Shown here: positions 1-64,000 of the stretch, one piece after another | Numbering within the stretch: the stretch's first letter is position 1 | How the letters are laid out: the number at the start of each line of letters is the position of its first letter | Assembly: GCA_965112155.1 (NCBI GenBank) | Contig: OZ218101.1 | Direction: 5' to 3' (one strand) | Length of the DNA: 64,000 nucleotides | Origin: Podarcis liolepis | Lineage: Eukaryota | The notes under the pieces: generated by a model | What the model was told of the DNA's origin: nothing | The model's input: the letters and a program-made list of their open reading frames with translations, nothing else | Database searches by the model: none | Program-made: the position numbers and the translations under genes

Positions 1-899
1 AGTGTGGTTTGCTCCTGAGTAAATGTACACAGGGCTTAACCTAGGCACTCTTCAATTTCTAAATTCATTATTATAAAAAGGTGTCAGGCTACTCATTTTA
101 CCTATTCTCAGTGTGATCAAACTAAAAATACTGCCCACTAATCTGAATTATTATTTGTGCTGCCTAGCCAGCAAATGGTTGCCTTTGAGAAGCAATTTCA
201 CATGCATATGCTGACATTCCAAGTTCCTGAGCTAGTGAGACTTACTAAGACTTACTACTTATCACCATGGGGTCTCTCTCTCATTATCGCTTAAATAACA
301 CTTTAGCTTATAAAAGAGCCATTTATATCCTTTTGACATATTCAGCCAACCTTTAAGAAATAATTGTTTGCCCACAGATGCCTTATGGTGCCCAATGTTG
401 TACCATGGGGGGCAGAAGGGCAGTGTGCCACTCAGTTAAATGCAAGCTGAACTGCAGCCTCAAATCAAAATCTTCTGTCATTTGTAAGTATAATACATGC
501 CCTGACATTTAGCGTTATTTCAGGTTTATGTGTTCAATGTCTGTGTTGTTTTTATAGTACTACTACACAAAACAAGAAAATAACCTTCCATTGACATAGT
601 ATTGGGATGTAATTTACTTGCTTTCAGTGTTGGATTGAGACCTCTTATTAACATTTATTTTTGTATTGAATAATACGGAAATCCCCAGGCAAAGCACTTC
701 AGTCCAGAATTGAGTTACACATGCCACAATGATTGGACTAAATCTATGCAAAATGAAAATAATTTAGCTGAACCAAGGGAATAGGTAGGCTATCCAGGAT
801 ATGCTATCATTCTATAGATTTTATAGGCTGTCCTAAACTAGCACTTTGGGTGCAGCAATGGACTAGATAAAGAGATATAAGCTGAGACTCAATCCAGCC

Positions 900-1560
900 A
901 AGGGTGTTAGTTGATGTTTCATCGACCCAAGTGAATGATGTTCAGCCTCTACTAGATAGGGTTGCACTCCACTGAAAGGGCCAGATTTGCAGCTTACATG
1001 TGCTTATTGATTCAGCACTGTTAGATGCATATGTAGCCTCTGGTGCTCAAATAATCTTTCATCAGCTCCCTTACCTTGATGGAGAAGCTTGGCCACAATT
1101 ACCTATGCTCTGGTAACCTGCTCTTTAGCCTACTGCCATGTGTTGTACAGGAGGTTGCCTTTAAAAATGGTAGTTGATTCAAAACATGGCCATGAGAATG
1201 TTAAGTGGAACTTTGTGGTTTGATTATTATGTTATGCCTGTGCCTTTTCTTATGTATTGGCTCCCAGTCCATTTACAAGTCCAGTTTAAAACTCTGGTAG
1301 TAACCTTTAAAGCCCCAAATATCTTGGGACCAGACTACCCCAAGATCCTGTTTAGAGTCCCTGCTCCAGGTGCTCCTACTGAATGAGATAAGGCACTGGA
1401 CCACCAGGGAGACAGCCTTTTTCATAGTGGCATTCCAGCATCCCCAGGGAGGCTAGCCTAGCATCATCTTTAGGGAGGGGGCGCCAGGTGAGCACAATTT
1501 AGTTTGCCTAGATCTTCCAAACAATTGATGTAACCTGACTTCTCAGGTTTTGAATCTGTG
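900..1560 (+). mobile_element. Degenerate L2-clade LINE 3' fragment
   Basis: Decayed ALVT..L.YC..LY..LPL...IQN.A.R and LYWLPV..QVQFK.LV..FKA motifs typical of the L2 ORF2 C-terminus; boundaries approximate. Confidence 0.65.
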
Positions 1561-1651
1561 CATTTAATCTTGGTGCTATGTGTTCAACAATATTGTTAAA
1601 CATCTGCCCAAGACTAGGCAACAACATACAGCAGAATCCTATACCCTATGC

Positions 1652-2487
1652 CAGTGTTTCCCAACCTTTTTTGGGCAAAGGCACACTTGTTTCATGAAAA
1701 AAATCTCGAGGCACACCACCATGCCAGATGGGGAAAGGTCACTTTTTACTTATGTAAAAAAAAATAAAAAAATAGTAACAGCATAGAAGGTAATGGTTAG
1801 GCTAGCATCCCTCTTCCAAATATGCTAGGTTTTTATTTACAGGGACTGTCGTACATGGGAAACCATTCAGCACTGTCATTCTCCCATCTGCCATCTGAAT
1901 TGGTACTATTCTGGGTCAACTTACCCTGCTGCATGTGTAGATGAAAATGGCACCAAGTGTGGGGGAGGGGGCAGAACAGGTTTCAGATACAGGATATTAA
2001 GCATACACGTACTTCAGATTGAACTGGTTGCTTGCTTTGCAAGTTTTCATTTCCCAAATGACTGCCTTGGCAAGCGCAATACCTACCAGGCTCAACGCCG
2101 GTCTCGCGCTGCCGCTTCCCGCGCTCTCAAGGACCCGGGAGGAGGAAGGCGTGAAGGGAATCCCGAAGGTGCGAAAACCTTGCGCATGCGCAGGCCTTCC
2201 GCCTGCGACAGCCCAGTAGGCCGGCCGAAGCGAGCGGCGATGGGATGTGGGAGGGAGCTCACTCGCTGCCCCGCGTGTGCCTATGTGGGGCACGTTACAG
2301 CCCCATGACGTCAGCGCCATGCAGGCAGCCAGGCAGGCAGACGGCGAGAGCCCCGCGCTGGGTGGCCTCTCCTCGCCGCCGCCGCCCCGCCTCTCGCCGC
2401 CCGACTCGCCCGCCTCCCTCCCGCGGCACACCAGGCAACATCTCGCGGCACACTAGTGTGCCGCGGAACACCGGTTGGGAAACACTG
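1652..2487. mobile_element. Non-autonomous hAT DNA transposon (836 bp) with CpG-rich internal segment
   Basis: 15-bp TIRs CAGTGTTTCCCAACC / GGTTGGGAAACACTG and perfect 8-bp TSD CCCTATGC (1644-1651, 2488-2495). Repeated subterminal GGCACAC motifs and a 22-bp palindrome at 2444-2465. Confidence 0.9.
2075..2475. promoter_or_regulatory. CpG-island-like segment with NRF1-type and CRE motifs (inside the hAT element)
   Basis: High GC and CpG density in an otherwise CpG-poor window; TGCGCATGCGCA at 2181-2192, TGACGTCA at 2306-2313, and a (GCC)n run. Confidence 0.5.
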
Positions 2488-4090
2488 CCCTATGCAAACC
2501 AGCAGGAGATCCTTACCAGTCCCATTACACCAGCACCCCTGTGTTCAGGGTTTTGTTTTTTGTTTTTTTTAGATCAAACTTACTGGAACTCAGTTCTGGC
2601 ATCTCTCAGGTGGGTGTCATTGCCATTGTATGAGAACATGGGAAGTGTTCATGGTGAGTTCTGCCTGTGTTCATCCAGAAATGACCAGAATTTTATGTGT
2701 GTTCTAAACAATGTCAAGCAAAGTCATGAAAGGCATAATAAAGGATTCCATTCTTCCCATTCTGAAACACTCCCAGCCCAATAAATCATCTATCCTCAGC
2801 TGTGACTGGGACTGCTGCTCTAAATATGAATTGGGAAGATCGGTGGCTGCATTTGGACTTCTTGGAGAAGCTAGTCATAACAACTAAGCCATCTCCTGTA
2901 ATTTGGTCCTCTGGTATGCATCTGTGTAAAGACTCCCAGTCTTTTCCAACTGAGAACCATTTCCAGGGTCTGATGATGAGTGAAACTGCTGTTTCAAAGG
3001 GCTCTTTATGGTAAAAGGTGCATTCCAACCATAGGAGCCAACTCCTAGCGGCCGTGGGGGTTTCAGATCCCACAATAAAATATTTGAGGGAGGCAGAGCA
3101 TTCGCATTCAAATGGTGTGTGTGCGCTATGTCAATTATGTGGAGCAGGGCTTACCTGGGCCCCCACAATATTTTATTAAATATTCCAACCTAGGTCAGGG
3201 AAGGGAAAATGGATTTGGATGTTGGGCCTGATCTAGAACTTCGCAGTGGTGAATCACTTGGCCTGGCAAAGCTTTCTTCACTAGCTCATCAAGGTCCTTC
3301 ATCAAGTATAATATATGGTCATAATTATTAGTTTGCATATGCCTCCTCTTGCCTGTTAGACTTCAGAATATTGTATATACATGTGATTTATTCCAAAGTG
3401 TGGAAATATTGACTAAATACTTCCTCCAGAAAATAATAGAGAATGAAAAGGTGGTTAAATTCTACAAAATAAAGAAAGCATGAAATTCAATACATTGGCC
3501 ACATTCCTCAAACCACCCTATTCAGCAGTTGCCCCATTAATGGCATTCTCCTCTCCTAAGTGCAGTCTTTGAGTAAAATGCTAAAACCATTCCATTAGAC
3601 TATTTTAAAAATGAATCCTCGCAAACAATTTTCAGGGACAAAAATAACATAAAACAATTTAATACTGTGGGAATCTATCCATGTTGTTGAACTTTTATAG
3701 GACTGTTATTTATTAGATTTGCAGTTTGAACTATCCCAGAGGGTGAGTAACAACATTAAAAGCTTTTAAATATACTGACCAAAATCTCCCAGGAGATACT
3801 TAACCTTCAACACTAAACAAGAACCTATATTAGGAGGCCAAAGACAGCGCTTCTGTCAATATGCAGGTGCCAGATTTTGTTTTGTTTTCGCAAAGCAAAA
3901 CAAAACAAAACAAAAAACCTTGGTATGCTTTTAGCAATAAGTTAATCCTCTAGACTGCAGTTGGTTGCAAGTATGAGATGGCCTTTCCAATATACTTGGG
4001 CCAACACTGTTCCCCGCTTTTTTTTTCTTTCCCCAGAGCAGTTTCTTTGCTTTGACAGTGATGGGTGTCAGAAAACATTTGCTCTTGGAC

Positions 4091-4135
<45 letters not shown>

Positions 4136-4415
4136 TTATTTATACCCCACCCATCTGGCTGCATTTCCCCAGCCACTATGGGTGGCTTCCAACAGGATAT
4201 TAAAATACAGTAATCCATCAAACATTAAAAGCTTCCCTAAACAGGGCTGCCTTCAGATGTCTTCTAAAAGCCTGGTAGTTGTTGTTCTCTTTGACATCTG
4301 GTGGGAAGGGGTTCCACAGGGTGGGTGCCACTACCAAGAAGGCCCTCTGCCTGGTTCCCTGTAACTTGGTTTTTCGCAGTGAGGGAACCGCCAGAAGGCC
4401 CTCGGCACTGCACCT
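4091..4415 (-). mobile_element. L2-clade LINE 3' end with (TTA)n tail
   Basis: (AAT)n at 4091-4134 followed by sequence near-identical to 36678-36981, whose minus strand encodes RAFLVVAPALWNTLP...FRRHLKAALF. Confidence 0.8.
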
Positions 4416-6744
4416 AGATATCTGCTAGTCAACTGACTCATGGCCATTTTGCATATCCTGCTGTGATTCTGTGGTTTGAAATGATTTTTTTGACATCAAT
4501 TCAAGAGCCCCCCAATTGCCCACTGTTTTATATTTTAAAAACTGCCCATGCCCACTTTTTTCACATTGACCACATTCACTTTTATACTTCAGTCATGTCC
4601 ACTTTTGCATGTGCCTCCTCTGCCTCCTTTTGCATGTGCCCCCTTCCTAGGCTGGCAATGCCCAATGCATCTTGCAGCTAAAGAAAAGTTTGTCACTCTT
4701 GCTTTAAAGATTGTAACCCTGACTTGTAGCACATCACTATGAACATATGTAGGAGATCAAGATGTAGCATATTTTTGGGTCAGCCAGACAGAAGTAGGAC
4801 TTTTAAGAGGTGAGCTCTCATTAGGAGAATTGCAATGAAATTGATCTATTTAATACTGCAGCCCTAGTGCACTTATACAATAATGCACAAATTTACAAAG
4901 AAATGGCTTAATTTAGCCTTCACCAACCTGGTGCATTCCAGGTGTTTTGGATGATGATTTCCATCAGTTCCAGCTATCCCAATCATGCTTGTTAGGGGAG
5001 ATGGGAGTTGTAGTTAAAAATATCTGGAGAGCCCCAAATTGGCAAAGATTGGCTTGATTGATAACACCTTTTGTAAAGGTGTTGAATGTGGGCTTCTCTT
5101 ATTTGCTCTTGCATTGCAAAGTCTAAAAGCATTAAATTGTATTGGTTAATGGCAGGACACATAGAATAGTATTCAAAGGTGGAAATGCTCAGATTTCTTT
5201 ACCCTATTTGGCCTGGTCTCAACACAGAATTCTCTGAGATAAGTGCCTGATTAAATTCATAAGAAGTTGCTTATTCAAAGTTAGCCTACTCTTACAATGA
5301 ATTTGTAATGGCACAAGCACTGCCTGCTTAATGCAGTAAAGTTGATTTTTTATTTTTTAAAAATCTAACAAAGTTAGCAGTTCTAAAAGTATGTCTTGGT
5401 ACGGGACAACCTCTTAGATGTCTGGAAAACTGCAAGGAAATTGAAGAGTAATGCTTATTTCTTTAAACCATGGATTCCTTAACCTTTCTCATTCTTAATG
5501 TTCTTCTTGGGGACTGCTTATAAGCCAGAAAATGAGGTTTTATCTTGTCCAGTTCAGGCAGTCAGAACTGTAATTCACTTCTACCATACTGACCTAGGAA
5601 AGATCAACACCTACATACCTTTACTGTGAAAGATTTTCAGAATATCAGTGGCTGTCAGCTCCAGTTAATTTGCTCCTCTTAGAATGATAAATCAACCCTA
5701 CATATATATTTTAGGAAGTTTGGTGGGCTTGGCTGTCTGTAATGAAGTAATAAGGCTGCACATTTTTACAGAGTGAATGACTGGAAAGTCACAGGAAATG
5801 TAACTAATTAGAATGGATACATAACCAAAGCAAGGGGGGGGGGGAATGCCATGTCTGAGTCTAGGAGGCAGTTATGTTCAGGACAAAATGAGCAACCAGG
5901 TAATCTATGCTGGGAGAGCTAGCAGGAGCTAGTGAATGTCCCAGGCTGAGGTTAGGGAAGGAGAAAAGGACTTGTGGGAAGTTCCAACAGTAGAGACTGG
6001 GGAGGGATTTTCAAGTGGTCATTGACCATCACAATATGAGTAGGTCTATGTATAGGAAATCTGTGTTTTAAAAATGGATTATTGTTGCATTTATAGTTAG
6101 AGATTTTCTTCTTCTTTGGGGAAACCGTTTGAAAAGTTTTTGTTCATGTAGTTTACATAGAGTGCAGTTGTGTGAATCCATTCTGCACCCATGAGTTACA
6201 CATTTTCCTTATATCTGTCTTCTACTCTGGCTGTAGCACACTTAAAATGCTAACAAATCACTTGCAATAAACCCTGAGCACCCATGATAACAGTGATTTA
6301 GGTGCATGGGGAAAGAGGTGTTTTCATTATTGACTCTATCAATTATATGTTGCTTTAAACTTATAGCCCCATGTTCATTTTTATGGCAGAAAACTTTCAG
6401 CTACTGTATTTACTGCGTTCTCCACCAGCAAAGGCTTTGCTCTTAACTGATGATAATGTAAGAAGATTATTATCCTTGCTCTCATAAGCAGTGTCCCACT
6501 GGGACCATGCTTAATAATAACAAATATATACGGGGCTTGCAAGCTAATGGTCTGTTGTTAACAGGGTTGCAGAATATTTCACCTTTCAATCACGTACGCA
6601 TTTCCAAATCCCTTTTGTTAAAAATACATGGCATGATCAAGGCCTGTCTACAACTGCACCTTGGCCTCACACTTACTCAAGGAGGCTGCAAATCAGGGTG
6701 TTTGTGCAGCAAACCTTGTGGTCACCGATTCAGCAGTACACCCT

Positions 6745-6968
6745 GTGGATGGTTTTAAAAGAGGAATAGACAAATTCAATAGCTTCTAGCAACAATGACT
6801 ATGTTTTACCTCCACTATCACAAGCAGTATGCCTCTGCATAGTTATTGCTCAGAATGGCAATGACCAAGAATGCTGTTTCACTCAGGTCCTGCTTGCAGG
6901 CTTCCCACAGACACTGTGAGAACAGGATCCTTGACCTGATCCAACAAGGCTCTTTGTATGTCCTTACA
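6745..6968 (+). mobile_element. CR1-type 3' UTR fragment
   Basis: GGATGGTTTTAAAAGAGGAATAGACAAATTC...CTGATCCAACAAGGCTCT...ATGTCCTTA; related to 10490-10748. Confidence 0.55.
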
Positions 6969-7892
6969 CAGTCTGGTAACCAGCAACCCTTAGCAGAAAC
7001 TTGGATAAATGAACATGGAATTGGGAGCCTTCATTCTAGTAGCACGGTCTCCCCACCTATGCCCTGGCTCTAGCTGAGCCTTTTATATAGTCAAAGTATT
7101 GGTAACCTGGGTGTTTAGGGCAGTGAGAGACTTAGTGGCTGTATGCTCTGCTAGTGCATATAAAGGGTCTGAGATTGTTACACTGAGATCTCCATGTTAG
7201 CATTAACCTAAGGGCTGTGCCAGAACATGTTGGTAACACTGAATGCTTTATTCCTCAAAGGCATTAGTGGAAGTTTCTGCCCCATGTGCCAAAGCCAAGT
7301 GCTGGATTGCTTCCATACATTTTAGATAGATATATTATTTGTAAAAACAGTCCTTCCATTCATTATTTATCAAAAAGACAATTCTTAATCTATTTGTGTT
7401 CTTTGAAACTAGGCTATAGCTGATATCAAAGGATGCCTACTATTCTTAGCTACACCCCCCCCCGCACACATTGCACTGATGAAGAAGTCTGTTTCTCTTG
7501 TCTTCTCTTAACTCATTCTTGATGAAATGAGTTCTGTTTAAGACATAGATTGTGTAAAACTCAATAGGGGGGACAATCTTCTTCAGGAGTTTTGTTAGAA
7601 GGTGAACATTTTATTTACCTTTGATATATTCTCCCCTGGAAATTTAGCTCTGAAATAAAATGTAATTCATCTTTCTTATCATGGAAAACAGCAGGAAGCT
7701 ATAGTTTAGTTTAAAATTACATATCTTCGATTTCTAAGAAAGGAAGCTTCAAATGTGACAAAACTTGGATTATTTACATGAATATTTGCAATATTCAGAA
7801 TGTTAGGAACAAAAATGTTTATTTAAAAAAATCTTTGGAACAATAAATATTACGAGTGCTAGCCCCACTAATTGCTCCTCCTATGAAAATGG

Positions 7893-8823
7893 ACAAGTGG
7901 GGTTCTACAGGGTTATGTCCTGGGCCCACTGTTGTTCAACATCTTTATAAACGACTTGGGTGAAGAATTTCAGGCAAATGCCGTGGAAGACATAATCAGT
8001 ATCCAATATGACTTTAAAAGATTGGATAACTAGGCCAAAACTAACAAAATAAATTTGAACTGGGACAAATGTGAGGCTCTACACTTAGGCAGGAAGAACC
8101 AGCTGCACAAATAAACAGTGGAGGACACTTGGTTTGCCAGTAGTACATGTGAAGAGGATCTAGGGTTCTTAGTAGACCACAAGCTTAATGTGATTCAACA
8201 ATATGATGCAGAGGAAAAAGGAAAAAAAAGAATGCTAATCCTGTTCTAGGCTGCATCAGTATAAGTATAGTGTACCAATCAAGGGAAGTAATAGTACTGC
8301 TCAGTTTCGCCTGGGTCAGACCACACCTGGAGTACTGTGTCCAATTCTGGGCACTACAGTTTAAGAAGGATATTAAAAAGAATATTTACAAGCTGGAATA
8401 TGTGCAGAAGAGGGAGACCAAGATGAAAAAGGTCTGGAAACCAAGCCTTATGAGGAATGGTTGAAGAAGGTAGGTATGGTTAGCTTGGTAAAGAGGAGAC
8501 CGAGAGGAGATATGATAGCCATCTTCAAAGTGCTGTCACATGGAAGATGGAACAACCTTTACTCCTACTCTAGAGGTTAGGACCCAAATCAATGGCTTCA
8601 AGTTACAAGAAAGGAGATTCCAACTCAACATCAGGAAGAACTTTCTGACAGTAAGAGCTGTTTGACAGTGCAATGGGTTCCCTCTGAAGGTGGTGGACTC
8701 TCCTTCCTTGGAGGTTGGATGGTTATCTGTCATGGATGTTGTATTTAAGATTCCTGTATTGCAGGAGATTGGACTAGACGACCTTCAGGGCCCTTCCGAC
8801 TCTACAATTCCATGATTCTATGA
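7893..8823 (+). mobile_element. CR1 LINE, 3' ~0.9 kb, degenerate
   Basis: SGV.QG..LGPLLFNIFINDL and VRPHLEYCVQFW..KKD..KLE.VQ motifs; ends in CR1-type ATTCCATG-ATTCTATG octamer repeats. Confidence 0.92.
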
Positions 8824-10040
8824 AAAGGCATGCAAGGCAGGGAGCAGGTTTTCCAGGACTCACAGCCAAGATGGTCATTAAGCTCAGCCCAAAATATGCT
8901 GGTGTAACTCACTCATCTTGGCTCAGTTGGGGCTCATGAAAGTCCTCAAAAGGAGTGTCCTTGAAGAGGCTTGGTGGGGCCAGAATCCGGGAGGACTTAG
9001 ACTGGATCCTAAGTTCATTCAGCTCAGCCTCATGACCTGGCAACTCAGCAGAGAACACTGTTTTAAAGGCTTGATTTCCCTCTTCCACACTTAGGCCGGC
9101 CACCAGCGGCAGCCGCCTGTTGAAAGGGGTTTGGATCTGGTGTACCTTTACATTACACCTAACTTACTCAGCTTTGCTTTATGCCAGCTTCTCATACATA
9201 GGATTGCTTCCTTAGTCTGGATCCTATTCCTACTCAATTATTCAATGCATTTGATACAAGTATCACCAAAATTAAGAAATTCTCAGTGACTGTGGAAGTG
9301 CAACATTTGCTAAAAAGGGTGTGGGGTGAATTGCAGTTTAGGAATGGTTTGGAAGTGGATGGAAACTAAAACTGATAGTTTTGTGATGATTAGAGACTGA
9401 ATTTTCTTAAAAACTCAATGTTGAGCTTATCAGCATGGATTTTTTTCCTAATTCACACCTTGCTCCTTAATTCAAATGACAAATGACAATTCCGCTAGAA
9501 ATATGAACAATTTCCACTTATTCTATGCAATGTTATGCAAACCATTTTACACATTATACACAATATTATTAGCATAGTATACACATATACACTGCATTTT
9601 CTCTGAAAAAACCAGAACATAAACAGATACAGTATGTGCAAAAATCTGTATAACTGTATAAAAATACATTTTAATAGAAAACTATGCTGAAGAAATATAG
9701 TAAAGCACGGGGGGTTGACTCTTTTTGTATTATACATGTAATTTTGTGCATAATTTAGCATATAAGGAGTTGGGAATTTTTAAACAACAAAAACACAGCA
9801 ATGCATGAGCAGCCCAGGCATAAGCAGTCATGAAAAAACAAGTGGTGGTTTAATGTAATTTCTGTGAAGAAATCCATTTAAAACATACTTCCTTGATTTC
9901 TAGTGATGATTTTACACTTAGGTATTTAAAATATTGTGTCCAGTTCTGCTTGCTGTAAGTGGGAAAATGTAGGAAAGAGCAACTTGTTTGGAATTTGTAA
10001 ACTGCTTTGAGGGATGGGTGGGTGTAGGTGTTTACAGAAG

Positions 10041-10424
10041 TGGGTGGCACTGTGGTCTAAACCACTGAGCCTTTTGGGCTTGCTGACTGGAAGGTCAGCG
10101 GTTCGAATCCCCCCGATGGAGTGAGCTCCCATTGCCCTGCCCCAGCTCCTGCCAACCTAGTAGTTTGAAAGCACACCAGTGCAAGTAGATAAATAGATAC
10201 CACTGTGGCGGGAAGGTAAACAGTGTTTCCATGCACTCTGGCACTCGCTACGGTCCTCTGTGTGCCAGTAGCGGTTTAGTCATGCTGGCCACGTGACCCA
10301 GAAAGCTGCCTGTGCAAACACCAGCTCCCTCAGCCTGAAAGCAAGACGAGCACCCCAACCCCATAGTTGCCTTTGACTGGACTTAACCGTCCAGGGGTCC
10401 TTTACCATTTATTTATTTTTACCT
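10041..10424 (+). mobile_element. Sauria SINE
   Basis: tRNA-like head GGGTGGCACTGTGG with B-box GGTTCGAATCC, body matching 33501-33853, and an (ACCTTT)n-type tail. Confidence 0.9.
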
Positions 10425-10489
10425 TTACAGACAAGTGGCATATATATTTTATTAAATAAATAAACTTCAGCTACAAAAATGGCCAGAAA

Positions 10490-10748
10490 CTTTGTGTTTT
10501 TAAAAGAGGATTGCACAGGTCCATATATATCAGTGGACAAGGCTATCATTGCCTGTTAGTCATGATGTCTATGTGCTAGCTCAAGGATAAGAGGCTGCAT
10601 GCCTCTGAAAAACTGTCACCAGGGAACATTGGTAGTGTTCTCCTGCTTGTAGGCTTCCCCTAGGCATTTGGTTAGCCACTAAGGAAATTAGGATGCTGGC
10701 TCAGATAGGTCTTTAATCTTTTTCCAGCAGTGTTCTTATTATGTTCTT
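10490..10748 (+). mobile_element. CR1-type 3' UTR fragment
   Basis: TTTTAAAAGAGGATTG...CCAGCAG..TTCTTAT..GTTCTT; similar to 6745-6968. Confidence 0.5.
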
Positions 10749-12719
10749 GTGTTCCAAACTACAGTGTCTAGATGTCTCACCCATGGAACAGGGTGGAAGA
10801 GGTGGAGACTTTAACCTAGGACTATGCTTTAATGCCACCAAAGTTAAATTTGGAAAGGGGATTTTGGCTTCAGAACTCAGGCTTCCTCTGCTGTCCTTAT
10901 TCATGGACTCCAAGCATTAAAGAGAAGCTAACATTAATCATTACTGTTAGATTTGGCAGGCAAGTGTTAGGAGCGCGGGAGGAGTATGAAAGCTTTATCA
11001 TCCTGGCATTTCCTGCTGTCACAACTCAGCAAGTCCTAGATGGGGAGGAGGGTACCAATCAATTGAGAAGTGATTACGGGAACTTCAGTTCCAGTGCTAA
11101 GGTTGAAGGAAATGTTTTGGATCCTGGAGACCAGGTGCCTCCACTGTAATATTTTTTTCTGCATATCCGCAGATTATGCCAGTAAAAGAAACATGAACCA
11201 CATTTCTGTGACATGCGTAATGGTCCACATATTACTTTCAAAAGGTATGTGTTCACAAGAGCAGTGCAAAAGTGCTTTCCTCAGTTTAATTTATTTTAAA
11301 AATGTGTTTATTCTATGAGTTGGCCTGCTTGAATAAAAATAAATAAATCTACATGTTCAGCTGATGACTGCACCTGTTGTATTTATCCAAGATGTTACAT
11401 TATTTAGAAAAGTTGAACTATATCTTTTCTTTGATGCTGCTCTGCACTTTGGACAGCCATTTTGTCTGTTGAACAATGGACATTTGATTTATAGTACTAT
11501 TAAAATATAGATATAAGCCATTACATGCATTCTCTTGCAGCAAGGTCATTATCTCTGACAAGTACCGAAGTCATTATCTTTGACAAGTAGTGTTGGGCTT
11601 TCATTTGCACAAATATATCGTAGGCAAAATATATTTCTGGGGAAATCCTGTGAAATTGTAATGTAACATTTCAAAATACATGCAGAAGCAAATGTCTGGA
11701 AACTTCCCTTTAACTCAGTGCAAATTCACATGACTCACTGATCCCCATTTCCACTCCATTCACTCTAAAACAATTGGGAAAGTGAAGTAATTTCCCATAA
11801 CTCCATTGTCATCATCAGATCACTTCCTGGTGTAGAGAGCGGCTGTAGTAGGTCCTCTGAGCGGAAAAGATGGAGAAATGCTATTGGGTGACAGAACTGC
11901 TCAGCACCTACTTTGCTTCTGTCTTCGTGCAAAAGGAAAGCACTGCCCAGTCTGGTGATAACAGAATAAACAATGCAAGGAGCAAGCTACATCACATGTA
12001 GTTTCACTGCTAGATAGAACAGCTATGATGACCTTAACACTACTGCATTTTCATATTCCAAGGTTAATATGGGAGCATAACTCTCCCACTAACTTTTCAA
12101 AATGTGTAGGTGGCAGCTGTCAATGAAAGGGAGGTTGCTTCTGAAGAGCTCAGACCTAAATAAAAGGCCATCGATAAGGTTTGTAAATCCACCTAATTAT
12201 TTGTACCAGTAGGTAACAGTAATCATTTGCTTCCCAGAGTTGGTGTTTCTAGACTGAATTATAATACAACTTTGCTTGCTTATCCTCTGTATTTTATTTT
12301 ATTCTGTTTCATTTTATTGGACAAAGCAGATAAACTCTATCAATTTTTCTCACATCCCAAGAACAGAAATCATTAACGGAGCTGGTAAAATCTTTAATTT
12401 TACATTCCCATTTCAATGTATTTACAGCTAATAAGCTGTGCATTTCTTGAATCTATCATGCTCTACTATGTTATCTCAGAAGCCAGATCGCCAGCCATTA
12501 CTATATTATTTTAAAGCTTCTTATTCATCATACAGCTTGACATTATTTGTTGGATGGGTTGCCGTTCTTCTATTAATCCCCCACATTTGCCTTAGCAGCT
12601 AAAGTGTGCATTATTTTTTTTGGGGGGAGGGCAGGCAGGAAATCTCTAAAAGTCAAAATGACCTATCATTGTGTGTGAGCAAGTCTTCCAGCCATTGCTG
12701 CACTGCCTTCGATCTCTTA

Positions 12720-13210
12720 GGGAGCAATCCTATAGCAAGATCCACTGGGATGAGTGTGTTAGGATACAGTGGATCTCCAGCTGAGCTGGGAGGTTCCTGG
12801 TACAGCTAGACTTGATTCCCTTCATCCTAGGCTTAGCCAGAGATGTGTTGATATACTGTATCTCATCCATTCTGGGTCAACCAGGACGTAATTGGCTGAG
12901 CTGAGCCTGACAGATCTTAAGCCAACATAACTCCTGAAAAGTGGTTGTGGTATAGGCAGAATCAGAGAGAGGGAACTTGGGATGGATCCTAAGTCTGTTC
13001 AGCTCAGTCATGTGACCTGGCAACCCAGCATAAGATAAGCTGGCAAAAAACGGCAGTGTGTAGCTCAAACCCTATTTAAAGGTTTGCTTACCTTCTACCA
13101 GGCTTAGCTCAGTGCAGCCATCAGCAATCCTACTGCTGAACAGAGTTCGGATCTGGCTTAACTTACACTTGCTTGCTTTACTCTAGCTTCTTGTGTATAG
13201 GACTGCTCCC
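12720..13210. mobile_element. MITE, probably PIF/Harbinger-like
   Basis: TIRs GGGAGCAATCCTATA / TATAGGACTGCTCCC flanked by TTA/TTG; a related internal sequence lies at about 8900-9212. Confidence 0.6.
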
Positions 13211-15949
13211 TTGGTCTTTGTCCCAAATTGGAATCAGCAAATGTTGTGCGTGTTAATAAAATCTCTAGCTGGAGAACCTCTTATTATTTGTCCAGCCATA
13301 TATTTTGCTTACCACACTGAACGTGCAAAGCTATGTATATCCCATTTCATTTTGTTTTAGTGATGCTATTTGAGTTTTTACTTTATGCATGATTTCATTT
13401 GTCTGTGTTGGGTAAACCTTTTCCTCACTTGCTTTCTCTCTCCACCCTCAGCTATTCCTTTGTCCTTGGCTTCCTCTCCACTCATGGATCCTGGCACACT
13501 CCCTTCACTGGTGGGATCTGGATCCTAACTCCCATTTTTATTATATTACTCTTTTTTAAAGAGTAAAAAATAAATAACTGCCAAATTAAACAATTTCACA
13601 CATGGTGTTCCATAATTTTTATATCTGAATTTATATTCCGATCTGTTTCATGAAGCTGCCTGAAGCAGCTCTGGATTCTGCCTTACATAATCATGAAACT
13701 CACCACAACAGATGTCAGAAGTTAATTTTCATTGATGTCCTTGCCTTTACTACATAAATAGGAAGACATTTTCACTCACCCCCCTAAAAATATTGTCTAG
13801 TGTGCAGAAAGCATGAGGAATATGGCTACTTCTAACAGGCACAAATGTTATGTACCGCATAACCTTGAGACACTTTAGCACAGAGCCAGCTCCACGAATT
13901 CCACAAGATTCTTCCACATATCTTCATACAAATTTTCAGTTGTGACACTTTTTAAAAATGGAAGCAAACTCTGAATACAGCAACTCCTGAAAAACATTTG
14001 TTCCACTTTCATCACTGCCAAGAGATTACTAGTGGTGTGACATCAAGCTTCAGAGTCAATTATGAAGTGTTCTTACATCGAAATTCAACCAAACGGAGGA
14101 GGAGCACTGAAAATCTTTCTGTGTCTATTAGCTTTGATAGCTAAATGGAACCTCCAAATCCAGACACAGTTACTACACAGGGACAGCCAAGCTGCTAGAC
14201 CCCCCCAAAAAAAGAATCAAGAAGGTGGTTCCCTTGTAACTGGGCCTGAGGGAGGAACAAGACATGCCAGTGAAAGGGGAGAAGATGGTCTTGGACAGCA
14301 TTATCTTCTCTGCTGTTCCAGCTGTTTTGTTTTTCTCAGAACCTAGAACTAGGCATGATTGCTGGCATCCATCTGCCTCAAGAGACAATGGAGTGCACCT
14401 CCAGGGTAGAAATAATACTGGGAAAATGGGGGGAAAGAGGAGAACCTTGCCTAACATAATGCACAGTCTTCTGTCCAGCCATCTCTTTCTGTGACAGGGA
14501 CCTCAAGTAGAACCCTGCTGGTCTATCCCAAAGGCTATGTGTGCCATATGGCTGTGCCATGCAGGTCAAAGGCTGAGGTGCTTTGATTCAAGGGGACTGG
14601 ATGCTCTCTTGCTGTGCCATAGTGGGACCTCTGCAGTGCCCTTCAGCACAGCACTTCATAGGGCAGCAAGATACCAGCTGACATATTTGTCCTTGATATG
14701 TTCTTGTTTATCATTATTAAGCGTTCAATATCCTGCTAATTCAAAGACCTGCTGTTTCCCCAGGCTTTTAGTTCCTCTGGAAGAGATGTGTTCTCATAAA
14801 CTGTGTTCCGTTTGAAGATAAAATATTCATCAAAATTCTCTATTACTATTTCATAATCATGCTCGCTGTTAAAAGAGAAGGTTTTAAATATTTGCTCTCT
14901 TATTCCCAGAACACACAAGAGGAAACTTACTTGTACTTGCCTGCCCTCCCCATTGAGCTTTACAGCAATTCTGAAATGGGTCAAGTGCTGCTTCCAGGAA
15001 GGGCAGACTCCTGGATAGCTAATAATAAAGCCTTGGAAAGATTAAATATCAACTTTTCCCTTCTTCTGCACCACATTGTACACCCTTTATTTCAGAAGAA
15101 TCCTTAAGAAACATAGCTGAAAAGCAATCTCTTTATAATATTATATACATGGGCTTGCGAACTTCAGTGTCCATGGGTCTTATAGTGCCAACAAAAGTTT
15201 TCACTGGTGCCTCTGGAGACGTACCCTCCCAAAAAACTAAATCACTAGCCTTCCTTGAAAGAAAGTTATAGGGCAAAATGTGGACATAATCATCTAAGTG
15301 ATTTCTGTGCAACGAGAGCGAATGTGGTGTGGCCACCTTTTATATTTTTTTTCCAGGTGCTGAAAAATTCTCCCTGCTGCTATTAGACAACATCTTTGTG
15401 CGTGTGTTAAATCAGTATTATGTGATCTCCACAATCAGCACTACCAGGATATAGCTGAATTCCCATGATAACCATAAGGTGACCACGGGTGGCTGTGCCT
15501 CTTATTTTGTATTATGCCACAGTCCCCATGGAAGCTATTTTGTATTATGCTACTCCCCCACACACCCAAACAACATATTTTGTGATTGGCACCCCCAACA
15601 CTTCCTCAGATTCTAAATTGTTCAAGCACTTGATGACTCCTGGTGTAAATCATGATGGTTTAAATCATTGTTTAAAACTCAATGGAAAGCTAATGTCGAT
15701 CCAGCTTCCACAAATACAGATATTTCTCCACACACATGCTAACGGATTAAAATAACAATTAAAATATGTCAGTTTGCAGCTAATTAGAGCTCTTCTGTAA
15801 CCCAGGAGCATAATTCAATTCACATTTGCTTAGAGTTAACAGACATACTTTTGTCAGATTCTAGGCAACCTCTTATTTGAAGGCAGTCCTGCTTCTGAGA
15901 GAATGTTCCTAGCATTGGGGTAAAAGTCCATATCTCCATAAGAAGGGCT

Positions 15950-16100
15950 GGTCATTTTTCAACACCCCCCCCCACAACAAAGTTGTGAGATACATTTGAC
16001 TGAGAGATAGCCGTGACACAAAGTTGCTTAGTGAGCTTCATGGGTGAGTACAGATTTGGTTTCCTCAGTTCTAGTCCAGCACTCTAACCACTGCACTACA
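15950..16100 (-). mobile_element. Degenerate SINE of the same CORE/MIR-like family
   Basis: CCCCACAACAA...GTGAG...CACTCTAACCACTGCACTACA parallels 30830-30990. Confidence 0.6.
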
Positions 16101-16251
16101 ATACACAATCTTATATTGCAGAGCTCCAACAAGGTCCTTTCCTGCTGGTGGCGCTTGACTGAGTTTACAGTCAATATGTCTGTGGAATGAGCTCAGCCCA
16201 CCTGTCCTGTGTAGGTCTCAACTTGCTAGACTGAAAAGTAACTCCAAAATA

Positions 16252-16497
16252 CAGCGGTACCTCTAGATGCGAACGGGATCCGTTCTGGAGCCCCGTTCGC
16301 ATCCTGAGTAGAACGTAACACGTGACTGCGCGGGTCGCATTTCGCCGCTTCCGTGCATGCGTGTGACGTCATTTTGAGCATCTGTGCATGCACGAGCGGC
16401 GAAACCCGGAAGTAACGCGTTCCATTACTTCTGGGTCGCCGCGGAGCGTAACCTGAAAATGCTCAATCTGAAGCATATTTAACCCGAGGTATGACTG
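16252..16497. mobile_element. Tc1/mariner (Tigger-like) MITE
   Basis: TA|CAGCGGTACCTC...GAGGTATGACTG|TA; close paralogue at 26224-26483. Confidence 0.85.
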
Positions 16498-18221
16498 TAT
16501 GCGTATTTAGATCTGGCAGTAAATTAATTGTTCCTGCTTTAACAAGCACTACCTGTTCCATGCATTGTGCAGAATGGTTTGCCTGATTATGTTCCTAGCA
16601 TAACAAACCTTAACAAATATCCTTTAAGTGTGTGTCTGTAAACACACACAAATCTTTTTTTCTATTAAGATGAAACACCAACTGCTAATATTTATCCATT
16701 AAGGATTTGTTTCCTTAAAAGCAGTTACCAGAAATATAAATACAAAATGGTTTGATTCTTGCAGTTAGTTTGGCCTCCGTTCCCTTTGGCGATGAATGGC
16801 ATAGATTATGTCATAGTACTGCAATGAGAGAATCAGGGTGGGAGTCCAAGCGGCTTCTCTCTTCTTCTTCCCCAAAGTAAAGAAACTGGCATGTTTTCTT
16901 CTTGGCACATAGACACACAGAAGTCATATGCAAAGTGTTTTTGTAGTTTTCAACAAGCCAGCTGTTGCCAGATCTATTGTGGATTCCCCTACAGTTGTTT
17001 TATAGAGATAGTGTTGTCCACATCCATTGACACTAATTATAATAATAATCCTGCATAATAGGCTTGGAGCAGCAGCCAGAGCCTTGCTCCTCAAACTTGG
17101 ACTTGGAAGTGCTCAGTATCGGGATAATTCAGATGTAGCTTGTTTGAGCTGTTCTTAGATAAGCACGAGTGGTATGTATCACCTGCTACAAGTTCCTCCA
17201 TTCTTTTTCTCAGCTCTCTAGTGGTCCTCTACTTTGTCTTGGCAGAGGAATGCAGGCAGAAAAGAAAGAGGTGGCATATGAATGAAGTAGACACACAAAT
17301 GGCTTTAGCAGGGGTTTAGAAGCAAGCTGGCAACCAACCATAGCTTGCAAAGGTCGATGTGCTGAGAATAAATGTTGTCTGAGTTTAACTACATCATATT
17401 GTTTGCTGGTTTTACAGATTATATTAACATTATAAATGCTCTTTTCCATTCTTGCTCTTTCTGCCTTTCACATCCCTCTGTTATAGTATTGCCATGAAAC
17501 CCAGCTGTCTGAGAACTTCCAATAAGTTTTGAATGAGCCTAAAAGTTGTGGTGGGAGATTGGGTCAATTACAGCCTGTTGTGAAAGGGGAAGGGGATAAA
17601 CTTTGGTGAAAAAAGGTTACTGTGATTCCTTCTCCAAATCAGTTGCAAAAATGAAAGGGCATGTTTGTGTAGAATCAACATTAAAATTATGCACCAGTTT
17701 CAGCTAAAACCTGAACCAAAACATGCCAATTCAGGGGGATCTGGGGCCGTTGGGGGTCAGGTTAGGGCACTGGGCAGAAGGAGAAGCAGGCATTGGGTGG
17801 AAATGAGAGGCCAGGCAGGAATAAGTAGCAGTGAAATGGCCTAGGAGAATTGGAGGGACCTACAGGACTGTGTGTCTTCTCAGGAGGTAAGGGTGGATGC
17901 CTTTGGATGTGGGGTGTTTTTTTCCTAAGTAGCTATCTCGTCTGAGCTCTCCTTCCTTCCCCTCCTTCCTGCCTGATGTCCTGTCCCCCCCCCCCCAAGC
18001 AGGACATCTAACTTGTTGGACAACGTACAGTAATGTAAATCACTTCCTGTCCTTCCTATAAAGTTTGTAGCCAGAGACAACTGTGTCCACTGGTTCTTTC
18101 CATTCCGTTAGATTTCTGTTATGCACTCTATATCTATGCTCTCAGTTAAAGCCAAGCACTCCAGTTCACCCATATTGGTTCAGAGGTTTCTAGCATTAGC
18201 AAGTCAACACCTACACATGAT

Positions 18222-18572
18222 GTTGTTGTTGTTGTTGTTTAGTCGTTTAGTCGTGTTCGACTCTTCGTGACCCTGTGGACCAGAGCAAGCCAGGCACTCC
18301 TGTCTTCCACTGCCTCCTGCAGCTTGGTCAAACTTATGTTCATAGCTTTGAGAACACTATCCAACCATCTCGTCCTCTGTCGTCCCCTTCTCCTTGTGCC
18401 CTCCATCTTTCCCAACATCAGGGTCTTTTCCAGGGAGTCTTATCTTTTCATGAGGTGGCCAAAGTAATGGAGTCTCAGCTTCAGGATCTGTGCTTCCAGT
18501 GAGCACTCAGGGCTGATTTCCTTCAGAATGGATAGGTTTGATCTTCTTGCAGTCCATGGGACTCTCAAGAGA
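18222..18572 (-). mobile_element. Bov-B (RTE) LINE 3' fragment
   Basis: LRVPWTARRSN.SILKEISPECSLE..ILKLRL.YFGHLM; (CAA)n tail; 10-bp TSD TACACATGAT (18212-18221, 18573-18582). Confidence 0.93.
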
Positions 18573-20318
18573 TACACATGATATCTCTGTCCAAATATGT
18601 GTGGCTTGTGCATTTCATGCTTCAGCACTTGGGCTCTTCTGAATTGCTATCGTATCCCACTGCACTGCTTTAACTCCCTCACAGTTGGTCAATTAATACA
18701 CATTTTCATCATTATACGTTGAAATGATCACTCCTAAACCAGAGACTCTTCGGCTTTTGTCAGCTCTCCCCCAGCAGTCTTGGGTTTGGGGCATAGAAAA
18801 TATATTCTTAGTTTTACGTAAGAAAGGCAATATTTCTTTAACCTTTTTATTCACCTCCAGCTACTTGATGCACAATGCAGATTCCTGCACTTTCATCAAC
18901 AATTATCTTTTACTTAAAGCATTTCATTTTAGGTGTATGATTGAACTTACATTGATGTTTGAGTCATGAGAAGTGAAGTCGGTGCTCATTAAATAATTTT
19001 ATGATGTTCTATTTCTATTTTTCTTTTCCAGAAGGTGAGCAATGCTTAGCCTTTCTATCAATATGATAAGAATGGAGTAGTTAAAATGGATTCTGTATAA
19101 TTTTAAACCTGTTCAACACTTCCACTTCTTATTCTTTTATATATTCTTTCACTCTGCTGCTTCCAGATATGAAAATGAGAGGTACAATGCTGCGGAATCA
19201 GTATTCAGAAGCAACACAGTGACAAAAAAAAAAATCAACACAAATGCCAGGTTCCAGCCACATGCTCTAATAGCAAATACATTAAAAACATTAAGAATAT
19301 CAAATACACATTATTAAAGCAATTCGCTAAACCTCTTTAAAATGTAGCTCAATAAATACAGACTGAATATCTGCTATGTTGCCAATGTCACTCTTTAGTG
19401 GAAGTGTATACAATATTGGAATCTATTGAATTCAGACACATCGGGCGAAAATAACATAGAAGTAGCTAGCTGGAACAGTTACACCAAGGATGTATTCATA
19501 CAAATGTGCTACTAAAAATGTTTCCAACATTCTCTTACTAACATATACAAGCTATCTCACAATGTGCCTCCATTTTTTTTTTTAAAAAGGGGGGGAAATG
19601 GTAATAAAGCAAAGTAGAAAGTAGGAAGATTTCTTGGTGGAAATTAATAGGTGGGGGACAGAAAAAATTACCCAGAGATTTTATATTGTGTGTGGTGTCT
19701 ACAGCAGATGTATTTTCTTGTTGCTGAAGTATAAAACACAATGCAAAAGCCTTGTGAACAGCAAAGAATGAACATACAATGGGCAAGTTTTCAAGGCCTT
19801 ATATTACATTTTTATCTTGTATAAACCCCATGAAAATGCATGTGTTTTTCTTTTATACGTACATAGTTCATTCAGCATCTTAGAATGAGTCAAAGGAGTT
19901 GCAGTCCTAAACATACTTACCTCAGGGTAAGTCTCATAGAAACCATAAGACTTATTTATGAGCAAATGTGAATAGGTTTGTTCTCTTTAAACCTATCCAA
20001 ACCAACACTTCTGTCACATTTCAATTCAGTCCAGTTTGTCTCCTGGGTGGCAGGCAGAAGGAGGAAAGGATTCATTTTGTCCATACATAATGTCTGCTTC
20101 TGGATCATTTTGGTTGTGGTAGTTGCTGCTGCTGCTGCTGCTGCTGCTGTTCCATGCATACACTGGCCAATGAAGTTGATTGACTTTGGAAGAAGGTTAG
20201 ATAGAGTGCAGGAGGGTCATCTGTTTCAGAGGGAATCATGATGTAGCTAGATTCTAGGATTGTGAAATTTAGTTTTTCCTGAAAGAAAACAGGATTTTAA
20301 AGGTACATGTATGGGGGG

Positions 20319-20799
20319 TGTCAGGGAACTGACATCGGAGCCAGAGGCGGAGGGAAGGCTCTCAAGTGATGCTGGAGAGGGACCCAGCAGGGAGAGAGGC
20401 AGCTCAGCTGGGGAAGGAAATCAGCGCAACACCAGGAATAAAGGGGGGCAGATGGGGGAATCGGCGAGAGGGCTCCAGGACTCTTCGCTGGACACCAGCG
20501 GGGAGAGCACGGGTCCTCCGCTACCCACACCCTCCCTGTGCAGAAGACTTCTGCGCAGGGAGAGTAGGAGGAGACTTGGCATCAAACAACTATTATGCTG
20601 GAAAAGGTTTAAGAAACACCCACTGACGGATTCTGCTAGCAACTGAGGCAGCCACGAAGTGAAGGGCTGTCCAGACAGGAAAGGTTTAACAAGCCAACTT
20701 AGCCAGGAGTGGCGGTAACTTACGCACGAGCAACCCATATTCATTATAGGGGGCAAGGCCAGGTTTCTGATCATTAACAGTGCTGACCGAATAGTGACA
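20319..20799. mobile_element. Solo LTR (probably Gypsy/Ty3-type)
   Basis: TGTCA...TGACA termini, 481 bp, flanked by GGGG on both sides; GC- and CpG-richer than the flanks. Confidence 0.7.
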
Positions 20800-20939
20800 G
20801 GGGTCCAAGGATTTTGGCATGTCCATTGGCATTTTTTATTTCCTGCCCCCCACTTTGAATGGCAGACTCCCCTGCCATATCATAAATTGCGTTTGAAGGA
20901 CCCCTCGTGCTTAAAAAACAAACAAACAAAAAACTTGCC

Positions 20940-21275
20940 ATGGATTAATTTTCAAGAGCTATTTCAGTTATGTTTCTCATTTTTCTAATCTTCAGTTCCC
21001 TACATTGTACAGCAATTTTCCATTTAAAAAAAATCCTCATGAAAATTCACCAGCATTTTAGTGCAAATTTCTCCTAAAGTATTCATTTCCCCCTACAATT
21101 CTGCTTAATATATTGTATTTTGTATGTTATTTTCTTTTATTAACATACATATGCAGTTTGTAAACACTGTTCAGTTCAAGAGCTGCTTTGCAAGTGTGAC
21201 TTTCAAACGATAGCTGTGTTTCAGTTCAAATACTGTTTCAAAAAGTGAAATTTGATAGATCTGGCTTTAAATGCA
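20940..21275. repeat. Old unclassified interspersed repeat
   Basis: TTTCTCATTTT...CAGTTC...GAAAATTCA.CAGCATTTTAGT recurs at about 44495-44730 and 45150-45330, with inverted similarity at about 38380-38580 and 9300-9780. Confidence 0.5.
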
Positions 21276-23054
21276 TACTGAATCGAATTTCTCCTCCATC
21301 GCTGCAAATGACTCTCTCAGTTGGCAGCTTCATGCTGGCTGCAGAGCAGATTGTGGCAGCATACCCTTCAACGTTCTTCAGCTGAAAATTGGGGCACATG
21401 TCTTTTGGTGCACACTGCCACACAAGTCAGCTGGCCGCCTCCCTTGCCACTGCTCACTTCCTTTCCTCCTCACTCACTTCCTCTGCTTGCACCCAGTGCT
21501 TTTTTCTGGGGGGACGCAGGGAGACACATACCCATAAACATTTTGTGAATCTAAGTTTGGCCTCATTGAGCAGCAGTATTTCAATATGAGTAGGAAAATG
21601 AGAGTGCCCCCAAACATATTTTTTTTTAGAAAAAAAGCACTGCTTGCACCACACCTCATGCTGCCATGACAGTGGTAGTAGCTTTGGTGGTGGCAGAGAA
21701 GGGCCAGCAACAGTGTTGTGCATGTCCACTGCCTCGATTCTAGCGGGGAACTGCCTCTCCCATGTATGAGGCTTCCGCCTCACATTGGTTCCATGCGCAA
21801 GTGCTGGCTGCAAGAACCAGCATATCCTCCTCCCCGAGCTTGGTAGCATTGGCCCTGGAGGGGCAAATAGGACATTCCAGGATCAAATCAGAAGCCTGGT
21901 TGCCTTCTGTAATTCCAGGAATGTCCCGGGAAAATCGTTATGTGACAACATGGTGTTATCTGGCAATTGATGGTGTTTTTACTTGTTTAAATTGTGAGCT
22001 CATTTAAAAGTACACATTCAAATGTGCATGATACATGTTTACTCAAAAGTAAGTCTCACTGTGTTCAATGGGCCTTACTCTCAAGTAACTGTGCACAGAT
22101 AAAATCAAATAGATTGCTCTGTTTACTTCTAATTTAACTCGACTATCTGATTCTGCCTGATTCATTTGAAAAATGAAACAAGGCACTACTTTGCATTTGC
22201 ATTTACATCTCCACCTCCTTTTATTTAGGAATATGATGCAACCCAAAGGAGTCAGGGGGTAAAATTGAGATTAAGTAGAAACCTATTGCAATTTGGCAGG
22301 GGGAATGGAACCATCAATTAACAGAAGGCTGAATAAATTTATGTGGCATCATAAACCTCTAGGTAGGAATAAACACTTTTAAGCATGTAACACTTTATTT
22401 TGACATTTTCTTTAAAAAAATGCTTTAGCCCATTTTACCTTTGGACATATGTTTTATTTATAAACAGGCCTCATCATGTTTTGACAATTACAGTTATATT
22501 AATTTATTTTTGTTAGCATAACTGAACCTAATAATTCCTGTTTTCAGCATGTGTCAAGCTAATGGGAAAAATACCAATTCTAACACTTTGCCAAGCAGTC
22601 ATTGATATAAAATGTAAATATATTTGATCCAAAGCTCTGTGGGGTTCTGTTCTGAGACACAGCTTTAGAGCTATGTGCAAACATGGACCTCGCCATGTCT
22701 TGCAGTTCTCAATTTGTTTCTCCTCAAAAAGAAAGGATTATCCAAAGAATGGAGCAGAAGTATCAGTGTATTTCCAAATAAAAGAGCCAGATTTTCCATA
22801 TTATTTTTGAGGATCATCCTGTTTCTGAGAGCCTACATACCGTGCTTTTGGAATGACGTGGCAAAGCCAGGTTCTGTTTTAGCATAGTTATTTACCATTC
22901 CTAGGGATGTCTGAGGATTCCAATAGAAGCAGGAACAGAAATTGCCAGTGTTTGTTCAATCTTCCCGTGTCTAGAACAGAAATCAATCCAGCGAACATGA
23001 TTGGTGTTCACTGTTGTTTTCAGTTCGCAAATGATATGAAATTTATGACTCTCT

Positions 23055-24463
23055 TGGCTGGCATGCATATTTGTGGTACGATAAGGTAAAATCACACAAA
23101 GCGTTTAAAAATCATATTGTTAGAAAAGCATTGTTTAATGTTTGAATAAGATATAAGGATTTGTTAGAAAAGAAAACCCCAAGATGGTTGTCACCAATGA
23201 AAGCGAAGGCACAGAAAAAAACTCAATATGGAGGCCAAATGGCCGAAATATTGGGAAATTCTGGAACAAGATGGAGACAGAATAAAATTGCAGAGCTTTG
23301 AAAAACTGAAAAACAAAGTGCGAGATTGGCTCCATTATTATCAAATAATGGAGGCATACAATTTGGACAAAAAGTTGGTTTCCAGGTGGAAAAATCAAAA
23401 TTGGAAACAGAATTGTTAGACCCAAAAATTAAGAATTTGTCAAGAATGTATAACTTGCTGTTGAAATGGAACACTCAGGATGAAATGGTGAAATCAGCTA
23501 TGATTAAATGGGCACAAGATGTTGGACATAACATAATGATGGCTGACTGGGAACAGTTATGGACCACAGGTATGAAATTCACGGCATGTAATGCCCTAAG
23601 AGAAAATTTAATGAAAATGATTTATAGGTGGTACATGACACCAGTCAAGCTTGCAAAAATTTACCATTTGCCTGACAATAAATTTTGGAAATGTAATGAG
23701 ACTGAAGGTACGTTCTTTCACCTTTGGTGGACATGCCCAAGGATTAAGACATTCTGGGAGATGATTTATAACGAAATGAAAAAGATATTCAAATATACCT
23801 TTCTGAAGAAACCAGAGGCCTTTCTCCTGGGCATGGTTGGCCAAATGGTGCTAAAGAAGGATAGAACTTTTTTTATGTATGCAACAACAGCAGCAAGAAT
23901 ACTTATCGCGAAGTATTGGAAGACACAAGATTTACCCACCCGGGAAGCATGGCAGATGAAGTTGATGGACTATATGGAATTGGCGGAAATGACTGGCAGA
24001 ATCCGAGACCAGGGAGAAGAGTCGGTGGACAAAATTAATGAATGTTAGAAAAATTTTGGAATGAAGGTCTATGGCTTTAGTAGAAATGTTATAAGGAATT
24101 AAGTATAAAATTAAAAGAGTATTAAAGGAAAAAATAAGGTTAGAACATGTTAATATAATTATAGGATAGAAAACAGAGGAAGATGGAAAGGAATTGCTGA
24201 AACAATTAACAGAAGTGGAATACAAAAAGGGAGGTGTGAGGAGGTCGCTGAAATAAGTGAATGAAAGATAAGATATTGAAATTGTTTGATGTTGATTTGA
24301 TGTTGTTTGATGTGTTTTTTGTTTTGTTTTGTTAGTTTAATGTGTTAGTGTTATATAGTGTATTGTATTGTATTGTATTGTATTGTATTGTATTGTTCTT
24401 TTTTCCTTCTTTTTGTAGTGTTTAAATTGTTGGAAAAGTAATAAATATTTATTTTTTAAAAAA
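23055..24463 (+). mobile_element. L1-clade LINE 3' portion (ORF2 C-terminus, 3' UTR, A-rich tail)
   Basis: ORF 23326-24048 with RWYMTP..L and WKC...GTFFHLWWTCP (C-terminal Cys/His motif); 17-bp TSD GAAATTTATGACTCTCT (23038-23054, 24464-24480). Confidence 0.9.
24360..24396. repeat. (GTATT)n pentanucleotide repeat in the L1 3' UTR
   Basis: About 7 perfect units. Confidence 0.95.
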
Positions 24464-24989
24464 GAAATTTATGACTCTCTCTCCATTTGCATTGCCTTTC
24501 CTTTGCTTGGAAATGTGTGGCCTATGCATTGTAATGAATGGTGTAGAATTATGGAATGGTAACACAACTACCTGATTAATTAAATACAGTTCTGCCACAA
24601 TGAACAGTGAGATGAATAATGTACTTTTTGTCAGAAGCCAACATGAAGAGGAAAGGAAACATCACTACATGCAATGATTATGGATTCTAACGGAAACTAT
24701 CTCGAATTTTTCCAAAACGCGTGAAGTAGTGCACCACCACCTTGCACGAGTGCAAGAAGTATGACTCACAGCTTCAGGCTGTACACCTTATACAAGCATG
24801 AAAAGAGGGATACAAACAAAAGCCATTTACATTTTCACTCGTGCTTTGTTTGAAGGTCTCATTAGGTTAGGGAGTTCAAGACATATTTTATATGCATGGC
24901 AGGTGCTTCGGTACAGTCCCAATATTCACATACACATCCCTTATTGTAGAAACACAATGTGCCTCCTGCACTTCAGCTTGTGTGTATTA

Positions 24990-24992
<3 letters not shown>

Positions 24993-25033
<41 letters not shown>
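24993..25033. repeat. (GT)n microsatellite
   Basis: Pure run; shorter runs at about 46738-46757 and 62424-62443. Confidence 0.97.
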
Positions 25034-25036
<3 letters not shown>

Positions 25037-25543
25037 GAGTTGTTGGCATGCATTTGTCTCATGTCCTGGGCTGCCCAGATGACAAGACTCCTCTCTTGGC
25101 CTCACTGAATTGCTCCAAAGGAAAGCAGAGCAACATATTTGGCACCAGCTTGGCTGCAGGAGTTGCCAGAAAGGAGCGTACAAGGCACCATCCAATCATC
25201 TTAGGGACTCCACTCTGGAGTTGTGGAGGGCTTACTCCTTAACTGTTTCATTTCCTGAAGATATCTCACAAGGCAGTGGAGGTGTAGGATCAGAGTTTTC
25301 CTTTTCTTAAATGGGCTACCTTCCCAGGTTGATGAACCTGATCTGTCTCCCTCTTCCCTCTAGAACACATGCAGGAACTGCCTTCTTGACCGTTGAACCC
25401 ACTATTGGTGTTGCCCATTAAATCTGACAGAGCTTGTCTTTGTATGCAGGGGAGTACTCTAGCAGGTGTGGCTCATCAAGAGAGTTTAGGATTGGCTTTA
25501 ACAAGAAACAATTCTAGGTGGTGACCTAGGGGAGAACTTAGAG

Positions 25544-25679
25544 CAGGCTTCCTCAACTTTGGCCCTCCAGATGTTTTGAGACTACAATTCCCATCATCCC
25601 GGACCACTGGTCCTGCTAGCTAGGGATCATGGGAGTTGTAGGCCAAAAACATCTGGAGGGCCGAGGTTGAGGAAGCCTG
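25544..25679. mobile_element. 136-bp palindromic hAT MITE
   Basis: Same family as 44288-44423, inverted; TSD ACTTAGAG/ACTCAGGG (6 of 8 match). Older relatives at about 4915-5055, 33257-33392 and 59990-60100. Confidence 0.85.
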
Positions 25680-25724
25680 ACTCAGGGGTATGAGGGCAGT
25701 GGTTGGAATGAGTTCTTCTTTTCA

Positions 25725-26205
25725 TTTTTTTTTAAATAAATATTTTTATTAAGTTTTCAAGCATAAGACAGAAAAACACATATTAAGCACACAAAATCCC
25801 TTCACCCAAAGAATTAACAAACAAAGATACAAGTACAAATACACCAATATTATATATAAGGAAAAAAAAGAAAAAAGAAAAAAGAAAAACAACACTTTTC
25901 ATAACTTTTTTTTGTATAACTAATTGGACTTCCTCACGTCTCCCTTACCCTGCGTTCTCGGCAATAAAAATATCAGCAAATTATTACCTTGTGTCATACC
26001 TTATTTTGTACTTCTCAAATATTAAATTTCTTAGCTTAAAGTAATTATTGTCAGTTAATTGTGACATAAATTTACCATAAATTTACTGGAACCATATTTT
26101 TCTGGGTCGTGCAATTACTTAACATTCATACAACTTAAACTGTTTTTGTAAATAGTCTTTAAACTTTTTCCAGTCCTCTTCCATTGTTTCTTCTCCCAAA
26201 TCTCA
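25725..26205 (-). mobile_element. L1-clade LINE 3' end
   Basis: Poly-T/AATAAA end on the left, UTR composition like 24050-24463, and a 15-bp TSD GAGTTCTTCTTTTCA (25710-25724, 26206-26220). Confidence 0.75.
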
Positions 26206-26223
26206 GAGTTCTTCTTTTCAATA

Positions 26224-26483
26224 CAGTGGTACCTCTGGATGCGAATGGGATCCGTTCCGGAACCCCATTCGCATCCTGAAGCGAACACAACCCACGTCTG
26301 CGCATCTGCATGTGGGCGGGTCACAATTTGCAGCTTCCGCGCATGCGCGTGACATCATTTTGAGCATCTGCGCATGCGTGAGCCGCAAAACCCGGAAGTA
26401 ACATGCTCTGTTACTTCTGGGTCACGGCGGAGCACAACCCAAAAATATTCATCCCGAAGCTACTTCAACCCGAGGTATGACTG
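26224..26483. mobile_element. Tc1/mariner (Tigger-like) MITE
   Basis: TA|CAGTGGTACCTC...GAGGTATGACTG|TA. Confidence 0.85.
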
Positions 26484-29400
26484 TACTACATTAGTTCCTG
26501 CGCATCACCTGCATGCAATAAAAGAAGGGGTGAGAGACTTTAATGCTACTGCTGCTGAGTGGAAGAAGATGGGAATGAATCCACCCATTATAGGATGCAA
26601 GGGTGAGTGATACTCCTAAAGGAAAAGGGATGAGGGAAACTGGATGTTGCAGAAGGGAGAAGCAAATTATGCTTAGGCTCAACAAGCAATGGAGTGAACC
26701 ACTAGAAAGGTGAGGAAATCTGATATGAGGAAGAGGCAGAGATCACAGATTAATATTTTGCCGAGGGCTGTTAATATCTGACAGCTATCTTCTGTTCAAG
26801 TTTCCTTATGTTGTATATGGGGCTAGGGAAAGATTCAGTGCATCATACAAATCTTATCATGCCCACTTAGGAAGGAATCTTGTTTACTTCTGCAGCTGCT
26901 GCTGCTAGGTAAATTCAAGCCAAGAGAAGGAGTTGGAGGGATGGCTGGCTGGCTGGCCAGCCAGCCAGCCCACAGTATTTGCCCATGTTGGTGGCTGCCT
27001 CTAATTTTAAGTTTAGCTGCTAGGTTTGTCAGAACTACGGTTGCTAATCCAATTCCCCACTACTTTTGCATTATTATTTTTTAACTTTCAGCACATTTTG
27101 AAGGCTGTGCTTTTCTTGGCATGTGTAGACATGGAATCAGCTTCACAAAAATCAATAATTTGAAAACATCTATAGAGAACTGTTGGATCCTGATACCATG
27201 GGAACTAATCAACTGGACATGTATTTGCTTTTTAATTAGCTGAATCTATAATTCCTTTTTTTTATTAAACATTGACAAAAAAGAATTCTCTCAAGCTGGA
27301 CAAGTGATAGACAGGGATGAGCAGATGTTTAAATAATCTATTCCCACTTCCACTCAAGAACAGCAGCGATCTTCAACTTTTGTTTCATGAAGACCCTGAT
27401 ACAAAGAATAAATTATCAAATGCACTTTTTAAAAATCACATTTAAGTGCCTTTAGTTTTCAAGCTAATTTCTTTAAAATGTTGCTGTGCCAAAGATAAAG
27501 TGTCAGATAGAGCAGAAGCAAAATCTGCATGAATTGAAGGGAATTTTCTTAAACAAAACATGTTCTTTTTGTAAAGTTGAAATTTAAATATCTGAGCATT
27601 AGCACTTATTAGTTTGAACAACATACCCAGAAACTATATAACAAGACTTCATTTTCAGCATATGAACCTCACTGCAGTTAGGTAATTTTTGTTTCTGAAT
27701 TTAATGGTCTTATTCAGTACTTTATTTGCTATAAAATGATGTGCTGCTACACTTACATTCAGATAAGTGTTGTGAAGCAGCAGCACAAAATGGCTGCTAT
27801 GGGTAGGGGAGGGTACCAGTGCCCCTGTCACTTCAGTGGTCATCTAATGAAAGTACCTGAGGAAGTGATGAAGCCATTTCCTCTATGTGCTGTATTCCAC
27901 GACATGATCTTTAACAACAACATGGTCCCTCATCTGCATACTGAGCCTTTGGACATGCTATATTGATTGTTATAATTATGATCTGTACTGTTAGCCACAT
28001 TGGGCTCCAAAGGATGGTGGGTTATCTGAATCCCTTATTCTTACAGGGCAGGAACATAATTAAACAGACTAGTAAATTTTAAACATAATGCTATATGTTT
28101 TTGGGACTATGCTTACAGCATCTGCAGTGGCCTTGAAGGGACCAGACACACAGTAAGGACTCAAAACATATTCCTTAGCAGAAAGGCAAAGGGGCTGGCT
28201 TACAGTGACCCCCCCCTTTAAAAAATTCCTTCATCAGGGCCTCTTAGAGTCACGGGAACTCAAAATCTGTTCCTTCAGACTGGCGCACTGACACAATCAT
28301 GTATACAGACTGCACAAAGCCCTACTACAAACTCCCTCCCTCTCATTTATATTACTTTCTATAATCTTTAAACCCATTCATATAAAAAAGTGGGACTTGC
28401 AGTGAAAAGTTGGTGGGATACCTTTCAGTTTTTGTGTATGATAAATGTTAGTCTCTTTAACCTTCTGATGGGATATGCAGTTATGGAAATAAATAAATGG
28501 TTTTAAAATTTGCTTTAACAAATTTAACAAATGTGATTTAAACAAAATGCATGTTAGTATGAAAGCAGAACAGATTTTGGGTAGATATGTCTTGCTGTAA
28601 TGTGAACAAAGACTTTGTGGAGGCAGCCTGAATGCCAATATTGCACTTATTCTGTTCAAGCCTTGCCCTGGAATGTTGGTTTGTGGTAAGACCACAAAAC
28701 TGGTTGCCATCAAATTCAGACATCATCTCAGTTTGTGGTTTTCTCAGTTCAGAGGCTTAGCAGACAACTGGTTCCCCCGCCCTGTAAATTCAGCTTGACT
28801 CCTTTAGCAATTGCTTCTTTACTGTTTCTATCAGCCACACTGAACACATTCAGTGATGAATAGCCAGACAAATCACTCCATAATTGATAGTCTGGAGTGC
28901 TCAATGATGTCATCAACCAGAACCTGGAAACCTCAGTTCGTCCTACGGCATTTAAGCCATGAATAGAGCCTTTTGCCACTCTTTCCATACACACGTGTGG
29001 CAAGAGCTAGGTTTCACTCCTTGCTGCAGCCTTCATCACCATGAGTTGAGACCTTTCATTTATGAAGGGGCACACAAATGTCTTGTCAGGGTCTGAGGCT
29101 TCCAAGGTCCGGTGCATGATAAGGAAGGTGTCACCTTCACCACATATTTAGGAACTTTACAGGCACAATCTAGGTCTATTTTGGAGGAACCTGAATCCTG
29201 CATAGTCCCAAATGACTCCTCCAATCCAGACTAAAAATCTGGGGCGGCTCTTATCTCTTGGCATATTATAAGCAGTATGCCCAAACAATTTCTTCCTTTC
29301 TGCCTAAATTCTGTAACATTCTTATTAACCTGTGGTCCCAGTAAAAGAGAATGAAAATCCAGAACTAGGATCCAGAACGAGAAGCTCACAAACTCCACCC

Positions 29401-30758
29401 ACTCACCTAACATCTCAGAAGCATTATTCTCAGGGAAAATTATTATGTTCTGTTTTATACCAAAATAGATAACTAAATACATAATAAACACTCATAGCAT
29501 TTAGGTCACTGTGTCTATATATGTGTGTATAAATTACTCTTTTACCTATAAAAGAGGTTGCTGGACTGGATCTATTATGAGAACAGAACAAAGGAGTAAA
29601 ATCAGGTGGTAAAAGAAAAATCCATCAAGAAAAGCCCTACCTACGTTATTTAATTCTCATGTAGCAGTTTTTGATTCATAGACAATTACCAAATTCTTGC
29701 TAAATTAGTTGCCAAGGGATAGTCCAATCTATGTATTAACACAGAAGACAAGTCAGCAAGGAAACGTTAATAGCTACCAACTGCATACCATTTGGAATGG
29801 CAACAAGTTGAAACTGACAGCCAGCTCAGAGACTAGAGTTAACAGTAAACTAATGCACAGGCTGAAAGAATTATACAGCTGTTTATGAAAACAAGATAGC
29901 TGTGTGGAATCCAACTGAGGAAAGCTTTCTGAGCCGGAAAAGAAATCTGTCAGAAGTTTCTGATAGCTGCCTTTTATTCTGATAAATTCTTTTCTTCCAT
30001 CTTTAGCAACTGATGTAGATGCATTGTAGAAGTGACATGCTGGCACTGTTAAACACAGAGTAGGCATAAGATTTGGCCCAGGCAGTAAATAATCATTTTA
30101 GAGTATTGGTTTCATGGGGCTCACACAGAACTAACATCTCTGTCTCTGTCTCTCTCTTTCACTGTGGTCCTGATTTAATCCAAGACTTGGATTCATCCAT
30201 AAGGTTTTGGGTACTTAAAAAGACCAATGCTTATATAAAAAAAAGATCAGGGTTCAAGTTAGCTCCAAAATACGATATCATTATCCTCATCTGCTTGTAT
30301 ACTTGGGGTTATCTTGGGACTAAATAAAAGGCCAGATGGTAACCTTAACAAAAAAATCAGTGGAAAGAGGAAGCAATCATTTCTACTTAAAGTTTTGTAT
30401 GATTGTGGTGTTTGCCTATGCTGGTAGGACTGCTATGAGTGGAACTGCTGGCAAAGGGCTTTCTGGGAAAGGACTGGAGTGAGTGTATGGATTTAAATTT
30501 CATTTCTAACATTTTGCATATGTGAAACCTATAGGGTGATGGTCCGGAATATACACGATGGAAGTTTACATTTATATCTCATAAATACTAATAAGTAAAA
30601 TAAATCAGGATGTTCATCTATACATGTCTAAGGTATGAATCAACAAAGCTTCTTATCAATAACATTGCTTTCTGGATATCTGCTGTTGTTTAACCAGGGA
30701 TTCAAAATGTAGCAGAGTCTCCTTGGAGGTGTGGCTCTGGGAGCTGTCATTATTAGAG

Positions 30759-30991
30759 TTTGGATTTGATATCCCGCTTTATCACTACCCGAAGGAGTCT
30801 CAAAGCGGCTAACATTCTCCTTTCCCTTCCTCCCCCACAACAAACACTCTGTGAGGTGAGTGAGGCTGAGAGACTTCAAAGAAGTGTGACTAGCCCAAGG
30901 TCACCCAGCAGCTGCATGTGGAGGAGCGGAGACGCGAACCCGGTTCACCAGATTACGAGTCTACCACTCTTAACCACTACACCACACTGGG
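30759..30991 (-). mobile_element. tRNA-derived CORE/MIR-like SINE
   Basis: Minus strand begins CCAGTGTGGTGTAGTGGTTAAGAG (A box), then GGTTCGCGTC (B box) and TGACCTTGGGC core-like sequence, ending in a short repeat tail. Confidence 0.8.
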
Positions 30992-31295
30992 CTGTAAAAC
31001 AAAATGCTAAATGAACAGGAAATCAAGGAAGTGTGGAGCAATGGAAGACACGATGCCAGGATTACTTTTGAAGTAAAATGCAACTAAAAGAATGACTGTA
31101 TGGCAGTTGTTCTTGTGTAAGAAGAATCCTCCAAAATCCTGTGAATCAACTCCACCCCCCTTAAAAAAGCACTAAAAGCAAAATGCCAGTGATGCAGTGG
31201 CAAAATTTGACTATAGCTTGTAGATACCTCTTAACAAACTGCATTTCAGCTCTCTGCAACGTTTTTCCTCTCTCTCCTTAAAGGCATGCATGTAT

Positions 31296-31385
31296 CATAG
31301 CTGTCAATGTTTCCCATTTTTTAAGGGAAATTCCCTTATTCCGAATAGGATTCCTCGCAAGAAAAGGGAAAAGTTGAAAGCTATG
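31296..31385. mobile_element. 90-bp hAT MITE
   Basis: TIRs CATAGCTGTCAA / TTGAAAGCTATG; perfect 8-bp TSD GCATGTAT (31288-31295, 31386-31393). Confidence 0.85.
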
Positions 31386-32898
31386 GCATGTATGTAGGCA
31401 AATGGGGCAAAAGGAAATACGTGCAAGTGTCCTGCACATACATAAATATAACTCTGTGTGCTTGTGTGTGCGCATTTCCCCCCCCCCCCCAGAACCTCAA
31501 AACTGTTTAAATAATCTGCACTGATTCAAGTGAATTTAAGTACAGTTTTCCATCCCGCCTAAGCCAGGAACTCAGGAAAATAACCACTGATGCCCTGTTC
31601 CCAAAACAGACAAACGCAACAAGAATTATGGAGGTAGCCTATTTTTCTTCTCCCATCTCTTAGCAGATGCCACATTGTAATGTGAATAAATTGTCTGATT
31701 AACGGTGAAGGGTGTGTGCAAATATTGCTATAACCACAAGTGGAAGAAGAAGAAGAAAACTATTCAACCCAATGCCATTGTATCTTCCCGACGGCTGTGG
31801 TATGAGCAAGACATAAAAAGAACAGAAGTAGCTGGGATAAAACAAAAGGTGGAAAACTTGGAACATGTTCCTTCATTTTGTACACACTCTTCCAAATGGC
31901 TCACCTTCCAGATGCTCCCCAGCTAAAGCCGTTGGCAGGATACAAATACTGCAGATGAGTCAGCGTAACAGTGACATACACAAACAAGTGCATGCACACA
32001 CATACACACACACAGTCAAGTACACCAGTCTGACTCAGTTGTGTTTGTTTTTGTATAACAGAAATACAGCGTTGCCCTTTTGCAGAAGAAAAGAAAAGTT
32101 CTCATAGCATTTCAACCCACATAGAGGCTAAATGGCCCTCAGGGCCATGGCCAAAGCTTATAAACCTGCAGTTGTGCCCCTGAGATGCCAGTGAGCATGT
32201 GCATGCCAAGTAATCTCACCTCCCCTCATCCCTGGGTGGCCACAAAACACTCCCAGGCACAGCATTGTGTGGCTGGTGGGAGTGGATTCATATTCAGAAA
32301 ATCCTTGTTTTTAAACATTGCTTTAAGTTATGATCATAGTAATAAAGGTTCTGCTTTGGTCAAAAAGCCCAAAAGGGCAAGAACAACTCTACTGTGGATA
32401 GGCTAGAGCTGCACGGACAGGCAAAATATTTTAGCAGAAAACAGCAGGTGGAAGAGTGTAGGGAAATTAGCACAGGGTAGTTAAATAAGGCAGATATTAG
32501 GAGAAGCAGGTGTCAGGACTAGCCATAGTGTCTGCATAACTACAGATGTCACCAAGGTAAATAGTTTGCTCCAAGGGGGTTCCTACCAGCCAATGGTTTC
32601 TGTGGGCTAGCAAATGGAGCTGTGCTGGGAATCAATACTGCCTTCTTCTCTGAGCTGTTACCCTTCCTGGAAAGGGCCGCCACAGGAAGTATGAAAGTTA
32701 CCACACACAAATTATCCACAATGTTTTATTATTGATTTGGATTTGCAACATGTTTCCCCCCTAAAATTCAAGGTAGGGAACAAGATAATCACTAAACTTA
32801 CCCACACAATCAACCTCTAAAGTTATGGCTCCATTTTGTGCGTATAATATCATATTGTTGCTTGGTATTTGCAGTTACCAAGAGACATCATGCATGTA

Positions 32899-33124
32899 CA
32901 GTGGTACCTCGGATTACATAGGCTTCGGGTTAGAGACTCCGCTAACCCAGAAATATTACCTCGGGTTAAGAACTTTGCTTCAGGATGAGAACAGAAATCG
33001 TGCTCCGGCGGCATGGCAGCAGCAGGAGGCCCCATTAGCTAAAGTTGTGCTTCAGGTTAAGAACAGTTTCAGGTTAAGAACAGACCTACAGAATGAATTA
33101 AGTTCTTAACATGAGGTACCACTG
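32899..33124. mobile_element. Tc1/mariner (Tigger-like) MITE
   Basis: TA|CAGTGGTACCTC...GAGGTACCACTG|TA. Confidence 0.85.
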
Positions 33125-33500
33125 TATAAATTCACCCTACAGGCTTGGCAAACCTTCTGGGGAACTGAATTGTGCAACTGTAGGATGCCACAACAAATAA
33201 TGGTTAATAATGTGCACTATCCAAACACTATGGTAAACAAACAGTATGGTTTAAACCAGTGTCCCCCAGTCTAGCTTCCCCCAGTTGTTTTTGAATACAA
33301 TGCCAATTATCCCTGATTATTTGCCATGTTGGCTAGGGTTGATGTAAGCTCTAGCCTGAAACATCTAGAGGTTGCTAGGCTGGGGGAGATTGGTTTGAAA
33401 AAAGTTGTCAGAAGATTATAAAGATTGCAATGGAATCTAGACTTTGTTTTTAGAGAGTGGAATAGAGTAAATGGAAATAATTTGCCTCTATGTGTCAGTA

Positions 33501-33853
33501 GGGACGCGGGTGGCGCTGTGGGTTAAACCACAGCCAATCAGACTTGCCAATCAGAAGGTTGGTGGTTTGAATCCCTGTGACGGGGTGAGCTCCCATTGCT
33601 CGGTCCCTGCTCCTGCCAACCTAGCAGTTCGAAAGCACATCAAAGTGCAAGTAGATAAATAGGTACCGCTCCAGTGGGAAGGGAAACGGCATTTCCATGG
33701 CTGCTCTGGTTCGCCAGAAGCGGCTTTTTCATGCTGGCCACATGACCCGGAAGCTATATGCCGGCTCCCTCGGCCAATAAAGCGAGATGAGCGCCGCAAC
33801 CCCAGAGTCGGTCATGACTGGGCCTAATGGTCAAGGGTCCCTTTACCCTTTAC
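33501..33853 (+). mobile_element. Sauria SINE, full length
   Basis: GGGACGCGGGTGGCGCTGTGG head, B-box-like GGTTTGAATCC and CCTTTACC tail; 13-bp TSD CTATGTGTCAGTA (33488-33500, 33854-33866). Confidence 0.93.
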
Positions 33854-33866
33854 CTATGTGTCAGTA

Positions 33867-34028
33867 AGTCAAATGCTTGGTGTGATGTTCTGGAAGCACA
33901 TCCAGAAGACCATCGTGGACAAGGAGTATGTTGTTGTTTAGTCGTTTAGTCAAATGCTTGGTGTGTTGTTATGGAAGCACATCCAGAAGACCATCGTGGA
34001 TAAGGAGTATGTTGTTGTTTAGTCGTTT
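33867..34028. repeat. 81-bp direct tandem duplication spanning the Bov-B tail/flank junction
   Basis: Units 33867-33947 and 33948-34028 with three visible substitutions and AGTC microhomology at the junction. Confidence 0.9.
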
Positions 34029-34615
34029 AGTCGTGTCTGACTCTTCGTGTCCCCATGGACCAGAGCACACCAGGCACTCCTGTCTTCCACTGCTTCCTGC
34101 AGTTTGGTCAAACTCATGCTGGTAGCTTTGAGCACACTATCCAACCTTCTCGTCCTCTGTCGTCCCCTTCTCCTTCTGCCCTCCATCTTTCCCAACATCA
34201 GGGTCTTTTCCAGGGAGTCTTCTCTTCTCATGAGGTGGCCAAAGTATTGGAGCCTTAGCTTTATGATCTGTCCTTCCAATGAGCACTCGGGGCTGATTTC
34301 CTTAAGAATGGATAGGTTTGGTCTTCTTGCAGTCCATGGGACTCTCAAGAGTCTCCTCCAGCACCATAATTCAAAAGCATCAATTCTTCAGCGATCAGCC
34401 TTCTTTATGGTCCAGCTCTCACTTCATGCATCCCCTTCATGGATCACTGCCTTGCCGTGGCGAAGGGGCTTGAATAACTCAGAGAAGCTAGGCAGGGCCA
34501 CCCAAGATGGACAGGTCATAGTGGAGAGTTTAGACCAAACGTGATCCACCTGGAGGAGGAACCGGCAAATCAGTCCAGTATCCCTGCCAAGAAAACTCCA
34601 TGGACAAAGACAACA
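34011..34615 (-). mobile_element. Bov-B (RTE) LINE with inverted 5' segment
   Basis: 34011-34423 is the 3' end on the minus strand (RVPWTARR..EKTLMLGKMEGRRRRGRQR). 34424-34615 resembles Bov-B 5' sequence (ATGGATCACTGCCTTG.CGTGGCGAAGGGGCTTG) on the plus strand. 12-bp TSD GATAAGGAGTAT (33999-34010, 34616-34627). Confidence 0.85.
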
Positions 34616-34751
34616 GATAAGGAGTATATTAGTGCACAAAACTGATTCAGAATTATTTTAGTAGTAGATAGGTAGCCGTGTTGGTCTGCCATAGTCAAAA
34701 TAAAAAAATTCCTTCCAGTAGCACCTTAAAGACCAACTAAGTTAGTTCTTG

Positions 34752-34789
34752 GTATGAGCTTTCGTGTGCATGCACACTTCTTCAGATAC
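34752..34789 (-). ncRNA. Minimal type I hammerhead ribozyme (inverted copy)
   Basis: Reverse complement reads GTAT-CTGAAGA-AGTGTGCATGCACAC-GAAAGCTC-ATAC. Confidence 0.85.
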
Positions 34790-34790
34790 G

Positions 34791-34832
34791 TGGTATCTGA
34801 AGAAGTGTGCATGCACACGAAAGCTCATACCA
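34791..34832 (+). ncRNA. Minimal type I hammerhead ribozyme
   Basis: TGGTAT-CTGAAGA-A-[GTGTG CATG CACAC]-GAAA-GC-TC-ATACCA. Stem I is TGGTAT/ATACCA; predicted cleavage after UC at 34826. Confidence 0.85.
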
Positions 34833-36677
34833 AGAACTAACTTAGTTGGTCTTTAAGGTGCTACTGGAAGGAATTTTTTTATTTAGAATTATTTTAGTTT
34901 TATACCACCAGCTTTATTTTAGTTTTGACTTATTTTTTAAGCTGCAGAACAAAACGTTGTTCTACACAACCAAGTGGGTATTCCTACATCTACTTTAAAA
35001 CACATTACTGAACACAAAATTGACAAGTAGCCTGTTCATTTTCCTCTTCTTAGACACAGTTTCTGATCAACATCTGTGGTGCTTTAAATGTAAAAATGGA
35101 GCATCTGTATCAGGTTGTATGTGGAAAAGGTCTATAAACTGTTAAATTGGCTAAGTTAGTAAATCAATTCTTTAGCGGGCTTGCCAAGTAGAGTTAACAC
35201 TGATTTATGCACCCTGGGGAGTACATAAAAGACTAGTCTCCTGGGACAATCCTTATATAAAAGAATTTACTAGGCTCACTAATTCATCTGCTATATTTTC
35301 CCCATCTTCGACTGTAGCATTGGGGCAGCGGCTACATTTTTCTAACAGATATATAAAAAGTCATTTTACCATAGTGGGATTTGGTTTTGTAGAACTGATT
35401 TGTACATTTGGGAGGCTGAGCTGTCTTGCAGAAATCTTCAGCTTCAGTTCAGGCTTTCAGTTCTGTAGTCCCTAACCACTGAAAACCACATAAATGTGAT
35501 TTTTCTATTTCTAATGCAGACTTTGGTATATAAAGCTGAAAATGGCCAGGGCTGAGATGTCTGAAGGACCACTTTCTCCTATATCAACCCACCTGCATGT
35601 TAAAATCATCTTCTGAAGCCAGCATCCAGGTGCATACATCTTTGGAAATTCAACAGGATTCTATAGGGAACAATGCTTTTTACCATGGAGCATGTTCTGT
35701 CAGGTACATTTAGTGATTTCTTTTTATTGAAATTATCATATGTACCATGGCCTTTGATTAAATGTAATTAAGGATCATTACTGAACATTACATTAAAGGT
35801 AATTATGGATCATTAGGACCCCCACCCCATAAACTTCTTTTCTGGTGGTAGAAGCTGATGTTTTAAAAGATGTTGGTATGTATTTCTAAGAGTCAATTAA
35901 AGCTATACTGTGTGCTTCTGTAAATAGAAATTTGAGGTATATAGTATCACAGTCATCATCAGAAGACAACAGACAACTGCACAGTATTAAATGTTAGTCC
36001 AAACCCAAGCCAGTGGGCTAGAGTTCTGTGGCCTCCCCCCCCCCCCAAGAGAAGGGTCAAATTATGCCTCAAAACAACATAAGGAGGACTGGGCCAAGAC
36101 ACAGGTGTGTCAGTTGCCTTCAAAGATGCTGTGAGGAAGGAACAGGGATGTACTTGTCCTAGTTCTACACAGGACTAAAGTGCACCCTGTTCTGGTCTGG
36201 CATGGGTATATGTGTTTTATGGGAAATCCACACAAATCCTGAAGAATAAAACCTAATGGAAAATACATATTTTACCATTAAACACACGTACACACATGTG
36301 GCAGTTCAACTTCCACTGCTAACAGTTGTACGAGGTACTTCCATCTTCTTTTGTAGTTTTAAAAAGCTTATTTTTTAATTTTAAAAACTGCAGAAGTGGC
36401 TAGCTAGCATTAGAACCTTCTGCTGCAGTTTCAAGTCCCCCTTGGAGAAAAGTATTTCCTTGTCTCCCTCCTCCCTACAGCTCCCTGTTCTTCTGTATGC
36501 CCTATGGTTTGAGAAGAGCCGTAGCTCAGTGACAATGTATTCAATACGGACCCATGGCCCATGACTTGGTATGAGCAGCTTCCTATGTTCCTGTATCCTC
36601 CTATCTTTTGCCACCTCAGGAAGGAGAAATGCTGGTGGCAGTCTGCATCCGGCTCTGCCAGCTGAACCCAAAGTTGC

Positions 36678-36981
36678 TTATAATAATTTAATAATAATTT
36701 ATTATTTATACCCCGCCCACCTGGCTGGGCTTCCCCAGCCACTCTGGCTGGCTTCCAACAGAGATTAAAAATACATTAAAACGGCAATCATTAAAAACTT
36801 CCCTAAACAGGGCTGCCTTCAGATGTCTTCTAAACATCAGGTAGTTGTTTATCTCTTTGACATCTGCTGGGAGGGTATTCCATAGGGCTGGTGCCACTAC
36901 CAAGAAGGCCCTCTGCCTGGTTCCCTGTAACTTGGCTTCTCGCAGTGAGGGAACCGCCAGAAGGTCCTCAGTGCTGGATCT
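36678..36981 (-). mobile_element. L2-clade LINE 3' end with (TTA)n tail
   Basis: ORF 36706-37065(-) contains RAFLVVAPALWNTLP..FRRHLKAALFREVF, the L2 ORF2 C-terminus. Confidence 0.8.
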
Positions 36982-39129
36982 CACTTTTTGTGGCCAGAAA
37001 ATAGATACACTGGTACCTCCGAAGTTTTGTATGGGGGAAAACAATAGTTTGGTGGTCGACCACATGCTTTGTGTGAAGGAGGTCCAAGCTCAATCCTTGG
37101 CATCTTCAGTTTGAAAGGATCAGATAACAGCTGGTGGGAGAGACTTATTTCTCAGGGTATAGAGAGCTGCTGCCAATCACAGTAGACAAAACTGCCCAAC
37201 ATGGACGTCTGATCTTATATACAGTAGCTCCCTGTGTTCCTTCTTACCCTGCAGGCTGCTGGTTGAGAACTCTATGCTTCCCTATTAATCTTAAACAGCA
37301 ATTTAGCAACTTGAGTCTTGCTCTCAGGTAAATCTGATTGCATTTTATTGGACACAGTTAAAATTCTCTTCAGCTTTCCCCCTTCCTTCATTATTTGCTT
37401 TTCAGAGCAAATACTAGTGTGCTCTTATAGCAGAACTACAAATGGAATTTAACCTTGTTCCCAAGGGCATACTTCAACAAGTTCTTCTCTACATGCAAAA
37501 TTTTGCTATGTAGGTCTTGGATTTGTTTACACTACCTATTGGATAAATATATATATGTATATTTAAGAAGTGATGAAGCAGTTATATGGAAATGGGGAAC
37601 GTGCATTAGTGCAGACTTTTCAAGATGTCCTTGATAGAACAAAGCATGTACGGTCTGCCATTGAAATACTTGATAAATAGTTCAATATTCTGAATGACAA
37701 TTTGCTTTGCTTATTTTGATAAAATGTGCAGCTATTGTTGTTATTCAGCAAGGGTACATGCAGGTAATTTGTACAGAACTAAGTAAATTAAAAATTCATT
37801 ATGATAAAATTATCTTGAACCTACAGAGTACTTGTCCACAGGTAATATTTTCACCTCACAGAAAAGGAGTTACACTGGATTAAGTGAATGGCCCATCTTC
37901 TCCAGCATCTTGCTCACATAGACATCAACCAGATGCCTATGGGAAGCCTGCAGACAGGACATGAGTGCAACAGCAATGTCCCCATTCATCTTCCGGGGCA
38001 ACTGGTATTAAGAGGCAGACTGTGATACTAGAAACAGTACTCACCGTTCTGTTCAAGACACTGACAGACTTGTTTTTAATGAATTTGTTTTACCTACCCA
38101 ACACCTTGTATAGGATGTCATATATGATGGCAGCTGTAGAGAAGAGAGGCGTGGCTTGTCCAAATGTGCCTTGTGAGCCGAATGGAGTGCCCTAATTAGG
38201 CCTGCAGCCTAGAGGTTTTCCACCCACCCCCCCATAATAGAGATGGGGAAGAATTAGTTACATCCACTTTTTGCAGTGAACTGATGGAATCTGAGACCCC
38301 TGGACTTGTTGGCAGATGGAAACACAACTCCCAGCAAGACTGCATTATTCCCTCAATTTTGTGATGCAGTTTCACTGCACAGAAAATACACAAACATACA
38401 TATTATGCATAAACATGCACATTCTACAGGAAAGAAATGCACGGAAAGCATTGAGAAATGCATAGTTTAAATAAAAAGGAAATAATGTATGTAAATAAAT
38501 ATGTACAAAATGCATACAATTTAAATGAGGACTTCTCTTGTGTTCTTTCCAAACCACATCAGATGGGACAGAAATGACCCGTGGAACTGAAACATGATGG
38601 AATTAGATTGCTATAACCCTACCAAAGCAATTTGGTAACATCAGTTCTGGGAGGAGACATGATACTTGGAGGGGGGTAGTGTAAAAACATGGCCAAGCAA
38701 CACCTGTCATGTGAGTCAAGAGGACTCAAATTTCCATGTTCATTTTCTTTTTTGCTCCTCAGGCTCACTCTGGCCTAGTAATCTTGCAATCCATTTTAGC
38801 TATGGCAATTTTAAAGAATAATTCCAATAAGCTGGTACATGTGCAGTTTCCCAAGTAGCTTCTGTTTCTATAGTTAATTTGCATCTTTCTGCCACTTTGC
38901 ATTGCCAGTGAGCTTGTATGCAAAACAGCAATCCTGATATGATTGTAAATTATGGCCATGTACAGGTTTTTGTTTCAGTGTAATGATTTAGCAATATATG
39001 AGAGCGTACATGAGAATCACTAAAAGACACTACACTGAAAGACACAAAGAGGTTTTTGTAGTATGCTTCATGGTGTCCTAATATATACACCTACATCTGT
39101 AATGTAGAAAGAGGGGGTATTAAAAGGTG

Positions 39130-39960
39130 CTGTAAACTACATTCTGTGCAGAATTTAGAAAATTGGATCCTCTTCAAGGATGGTACGCGTTGCGCTCGGG
39201 CCCCCAGGCATCTCCCACCTCCTGGTGTGGGCAGGGCTATGCCCTGCTCCACTCTGGTTGGTTGTTTCATGGTCACTTGTTCCCTAAAGTCAATGGCTTG
39301 GCTTGGAGGGTGGCCACAAAACATTATTTAATCCCTGTGCAAAATTTGCTGGACCTCTTTGCCTTTGCACAGTGGATCACCTGCCCACCCGCCCGCCCCT
39401 TTTATCTGGTGTGTTAGCCTTGCTATGGATGTTGTTGGTCACCTGTTTTGCAATGGGGGCCTGGTAGGAATTTTTCCATCTGGCAGATTGGCAGAGCCAT
39501 TTGCTTTTCACCTACTGCACAGCAATTGTCACAACTTTGTAAGATTTGCTGTTAGGCATTGGATCAGCAATGTGTGGGGAGGTGAGGTGCGGCCATCACC
39601 TGTCACTCCAAGCTCAAGGGTATTTCATTAAAGGAATCAGGGGTTGACCTGGGTCTTGTCCGAAACCCAGCAGTAGGGGCTAGGGCCATACCAGGACCCC
39701 ACAGGGGCACCGGGGGTGAGCTTGAGTTGGTCCGCATCGGCAGGGCTCCCTCTGGTGGTGATTCACCCTTTTATCAGATTCCCCGTGATGTGGATGGGAG
39801 TCTGATATAGTTTGGATGATACCAATGCCTAAGCCAATACCACTCACATTCTGTATTCATTAAAGTTGTGACCTAAATTTTGCCCAATAACATAAACTAA
39901 AAATCCTGTGTCACTGTGTCTTCATTTTTGGGGGTGGTTGCAGTTCTTGAAGCACAAAAG
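39130..39960 (+). mobile_element. Interspersed repeat, possibly a DIRS/Ngaro-type terminal repeat (copy 1 of 3)
   Basis: Shares TTGGCAGATTGGC, TTGTCACAACTTTGTAAG, GGAATC.GGGG, ACCAATGCCTA.GC and A(A/T)TAAAGYTGT blocks with the 54.1-kb and 61.4-kb copies; boundaries approximate. Confidence 0.55.
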
Positions 39961-42111
39961 CAAAGCGGGGAGTGCAGTGGTTTGGGTATTTGAATAGGGG
40001 CAGGTAATTCAAAACTGCAGAATCTTAGAAGAGAGTCAGATGAGGAAAAATTCAAGAGGATTCCTAATAACATTACAGGGCAGTTAAACTTGGGACTTGC
40101 TCTATACAATATTTGGCCTGGTAGTTAATCCAGTCCTGCTGTCCAGTGTTTATTTTGCTACAAGTTGCTCTCATGTTTATTGAAAACACATGGCACAAAA
40201 TTAGATCTGGCGTAGCCTCACATTCACCTAATCCAGAACTAATTTGGGCCTTGCGAAAACACAGCAGATGTGATACGGAGCATTCTAAAACAATAGTTTG
40301 AATCAGGCCTAAACTAGCAGTGATGCTCTTTGAAAGGAGTTGCGTGGGGAGAGCAACTGTGTGCCACTTTGTATGCAGGTGCTAACTCCACAATTGTTAC
40401 GTACTGAATTCCTTCCAGTCAAAAGAATTTGAGGATATGAAGTAAATCTATCCTATTACACTTAAGACATTTTGCCTGGAGAGAAAATTGAGGCGTATTC
40501 AAGAGGCTCTGAAGCATATTTCCCCACTTCCCCTGTTACATATACATACAGAGCTTCCTGCCCTGTATATACTTGGAACATGTCGTGAACAGTAGCACCA
40601 AGGGTATTTAATCCACGTGCCATTAAAATGAATAGCTCAGCATCCAGTGTCATAGAAACTCACTCTTCCCTTATCAGAAGGTTTTAAAAGGAATGTAAAA
40701 GGGGGTATTTAATGGTGTGTTGGATGTTATCCCTCCTTCCTCAGATTCCAACTCAGAATGAAAACGTAACAGACGCATAGTTGATTGAATAAACACACAT
40801 GCACGTACATCATTTTCATCTTCCCTATTCATCCTACACTCCCACACCTATTGAGAAGCAGATACAACAGGCTGTGAAGACTAGATTTAAAATGTATCAC
40901 CCATTAAAATAACCTATGCTGCCCCAAGATTTTTCACTCAAATGAGGGATTTGTTCACTGCAAGAGATTTACCATTTTAATGAAGGAGTTTATGTTGGAG
41001 AATGGAAGAGGCACCCCTCAAAGTTCTGGAAATAAAACTTATGAAAATATTAATTATACCATAGGATTCATTGCAAAAGAGTTTTGCTGTTATTTTAAAG
41101 CTATTTTATGAAGCTATTTTTCATATACTTAGTTGGAAAGATTTATGTTCCGAGATTTAGAGAGGTGAAGCACTGGTTAAAGCAATATATTGTTGCAAAA
41201 GCTATTCCCTGCTCCTGGCCAGTTTATTTTCTTGCACCTGCTGTTTGGAAAAATGTCTATCTATTTTTGCAATAATAGGATTAGAGTGCCTAGCAAGCTT
41301 GCAAAAGGGGAGGGAGATAGATGGGGGGGGGGACAGACACTGCTGGGATTTTTGCCAGTGCAGCCTAAAGAAATGCAGAGACTGGGTATGATCCACCACG
41401 ATGAATTGTTCCTGGAGTCGCTGTTCATTTCAGAGGGTGCATGCTAGCAGTCAGTGCACCACATCCCTTGAGTGAAAACAGTTTCAAAAATATAAAAGGA
41501 TAAGGTGCTAACCCCTATTACAAAGCAAGACTAATCAACTTACTCTTGGCTATACAGATTGTTGGTCCAGAGGAAAAATGTTTCACTGCTGCAAAACCTG
41601 GGGAATTGCTTCGTGGCTGAGACCTTAATTAACTTTAACAATGGGGCAAAATTAGATTGCAAAATCTTCTAGTCACCTAGAAAGTGTTAGAGATTTTCGT
41701 CAGAATAGTTTCAGTGCCCTTCATTCTTTCACTATCCATGTTACAAAATACCCAAAACGCCCTGAAATTTCGGGGGGGGGGGGGACCATTGAGAAAGAGA
41801 GGTCAGTAGGGTTCATGCACAGGGTGTGGTTTTTTTGGGGGGGGTAAAAAAAGGGAATCTGTTGAGCAGGGAAGCCGGATTTATTTATTTACTTAACTGT
41901 TTATAATCTGCACTTTCACAAAATATCTCAAGACAACTTAGAGCACAAAAAAGCTTTTTATGTTGTAAACATAATGAAGGGTTGCATGTAATTTAAATAC
42001 ATACATACATACTATATACAATAAAATCAGTCTATAAATATCCATAAACTATCACTAGATACTGTTTGGTTGAAAAGAAGAATATCTGTATTGTGAAGGC
42101 CTTTCTAAATA

Positions 42112-42337
42112 CAGTCATACCTTGTGTTACGTTTGCTTCACGTTGCGGTTTTTCGGGTTACGTATGTGGCGATCTGCGCGCTTTGTGCATGCACAGAAAC
42201 AATCTGTGCGCTTCGCATATGCGCAGAAGTGCTCTATCGTGCTTCGTGCACACGCAGTAACGGCGCTTTACTTTCAGCTTTTTGGGGTGCAAACGGCACC
42301 CCAAAACGGATTGCATTCGTAAGTAGAAGTACCACTA
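42112..42337. mobile_element. Tc1/mariner (Tigger-like) MITE, opposite orientation to the 16.2-kb copy
   Basis: TA|CAGTCATACCT...GAAGTACCACT with a CpG-rich interior. Confidence 0.75.
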
Positions 42338-42339
42338 GA

Positions 42340-42750
42340 ATACAGCTTTCAGGAGCCACCTAAAAGAAGGTAAGGATGGTTCCTGCTGAACTTCTATAGA
42401 GATGGTTTCCACAAGGCAGGGCCTGCCATGCTAATGACTTGGCTTCTAGTGATGGGCAATTGAACCTCAAGCACATGGAAACCATCAAAAGGGCCTTATC
42501 GGTGAACAAGGTGGACTATAAGGTATCAGGTAGTCTTCAAGGAACATTGAGCCCAGTTTATTAAGGGCTTTCTGAATTAACTCAAGAACCTTGAACTTGG
42601 GTAAGCAGAAAATCAGCAACCAGTGCAGCTCTCTTGGCAGCAGAGAAACATGTTGCCGGTAATCTGTTCCTGTCAGCAGTCTGGCCACTGCATTCTGTAC
42701 TATTTGCAACTTTTGGATCAGGTACAATGAAAGCCACGCATACACCTCCC
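42340..42750 (-). mobile_element. Degenerate L2 LINE fragment
   Basis: ORF 42485-42745(-): KLQIVQNAVARLLTG...RELHWL...KFKVL. Confidence 0.75.
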
Positions 42751-44287
42751 TTCAGTTCTAGCTCCTTGGCCACTATAAATTATGCTCAGCCACCCACGTG
42801 CCTTTCAGATTTCACAAGCTACTGGCATTGTCAGCATGGTATGAGAATTGGTGTTGTATAGTAGTTAGGCTAGGACTGGGCAGTTCTGGCCATTGACCTA
42901 TTTGGATGAACTTGGGCCTGTTGCTAGCTATCAGCCTAATTAATCTATCTAATATGGTGGTTGTGAGGATAAAATGGGGGGGGGGAGGCATATACTCCAA
43001 TCTGAGCTCCTTGAAAGTTGGGAGAAAAATATAACAACAAACTTTTTTAAAAAAGCATGCTCAGAAAATATATTTGCAGCCATTTGGGAAGTGGAGGAGA
43101 TTCTCCCCCTTTTCAATCAATGCTAGGTGGGGGAGGTTATATACTGATTTCTGCACATGGAGATCCTTGCTTGCATGAGGTGATTATGGAAGTGCAGAAT
43201 ACACCTAGCTCTGGACACCTTAGCTATGTAAATGGTGAATTAAATTGACCCCATTGCCTCTGCTACAATTGCCAAAATTGTGCTGTGCTCTTTTCTGCCA
43301 ATTTCCCATCTGAAATAATTGATAACTTTTTCAGGTAGGAAGAGTAAATCCAAGAGATCAAATATGGCATCTGCAGACAGAACTTTAGCCCTTAAGGTAG
43401 ATCTTCCTCAAATCCTGTTTTCAGAAAGTTGAAAGCAAATATATCGTTTTGAGAAATATATTTTGGGCTTGCTATTTCCCTTGTCTAGAGTACAGCATTA
43501 TCTTACACCTTAGGGTAGCAGTAGCAGATCAGAGTCAATCCTTTCCTTGCCTACCAATGCAAATTTTAAACATGAACTTGCACTAAATTAACAGTAGGGA
43601 AATGATGCAGGGTAGAAATCTCTATACTGTGAAAATCTAATATAAACCTGATAGGAAAAATAATCCTATTACTGGACTCTGCATATCCTGTTTGAGTGGA
43701 ACCCTTTGAAATAAACATAAAGTTAAAAAAAGAAAAACCTGGAAAGAAAATGGATGCTGTAAATAAACATGGTGCTACATTTCTCACAGTAAGTGGAATA
43801 AAAAATAATACATGCATACAACCTTGCCTTTGTATTAGTAAGTATATATTTTTGGGAAGCATAAATGTTTGATAAAAGGGCTTTGTTTTAGCAACTTGTA
43901 GAAACAGCATGGTAAGTTTGGTACTCTGAAAGATTAAGGTTGATTTTTGAGGGGATAAATAATCAAATTGAGATGGAGAAACCTTTACATTCCATAAGTT
44001 GCCCCCAGGCAGACTAGCCAAAACCAGAAATAGTGAGAGTTGTAATTGCATAGCATATGGAGGACCACAGGCAACCCATCACTGGCTTAGATGGATAGAT
44101 GTAACCTGGTGATGACAGTTGCTTTCTATTCTCCCCAGCCAGAAAAAGCTGTTCAGATGGGAAGTTGGTATTTCCCACCTCCCAAAAGGCACTCTACACA
44201 GATCATATCTCTGAGGGTTGCGAAATGATGGCTTCTTCCTGGCAGACATGTGCCAGAATAATTCTTGTTGTTCCTGGCTGGCTAAGC

Positions 44288-44423
44288 CAGGCTTCCTCAA
44301 CCTCAGCCCTCCAGATGTTTTTGGCCTACAACTCCCATGATCCCTAGCTAGCAGGACCAGTGGTCAGGGATGATGGGAACTGTAGTCTCAAAATATCTGG
44401 AGGGCTGAGGTTGAGGAAGCCTG
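44288..44423. mobile_element. 136-bp palindromic hAT MITE
   Basis: CAGGCTTCCTCAACC...GGTTGAGGAAGCCTG; perfect 8-bp TSD GGCTAAGC. Confidence 0.9.
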
Positions 44424-47380
44424 GGCTAAGCTACAGTGCATTACACCTTCGAAGTACAACCTTCTCCTGTGGATGGAAGGATCTGGAGATGTTGGCCGTT
44501 TCTCATTTTCCCCATCTTAAATTCAGTTCTCCACATTTCTGCAGCAATTTGTAACTTTTTAAAAAAGAAAATTCAACAGCATTTTAGTACAGAATTCTCC
44601 CAATAAGCACATTTTTGTAGGCAAGTTTGACTAATGTGCACAATTCTGAAAGCAATTTTTCATAATATAACACACTTTTGTATGTTATTTTCACTAATGT
44701 TTTATTTTTTTAACGCACCCTTTCCTCTAATATACAGTAAACCCACATCTTACACACATTTAACATATATTATTTCATCCATATGTGGTTGGAGGCAGGC
44801 CCGTGAGGGGAAGGATCAGAAGTGATAGTTGGAAACCCCAAGTGAACTCAGTGCAAGAATAGGAAGCTATTAAAGTTATCAGCCTTTCTTCCCGAGCAAT
44901 TCCTGCTTGGTGCACCTTGCGAGTGGAGTCCCTGTGGCCTCTGGTACAGTAGCTCTGGGAGTGGTGGGGATGCACTCTCAGAGCCACCATATTACCAGAG
45001 CTGCTTGGGGCTTCTAGCTTCCTTCAATCTCTGATCCTCCCTCTCATAGGAAGTGGGCTGCTTAGCTCCAGGGGTGCTCCAAAGGTAATTTTGGCTTTAT
45101 GTGATTTTTGTGCATACACATAACCCTTGGAACTGAAACCCTTTGTATGATGCAAGTTGCCTGCATGCATTTTTGTAAACACCGGTTGGTTGGAGAGCTG
45201 CATCACAACATTTGGATAAATGCAAAATTTGAAGAATGATTCTATTTTCTCTCACACATTGTTTCCGTAAGTGTGAGTTTGATCAATCTGTTCTTAAATG
45301 TGAACTGAATCAAATTTCTCCCCATCTCAGCTTGCTCAACTTCTTATACTTCACAGAGGTAAACAAATGCCCCCCCCCCCAATTCACCAACCATATCATG
45401 CCAAGTTTGATGCCTGACACCTATGTAGCTCTGGAAAAACAAGTGCTACTGCTGCCTTCCTCGAAAACCACCCGCCCTGCAAAGAATGCTACAATTTCTT
45501 CTGCTGCTCCATCTCTCTCTTTCTCTCTGCCCCCTCTATTTACCCTTCCTCTGAATTTCAGCACCCCATGTCCCTTCTGCTCTAGGAAAACTCTTTAAAA
45601 ATCCAGTTTAACTCTATTAAACACACATTATATACTTTCCCATAATACAGTATCTCATGCCTTTAGGGGAATATTTGTAAGAATACAAAATGTGATAAAT
45701 GCTTGGGAATTGTTACGGTTGCCATTTTTCGAAAAGTAAGAAACAGGACACTCACGACACCCTGAAAGTTGTTGAGCCGTTTTTAGGCAAACCCCAGAGT
45801 TGTTGAGCTTTATTTAGTAAAAGCTACAAGAGTTTTTGAGTTTGGCATAGCTAAAATGGTCAGCACTGCCATATCAGCTTGATAGTGTAAAAGCCATACC
45901 AGCAGCAGAAGAAAAAGGCTTTCTCCCAGTCACTCCTTTATTGCTCCAGGCATTGCCTGCTGCTTCTGTTCCTGCTGTGTCTGGACTGAAAGCTGCTAAG
46001 AGCTGACTGGGTATGATACAGTTGGAACCTGGCCTTCAAAAATAAAATAAAATAAAATAAAATAGGTCACACATATTTATTATTTCTTGGTAATAGGAAG
46101 TTGGGAGACTGTGTCAAAGTGAACTGTGTCTCATGGCATATCATCAAACATTCTTCAGTTGAAAATAGGGACATTTCTCACTCCCCCCCCCAACTGACCC
46201 TTCTTAACCCTCCCCCCTTTTTAGTGTCCCCCCCCCCTGCAAAGCATCACCTATCAGATGCAGAACGAGTGCTACCACCATGACACCAATAGGATGCAGC
46301 ACACATGCCCTCAACCATCCTGGAAAAAACCGTCCTTAATCCAGATTTTATTTTATATTATTCTTTGGTAGATTTACAAAAAGAAAAAAAAGGGGGAGAA
46401 AATGACAAGTGCTAGAATATATAGAGAACTACATCAAGGGCACAGAGAGAGAGAGGCAAGGAGAGAATTCATAAATTTGCTAGCAAAAAGGATAATTTTA
46501 TTTTTTTAAAAAAAGAATGCTGCACACCTTAAATTTGGCACAGGTGAGTAGAAAAGTGAGCTAATTCAGTGTGGTAAAAATTAGAGTTGGGTACCAAAAG
46601 AGATCTGTAGAAATAGTGACAGAGAGGAATATAAGAACTAAGCTCACAGATCAGGTGAATTAGGTAGGATTAGAAATTGCATTTGAACTACAAGAGTGCT
46701 CAGGTAGTTAATGGGTTGGGTTAATATGCATTTAGGATGTGTGTGTGTGTGTGTGTGTTTTAATGCAGTTAGAATTTTTAAAAAATAGATCTAAGTTTCA
46801 GTATAGGAATTGCACTGATTCGTCTACCAAGTTGTGCTCTACTATTCTGCAGCTTAGCTGAAATAAACAACAGAAGGTTTATTATAACAGCACACTTGCT
46901 CCTGAAGAATACAAATGTAATCAACACCGGTAAATGCAAATTTGTTGGGCAATAGTGCTACCCTTTTGAAGAAACACTGACATTTCCTCTCTGTTCAAAA
47001 CCCTTTAACTATCTTACCACTTATTAAAACCATCAGTGTTTTAAGATCCAACAAAACAAGACAATGAAAGTGTAAATTGGATTTGGGATGTTTGAGGAAT
47101 TTGATAGCTACGACTTGATCTACATGTCTGGGGACCAATGTGTGGATTGTAATTTGGCAACCCACCAGATTTCATACTTCCCTGAATGTGGCAATGGAAT
47201 TATTGGCAGATAATATATGGAGAGCGTATATAAAAAAATAATTCAGCAGAGAAATACAAACTTTGAGCTAAAGTACCATAGAGTAGGGAATTCTAACTAA
47301 ACATTAGGAATAACGTTTTGACAGAAGAGCTGTTTGTCAGGACAATTTTTATTCCAAGAATATTAAGTTTTTATTCATAC

Positions 47381-48013
47381 TGTTATTGTTTAGTCGTTTA
47401 GTCGTGTCCAACTCTTCGTTTCCCCATGGACCAGAGCACGCCAGGCACTCCTGTCTTCCACTGCCTCCTGCAGCTTGGTCAAACTCATTTTCGTAGCTTC
47501 AAGAACACTGTCCAACGATCTCATCCTCTGCTGTCTCCTTCTCCTTGTGCCCTCCATCTTTCCCAACATCAGGGTCTTTTCCAGGGAGTCTTCTCTTCTC
47601 ATGAGGTAACCAAAGTATTGGAGCCTCAGCTTCAGGATCTGTCCTTCCAGTGAGCACTCAGGGCTGATTTCCTTCAGAATGGATAGGCTTGATCTTCTTG
47701 CAGTCCACGGGACTCTCAAGAGTCTCCTCTAACACCATAATTCAAAAGCATCAATTCTTCGGCGATCAGCCTTCTTTATGGTCCAGCTCTCACTTCCATA
47801 CATCACTACTGGGAAAACCATAGCTTTAACTATATGGACCTTTGTAGGCAAAGTGATGTCTCTGCTTTTTAATATGCTGTCTAGGTTTGTCATTGTTTTT
47901 CTCCCAAGAAGCAGGCGTCTTTTAATTTGGTGGCTGCTGTCACCATCTGCAGTGATCCTAGAGCCCAAGAAAGTAAAATCTCTCACTGCCTCCATTTCTT
48001 CCCCTTCTATTTG
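47381..48013 (-). mobile_element. Bov-B (RTE) LINE 3' fragment
   Basis: QIEGEEMEAVRDFTFLGS...LDSILKSRDITLPTKV.IVKAMVFPVVMYGSESWT and RVPWTARR motifs; CAA-type tail. Confidence 0.93.
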
Positions 48014-51000
48014 CCTATTACTCCCAAAAGCACAATATGAATAACCACAATATCCCTCCACCAGGGGAGGAGGGAACAGGGAAGGCTCTACTGCACCCGC
48101 CCAAAGTGTGGTAGAGTGCACACTACTCCTGGCAGAATTTCTGCTGGTTTTAGCTGCCATTAGGCCCCAGAACTGAGTGTTATAAAGCTGGGGCAGGATC
48201 TGCCGAGTCCAAAGGATCTGCTGAATCCATCTCTCTGTGGATCTGGACTCCCCTGCTGTGCCACCCTGGAGTTGGTACAGAAAAAAAGGAAAAAAATAAA
48301 AAAAGCAGAGAAATACTGCCAGCCCACCTTCCACCCTAGCAGGCTGGAGCCAAGTTTGAATTGCTCTGTTAAATTCAATTCTGAGATCTTACCTTTATAT
48401 ATATATATAGTTTTGAAGTTGTTGAATACAGAAACAGAACAAAATAGAATTGTCAGCAGGAGCATGGGAAAGTGACAGAGACTGCAAATGGACAGATTCT
48501 CTCATTTCAGGCCTTTGGGGGAATTTCTGAACGACTAAGAAAATTATTATGATAAAAGCTGAGGTCCTGATATTGCTGGCATTTCATAGCCATTTCAGCT
48601 TGAATTCAATGCTAGGAAGAAATGTAGTAAACACTGTAAGAAACATTACACATTTTCACTGAAAACATGCCCCAGAACAATGTTGGTAGTCTTGTTTCTT
48701 CAGGAGGAGACAGTAAGAGCAGGAAAGCTATCCTTTCATTGATCCAGCTAGTCGTTCAATATGTTGCAACCAAGCTTTTCTGTTTACAGGTTTTTCTTCA
48801 GGCATAAGTGTTGAAAGCAAAGTGAGATGTTATCCTTGGAGTAGTATCCAAGAAGTAAAAAAAGATATTCTAATAAATAATTATGCTTCTAAAGTGACCC
48901 TGGTTGGGTACCGGTATGTGCATTTTTTCAAATAAAGTGATGATAGAACCTATGATTATCAAATCACTGAGAGTGTGAAACATGTTATGTAAAATGTTCC
49001 TACATCCCAAATATTGGGGAGGCTTAACCTTTTCTTTGCTGGCCATTTCCACATTTCAAATTGCTTTCATTCAACACAACTCCAAGCACATGACTAGACA
49101 ACAGCTCACAGCCACTCACAGCTACTGAAGAAAAGATCAAACAATCCCTTTTGCCACTTTTTTGTTCAAAATTGTAGTATCCCAAAGCTGCTTTTCACTG
49201 GGGCTTCATTCGTGTATAACTTATGGTTTGTCTCTGATAATTAGATGAGAGAAACTTTTTCCCAGGCACATGACAGCTCATTTGCAACAACAGAAGTATG
49301 TGAATAAAGAGAGGGCATAAACAACAAGGAAAGCCTTTAACCAGAGGTTGGAGAAATGTTTTCCCACCACACCAGATTTGAGACTGGATCCAGTTAGAGG
49401 TGCTGTAAATGGAATCCCTGATCTGGACTTTGTGTGGAAATAAATTTGTTCTCCTTAGAAGGAGGGGGAAAATAGGAGTTTGTTTCCAGGACAATGGTAG
49501 TTAATTTGTGGTTAAGTGCTACAATAACCTACTGGCCAAGCTTTATGTTGTGCAAAGAAACATCATTATAACATATGCGTGGGAGAAATTTAGTTGGGAT
49601 TTTTTTTTAAAAAAAAAGAAAATTAAAATCTATCACGTTGGATTCAAAAAAGACTTAATGCTAACAAATCAGGTCATGATTTTTAAAACTATTTTTAATA
49701 ATTTGAGGAAATGAATGTATAAATTACAAGTTATCAGGTGATAATATAACTCCACTTCATTCAATTTCTGAAAATAGTGTGATAACTATAGCTATCCGGT
49801 GACCTACAGTGTACATGTGTAGAGACATGTTCAGGATTTCTTGGTGACAATGATTAAGGAATGGAACTTCATGGACCTTATACTAAACAACACCAACAGC
49901 TTCTGTTTCACATTAAAAAGAGACAGTTGTTGTGTGTGATTAGATCATCTGTTCCACACTCAGAATGCTTTTCCTTTCTCATTCTCTCTCTTAACTTTAG
50001 TTTGGCTTCAGTGATCAAAGGGAGGGAAAATATGTCATCTCTTTAAAAATGCATCTTTCACCTGCAACTGAACCCATTGTTAAGCCATTAAGGCTGCTTT
50101 TGTCATACTTAGCCATAATATGCTATTCCATTTCTCCATCTGCTTTAGAGAAATGTCCACATTCATCCAAAAAGGCAGACATGACCTCTGACATTGCTAA
50201 GTAATTGTTATTTTTCTCTAGATCAGTGTGGAAACACACCTTCAAGATCTCACAAAACTGTGGAGCAAGTGTTCCCATGCATTATTGGTTTGATTCAACG
50301 AGAAAACTTGCTGTGGTATATTATCATTGGGTAATGTGCTGCACAATCCTAAATGTTTTAGTCAGAAGTAAGTCACACTATTTCTCAGTAAGAGTCTTTG
50401 AACTTACTGCCTAAAATTTACATGCTAAGGGCCTAACTACCTGTGACATGGCATCACCTGCAAATCATGACTTTCCCCCCTTTATTTGTTTACAAATGTG
50501 TGGGATTGTGTTCATTGAGAGCACCTGTGTGAGGTGTGGAGTTTTAACCCTCTACCTACTGCATTGCAACAAAAACATCAGGTTCCTGTGCTGTACTTAC
50601 ATGTAGAAACTAAGATCCCACTGAATTTAATTTTATTGTAAATGGCAGCTATATACTGCCTGGCATATATGGCAATACTGGCAGCATTCCAGTATATATT
50701 TTCTAGGATAAACAGACTTGAATGTTTTGCAGCTCCTTCCAGTACAGGATATTGCTCAGCTGTTCACCGCTTGGCTTAGTATACAAGTTGTCTGCCCTTT
50801 CTAATATAAGTTCAGCTGCTGACTAGGACCAAATTAGAAGTAAGGCTAAATGACAAGCTTTCGTTGTCTTGCCTTCCAGGAGGACCTCCTAAAATAATGT
50901 GAGAGTCTGTAACTGGTAATGTTTGAGAACTACTCAGTACCATCTCTGGAGAAGCATGTTATAGGCATCACAGTATAAACAAGGCTTACATGGGGGATTT

Positions 51001-51889
51001 GAAAAGAGTATAAAATTCTATGTTTGTGGTTTCCTGTGCTCACCTGTACTCTCAAAATATTGTTGGCTTACCTTGGCTTTTTACAGTTTTATTTGTTTGG
51101 GGTGTTTTTTCCAGTTTTCTTCTTCCACCTTAGTTACAGTTTACAGTTTTATTTGTTCTGAGTGCTGGTGCAGCACCAGACAGTAAGAGTTTGCTTTAGA
51201 AAATAAAAGTATACCTATGTGTTGAAGGCAATTATTTTTGGTATGTGCGGTCACATCCCAGCAAAATGCAAGACATCAAAAGGACACATACCATACTACA
51301 AACACCTTATGAAAACAATATTGCTAGCAGCTTTAAGTAAAGCAAGTTACTAGCTAATATTATTTCTGGTTAATGGATTAAATCCATTATAATGCTCACG
51401 TTATAAGAAAAAAGGTGGGGGCTCATCATGAAATCTACAAGGCCCACCCCAGACTCCCTACCACCACCAGTTGAGCCACCTTTAAGACCTAGGGCTTGTT
51501 CCTATGCTTTGCAAGTTCTCTGGCTTAAATTTAATTGGTTTTTGAATCCAATTATTGGCTGTCTTACTACCATGTGTTAATCCTTTACATTGGAAATAAA
51601 TACTACAAAGGAATGAGCTCAGTTAAAAAAACTCCAAATGAATTAAATCATTGTTTGTTTCAAGTTGTCCTTTTGAGCCATACCAGAGGGCTGCCTTCAA
51701 TATATGGTTATACTTTTATTTAGCTCCAGAGCACAGCTCTGGTCCCAGCTCCATGCCACTAAATAGCGCAGCAATGTTTTGGGATGGGATGTCAAATAGT
51801 GCACCAGGGCTAGGGCTTCCCAAAGGCAAGCAAAAAAGGGCAACATAGATGTGGCTAGGTTTCCTAACATGACACATTAGCTTCAAGCA

Positions 51890-52223
51890 GGGACGGGGAC
51901 TTATAAAAAATATTGGGGGGGGGCCGGGAAAGCTCATGAATAATAAATAAGCTCATGAATATGCAAATAAAGTGGCGCCGCCTCCTCGTGAGCAAATAGG
52001 GGAGAGCGTGCTGCTCCTATTAATCAGCTCCGAAGGTGGAGCTTTTGCTCGGGAGGGAGGTCAGGAGGCATGCAGCCCGACCCTGTGCATTTTGGGCTGG
52101 GGGAGGGGCGGCGATGGCGCTCTGCTGGAGGGGCGCCGGAGATTATTGGGGGGGCGGAGCCCCCCCAAACGAATTTTTGAGGGGGCTCGGGCCCCCTCAA
52201 GCCCCATGGAGTCGGCGCCTATG
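51890..52223. mobile_element. GC-rich hAT-like transposon fragment
   Basis: Ends in GGAGTCGGCGCCTATG; a related terminus CATAGGAGCCAACTCC occurs at 3030. Confidence 0.5.
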
Positions 52224-54119
52224 GCTTCAAGAGCACAAACCATTGCCTGTGCTGATTCATCCAGACTCAATACATCTCACTAGGTTTAAATCCAATTCCT
52301 CCTGTTCAGTTTGTTTGTAGATTTGGACCTGTATAATTTTATTCTGCTGCTGATTTCAATTTACTAAATAAATTTTAAAAATGCAAATCTGCTCTGATCC
52401 TTTCCTCACATGCACTAGGGTAGTATCAAACTTAATGGAATTGTAATGATGTGAGCCTCTGCTTCCCCGCTGCTTTTGGATGTGTACCCACCATGAACGC
52501 TAATAATTTAAAAGAAAATACATAAAAGCTTTCAGTTGCAAATCCAGAGTCAAGTTGTTACTATGTCTTCCTTTTTAAAATGTGCGGTGTAGTCTCATTT
52601 TAAGGTTTACCTTGAGATGCATAACAGCTGGTGTTTAGGCCATTCACTTGTCTCAAAAGGTATGATTTATTCACAAACCTGTTGCATAGCATTTGTCCAC
52701 CATCACAAGGCAGGAAAACCCAAGGTCCCCAGAGACCAGGCGAAATTCCTTACTCTCTAAACATCATTTTAAGAGCTAGAAGAAGATAATCATGCCCTGT
52801 GTATACATATAACACTCATCCAATATGCTATCTTTTTAACTTTTTGCCATAAACATCCCTTTAATCTCCCACTTTACCAGCAATTTAAAAGAAAATCTAC
52901 CAGTTTGGCTGGTGTTATCATTTTTATTCATTAAGCATCTTGCATGCCCTTATTAGTATGCAAGGCTATGTTAGACTAACCTTCAGAGTTCACAGTCTAA
53001 AAGGTTTAAGTAACCAGATGAACCCTCTTCAGGTGCAGTGCACTGACTGCTAAACTGACTGATGATTTTTTCAGGATTGTGAACTTTCGTAGTCTTCCCA
53101 TTACACATGCAATGCAAAAACTCTGGTTCTGATGATGAAGCTAATGAAGTTCAGGAATCTTCAGTTTATAAAGGTGTGTACATGGGGGAATGTTGCAAAG
53201 GTGTTTAACATTAAAAAAGCCCTGCTGAAGACCACCTAGTCCAGCATCCTTTTTCTTCAAATGGCATTTTTTTCAGATAAAATATCTAAGAGTTCTCATT
53301 TTCCTGGAACGAGAAATTTTGAAGATTTTTCACTGTTCATTCTCCACCATTTGTTAATGGCATTGGCAGCCATTATTTACCTCCAGAGCCAACACTAGGT
53401 CCACTGTGGAGAACGCAAGTAGAAAAACACAGTTGTTGTTGTTGCTGCTGCTGCTGTTTGCATTCACAACAACAACACCAACAACAAAATCTTTCTGAAT
53501 AAAGAGCCCATGTGCTACTGTCATTACTAATGGAGAGCCCTTCTCCCGGGAGACTGTTGGATAACCTCCTGCCCCAGGAGAATTTCAGTGAAATGAACCC
53601 CAAACCTTTCTGGCCACAAATATAATTTCAAGAAACTCTTTGCACACTTCTCTGGTATTTTTTAAACATCTACACAACAATTACTAAATTTCAAAGGTTG
53701 GTGGGGACTAGCAACATTATAACATCCAGTTTGCAAGCCAAAATCAAATTCTAAGCACTCTTAATTTAAACTAGGGGTCAATCCAATGAGATTTAGGAAT
53801 GTAGGAAGCTGGTTTATGCAAAGTCAGACCACAGGTCCATCTAGGTTCTCTCTAATTATAAGGTCTTATAATTTGTATGCAAGATAGCTATTAGTCTGCC
53901 AGGCAAATATATACAGTTAAGTTGAACAAAAACAGTTCAGTATTAGTTAAAAAGCTATCACATACCAACTATATAAGCACAAAATGAACAAACTTCGTAT
54001 ATGGCAGTCCAAATTGCTAAGATAAATGTGGGCCATATTGACACCCCCTTCCTTTTTCATCACTGCACAATAATTTTTAAATGCAATCTCACCAGTTAAT
54101 CATAAGAAACAACAAATGG

Positions 54120-54880
54120 GATCCTCCTAAATCGAGGGTCCTGGTTGCACTCAGGACCCTTAAGCCCCCCCCCCCGGGTGTGTTGTTGCTAGGAGTGGCC
54201 CAAGCCTTGTCTGTTGGGCCCTGGGCGCTTGGCTGTTTGGGCCAATTGTGGCGAGTGGGCGTGATCCCAGGAACCTATAAATGCGGCAGCGTGACAGGGA
54301 TGGGGCACTTGTTATGCGCTGCCAAACACCCGTCCTCCCCCTGAATTTATGTGCTGCTGCTTTGGTCTTGCTTTGGATTGGGTCACCTGCTTTGGAGCAG
54401 GGGCTGGGTAGGAATTTTTCCATTTGGCAGATTGGCTTAGCCACTTGGTTTTCACCTACCCCCTTAGCAATTGTCACAACTTTGTAAGGTTTGGTGGTTT
54501 ATAGAAATGTGTGGGAGGGGAGGTGTGGCCATCACCTGCCCTTCTAGAAATAGGGTATTCCGGTAAAGGAATCGGGGGGTCCTGGATCTCGTTTGAAGTC
54601 TGCTTGAGGGACTAGGGCCATGCCAGGACCACAGGAACCCCAGGGTGAGCTTCAATTGATCTTCACCGATGTTGCTCCCTTGTTTGGTGTTTACCCTTTC
54701 AGACTGCCAGCCAGAGAGGCTGGAGTCAGTTATAGTCTCTGACCAATGCCTAGGCCAATACCGCACAATTTGTTTTGTAATCAATAAAGCTGTAGCCAAA
54801 TTTTGCCGAAAAACTTAAACTAAAATTATGTGTCCGTTTGAAGTTATTTTACTGGAAAAGGGCTTGTGGGGCCTTGGGGC
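54120..54880 (+). mobile_element. Interspersed repeat, possibly a DIRS/Ngaro-type terminal repeat (copy 2 of 3)
   Basis: Same collinear blocks; TATAAA at about 54276 and AATAAA at about 54783. Confidence 0.55.
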
Positions 54881-54998
54881 ACAATCCAATAATAATGAAT
54901 AAACAACAATTTTATTCACATGGAATTTCTGTGCCCTATCAGTGCATTATGCAGTATATTAAAACTGAATTTCTGCTCCAGAAACTTTGCACAATACA

Positions 54999-55342
54999 AA
55001 ATAAAAAAATTCCTTCCAGTAGCACCTTAAAGACCAACTAAGTTAGTTCTTGGCATGAGCTTTCGTGTGCATGCACACTTCTTCAGATACACTGAAACAG
55101 AAGTTGCCAGATCCTTCTGTATAGTGAGAAGGTGGGGAGGGGTATTACTCAGAAGGGTGGTGGGAATGGGAGATTGGCAGATAGCTGAGATGAGCCTGTT
55201 GACGACTCTTAACGACTGCAATAGGTCTTACAGGAAAAGGCAAGGGGTGAGAAGGTGAAAAATGGCTTAGTCATGTATAATGAGATAAGAATCCAATGTC
55301 TTTGTTCAGACCAGGTCTCTCCATGGTTTTAAGTTTGGTAAA
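54999..55342 (-). mobile_element. 5'-truncated Neptune-type PLE (ORF C-terminus + 3' terminal repeat)
   Basis: Terminal ~92 bp nearly identical to the 34.7-kb arms. The minus strand encodes TKLKTMERPGLNKDIGFLSHYT*, resembling the end of a PLE GIY-YIG ORF. 13-bp TSD TTTGCACAATACA at 54986-54998 and 55343-55355. Confidence 0.85.
55053..55090 (-). ncRNA. Minimal type I hammerhead ribozyme
   Basis: GTAT-CTGAAGA-AGTGTGCATGCACAC-GAAAGCTC-ATGC; stem I is retained via a G.U pair. Confidence 0.8.
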
Positions 55343-55381
55343 TTTGCACAATACAGTAACACACATTCACACAATATCCAG

Positions 55382-55383
<2 letters not shown>

Positions 55384-55432
<49 letters not shown>
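55384..55432. repeat. (AT)n microsatellite (left PLE flank)
   Basis: Pure dinucleotide run. Confidence 0.98.
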
Positions 55433-55435
<3 letters not shown>

Positions 55436-55480
55436 GGTTTTGGTGTCTTCGGGTGTCTTCCCGTGTAAGAGTTGGGGTGT

Positions 55481-55525
55481 CTAGGCGACGTTTCGACGAG
55501 GTCTCACTCGTCATCTTCAGGCTGG
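55481..55525 (-). ncRNA. Mirror copy of the minimal hammerhead-like motif (left arm)
   Basis: Reverse complement of 59706-59750. Confidence 0.7.
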
Positions 55526-55757
55526 TGCTTTCGGCTTCTTGTTACTGGAACAGAGCAGGATCTCAGTGTTTGAGTTCCTATAAATACTGTTGAGGGGGTG
55601 TGGTGTATAGCCTCCGACGTTCTGGGCAGAGAGGAAGTTCCCAGGTTAGTGTGCCTTTTCTTCTTTTGTTCCTTAATTACTTGAGGGATATCTTGAGTGA
55701 TTTCTTGAGTGATATTCTGAGTACCACTTAGGAGGGTCATTAAGTGTGGATTAGTTG

Positions 55758-57617
55758 CTAAAGCTTTCGTGTCTTGACCTCTTGAGCTTGTGAAGAGTTT
55801 TTCTGAGAAGATGGCTGTACTGCACTTAGTTGTGCTCTGGCTTGGCTTCGTGTATAGGGGCGAGCTGTGGTTTTGTGCCCTGTGCCAGCCAGATCTGTGT
55901 AGGGATTGCAGGGGGGTGCAGCATCCGGAGGTGCCACTATGGTTTGGCTACTGGATGGTGTCTGTAATTTATCTGTGGAGAGGGTCTGGGTTTGGGTCTG
56001 GTGTGGTTGATTGGTGATGGCGTTCTGTGTGCCTCTGGTTCTGGTGTCGGTTTTTGTGGGGAGGGCTAATTTCCAGATGTCTGGCAGGCGGGACGTGTCG
56101 TCACGCTTGTTCATGTTGTGAGGGTGTTTCTCTATCTCGATGGCTTCCATGATTATTCTCTTGTGGTGATGTTCCATGTTAAAGAGCAATTTGGAATCTG
56201 CAAAATTAATTTCGTGTCCTGTTTCTTTCATGTGTTGGAAAAGAGAGGAAGTTTTTTCTTCTTTTTTGACGGCATTCTTGTGTTCTGCGATACGTGCATT
56301 TATTCGTCTGTTTGTTTGTCCAATGTACGTGGCTGGGCAGACTTTGCAGGGTATTTCATAGACCCCTTGGTTTTCCAACTGGATTTTATCTTTGGGGTTT
56401 CTGAGGATATTGGCTATTTTTTGGTTGGTGCAAAAGGCTGTTTTGATATTGTGTTTATGGAGGATTTTGCTAATTTTATCTGTAGTGCCCTTGATATAAG
56501 GAAGGAGGGCCATGCCATTGTTTTCTTCTGTGTCTTGGTTTTTGGGGGGTGTTTCTTTTTGGATTAGCTTCGTAACCCTGTTTTGCTGGTATCCATTGGC
56601 GATTAACACATTTGAGAGATTCTGTAACTCAGTTGTCAAGTGGTCTTTGTCAGCCAGGCGTTTGGTTCTGGAGATGAGAGTCTTGGCTACGGAGTTTATT
56701 TGTGCAGGGTGGTGGTGTGATTGTGCATGTAAGTAGCGGTTGGTGTGTGTTTTTTTCCGGTAGATAGTGTGTCCTAGGGAGCCATCAGGTTTTTTGTAGA
56801 TTAGGACGTCAAGGAAGGGAAGTTGGTTGTTGGCTTCTATTTCCATAGTGAATTGTATTTTGGGGTGTAGGCTGTTGAGATGTGTGAGGAAGCTATCTAG
56901 TTTTTCTTTCCCGTGTGGCCAAATTACAAAGGTGTCGTCAACATATCTGAGCCAAAGTTTGGGTTTGTGTTCTGACTTGTCTAAAGCATTGGTTTCAAAG
57001 TGTTCCATGTACAAATTTGCGATGACCGGTGAGAGGGGTGATCCCATAGGTGCTCCTTCTATCTGTTTGTATCTTTGTCCATTGTGGATGAAGTACGTGT
57101 TGGTTAGGCAGTGGTTGGTCAGGTCCAGGATGTATTCGGGGGGATTGTATTTGTTTCGAATGGCTGTCAAGGCTTCATTAATGGGCACTTGTGTGAAGAG
57201 AGATACAACATCGAAGCTCACAAGTAGGTCATCGGGATGTAGGTTTTGCTTCTTTATTGTTTCTATGAACTGGAAGGAGTTAGTAACGTGTGAAGCGATG
57301 GATTCTGCATAGGGCTGAAGTTGCTTAGCGAGAAATTTAGCGAGATTTTGTAGAGGTGAGCCTATGGAGCTGACTATTGGTCTGAGTGGTGTTCCTTCTT
57401 TGTGTATCTTAGGGAGACCGTAGAGTTTGGGGCATCTGGATGATTTTTCTCTGGGGATGATTCTTAGCTGGATTTCTTCACTGATAGGAGAGGCTTTTAT
57501 TTTGGATTTGGTGGTTTTTTCCAGATAGGTGGTGGGATCTGTTTTTATAGGTTGGTAGGTAGGGTCTTGGAGTAGATTTGATAGTTTTGCTTGGTAGTCC
57601 GATGTGTTCATCACAAC
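55758..57617 (-). CDS. PLE reverse transcriptase + GIY-YIG endonuclease, left arm (N-terminally truncated)
   Basis: Same protein as the right arm except LAKQ vs LTKQ and NRV vs NMV. It extends a few codons further 5' (VVMNTSDY), with an in-frame ATG at 57611-57609. Confidence 0.95.
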   Translation of the reverse strand, partial: VVMNTSDYQAKLSNLLQDPTYQPIKTDPTTYLEKTTKSKIKASPISEEIQLRIIPREKSSRCPKLYGLPKIHKEGTPLRPIVSSIGSPLQNLAKFLAKQLQPYAESIASHVTNSFQFIETIKKQNLHPDDLLVSFDVVSLFTQVPINEALTAIRNKYNPPEYILDLTNHCLTNTYFIHNGQRYKQIEGAPMGSPLSPVIANLYMEHFETNALDKSEHKPKLWLRYVDDTFVIWPHGKEKLDSFLTHLNSLHPKIQFTMEIEANNQLPFLDVLIYKKPDGSLGHTIYRKKTHTNRYLHAQSHHHPAQINSVAKTLISRTKRLADKDHLTTELQNLSNVLIANGYQQNRVTKLIQKETPPKNQDTEENNGMALLPYIKGTTDKISKILHKHNIKTAFCTNQKIANILRNPKDKIQLENQGVYEIPCKVCPATYIGQTNRRINARIAEHKNAVKKEEKTSSLFQHMKETGHEINFADSKLLFNMEHHHKRIIMEAIEIEKHPHNMNKRDDTSRLPDIWKLALPTKTDTRTRGTQNAITNQPHQTQTQTLSTDKLQTPSSSQTIVAPPDAAPPCNPYTDLAGTGHKTTARPYTRSQARAQLSAVQPSSQKNSSQAQEVKTRKL

Positions 57618-57622
57618 ATCAC

Positions 57623-59473
57623 AACACATCGGACTACCAAGCAAAACTATCAAATCTACTCCAAGACCCTACCTACCAACCTATAAAAACAGATCCCACC
57701 ACCTATCTGGAAAAAACCACCAAATCCAAAATAAAAGCCTCTCCTATCAGTGAAGAAATCCAGCTAAGAATCATCCCCAGAGAAAAATCATCCAGATGCC
57801 CCAAACTCTACGGTCTCCCTAAGATACACAAAGAAGGAACACCACTCAGACCAATAGTCAGCTCCATAGGCTCACCTCTACAAAATCTCGCTAAATTTCT
57901 CACTAAGCAACTTCAGCCCTATGCAGAATCCATCGCTTCACACGTTACTAACTCCTTCCAGTTCATAGAAACAATAAAGAAGCAAAACCTACATCCCGAT
58001 GACCTACTTGTGAGCTTCGATGTTGTATCTCTCTTCACACAAGTGCCCATTAATGAAGCCTTGACAGCCATTCGAAACAAATACAATCCCCCCGAATACA
58101 TCCTGGACCTGACCAACCACTGCCTAACCAACACGTACTTCATCCACAATGGACAAAGATACAAACAGATAGAAGGAGCACCTATGGGATCACCCCTCTC
58201 ACCGGTCATCGCAAATTTGTACATGGAACACTTTGAAACCAATGCTTTAGACAAGTCAGAACACAAACCCAAACTTTGGCTCAGATATGTTGACGACACC
58301 TTTGTAATTTGGCCACACGGGAAAGAAAAACTAGATAGCTTCCTCACACATCTCAACAGCCTACACCCCAAAATACAATTCACTATGGAAATAGAAGCCA
58401 ACAACCAACTTCCCTTCCTTGACGTCCTAATCTACAAAAAACCTGATGGCTCCCTAGGACACACTATCTACCGGAAAAAAACACACACCAACCGCTACTT
58501 ACATGCACAATCACACCACCACCCTGCACAAATAAACTCCGTAGCCAAGACTCTCATCTCCAGAACCAAACGCCTGGCTGACAAAGACCACTTGACAACT
58601 GAGTTACAGAATCTCTCAAATGTGTTAATCGCCAATGGATACCAGCAAAACATGGTTACGAAGCTAATCCAAAAAGAAACACCCCCCAAAAACCAAGACA
58701 CAGAAGAAAACAATGGCATGGCCCTCCTTCCTTATATCAAGGGCACTACAGATAAAATTAGCAAAATCCTCCATAAACACAATATCAAAACAGCCTTTTG
58801 CACCAACCAAAAAATAGCCAATATCCTCAGAAACCCCAAAGATAAAATCCAGTTGGAAAACCAAGGGGTCTATGAAATACCCTGCAAAGTCTGCCCAGCC
58901 ACGTACATTGGACAAACAAACAGACGAATAAATGCACGTATCGCAGAACACAAGAATGCCGTCAAAAAAGAAGAAAAAACTTCCTCTCTTTTCCAACACA
59001 TGAAAGAAACAGGACACGAAATTAATTTTGCAGATTCCAAATTGCTCTTTAACATGGAACATCACCACAAGAGAATAATCATGGAAGCCATCGAGATAGA
59101 GAAACACCCTCACAACATGAACAAGCGTGACGACACGTCCCGCCTGCCAGACATCTGGAAATTAGCCCTCCCCACAAAAACCGACACCAGAACCAGAGGC
59201 ACACAGAACGCCATCACCAATCAACCACACCAGACCCAAACCCAGACCCTCTCCACAGATAAATTACAGACACCATCCAGTAGCCAAACCATAGTGGCAC
59301 CTCCGGATGCTGCACCCCCCTGCAATCCCTACACAGATCTGGCTGGCACAGGGCACAAAACCACAGCTCGCCCCTATACACGAAGCCAAGCCAGAGCACA
59401 ACTAAGTGCAGTACAGCCATCTTCTCAGAAAAACTCTTCACAAGCTCAAGAGGTCAAGACACGAAAGCTTTAG
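57623..59473 (+). CDS. PLE reverse transcriptase + GIY-YIG endonuclease, right arm (N-terminally truncated)
   Basis: Motifs YGLPKIHK, LRPIVS, LVSFDVVSLFT, GAPMGSPLSP, WLRYVDDTF, LPFLDV and YRKKT (RT), then GVYEIPC..C..YIGQT.R...R..EH (GIY-YIG). The frame is open to TAG at 59473. The ORF-track start at 57578 lies in the opposite arm and is artefactual. Confidence 0.95.
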   Translation, partial: NTSDYQAKLSNLLQDPTYQPIKTDPTTYLEKTTKSKIKASPISEEIQLRIIPREKSSRCPKLYGLPKIHKEGTPLRPIVSSIGSPLQNLAKFLTKQLQPYAESIASHVTNSFQFIETIKKQNLHPDDLLVSFDVVSLFTQVPINEALTAIRNKYNPPEYILDLTNHCLTNTYFIHNGQRYKQIEGAPMGSPLSPVIANLYMEHFETNALDKSEHKPKLWLRYVDDTFVIWPHGKEKLDSFLTHLNSLHPKIQFTMEIEANNQLPFLDVLIYKKPDGSLGHTIYRKKTHTNRYLHAQSHHHPAQINSVAKTLISRTKRLADKDHLTTELQNLSNVLIANGYQQNMVTKLIQKETPPKNQDTEENNGMALLPYIKGTTDKISKILHKHNIKTAFCTNQKIANILRNPKDKIQLENQGVYEIPCKVCPATYIGQTNRRINARIAEHKNAVKKEEKTSSLFQHMKETGHEINFADSKLLFNMEHHHKRIIMEAIEIEKHPHNMNKRDDTSRLPDIWKLALPTKTDTRTRGTQNAITNQPHQTQTQTLSTDKLQTPSSSQTIVAPPDAAPPCNPYTDLAGTGHKTTARPYTRSQARAQLSAVQPSSQKNSSQAQEVKTRKL

Positions 59474-59705
59474 CAACTAATCCACACTTAATGACCCTCC
59501 TAAGTGGTACTCAGAATATCACTCAAGAAATCACTCAAGATATCCCTCAAGTAATTAAGGAACAAAAGAAGAAAAGGCACACTAACCTGGGAACTTCCTC
59601 TCTGCCCAGAACGTCGGAGGCTATACACCACACCCCCTCAACAGTATTTATAGGAACTCAAACACTGAGATCCTGCTCTGTTCCAGTAACAAGAAGCCGA
59701 AAGCA

Positions 59706-59750
59706 CCAGCCTGAAGATGACGAGTGAGACCTCGTCGAAACGTCGCCTAG
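59706..59750 (+). ncRNA. Minimal hammerhead-ribozyme-like motif in the Poseidon-type PLE 3' terminus
   Basis: CTGAAGA-T-[GACGAG/TGAGAC/CTCGTC stem II]-GAAA-CG-TC. Core boxes are intact, but stem I is only about 2 bp (GC/GC). Confidence 0.7.
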
Positions 59751-59826
59751 ACACCCCAACTCTTACACGGGAAGACACCCGAAGACACCAAAACCTGCAT
59801 TCCTGTACCCGTGAAAATCTACGAAA

Positions 59827-59828
<2 letters not shown>

Positions 59829-59887
<59 letters not shown>
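59829..59887. repeat. (AT)n microsatellite (right PLE flank)
   Basis: Pure dinucleotide run. Confidence 0.98.
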
Positions 59888-59891
<4 letters not shown>

Positions 59892-61439
59892 GAGAAACAA
59901 AGTGGAAAAGGAAGCCAAAGTAAAAAGACAACACTTTTAAATTAGCATGGTTCATACAAACAATCTCTACAAATAAGATGGAGAAAGCATGGCGCTGACA
60001 ATTGGGATGCTCAGCATTCTCAGCCAGCATCCCCAATGGTCAGGGATGATGGGAGTCTCAGTCCAACAAGCTCTGGAGGGCCACTGTTTCTTCTCTGCCT
60101 GGCAAAGCTTACATTTTTAATTTAAAATATTTTCAGATTTGCGCTTTGTCTTCCTAGGTTTTTCAAACCTGGGCACTTTATCCCTCCCAATTACATTTGT
60201 GACTTTCGAGAGGCTGCAAACTCACTACCACTGTGAGCAAAAATGCCTGCCCTTTGAAGTAACCAGAGCTCTAGATCTAGTGTAGATTAGTCATGCATTC
60301 TTTCCAAAGTAAAAGCAAAGTTTAGCCTTTTTATTCATTATGCCGTGGCTTTTCAGAGAGTTCCATATTCATTAAGACAAGTTGGCAGATAGGAATTTAG
60401 GAGGGTGTGGGATTTATTCAAGAAACAGACGCAGCATGGTCATGAGGGAACATTTCTTTTCTTATAAGTATTGTGCACACCTTCTCATGTGGATTTGCGA
60501 GACATTTTATTTGCATAAACAGCTGTCTTCTTACCTCATTTCGGCAGCAACAAATAGCACCATCTAAGAGAACTGCCATAATAGATCCTATTCTTATTCT
60601 TCAAACCCCTCCCCCTCTCCTCCCTGCAGCTGCTTTCCACAAGCTCATGGGGGCGGGGGCGGAAGGGGTGCAATGTAAGGCTTACACTGTAAATTTGGCA
60701 ATGATAAAGAAATGGGTTGGGCTTTAGTAATCTAAAAATCGAGGGTGTATTGAGAGTGGGTGGGAAATCTATATTTTATTATGTTGTATTCATTTCAATA
60801 ATGTTCACCTTGATTTGTCAAGCGCTACCTCCCCACTTGGACATCAGAGAGGTTGTTAAGAGGATGATGAGTGAAAAACAGCCATCCAATTAAACTACAA
60901 AATTCTGAAAAGGTCAAAATAGTACATGTTACTAGTGCAGTTCACAGAACAAATGAAGCATTTAAATGCCAATATTTCATCCTGGTAACAAAAATTGCGA
61001 GAGGATGAAGCTTAGGACATTTTGTTCAGGAGAAAAGCAATGATTTAGCTGAAAGCCTCTTCTTTTTTTACAATGGTCAGAAATATGATGCTTTATGGCT
61101 CTGTTCTGATAGAAAAAAATCCTTTAGAAATAAAACATCACAGAATCACACATGGCACAGAATTCCACATGCATTGATGAGGTGTTTGTGCACTATACTG
61201 CATGCTGTGTAGCTCTGTTCCAACTGTTGCCAACTGCATTGTTTCTACACTGGAAAAGTATTTTGTGAAATATTATTTTTTGAACATTTGCAAGCCTCAA
61301 GATAGAATTCTGTTTTTTAAAAAGGGCACAGGGCAAAGTGCCACGTCTGCACATGTGCGCGGAGTGGTTTACACTTCTGTGCACATGCAAAGCGTGATTT
61401 AGCACTTCTGCGCATTGCACGAGCAGCATCACTGAGTGG

Positions 61440-62055
61440 GCTCTTTTGCTGCGTGCATCGGATCAACCGCCCACTCTCCTTAATCTAGGGCTATTGCGTT
61501 GACCTTGCTATGCCTGTCATGCGGTCGTCTGCTTTTGGGGTAGAAATTTTGTCCATTTGGCTGATTGGCTGGTGCCATTTGGTTTTTGCCTACTGCGTAG
61601 CAAATCGTCACAACTTGTAAGGTTGCGGTTAGGCACTGGTTAAAAAATTGGTTGGTGGAGGGGTAAGGATTGGCTGTGCCTGCCCCTCCAATGCTGCTGC
61701 TGCTGCAAGGGAAATCCGTTAAAGGAATCCAGGGGCTTGCCATTCTTTTTTTCGCACCCCTGAATAGGGTTTAGGGCCATGCAAGCCCCCGGGAGCATGC
61801 AGGGGGGGGAGGATGAGCGTCTGGTGCCCGGCTCCATGCTCTCCCCAATATTGTTTTCCCTTACTGGCTTTTGCTGGAATCCGGAAGTCAGTTCTGTCCC
61901 TGGGCGTGGGAACAGATAGTCATAACCAATGCCTAAGCAACCACTCACATTTATGTATTTTAATAAAGTTGTGGGCAAAATTATGCCAAAAACCTTAAGC
62001 AAAAATTATGTGTGAATTGTGAATTATTTAGGGGTTGCTTGGGGGACCTCGACAC
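61440..62055 (+). mobile_element. Interspersed repeat, possibly a DIRS/Ngaro-type terminal repeat (copy 3 of 3)
   Basis: Same collinear blocks, ending AATAAAGTTGTGG..AAATTATGCC. Confidence 0.55.
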
Positions 62056-64000
62056 ACAACAGCATAAGAACTCTGCTGGTCAAAAATGGTTTGGAACAAC
62101 CAAGTTTTTTTAAGATCTCCAAGTTGCCTCCATGTATTATGTATTTTATTTTATCCTTGCCATGTGTAATCTATTTCTTAGTTGAGGTGGTGGGTGGTGA
62201 GTTTTCAACCCAGTAAGTGTCCAAAATATTACCTGCCACTTTTCCTTCTTTTGGAATTATCTCACCAGGATAGTTTTAATTCCCCCATAGTTCAGTGTTT
62301 ATATTGAATCAGAAGCATCATGTGAACACAGGCATCATGTCAATAACTGATAGGAAGCTTTGCCTCCAGGAGGGCTGACTGTGTACACTGCTACTTTCCA
62401 GTTATCAAGCAGCAATAAAAGAAGTGTGTGTGTGTGTGTGTGTTTGTATGAAAGCATGAAGTCACAAGAAGACAGCACCAGAATGACAAGAAAGTATGAA
62501 GACAGATGGAAACAAATGAGCAACCTTCCAAAACTTTCTGTTTTATTGGGTCTACATTTCTTCCATCTTGCACAGACACCACCACCATCATCATTCCCAT
62601 CATATGTCGAGGTGAGCTGACAAAACAAAGTTTGCAGCTCAGTCTTATGCACATTTACTTAGTAGTAAATCACTGATACTTAATCTTAAGGAAACGTGTA
62701 TAGCATTGCAGGCTTCATCTTCACCTAATGCATTGTTAATAATTATTAGCAATCCTATCATTCTAAAATGTTCCAGTAAAATATCCTTGGGGCATTTTCA
62801 CAAATGACAGCAGGAACACCTTTTAGTCTCCCCAACGAGTTGCTTCTGAATGCTGTTAATGAGCTACAAAAAAATGAAGCACAGCCATTACCATTTCAAA
62901 AATCAGATCTGTGTTCTGGCCAATATGATTTTCATTTAATTTACAAATGTAGGAAAATGAAATAGCACCCTTACAGTGCAAGCTTGTACATGACTGCTCA
63001 AAAGCAAGTGCCGTTTTCCGTGGGCTTACTCCTCAGATAAGTGTGTACAGAGTCACAGTCCGAGTTTCACAGCTCTTGCCCCTAGATAAATGTTAAAAAT
63101 GAGCATAGCAGATAAAAGAAATGGCTTGTGCAAGCAAGGTCAGCTCCTCCTGTCCACCTCGAGCCTGGGATATATGGAATATTTGCACTTTAGCAAGTGC
63201 AGGAAGCATCCTCTAACTTCCAAAAGGAGGAAGGCCTCTCCCTCAGTCTCATAATATGGGTTCCTTTAGTCCTTTTAAGAAAATATATGAATGCCTATAG
63301 AGAGTGGGCAGGATAGCACATCCTGGTGCAGAGCCTATGCATGCACAATTCCCCATACTATCATACAATCCTGAAATGACAGCATGGAGAAAACTTTACA
63401 TATATAGAGAGCTATATGCATATGGGCTCATAACTTTCAGCTGAATGTGCACAGGTCAAGGGCTGGGTTTGCCGCTATTCTCCTGCTCCTGTCTGCACAC
63501 CTGTGAACTGTGAAAAGCCTCCCTCTTTATCCTTCATTTCAGCCAGGCCTTCTTTCAGTGTGCAACTCACATTTTCACCTGAAGAAACTCAGGTGACTAC
63601 CAGTACTTTAAACTGTGTCTCCTTTACGAGTGCTTCGACATTTCCTACCCTTTTTCCGCCTTCCATTGTCCAGTGCCTTTTCCTGTTCCCCTTGTTATCT
63701 TGACCTACAGTTCCCCTTACAGCCTTCAGTTTAAGTGATGTGTTGAAGCACGAAAGAAAAGCTGGTCTAACCCATTACACAAATATGGGTGCTACAAATT
63801 ACTGCAAAGTTTTGGTGCAATTAGCAATTTCCCTTCCATAGAATCCTAGAACTGAGATCGCGAGTGGCACTGATGATCAAAACAAACATATATTTACAGA
63901 GCTTGTGTCAGATTATACAGCACCTGTCTTTTACATCTGTCTCGAAGAGAAGTGATTTAATCTGTTGTTTTAATGAGCACTCAATGCATTTTTTTTAAAA

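Follow-up and report, generated by a model that had tools for sequence, protein, structure and literature searches.

The window, a stretch of 64,000 nucleotides from Podarcis liolepis (contig OZ218101.1 of assembly GCA_965112155.1), contains two young, palindromic insertions of Penelope-like retrotransposons (PLEs), which belong to different families, and a linear copy of the family of the smaller one (Table 1). The small palindrome consists of two identical arms of 92 nt, separated by 3 nt, and its left arm alone bears an extension of 35 nt, as had been described in the first-pass annotation. The whole structure is enclosed by a TSD of 14 bp, which was absent from that annotation. The linear copy, on the minus strand, shares its end base with the tail-less right arm of the small palindrome, as had also been proposed, with an ambiguity of 0–2 nt, since tail and TSD start with the same two letters. 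Among about 2000 random windows, none (0) matched as well as the TSDs of 14 bp and 13 bp.

Table 1. Positions of the two palindromic insertions, of the linear copy and of their flanks in the window.
Feature	Position	Strand	Remarks
14-bp TSD of small palindrome, left copy	34649..34662		
35-nt tail of small element, left arm only	34663..34697	-	outer 3 nt may be target-derived
Left arm, small palindrome (3' end of PLE)	34698..34789	-	hammerhead-like core 34754-34785
Head-to-head junction spacer, 3 nt	34790..34792		
Tail-less right arm, small palindrome	34793..34884	+	hammerhead-like core 34797-34828
14-bp TSD of small palindrome, right copy	34885..34898		
13-bp TSD of linear copy, left copy	54986..54998		
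Linear copy from family of small element, 5'-truncated and without tail	54999..55342	-	23 codons of ORF end and 3' repeat
13-bp TSD of linear copy, right copy	55343..55355		
(TA)n target tract, left of large palindrome	55384..55430		TSD unreadable there
Tail-less left arm, palindrome of likely Poseidon type	55431..57617	-	native reading VVMNTSDY reaches 57617, 9 nt further 5' than right arm
14-nt spacer, large palindrome	57609..57622		5' extension of tail-less arm and 8-nt tandem duplication; 3-4 nt microhomology to right arm
Right arm, large palindrome	57623..59800	+	5'-truncated RT-GIY-YIG ORF (to 59473), 3' pLTR, hammerhead-like core 59711-59746, ATG at 59717
30-nt tail, right arm only	59801..59830	+	encodes SCTRENLRKH in frame of ATG 59717; ends at +112 to +114
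Right-hand (TA)n target tract, large palindrome	59831..59886		flank sequence

The arms of the large palindrome (55431–57608 and 57623–59800) are 2178 nt long each, contain two mismatches and are separated by 14 nt. Only the right arm is extended, by 30 nt, of which the outermost 2 nt are indistinguishable from the (TA)n tract, while the left arm passes directly into (TA)n at 55431; this one-sided extension, too, had been noted before. Relative to the ATG at 59717, which is located in the hammerhead-like core, the ends of the element lie at +84 (inner) and at +112 to +114 (outer). Homologues read ATVVMNTSDY, and the tail-less left arm keeps that reading for 9 nt past the start of the right arm; thus, the spacer is composed of the end of the cDNA of the tail-less arm and an 8-nt duplication, with 3–4 nt of microhomology. 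At the centre of the palindrome it is the tail-less arm which reaches further 5'. At both sites where the arms differ, the tailed arm has the derived base, since the family has G at positions 57902 and 58653. One of the two arm-specific changes is a CpG transition.

Element families and their 3' ends

The protein encoded by the large arm matched RVT_1 with an E value of 1.4e-15 and GIY-YIG with an E value of 7.6e-4 (residues 435–474), the latter match remaining under the curated cut-off of Pfam. The element possesses a single ORF, in which the RT is followed by a C-terminal GIY-YIG endonuclease, as is characteristic of EN+ PLEs. The best match was a protein of Podarcis muralis (95% identity). 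With the Anolis protein P0059 an identity of 44–45% over 83% of the query was obtained (E value 4e-139); the N-terminus of P0059 agrees by eye with the RNA template of PAc, the Poseidon element of Anolis carolinensis, as printed in PMC11167929. In BLASTP the N-terminal peptide gave no significant match to P0059. By its sequence, the large element is likely a 5'-truncated Poseidon-like PLE in (TA)n. The small element is, as we assume, a Neptune-like PLE; a Pfam search with the 23-codon ORF remnant of its family gave no match. The two families had been regarded as unrelated, in agreement with the lack of DNA similarity between them in blastn (best E value 0.11).

Both elements exhibit traits of EN+ PLEs, namely an optional 3' tail of 30–40 nt, an inverted or direct arrangement of pLTRs and 5' truncation; the same applies to their targets, with TSDs of 14 and 13 bp in the small family and (TA)n flanks for the large element. 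A hammerhead-like core pattern was present in all five 3' ends, yet 11 further matches to it lie elsewhere in the window, and an Rfam search at gathering score gave 0 matches. Stem-loops were predicted at the 3' ends of both window families (z values of -2.1 and -1.2). A conserved stem-loop, in which the tail would form the 3' strand and the inner site would lie close to the loop, was not upheld as a general feature, since the number of pairs between tail and upstream sequence varied from 0 to 21 among 12 folded ends. A search of metagenome contigs for an exact 27-nt pattern from the small family gave 0 matches, and no relatives were found in the viral contigs searched.

The right arm of the large palindrome was compared with four public sequencing runs (X24, X1, X15, X3). 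The compared stretch ended at 59828, so that the outer end and the share of tailed copies are not readable from these runs. In all four of them the element is left exactly behind 59800 into (TA)n; this exit was supported by 261 reads in X24 and, in contigs, by 17 (X1), 21 (X15) and 4 (X3). The library of X24 is of the Hi-C type, and other loose ends in it may be ligation junctions. None of the joints listed in the run comparison showed a change of strand, 22 further joints standing outside this list. At 57820, 58074, 59498 and 59615 both large arms have a minority allele in each of the four runs, and, compared with P0002 and P0020, they also share a frameshift close to the end of the ORF. The arms were therefore derived from one source, although the runs may originate from related species. 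Since a linear copy flanked by a TSD ends there and all four runs leave the element at 59800, the tail-less end is a true start of first-strand synthesis. The proposal of two defined 3' ends is borne out by the recurrence of the end at 59800, and that of the use of both in one insertion is supported as well.

Inverted insertions in DNA of other animals

One hundred Poseidon-like RT loci were inspected, comprising the best 80 of 452 confirmed from metagenome contigs and all 20 of 20 from genome contigs; their source is presumably DNA of animal hosts. An inverted pair was present at the 3' end of the element in 25 of the 100 loci. Twelve of these were dropped, because an arm reaches the end of the contig, and L020 and L021 represent one insertion, which left 12 distinct candidates with both flanks. 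Nine are resolved by a TSD, which is exact in L039, L056, L020, L092, L090 and L075 and contains one mismatch in L095, L012 and L008; L022, L035 and L100 remain without resolution. The TSDs of the related loci were 9–15 bp long.

According to the first-pass annotation, palindromic insertions might systematically have exactly one tailed arm, and this was the case in all nine insertions which could be resolved in DNA of other animals: each has exactly one extension of 29–38 nt, located six times on the inverted arm and three times on the direct arm. In L039, L056 and L075 a tandem or sister copy confirms that the extension belongs to the element, and in L012, L020, L090 and L095 it resembles the tails of sister copies by eye; L008 and L092 stand without such confirmation. 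The call of one tail in L075 is based on a short remnant, with a deletion on the tail-less side. If each end were chosen independently, the probability of one tail would be at most 0.5, which corresponds to P ≤ 0.002 for nine of nine insertions and to P ≤ 0.016 for the six firmest ones.

The lengths of the arms were mostly very unequal, with 46 or 172 nt on one side and 1.6–1.9 kb on the other. Symmetric arms, which had been put forward as a common architecture, are therefore a property of both window copies, but not of PLEs generally, since most independent cases are very unequal. In L020, L012, L092 and L095 the tail is carried by the short arm, from which the long arm thus cannot have been copied; in L056, L090 and L008 the tail is on the long arm. 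L082 is near-symmetric, its arms being offset by 10 nt, and has a junction without clear microhomology. Exceptions were L015/L016 and L049/L052, where the inverted arm begins inside the ORF, and L046, where the inverted arm is tailed, the direct arm stops about 70 nt early and no TSD is present.

Linear copies had been expected to be without a tail. This expectation was contradicted by three tailed ones (L040, L072 and L076, with no inverted element copy in the available flank and no TSD found); tail-less are L079 and the window copy at 54999–55342. Since both types occur among linear copies, the tail is no marker of palindromes.

Arms of 2.2 kb which are nearly perfect and are situated between two (TA)n tracts could suggest an artefact of assembly or library, i.e., fold-back reads. 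Such an origin is hardly credible, however, as the arms differ at two sites and by the tail, a TSD surrounds the small palindrome, and the same layout was present in nine independent loci and is also found in print.

Origin of inverted insertions

PLEs with inverted pLTRs and an optional tail of 30–40 bp have been described (PMC3846280, PMC8557442); in Arkhipova 2013 (PMC3846280, Pen2a_Av) and Craig 2021 (PMC8557442, Fig. 2) a single one of these pLTRs bears the tail. Two RT start sites which bound the tail were reported by Frangieh 2024 (PMC11167929) for TPRT of PAc in vitro; both target strands are cut and extended there, the start of synthesis lies inside the RNA, and a dimer was predicted. 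The novelty which had been ascribed to the layout can thus not be maintained, since both the one-sided tail of inverted pLTRs and the pair of RT start sites have been published (PMC3846280, PMC8557442, PMC11167929); with its layout and its two end points the window is a clean example of an already known PLE architecture. In comparison with the PLEs in the accessible parts of PMC3846280 and PMC8557442, the pair in the window is almost perfectly symmetric (0–9 nt offset), and the large one has arms of 2.2 kb. Those parts give no count; the tail is explained there by endonuclease resolution, or the inversion by antisense self-priming.

As described in PMC11167929, PAc is like the large element in clade, as judged by sequence, in the ATG inside the hammerhead (a hammerhead-like core in the large element), in AT-rich targets and in two start sites bounding the tail. 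The start of PAc was mapped at +111 to +118, where that text does not say which of the two sites is meant; the outer end of the large element (+112 to +114) falls within this range, which is only suggestive, given N-terminal peptides without significant alignment. The same text is silent on inverted insertions and on the start site used at each target end in one event. A literature search, whose coverage left outside most subscription papers and the Penelope papers of 2004–2006, yielded no paper in which different start sites are assigned to the two ends of one inverted PLE insertion; this idea may already be in print.

It appears probable (about 0.6) that inverted PLE insertions arise by twin target-primed reverse transcription (twin TPRT), with staggered nicks, one cDNA per start site on one RNA, and a head-to-head join. 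The endonuclease of the element would nick both target strands, 9–15 bases apart, and each freed target end would prime a cDNA on the same RNA. One cDNA would begin at the outer start site and include the tail, the other one at the inner site, 30–38 nt upstream; the two primers of one event would use different start sites, plausibly through two RT subunits on one RNA. The two cDNA ends would then be joined head to head, perhaps via a template jump or by microhomology. If both cDNAs stop 0–9 nt apart, near-perfect palindromes such as those of the window could result, and linear copies, tailed or tail-less, could be explained by a single productive cDNA.

The TSDs, 14 and 13 bp long in the window and 9–15 bp long at the related loci, indicate staggered nicks with two 3'-OH ends. 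The presence of exactly one tail in nine of nine insertions and in both window copies, on either arm, points to a non-independent choice of start sites by the ends of one event. Snapping back of a tail-less cDNA cannot yield a tail on its own, as had been argued previously, and this argument is sharpened by the tail-less arm reaching further 5'. Spacer polarity and the one-tail count together argue against a single cDNA snapping back.

In the 'EN-mediated resolution' suggested in PMC8557442, only one cDNA, a tailed one, would snap back, and the second arm would be cut or stopped by the endonuclease at the tail boundary. One tail would arise automatically, the long tailed arms of L056, L090 and L008 are in accordance with it, and the Penelope endonuclease reportedly requires the tail for recognition (as cited in PMC11167929). 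The spacer should then originate from the tailed arm, however, whereas that of the large palindrome derives from the tail-less one; in addition, the short tailed arms of L020, L012, L092 and L095 cannot template a long tail-less arm, and a tail-less linear copy with a clean TSD exists. We consider this course quite improbable, and as the sole mechanism it is already contradicted. Self-priming on an antisense transcript, which was proposed for inverted junctions in PMC3846280, was devised there for head-to-head junctions with palindromes; it would leave unexplained why both outer ends coincide with RT start sites of the sense RNA, and the in vitro work in PMC11167929 uses a sense template. Its probability should be very small.

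Several observations speak against twin TPRT. Both window palindromes have an offset of 0–9 nt (L082 of 10 nt), for which a fold-back is the simpler explanation; in both arm differences of the large palindrome the tailed arm has the derived state, which is to be expected of a copy of a copy (0.25 by chance); the bulk data in PMC11167929 are without a start-site difference between top and bottom strand; and there are the exceptions L015/L016, L049/L052 and L046, besides the three of 12 candidates without resolution. A hybrid course would explain better than twin TPRT why the window copies are almost perfectly symmetric: a tail-less cDNA would fold back and copy itself, and a second nick would prime a short tailed cDNA, which anneals to the fold-back product. 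The tailed arm would then be mostly a copy of the other arm, and two primers and two start sites would still be required. Such a course is compatible with the tiny spacers (14 and 3 nt), with the origin of the large spacer from the tail-less arm, including 3–4 nt of microhomology and an 8-nt stutter, and with both arm-specific changes being on the tailed arm. It is, however, unnecessary for the strongly unequal cases, the junction of L082 (10-nt offset) is without clear microhomology, and the informative substitutions number only two; on the whole it seems unlikely.

Twin priming is known from LINE-1 (PMC12016303, PMC11702581). There, as in twin TPRT of PLEs, cDNA synthesis on one RNA is primed from both target strands, and a microhomology join lies inside the TSD. 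In LINE-1, however, the second primer anneals internally, near the end of the first cDNA, and the arms barely overlap, whereas in PLEs both cDNAs would start at the 3' end from two fixed sites, which are separated by about 30 nt, and the same sequence would be copied twice. A geometry of the L1 type, with internal second priming and a 3' end which is not duplicated, was found only in L015/L016 and L049/L052; both arms of the window insertions contain the 3' end.

As a more specific form of twin TPRT, a dimer of the PLE RT-endonuclease could be located on one RNA, with active sites at both start sites; each target end would be committed to a different site, and the one-tail rule would be strict. 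This suggestion is tentative, its chances being somewhat below even.

The one-tailed layout itself is ordinary for PLEs. The addition made here, the one-tail count together with the polarity of the spacer, is a small, testable constraint on how PLEs make inverted insertions. If the dimer is correct, the start sites should be paired and anti-correlated per DNA molecule, every inverted insertion would be the product of a double first-strand synthesis, and tail, inverted pLTR and TSD would be united in one step.

Repeats and neighbouring insertions in the window

Apart from the Penelope-like elements (PLEs), the window contained a self-complementary, MITE-like element, the two copies of which were 93% alike, and a SINE-like repeat with about 91% likeness between its three copies.

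Other repeats in the window
Feature	Positions	Remarks
MITE-like element	25544–25679; 44287–44424	self-complementary, 140–150 nt; copies in opposite orientation
SINE-like repeat	18230–18571; 34010–34432; 47381–47804	three copies
Tandem duplication, 85 nt	33867–34032	precedes middle SINE-like copy

Two PLE families were inserted side by side, namely the linear copy of the small family and the large, Poseidon-type palindrome; a gap of just 28 nt (55356–55383) separated the target site duplication of the former from the (TA)n tract around the latter.

Related loci and their junctions

Among the related Poseidon-like reverse transcriptase (RT) loci, L081–L100 were Penelope-like RT-endonuclease loci on genome-collection contigs filed as bacterial MAGs, which likely represent contamination by animal host DNA. 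One of them, L082, contained a further near-symmetric head-to-head junction (1306–1307) with an offset of 10 nt and no clear microhomology, on a contig which ends before either outer end of the insertion. In one tandem copy at L040 (position 5562), the internal terminal repeat (pLTR) lacked about 60 nt, including the entire tail region, and this deletion fell at a microhomology of 2 nt.

Frameshift and termini of the Poseidon-type element

Comparison with the homologous proteins P0002 and P0020 showed a frameshift common to both arms of the large palindrome (59440–59473 and the mirror position in the left arm), located in a low-complexity stretch 3' of the endonuclease. The same four terminal letters were present at both ends of the element (59796–59800 and 59826–59830); a (TA)n primer might base-pair with the last two of these.

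Follow-up and report, generated by a model that had tools for sequence, protein, structure and literature searches.

Head-to-head inverted copies of PLEs have been described, in which one of the inverted pLTRs bears a 31-bp tail, the TSDs measure 8-10 bp and a 'propensity for self-priming' is noted (PMC3846280), and so have inverted 5'-truncated copies with a 30-40-bp tail (PMC8557442) and PLE inverted terminal repeats of variable size (PMC2377424). These elements also carry minimal hammerheads, which show a core of C3-A9 (CUGANGA), G12-A14 (GAA), A15.1, U16.1 and H17, an extra base that separates 9 from 10.1, a G10.1-C11.1 pair and a palindromic 15.2-16.2 (PMC4209133). The study of the PAc element of Anolis carolinensis did not include an analysis of palindromic products (PMC11167929), and in the literature on PLE palindromes or hairpins and on Podarcis PLEs we found no paper on miniature palindromes. 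Here, we show that a small palindromic insertion in the lizard Podarcis liolepis is the known PLE insertion signature in miniature and not a new ribozyme element. An earlier sequence-only reading of this DNA had proposed that it might represent a class of tiny PLE-derived palindromes routinely misannotated as DNA transposons. Such a class would not be new: the layout has already been described for PLEs (PMC3846280, PMC8557442, PMC2377424).

The insertion occupies 222 bp at positions 34663-34884 of a 64,000-nucleotide stretch of contig OZ218101.1, hereafter the window (Table 1). An inverted-repeat search returned arms at 34695-34789 and 34793-34887 (95 nt, 99% identity, 3-nt spacer), and inside the TSD the arms 34698-34789 and 34793-34884 are complementary at 92 of 92 positions. 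The perfect 92-bp inverted repeat with its 3-nt loop, seen in the sequence-only reading, thus stands, and so does the clean 14-bp TSD, whose copies at 34649-34662 and 34885-34898 agree at all 14 positions. The insertion is asymmetric, since 34663-34697 is unpaired. Read in the sense of the element, this tail runs ...ATTTT and then, across the border, GACTATGGCAGACCAACACGGCTACCTATCTACT; its 3 opening nt (AGT) duplicate the letters that close the TSD. The GTG of the loop mismatches, on either strand, the normal upstream sequence (..CAGT followed by GTATC), as given by the copy at 54999-55342 and by the consensus of contig loose ends. The target is AT-rich and its empty-site sequence reads ..TTCAGAATTATTTTAGTTTTATACC.. 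In the window, we found neither a direct repeat of the 222-bp unit nor any further palindromic copy of it.

Table 1. Features of the insertion and of the related copy in the window.
Feature	Position	Strand	Remarks
Left TSD copy, AGAATTATTTTAGT	34649..34662		Repeat search; single copy in run X2 contig
PLE tail, 33-35 nt, left arm only	34663..34697	-	No right-arm partner
Left arm, final 92 nt of the PLE family	34698..34789	-	Helix I to proximal 3' end; 98.9% to 54997-55090
Minimal hammerhead, helix I of 4 bp, C17 at 34756	34752..34789	-	Descriptor match 34785-34756
Loop GTG, 3 nt	34790..34792		
Minimal type I hammerhead	34792..34831	+	Descriptor; predicted cut after C17 (34826)
Right arm, identical 92 nt	34793..34884	+	Ends at proximal, tail-less 3' end
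Right TSD copy, 14 bp	34885..34898		14/14 identical to left copy
Non-palindromic 5'-truncated copy, same PLE family, 344 bp	54999..55342	-	

The resemblance of the insertion to a PLE terminus at 54999-55342, already pointed out from the letters, was borne out at 98.9% identity for both arms (against 54997-55090). This sister copy contains the end of an ORF (..RPGLNKDIGFLSHYT, then stop), a pLTR of ~180 nt, a hammerhead at 55086-55057 and a tail-less 3' end, and its pLTR has TATACA and TCAGTG immediately upstream of helix I. It is bounded by its own TSD, 13 bp long (TTTGCACAATACA, at 54986-54998 and 55343-55355), so that TSD lengths vary between the two copies available (14 and 13 bp, n=2). Only the last 23 codons of the ORF remain. 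The remnant RPGLNKDIGFLS resembles the C-terminus of PLE endonucleases (HPNNLNRDDGFxLS), a likeness at the level of the motif. Searches of this remnant with a home-made endonuclease C-terminus profile and with Pfam gave no significant match, nor did tblastn against the PLE ORF of the window or short-query blastp against 120 PLE proteins. The tie between this family and an RT-bearing master is indirect. Exact-pattern scans of metagenome contigs and of bacterial and archaeal genome contigs returned no copies, as expected for lizard DNA. Among the RNA reads aligned to the locus, 98% continue into unlike sequence and hence derive from other copies.

Contig loose ends from the sequencing runs show two alternative ends for other copies of the family, 34666 and 34696/34697, beyond which the flanks are diverse. 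This agrees with the two adjacent reverse-transcription starts of PLEs and with their 30-40-bp tail (PMC11167929, PMC8557442). In these contigs the family is very abundant, as one might expect if the palindrome were a small non-autonomous element whose master hairpin RNA or DNA amplifies as a unit, with one ribozyme per strand. We regard this as very unlikely. At the hinge (34789, 34793) the majority of family copies carry on into the ordinary sequence of the element, ..CTTCTGTTTCAGT, and the window contains a single palindromic copy. Furthermore, the unit stops at the reverse-transcription starts and lacks the downstream RNA required by the protein (to +172 in PAc; PMC11167929).

The insertion is young, since it is missing from a related sample: in run X2, one contig passes straight from 34648 to 34885, the empty site, with the TSD present once. 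In run X1, contigs stop exactly at 34662 and start exactly at 34885, a pattern expected if filled and empty alleles were both among the reads, and the sample of this run probably has the two of them. None of the contigs listed bridges the unique flank into the element, so that the evidence for the filled allele is the assembly itself together with the break pattern of X1. The locus is thus a record of recent activity of a PLE in a lacertid lizard and offers an unmutated snapshot of an insertion intermediate.

With its long terminal inverted repeat, small size and AT-rich target, the insertion looks at first glance like a MITE. Nevertheless, a MITE or fold-back DNA transposon moving by cut-and-paste, or else an artefact of assembly, seems to us extremely improbable. 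The left terminus (34663-34697, of which 33-35 nt are unpaired) has no inverted partner. The sister copy is not palindromic, carries an ORF end and has a TSD of 13 bp; most contigs of the family are also non-palindromic. Neither TSD lengths (14 and 13 bp) nor termini (alternative 3' ends) are fixed. To our knowledge, a TSD of 14 bp exceeds those of the cut-and-paste superfamilies. As for an artefact, it is excluded by the exact TSD and by the exact empty site in an independent run. The earlier suggestion of a PLE-derived retro-product, as opposed to a MITE, is on the contrary supported by the 14-bp TSD, the one-sided tail, the 99% identity to the 3' end of a 5'-truncated PLE copy with a 13-bp TSD of its own, the two alternative 3' ends of the family and the exact empty site.

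Direct reading and a descriptor of minimal hammerheads agree that both arms start at stem I of such a motif, as the sequence-only reading had it. On the plus strand the letters are GGUAU (34792-96), CUGAAGA (34797-803), a bulged A (34804), helix II (34805-18), GAAA (34819-22), GC (34823-24), U (34825), C17 (34826) and AUACC (34827-31), and helix I is stretched to 5-6 bp by letters of the loop. This motif has all four features of minimal hammerheads given in PMC4209133: besides the core, A 34804 is the extra nucleotide, G 34805 pairs with C 34818, and G 34823 and C 34824 lie inside AGCU. From helix I to position 17, the sole variant common in the family at 10% share is C17>U, which is still H. 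In the window the descriptor matches 34797-34826 (+), 34785-34756 (-) and 55086-55057 (-) and nothing else, and it has no match in 100 dinucleotide shuffles of the window. The insertion does place a minimal, dimer-type hammerhead on each strand, as had been claimed. Rfam gave no match of any kind at gathering threshold in the window; that no hammerhead appeared there, or even at E<=10 in 34600-34950, is expected for motifs lacking helix III.

The insertion had also been described as essentially two back-to-back hammerhead ribozymes. This overstates their part, since they cover ~78 of the 222 nt, one per strand, and the remainder is the reverse-transcription start region of the PLE and its tail. 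Any single transcript contains one hammerhead and its own perfect complement, and the hairpin of the full insert is predicted at -168 to -174 kcal/mol, whereas the ribozyme fold reaches -11 to -12.5 kcal/mol. This leaves no dimer in cis and makes cleavage from a full-insert transcript unlikely in this folding model. The hammerheads would then be passengers of the pLTR, locked in a 92-bp hairpin if the whole insert were transcribed. We found no pile-up of read ends at 34826/27 in RNA run X23, and PAc was likewise reported to show none (PMC11167929).

About 20 kb from the insertion, the window has a second palindrome, of 4.4 kb (55431-59830), which shares its layout. It is a PLE of a different family, encoding RT and GIY-YIG (RVT_1 and GIY-YIG), with perfect arms of 2178 nt, a 30-nt tail on one side only and a (TA)n target. 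Counted from an ATG inside the hammerhead, the arm stops at +84 and the tail at +114, matching the internal start sites and tail of PAc (PMC11167929). The spacer of 14 nt is templated, being an extension of the tail-less arm (..DVVM followed by NTSDYQ, compared with ATVVMNTSDYQ in protein P0001), which is predicted if a snap-back is succeeded by nicking at the border of the tail and by fill-in.

Switching of templates at replication forks is known to yield perfect hairpins (PMC8794818), and an ordinary 5'-truncated PLE copy might in this way have acquired its second arm later. This is a highly improbable scenario in our view. One 14-bp TSD encloses both arms, and all 222 bp are missing from the empty allele. 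The tail-less arm stops at the canonical proximal PLE end and not at a random point, and the 4.4-kb palindrome repeats the same layout.

In hairpin-primed second-strand synthesis and in L1 twin priming, a turn-back of the cDNA 3' end or a second priming on the opposite target strand leads to an inverted structure within one TSD. We think it rather probable that, in a similar vein, a PLE with an endonuclease left the insertion in this lacertid lizard as a single, dead-on-arrival product of retrotransposition, made by copy-back of the cDNA. The PLE endonuclease would nick an AT-rich site with a 14-bp stagger, and priming at the distal internal start of the PLE RNA, by the target end on the left, would give the tail at 34663-34697. 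Reverse transcription would proceed ~92 nt further and reach the 5' edge of the hammerhead, where the new cDNA would turn back and prime its own copying into a second, inverted arm. Resolution at the border between tail and arm would then leave the tail on one arm only, and the product would be a non-coding, TSD-flanked palindrome of 222 bp. Lacking the downstream RNA region needed by PLE proteins, it is not expected to move again. Our data establish the anatomy, the TSD, the empty site, the family identity and the layout in common with the RT-bearing palindrome, while we infer the order of these events, the self-priming and the immobility. Two observations are difficult to accommodate. Where the strand turns back, neither the 222-bp nor the 4.4-kb palindrome shows any base pairing, and the 3-nt loop is untemplated, so classical hairpin priming is unsupported. 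In addition, many inverted junctions among the run contigs have unequal arms, which are beyond the reach of pure copy-back.

Alternatively, two cDNAs may have converged in the same PLE event. Both target strands would be nicked and each would prime a separate cDNA, with the tail if begun at the distal start and without it if begun at the proximal one; both would run off the same RNA at its 5' end, the edge of helix I, and one would add ~3 untemplated letters before jumping to the other's 3' end. The purified PAc protein does cut and extend both strands from two adjacent internal starts (PMC11167929). A single tail per palindrome then comes naturally, and the loop is indeed untemplated. In 10 of the 15 best-supported junctions the right breakpoint lies at 34791-34797, often after the normal letters GT, and the partner arm is cut anywhere within 34722-34757, giving unequal arms and a preferred 5' end. 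TATACA at -30 and TCA(+1)GTG, 3 nt upstream of helix I, make an RNA 5' end plausible at this place. Yet, arms of 2178 nt that differ by 14 nt demand near-identical stops of both enzymes within the ORF, and in RNA run X23 read starts do not accumulate at the hinge, which many reads traverse. We hold convergent cDNAs to be rather unlikely.

Whether the cDNA turns back, as in the copy-back that we favour, or jumps, the hinge itself may be a hot spot. One might speculate, tentatively and against our own expectation, that this PLE family favours the 5' edge of helix I as a 5' end because a pLTR-driven transcript starts 1-3 nt away, and that miniature palindromes are full run-off cDNAs, begun at the start sites closest to the mRNA 5' end, that turn back or jump. 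TATACA at -30 and TCA(+1)GTG, whose A corresponds to 55093 in the sister copy, would be the signals, an apparent TATA/initiator-like pair. If so, thousands of such copies would be a natural record of where PLE transcription starts and of how the RT ends and re-primes, and the second half of PLE integration would become testable from genome data alone.

The locus by itself is an ordinary by-product of PLE retrotransposition. Together, the 222-bp and 4.4-kb palindromes constrain models of PLE integration, which have to explain a tail on one arm, a tail-less arm at the canonical proximal start and a loop contiguous with the tail-less arm, details for which current models have not had to account. 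Annotation pipelines based on inverted repeats and TSDs could label such copies as MITEs. Within introns, perfect 92-bp hairpins might also give rise to dsRNA and make the DNA fragile.

L1 twin priming yields no palindrome, since the inverted portion of the element is another one, whereas both arms here cover the identical segment. MITEs and fold-back transposons are likewise small and non-coding, with a long inverted repeat and an AT-rich target, but they differ from this insertion, which has asymmetric termini, a variable TSD of 13-14 bp in its family and linear sister copies with an ORF end. Non-LTR retrozymes (PMC7229834; bioRxiv 10.64898/2026.07.22.740005) are also non-coding, related to PLEs and provided with type I hammerheads. 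Yet, they are direct tandem repeats that two hammerheads of a single RNA cut into circles, whereas here the arms are inverted, the unit is not directly repeated and there is one hammerhead per RNA, so we rejected this assignment. A miRNA or hairpin-RNA gene was rejected as well: the Rfam matches are generic and sub-threshold (MIR1222, 65.8 bits against 90), the locus is absent in the related sample and 98% of the RNA reads come from other copies. Compared with the minimal dimeric hammerheads of PLEs (PMC4209133), the motif here, known from its sequence, faces its own perfect complement.

The closest parallels are found among PLEs themselves. As in PAc (Poseidon of Anolis carolinensis, studied in vitro; PMC11167929), two adjacent internal starts ~30 nt apart define the tail, the hammerhead lies ~85-90 nt upstream of the proximal start and cleavage falls on an AT-rich target. 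Host and family are different, with the RT-bearing PLE of the window ~46-47% identical to the Anolis proteins, and the family of the insertion has no ORF start inside the hammerhead. A possible start-site stem-loop in the two PLE families of the window is not significant relative to shuffles (z of -0.71 and -1.78). The head-to-head inversion and the one-sided tail of 30-40 bp are shared with Penelope of D. virilis, Pen2a of Adineta vaga and Naiad (PMC2377424, PMC3846280, PMC8557442), and so are the short variable TSD around the unit, the AT-rich or microsatellite target and the hammerhead in the repeat. Unlike in these elements, nothing is left here between the inverted repeats: the arms are ~92 nt long and the insertion is the last part of the pLTR, twice.

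Identity between the arms of the 222-bp insertion (34663-34884) is complete. A repeat search returned inverted arms at 34695-34789 and 34793-34887 (95 nt, 99% identity, spacing 3 nt), and within the bounds of the target-site duplication (TSD) the arms match at 92 of 92 positions (34698-34789 against 34793-34884), around the loop GTG (34790-34792). The TSD, AGAATTATTTTAGT, is itself identical at 14 of 14 positions (34649-34662 and 34885-34898). The perfect 92-bp inverted repeat with its 3-nt loop and the clean 14-bp TSD, both claimed in a sequence-only reading of this DNA, are thus present. The insertion is also asymmetric: its left 33-35 nt (34663-34697) are unpaired and have no counterpart in the right arm. 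At the left junction (34660-34668) AGT stands three times in tandem: it closes the TSD, opens the insertion and then follows once more. Since the tail starts at 34666 in other copies of the same Penelope-like element (PLE) family, the first 3 nt of the insertion may be surplus letters or may reflect microhomology where priming took place. The left flank (34426-34633) is a very high-copy repeat in its own right, other copies of which stop at 34616 with diverse flanks. It is overlapped by a 165-aa ORF (34047-34544) for which a Pfam search gave no match, and probably represents the 3' terminus of a different retroelement.

When the insertion was compared by BLAST with the window, its arm had a single further copy, 98.9% identical and on the minus strand (54997-55090). 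Exact-pattern scans of metagenome contigs and of bacterial and archaeal genome contigs gave no match, as is to be expected for lizard DNA. This match is the 3' end of a non-palindromic, 5'-truncated element of 344 bp (54999-55342, hereafter copy 2), as the sequence-only reading had proposed in matching the insertion to a PLE terminus there. Copy 2 has a 13-bp TSD, TTTGCACAATACA (54986-54998 and 55343-55355). Its homology to the palindrome ends exactly at the hinge, where the insertion turns back, and upstream of the hinge it reads CTTCTGTTTCAGT followed by GTATC. For 34400-35150 we drew on Logan contigs of three DNA runs (organisms coded A, B and H) and on one raw RNA run. That the family is very abundant is clear; summed word depth, a measure that is not a copy number, is 10^4-10^5-fold higher over the arms than over the unique right flank. 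At the hinge, the listed groups of contigs departing from the reference, in DNA and RNA runs, continue as normal upstream element sequence. Such contigs also reveal two 3' ends in other family copies, both with diverse flanks, at 34666 (extension present) and at 34696/97 (extension absent). A pair of alternative 3' ends separated by about 30 nt is the hallmark of PLEs. In PAc, the Poseidon PLE of Anolis, reverse transcription uses two adjacent internal RNA start sites (Frangieh et al., PMC11167929), and the interval between them is the 30-40-bp PLE tail (PMC11167929). The 98.9% identity to copy 2, the two 3' ends and the one-sided tail hence support the claimed PLE-derived origin. A MITE is refuted by the asymmetric unpaired left end, the unequal TSDs (14 and 13 bp) and the non-palindromic copy 2. 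The tie of the family to an RT-bearing master element is indirect. Copy 2 contains, upstream, an ORF end RPGLNKDIGFLSHYT followed by a stop, which resembles at motif level the PLE endonuclease C-terminal motif HPNNLNRDDGFxLS (found in 38 of 120 PLE proteins), a likeness that is statistically non-significant. Neither tblastn against the PLE ORF of the window, nor blastp against the 120 PLE proteins, Pfam or an endonuclease C-terminus profile gave a significant match for this ORF end.

One run, X2 (organism B), has the precise empty site: a single contig of 1233 nt covers 34575-34648 and passes directly to 34885-35150, with the 14-mer in single copy. In a de Bruijn graph built from a filled-only sample, contigs should extend about 30 nt into the element. 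In X1, the best-matching run, one contig stops precisely at 34662 and a second starts precisely at 34885, as would be expected if filled and empty alleles were both among the reads. An X12 contig runs left through 34885 for 399 nt, unbroken. Since no listed contig links a unique flank to the element, support for the filled allele comes from the assembly and the X1 break pattern. The insertion is young, and its identical arms are consistent with a recent origin.

The claim of a minimal hammerhead at the start of each arm holds. The right-arm motif has all the features listed for minimal dimer-type hammerheads by Cervera and de la Pena (PMC4209133), and a descriptor that we built from these features matched both arms and copy 2 (55086-55057), with no other match in the window and none in 100 dinucleotide-preserving shuffles of it.

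Features of the predicted hammerhead in the right arm
Feature	Sequence	Position	Strand	Location
Helix I, 5' strand	GGUAU	34792-96	plus	right arm
Core	CUGAAGA	34797-803	plus	right arm
Bulged nucleotide	A	34804	plus	right arm
Helix II	GUGUGCAUGCACAC	34805-18	plus	right arm
Core	GAAA	34819-22	plus	right arm
15.2-16.2	GC	34823-24	plus	right arm
16.1	U	34825	plus	right arm
C17, predicted cleavage site	C	34826	plus	right arm
Helix I, 3' strand	AUACC	34827-31	plus	right arm

The proposed motif search succeeded with our descriptor and not with Rfam, whose hammerhead models gave no match at the gathering threshold in the window, nor at E<=10 in 34600-34950, as expected for a motif without helix III. 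Rfam matches to miRNA families were sub-threshold and generic for any long hairpin. The isolated 45-nt motif takes the expected fold (-12.5 kcal/mol, z -2.5). Among thousands of family contigs from the three DNA runs, no variant reaches 10% from helix I to U16.1, and C17>U, still a permitted H, is the only change that is common within the motif; the 58 nt downstream hold several common variants. Minimal PLE hammerheads are believed to act as dimers (PMC4209133). Helix II is wholly self-complementary, and a co-fold of two motif RNAs that pair along it reaches -42 kcal/mol, compared with 2 x -12.5 as monomers, so that RNA dimers could form via helix II as well as via AGCU.

The claim that the insertion is a ribozyme-only element is unsupported. 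A transcript of either strand carries one hammerhead with its perfect complement ahead of it and no second hammerhead in cis. For the complete insert the folding energy is -174 kcal/mol (plus) or -168 (minus), compared with about -12 for the ribozyme structure. With its lone hammerhead locked in this way and no partner in cis, the insertion is probably inactive as a ribozyme. In the RNA run, read ends do not pile up at 34826/27; 98% of the reads on the compared stretch continue into unlike sequence and hence derive from other copies. Nor should the insertion move again, judging from another family, since PAc protein requires downstream RNA, up to +172 (PMC11167929), and the insertion stops at the reverse-transcription start sites, without that region.

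A second palindrome in the window, from another PLE family (55431-59830), has arms of 2178 nt, 100% identical, on either side of a 14-nt spacer. Each arm encodes RVT_1 and GIY-YIG; the best database match of the protein is from Podarcis muralis (97%), and Anolis proteins reach 46-47%, which makes a lacertid lizard the probable host. Its target is (TA)n. Its hammerhead contains the ATG (59717); counted from there, the arm extends to +84 and the tail to +114, in agreement with PAc, where reverse transcription starts 111-118 nt into the ORF. The 30-nt tail (59801-59830) lies on the right side only, and both palindromes share the same layout of arm, loop, arm and single one-sided tail. On the minus strand the spacer reads DVVM ahead of NTSDYQ, matching ATVVMNTSDYQ of the Podarcis protein; the plus-strand reading has no match to it. 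The loop is thus templated and contiguous with the tail-less arm. In both families the tail can pair back on the arm (GUUGGUCU/AGACCAAC, 34663-34755 minus; CACGGG/CCCGUG, 59745-59830 plus), which would place the proximal start site in a loop, with z of -0.71 and -1.78 against shuffles, both non-significant.

The insertion most likely arose in a single target-primed event whose cDNA copied itself back. One target-primed reverse transcription would start the insertion, the cDNA would fold back after about 92 nt to serve as its own template, and a nick where tail and arm meet, followed by fill-in, would open the hairpin. Traced strand by strand, these steps would yield the arrangement observed in both palindromes, with the tail next to the flank that primed, a second arm that lacks a tail and reaches the proximal site, and a loop continuous with this second arm. 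The main rival invokes the same event with two cDNAs, one per nicked target strand, with a template jump linking them at a common RNA 5' end. Extension of both strands has been shown for PAc in vitro (PMC11167929). The rival is favoured by the untemplated 3-nt loop of the insertion, by the lack of visible base pairing at the turn and by the many inverted junctions with unequal arms among family contigs; the near-equal length of the neighbouring 2.2-kb arms argues against it.

Among the 15 best-supported inverted junctions, 10 have their right breakpoint at 34791-34797, several of them following GT, as GTATC normally does, and left breakpoints spread over 34722-34757. On the minus strand of copy 2, TATACA (55118-55123) precedes the A of TCAGTG (55090-55095) by 30 nt, and this A is itself 3 nt before helix I; the two look like a TATA/initiator pair. 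This stretch, as cttctgtttcag, also resembles a 3' splice site, paralleling D. virilis Penelope, whose intron ends at the helix I 5' end (PMC4209133). Candidate splice donors occur upstream in copy 2 (GTAAGA 55231-55226, GTAATA 55148-55143). As a lead, the breakpoint clustering and these signals suggest that a pLTR-driven RNA may begin at the helix I 5' edge, or that the enzyme may stop strongly there. In the RNA run, read starts do not pile up at this edge and many reads pass through.

The claim of a new class is unsupported, since the layout of the insertion is already known from the PLE literature, and the locus is ordinary as a PLE palindrome. In Adineta vaga, PLEs show adjacent inverted pLTRs, one with a 31-bp tail, and TSDs of 8-10 bp, and from palindromes at the inverted junction the authors inferred a "propensity for self-priming" (PMC3846280). 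The inverted terminal repeats of Penelope in D. virilis vary in size (PMC2377424).

Follow-up and report, generated by a model that had tools for sequence, protein, structure and literature searches.

The window, that is, the whole 64,000-nt stretch of DNA analysed here (contig OZ218101.1 of the Podarcis liolepis assembly GCA_965112155.1), contains an almost perfect 4.4-kb palindrome, which was read from the assembly sequence. An inverted-repeat search placed its two arms at 55431-57608 and 57623-59800, each of them 2178 nt long and the two lying 14 nt apart, and an exhaustive arm comparison found exactly two mismatches (56578/58653 and 57329/57902). It is far beyond chance for an inverted repeat of 2.2 kb to arise at 99.9% identity. 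The initial annotation had described two 2178-bp arms, joined 5' to 5' by a 14-bp spacer and apparently differing at only two sites, all of which was reproduced by repeat search and alignment, with the same two sites and no others. The extent that it gave, 55431-59830, is refined slightly: the right copy is 28 nt longer at its 3' end, so that the structure ends at 59828. The two copies of a Penelope-like element (PLE) and their open frames are listed here, P0001 being a PLE-type protein of Podarcis muralis:

55431-57617, minus strand: left PLE copy, sense on the minus strand, 5'-truncated and without a tail (arm alignment)
55758-57608, minus strand: mirror 616-codon open frame plus stop of the left copy, with RT at about 56871-57407 and GIY-YIG at about 56247-56366
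57623-59828, plus strand: right PLE copy, sense on the plus strand, 5'-truncated at the N85 codon of P0001 and with a tail
57623-59473, plus strand: 616-codon open frame plus stop of the right copy, with RT at about 57824-58360 and GIY-YIG at about 58865-58984

Judging by domain order and homology, the arms are a 5'-truncated PLE of the Penelope/Poseidon type, in which a predicted RT is followed by a predicted C-terminal GIY-YIG endonuclease. The Pfam family RVT_1 matches the arm frame above its cut-off (E 1.3e-15); the GIY-YIG match (E 7e-4) scores 20.2 bits, under the Pfam cut-off of 22.6, and its assignment therefore rests on the motif and on homologues. The motif, GVYEIPCKVCPATYIGQT followed by His residues, can be read in the arm frame (CCHH, with two Cys inside the core), and that frame holds no CX2-5CxxC linker upstream of GIY-YIG, the presence of which would mark Neptune/Nematis. 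A protein search returned thousands of homologues with the same RT and PLE-associated Pfam families, and the arm protein is 97% identical over 608 aa to P0001, from residue 85 of the latter. Thus, the Pfam matches and the P. muralis protein agree with the earlier reading of the arms as PLE sequence coding for RT and GIY-YIG, and the frame, given there as some 615 uninterrupted codons per arm, runs for 616 codons from arm start to stop. About 12 codons before the stop the frame of the relatives is left, identically in both arms, which speaks for a common template. Roughly 270-290 N-terminal codons are missing from both copies (complete relatives carry ~265-290 residues upstream of the arm start), and the copies must be non-autonomous because this 5' part of the ORF is absent.

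The outer ends of the two copies carry the following features:

55487-55520, minus strand: mirror minimal hammerhead motif of the left copy (motif scan)
59711-59744, plus strand: minimal hammerhead motif of the right copy, with CUGAAGA, a U bulge, a 6-bp helix II, GAAA and CGUC (motif scan and fold)
59801-59828, plus strand: 28-nt 3' tail, on the right copy only (arm comparison)

The element's ATG at 59717 overlaps the right-copy hammerhead motif, and, measured along the ORF from its start within this terminal motif, the outer ends fall at 84 and 112 nt; that of the left copy is ambiguous within GCAT. In the hammerhead core, position 9 is followed by a bulged base, G10.1 pairs with C11.1, helix II has 6 bp and positions 15.2-16.2 are palindromic, the same features having been described for minimal hammerheads (PMC4209133). 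Five such motifs, which we regard as putative ribozymes, were found by the motif scan in the 64 kb, all of them at PLE ends. The Rfam hammerhead models gave no match in the window at gathering thresholds, with E-value thresholds or on the 191-nt terminal region, and at gathering thresholds nothing in Rfam matched anywhere in the window. Matches to miRNA precursors at the centre, seen with E-value thresholds, all fell below gathering scores and were rejected as artefacts that any perfect hairpin would produce. Direct pseudo-LTRs are absent, the window holding neither a direct repeat of the terminal region nor a second copy, which is not unexpected because this feature belongs to full-length insertions and the copies here are 5'-truncated.

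On both sides, the palindrome borders directly on simple repeats:

55384-55432, no strand: left (TA)24.5 microsatellite (TRF, 100% pure repeats), with unique flank upstream
59829-59887, no strand: right (AT)29.5 microsatellite (TRF, 100% pure repeats)

Comparison of arms and flanks found no palindromy beyond these (TA)n runs, the outer flanks being unique. Because the target is itself (TA)n, the target-site duplication (TSD) of the 4.4-kb palindrome is unreadable. These borders bear on the question of whether a fold-back chimeric long read or a mis-join has produced a false palindrome. Such palindromic artefacts do occur in long-read data, and the inverted structures of PLEs are known to trouble assemblies, but a chimeric read would leave arbitrary arm ends and mirrored flanks, whereas here the arms end at element termini, only one arm has a tail, the (TA)n runs count 24.5 against 29.5 units, each flank is unique and two positions distinguish the arms. 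Since, in addition, a TSD-flanked palindrome of another PLE family is present in the same window, we consider an assembly artefact extremely unlikely.

The smaller palindrome belongs to a different PLE family:

34695-34789 and 34793-34887: second PLE palindrome, with 95-nt arms and a 3-nt spacer

It is flanked by a 14-bp TSD and has a 34-nt extension on one side only. The TSD around it shows that PLE palindromes can insert in a single event.

At the centre of the large palindrome, the spacer (57609-57622, 14 nt) reads CATCACAACATCAC. Its length is as first described, but 9 of its 14 bases are a continuation of the left copy and form the inner end of that copy: on the minus strand, 57609-57617 reads GTTGTGATG, which encodes Val-Val-Met, residues 82-84 of P0001, immediately before the aligned NTSDYQ, an assignment made at the codon level only, against the P0001 protein. 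The rest of the spacer is one short segment:

57618-57622, no strand: filler ATCAC, 5 nt, read directly from the sequence and explained by neither copy

Together with its neighbours, the filler forms an 8-nt tandem duplication, ATCACAAC ATCACAAC. The inner truncation points of the two copies are thus offset by 9 nt, plus the 5 nt of filler, in keeping with the initial view that both arms are cut off at almost one base. Between the two 5' ends there is neither (TA)n nor host sequence. For the ORF that crosses the centre, a protein search for the junction peptide in independent assemblies gave no near-identical match, its best match, at 88%, being from Crotalus tigris and leaving the junction residues uncovered.

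The two positions at which the arms differ are:

57902 (plus strand), paired with 57329: right ACT (Thr), left GCT (Ala, the state of the relatives), a CpG-type change
58653 (plus strand), paired with 56578: right ATG (Met), left AGG (Arg, the state of the relatives)

At the nucleotide level, C at 57329 stands against T in the reverse complement of 57902, and C at 56578 against A in the reverse complement of 58653. Both differences are non-synonymous and may be either later mutations or copying errors. The CpG observed/expected ratio is 0.52 in the arm and 0.25 in the flanks, and 1 of ~100 CpGs, counted over the two arms, differs between them. The insertion is young, as these CpG figures suggest. 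An alternative would be a two-step origin, be it two opposite insertions into one microsatellite or a truncated copy that a DNA break followed by fold-back replication later made palindromic. Repeated hits are possible because PLEs prefer (TA)n runs as targets, and palindrome formation at the DNA level is known from gene amplification. However, the arms have private features in common and match at all but 2 of 2178 positions, their 5' ends are separated by neither (TA)n nor host sequence, and the truncation points coincide within 9 nt. Furthermore, the outer ends are defined by the element and fall on the two sites expected, while a fold-back at the DNA level would have duplicated the flank too. 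We regard a two-step origin as highly improbable.

Publications on PLE insertions already give as hallmarks inverted truncated copies in head-to-head arrangement, a tail on one side and targets that are AT-rich or (TA)n (PMC8557442, PMC3846280, PMC11167929), and the palindrome represents a known type of PLE insertion product rather than a novel type of element. Inverted copies truncated at the 5' end, tails of 30-40 bp on one side, (TA)n or AT-rich targets and a self-priming hypothesis for head-to-head junctions can be found in PMC8557442 and PMC3846280, and a one-sided PLE tail of comparable length in PMC8557442 and PMC11167929. With the complex tandem or inverted insertions of EN+ PLEs (Evgen'ev & Arkhipova 2005; Arkhipova 2006; Arkhipova et al. 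2013, PMC3846280; Craig et al. 2021, PMC8557442) our locus shares the 5' truncation, the head-to-head inverted copy, a small asymmetric or palindromic junction, the tail at one end, the AT-rich or (TA)n target and, putatively, the hammerhead motif in the terminal repeat. In the textbook case, however, a short inverted copy lies upstream of a full or tandem unit, whereas our locus lacks both a full-length unit and a direct pseudo-LTR, and two equal arms, each ~70% of the element, make up the palindrome.

PAc, a Poseidon-type PLE of Anolis carolinensis (Frangieh et al. 2024, PMC11167929), offers a closer comparison at the ends. Its ORF starts in stem II of the hammerhead ribozyme (HHR), its RT initiates at two adjacent sites that enclose the tail and lie ~111-118 nt into the ORF, and both target strands are cleaved and extended (PMC11167929). 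The element described here likewise has an ORF that starts inside the putative hammerhead, with the ATG at the start of stem II, a predicted hammerhead cut ~25 nt after the start codon (26 nt in PAc), two discrete 3' ends ~28 nt apart, the outer one 112 nt into the ORF (111-118 in PAc), an AC-rich stem-loop adjoining the end and an AT-rich target; priming on both strands would explain inverted products. It belongs to a different family from PAc, its best Anolis match being only 46% identical, and its palindrome is known from sequence alone; fold-back products are not reported in the PAc paper (PMC11167929).

The initial annotation had proposed a recent single event, either fold-back or double-primed. 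A single recent origin fits all the internal evidence, namely the shared private features, the lack of a central (TA)n, the element-defined outer ends and the smaller TSD-flanked palindrome, whichever of the two routes was taken. We think it probable that a recently active PLE retrotransposed once into (TA)n by way of cDNA fold-back, leaving two mirror-image 5'-truncated copies and no functional element. Target-primed reverse transcription would have started at a cleaved (TA)n, and after ~2.2 kb the 3' end of the cDNA would have left the RNA and folded back on itself, possibly primed by AAC/GTT microhomology and with slippage as the source of the 8-nt duplication. Copying of the folded cDNA back outward would then have yielded two arms truncated at one place. 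The anatomy of the spacer favours such a presumed fold-back: the 9 templated nucleotides (Val-Val-Met) running from the left copy into the spacer fit the fold-back of a growing cDNA.

The one-sided 28-nt tail may come about because PLE reverse transcription can start or stop at either of two sites. A tail missing from the template could not appear on a pure fold-back copy, and the model therefore also needs a second priming site, a copy that ended prematurely or a subsequent deletion of 28 nt between two GCAT repeats; the simplest source of the asymmetry would be that the second target strand was cleaved and primed as well, as seen for PAc in vitro. The order of the arms cannot be fixed, since recombination between them would flip the spacer. 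Two variants were ruled out: fold-back with the right arm first and no later flip, given that the templated loop bases continue the left copy, and a template RNA from a palindromic master copy, with which the left end would miss the RT start site.

Double-primed insertion without fold-back would have both cleaved strands prime cDNAs on two RNAs, for example in a dimeric RNP, their 3' ends then cross-priming by microhomology. In favour of this, PAc is a predicted dimer for which cleavage and extension of both strands have been seen in vitro, independent outer ends with and without a tail would follow naturally, two templates could account for the two arm differences, and the joining of two ends would give the 9-nt offset and the 5-nt filler. 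Against this, two independent cDNA ends would fall within 9 nt of each other on a unit of ~3 kb with a chance of ~0.6%, barring RTs that move in lockstep or RNAs with a common 5' end, and the second palindrome is also symmetric, which argues that one arm was copied from the other. On balance, we judge double priming unlikely. In L1 twin priming, reportedly described by Ostertag & Kazazian in 2001, a second priming in target-primed reverse transcription inverts part of one insert; there the 5' part of one copy is inverted and nothing is duplicated, whereas our locus contains one and the same 2.2 kb twice, in mirror-image orientation.

PLE integration is poorly understood, and the only biochemical study (PAc, 2024) left genomic inverted copies unexplained. 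A very young, unusually long and clean palindrome keeps junction details that older copies lose, here the 9 templated nucleotides and 5-nt filler of an intact centre, one tailed and one tail-less end, both where they are expected, and a TSD-flanked sibling in the same window, and a set of such loci could separate fold-back from double priming. It is conceivable, though we rather doubt it, that the PLE families currently active in this lizard genome regularly, and perhaps commonly, generate symmetric palindromes by fold-back. The junctions of these palindromes (a loop templated by one arm, a filler and exactly one tailed end) would in that case be an in vivo record of self-priming and two-strand priming, and the genome would tolerate many multi-kb near-perfect palindromes, which could feed long double-stranded RNA into silencing pathways. 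Such palindromes are also candidate fragile sites with regard to genome stability.

Hairpin-RNA (endo-siRNA) loci derived from inverted transposon copies exist in flies and mouse oocytes, and our locus resembles them in its long near-perfect inverted transposon repeat and short loop. A read-through transcript might accordingly, as the initial annotation proposed, be processed into small RNAs that silence the PLE family, a function compatible with any origin but one that we find quite improbable. The cruciform extrusion suggested there for the DNA would likewise be a hypothetical property of the locus. We found no recognisable host exon or promoter near the palindrome, and the ten other long ORFs of the window had no Pfam match; the terminal repeats face outward, so that the element's own promoter, if any, would not transcribe the arms. 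Unlike the known loci, this one shows no conservation and no sign of selection, both arm differences being non-synonymous and the structure simply young. On the other hand, the central 600 nt have a predicted fold of -572 kcal/mol in which 97% of bases pair, and a transcript of either strand across the centre would form a near-perfect duplex. Furthermore, in the P. muralis gene model of P0001 an exon from the antisense strand is joined to the sense ORF of this PLE family, and therefore a head-to-head pair elsewhere has been modelled as one transcript. In genome annotation, such loci lead to misleading gene models and to miRNA-like hairpin matches.

The 4.4-kb inverted repeat claimed in the initial annotation was confirmed by a repeat search, which returned two arms of 2178 nt each around a 14-nt spacer, and a base-by-base comparison of the arms left the two differences already reported (56578/58653 and 57329/57902) as the sole mismatches. 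The arms are parts of two Penelope-like element (PLE) copies joined 5'-to-5', with the following layout:

55384-55432, pure (TA)n run, left flank of the large palindrome
55431-57608, left arm
55487-55520, - strand, mirror minimal hammerhead motif within the last 120 nt of the left copy
57623-59800, right arm
59711-59744, + strand, minimal hammerhead motif within the last 120 nt of the right copy
59801-59828, 28 extra nt (the tail), right copy only
59829-59887, pure (TA)n run, right flank of the large palindrome

Outside the (TA)n runs, the sequence on each side is unique and without mirroring. A fold-back read or a mis-join during assembly could also produce an inverted repeat, but the internal evidence is against such an artefact: both arms finish at element termini, the tail is present on one arm and absent from the other, the (TA)n runs are unequal in length, the flanking sequences are unique and the arms disagree at two sites. 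The GC and AT skews both change sign at the palindrome centre, as expected where two copies of a coding sequence with strand bias run in opposite directions.

Each arm contains an open frame of 616 codons from the arm start to the stop, with a reverse-transcriptase domain (Pfam RVT_1, E 1.3e-15) and a GIY-YIG match that falls below the Pfam cut-off (E 7e-4, 20.2 bits against 22.6); the GIY-YIG motif, GVYEIPCKVCPATYIGQT, contains two internal cysteines, as PLE endonucleases typically do. The nearest protein is an uncharacterised PLE-type protein of Podarcis muralis (P0001), 97% identical over 608 residues starting from its residue 85. Relatives in viperid and crotalid snakes share 82-88% identity, including 88% at the protein level for Crotalus tigris (N-terminal part) and 82% for Vipera latastei. 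These matches make a lacertid lizard the most probable host. Many relatives at 45-65% protein identity (57623-59470) were also seen in beetles and other insects. Complete relatives, such as an 836-aa Anolis protein, extend ~265-290 residues upstream of the arm-start point, so some 0.85 kb of the element's 5' part is missing from each arm and neither copy can be autonomous. About 12 codons before the stop, both arms depart from the frame kept in P0001 and in a further relative from the same protein comparison (P0019), with the C-terminal sequence of the relatives still legible in another frame of both arms. This shared late departure means that one template gave rise to both arms. No further copies of the family were found elsewhere in the 64-kb window.

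The hammerhead motif of the large palindrome (CUGAAGA, a single bulged U, helix II of 6 bp including the pair G10.1-C11.1, GAAA, CGUC and palindromic positions 15.2-16.2) has the features that Cervera and de la Pena (PMC4209133) describe for PLE minimal hammerheads. Rfam gave no match to it; a motif scan of the 64 kb found five such motifs only, every one at a PLE end. The ATG at 59717 coincides with the start of helix II and the predicted cut lies ~25 nt past this start codon, while the left and right copies end 84 nt and 112 nt, respectively, into the ORF that begins there. In the predicted fold of the terminal region, CACGGG/CCCGUG pairing closes the AC-rich loop in which the inner end falls. 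In PAc, a biochemically studied Poseidon-type PLE of Anolis carolinensis, the ORF likewise starts in hammerhead stem II, the cut falling 26 nt further on, reverse transcription begins at two adjacent internal sites located in and beside an AC-rich stem-loop at 111-118 nt of the ORF, and the 'tail' of genomic copies is the stretch separating these two sites (Frangieh et al., PMC11167929). The large palindrome thus matches PAc in ORF start, predicted cut position, paired end sites and AC-rich loop, indicating that the asymmetry between the arms is the known PLE tail and not damage.

Head-to-head inverted 5'-truncated copies, one-sided tails, AT-rich or (TA)n targets and terminal-repeat hammerheads are all published hallmarks of PLE insertions (PMC8557442, PMC3846280, PMC11167929), and the large palindrome shows the first three together with a putative hammerhead motif. 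It is unusual in having two equal and nearly identical arms, each ~70% of the element, and in the absence of a full-length unit between or beside them. It is a very clean specimen, helpful for working out PLE integration, that will not surprise specialists.

The claim that both arms are truncated at almost the same base was borne out, with an offset of 9 nt. On the - strand, the spacer reads GTGAT GTT GTG ATG, then AAC ACA TCG; the nine spacer bases adjoining the left arm code for Val-Val-Met, identical to P0001 residues 82-84 preceding NTSDYQ (codon-level chance ~1 in 16,000), so the 5' end of the left copy lies 9 nt beyond that of the right. Only the 5 nt ATCAC (57618-57622) lie outside both copies, and direct reading of the centre found neither (TA)n nor host sequence between the 5' ends. 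Two independent truncations within 9 nt on a ~3-kb unit would have a chance of ~0.6%. The same window also holds a second palindrome, from a different PLE family, and a solo copy of that family:

34695-34789 and 34793-34887, arms of the second palindrome, 95 nt with one mismatch and a 3-nt spacer
54998-55342, - strand, solo 5'-truncated copy, 345 bp, without tail

The second palindrome (34649-34898) has one hammerhead core per strand, and only its left side carries a tail, of 34 nt. Two perfect 14-bp direct copies of AGAATTATTTTAGT (34649-34662 and 34885-34898) bracket it, and this single target-site duplication (TSD) round the entire structure provides direct evidence for the insertion of PLE palindromes in a single event. 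The solo copy (hammerhead core at 55086; 12-bp TSD TTTGCACAATAC, window 54986-55354) shows the tail-less end used alone. Only ~30 bp separate it from the (TA)n into which the large palindrome inserted.

The large palindrome is best read as a product of target-primed reverse transcription into (TA)n and a subsequent fold-back, in which the cDNA would quit the RNA after ~2.2 kb, pair with itself a few bases back and extend outward along itself. The AAC at the cDNA end could anneal to a GTT located 6 nt upstream, and slippage at this step may account for the 8-nt tandem duplication at the centre (+ strand, C ATCACAAC ATCACAAC ACATCGG). For rotifer Penelope copies, Arkhipova et al. 2013 (PMC3846280) had already deduced self-priming from the head-to-head junctions. 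Joining at their 3' ends of two cDNAs made off two RNAs, with no fold-back, explains the junction sequence equally well, but requires an additional reason for the matched arm lengths. A difficulty for pure fold-back is that a copy cannot hold a tail missing from its template. There are three possible solutions: the other target strand may also have undergone cleavage, with priming at the outer site, a reaction known for PAc in vitro (PMC11167929), and with the folded-back strand annealing to the short cDNA; the tailed arm may have come first, its copy halting at the inner site, with a later inter-arm exchange flipping the spacer; or 28 nt may have been deleted from the left arm between two GCAT repeats.

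The arms diverge at 2/2178 sites (0.09%), both non-synonymous. Both derived states, Ala to Thr (CpG) and Arg to Met, are in the right copy, the left copy having the P0001 and P0019 state, which would fit copying errors in the second arm; two later mutations would both fall in the right arm with a chance of one in four. At an assumed rate of 1-2 x 10^-9 substitutions per site per year, the divergence between the arms would have taken no more than a few hundred thousand years to build up; inter-arm gene conversion could mask a greater age. About 99 of 100 CpGs are identical between the arms, and the CpG observed/expected ratio (0.52 in the element, 55431-59828, versus 0.25 in the surrounding 9.5 kb) is consistent with recent arrival in a CpG-depleted, methylated genome.

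A transcript crossing the centre would form a nearly perfect duplex: the predicted fold of the central 600 nt reaches -572 kcal/mol, with 97% of bases paired. With E-value thresholds, Rfam returned matches at 57476-57756 to several miRNA precursor families from plants and animals, all below their gathering scores; we rejected a miRNA precursor here, since these matches reflect the hairpin alone and any perfect hairpin yields such hits. The terminal repeats point outward, and Pfam searches of ten other long ORFs in the window recognised no host exon near the palindrome. The first 37 residues of P0001 (LOC144326219) correspond to the antisense strand of the element, 97% identical to the first of these regions and ending at GT:

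57007-57117, + strand, region matching the start of P0001
58114-58224, - strand, its mirrored counterpart

Given this antisense start, the P0001 gene model appears to rest on a different head-to-head pair of PLE copies, treated as one transcript, and probably does not represent a genuine host gene.
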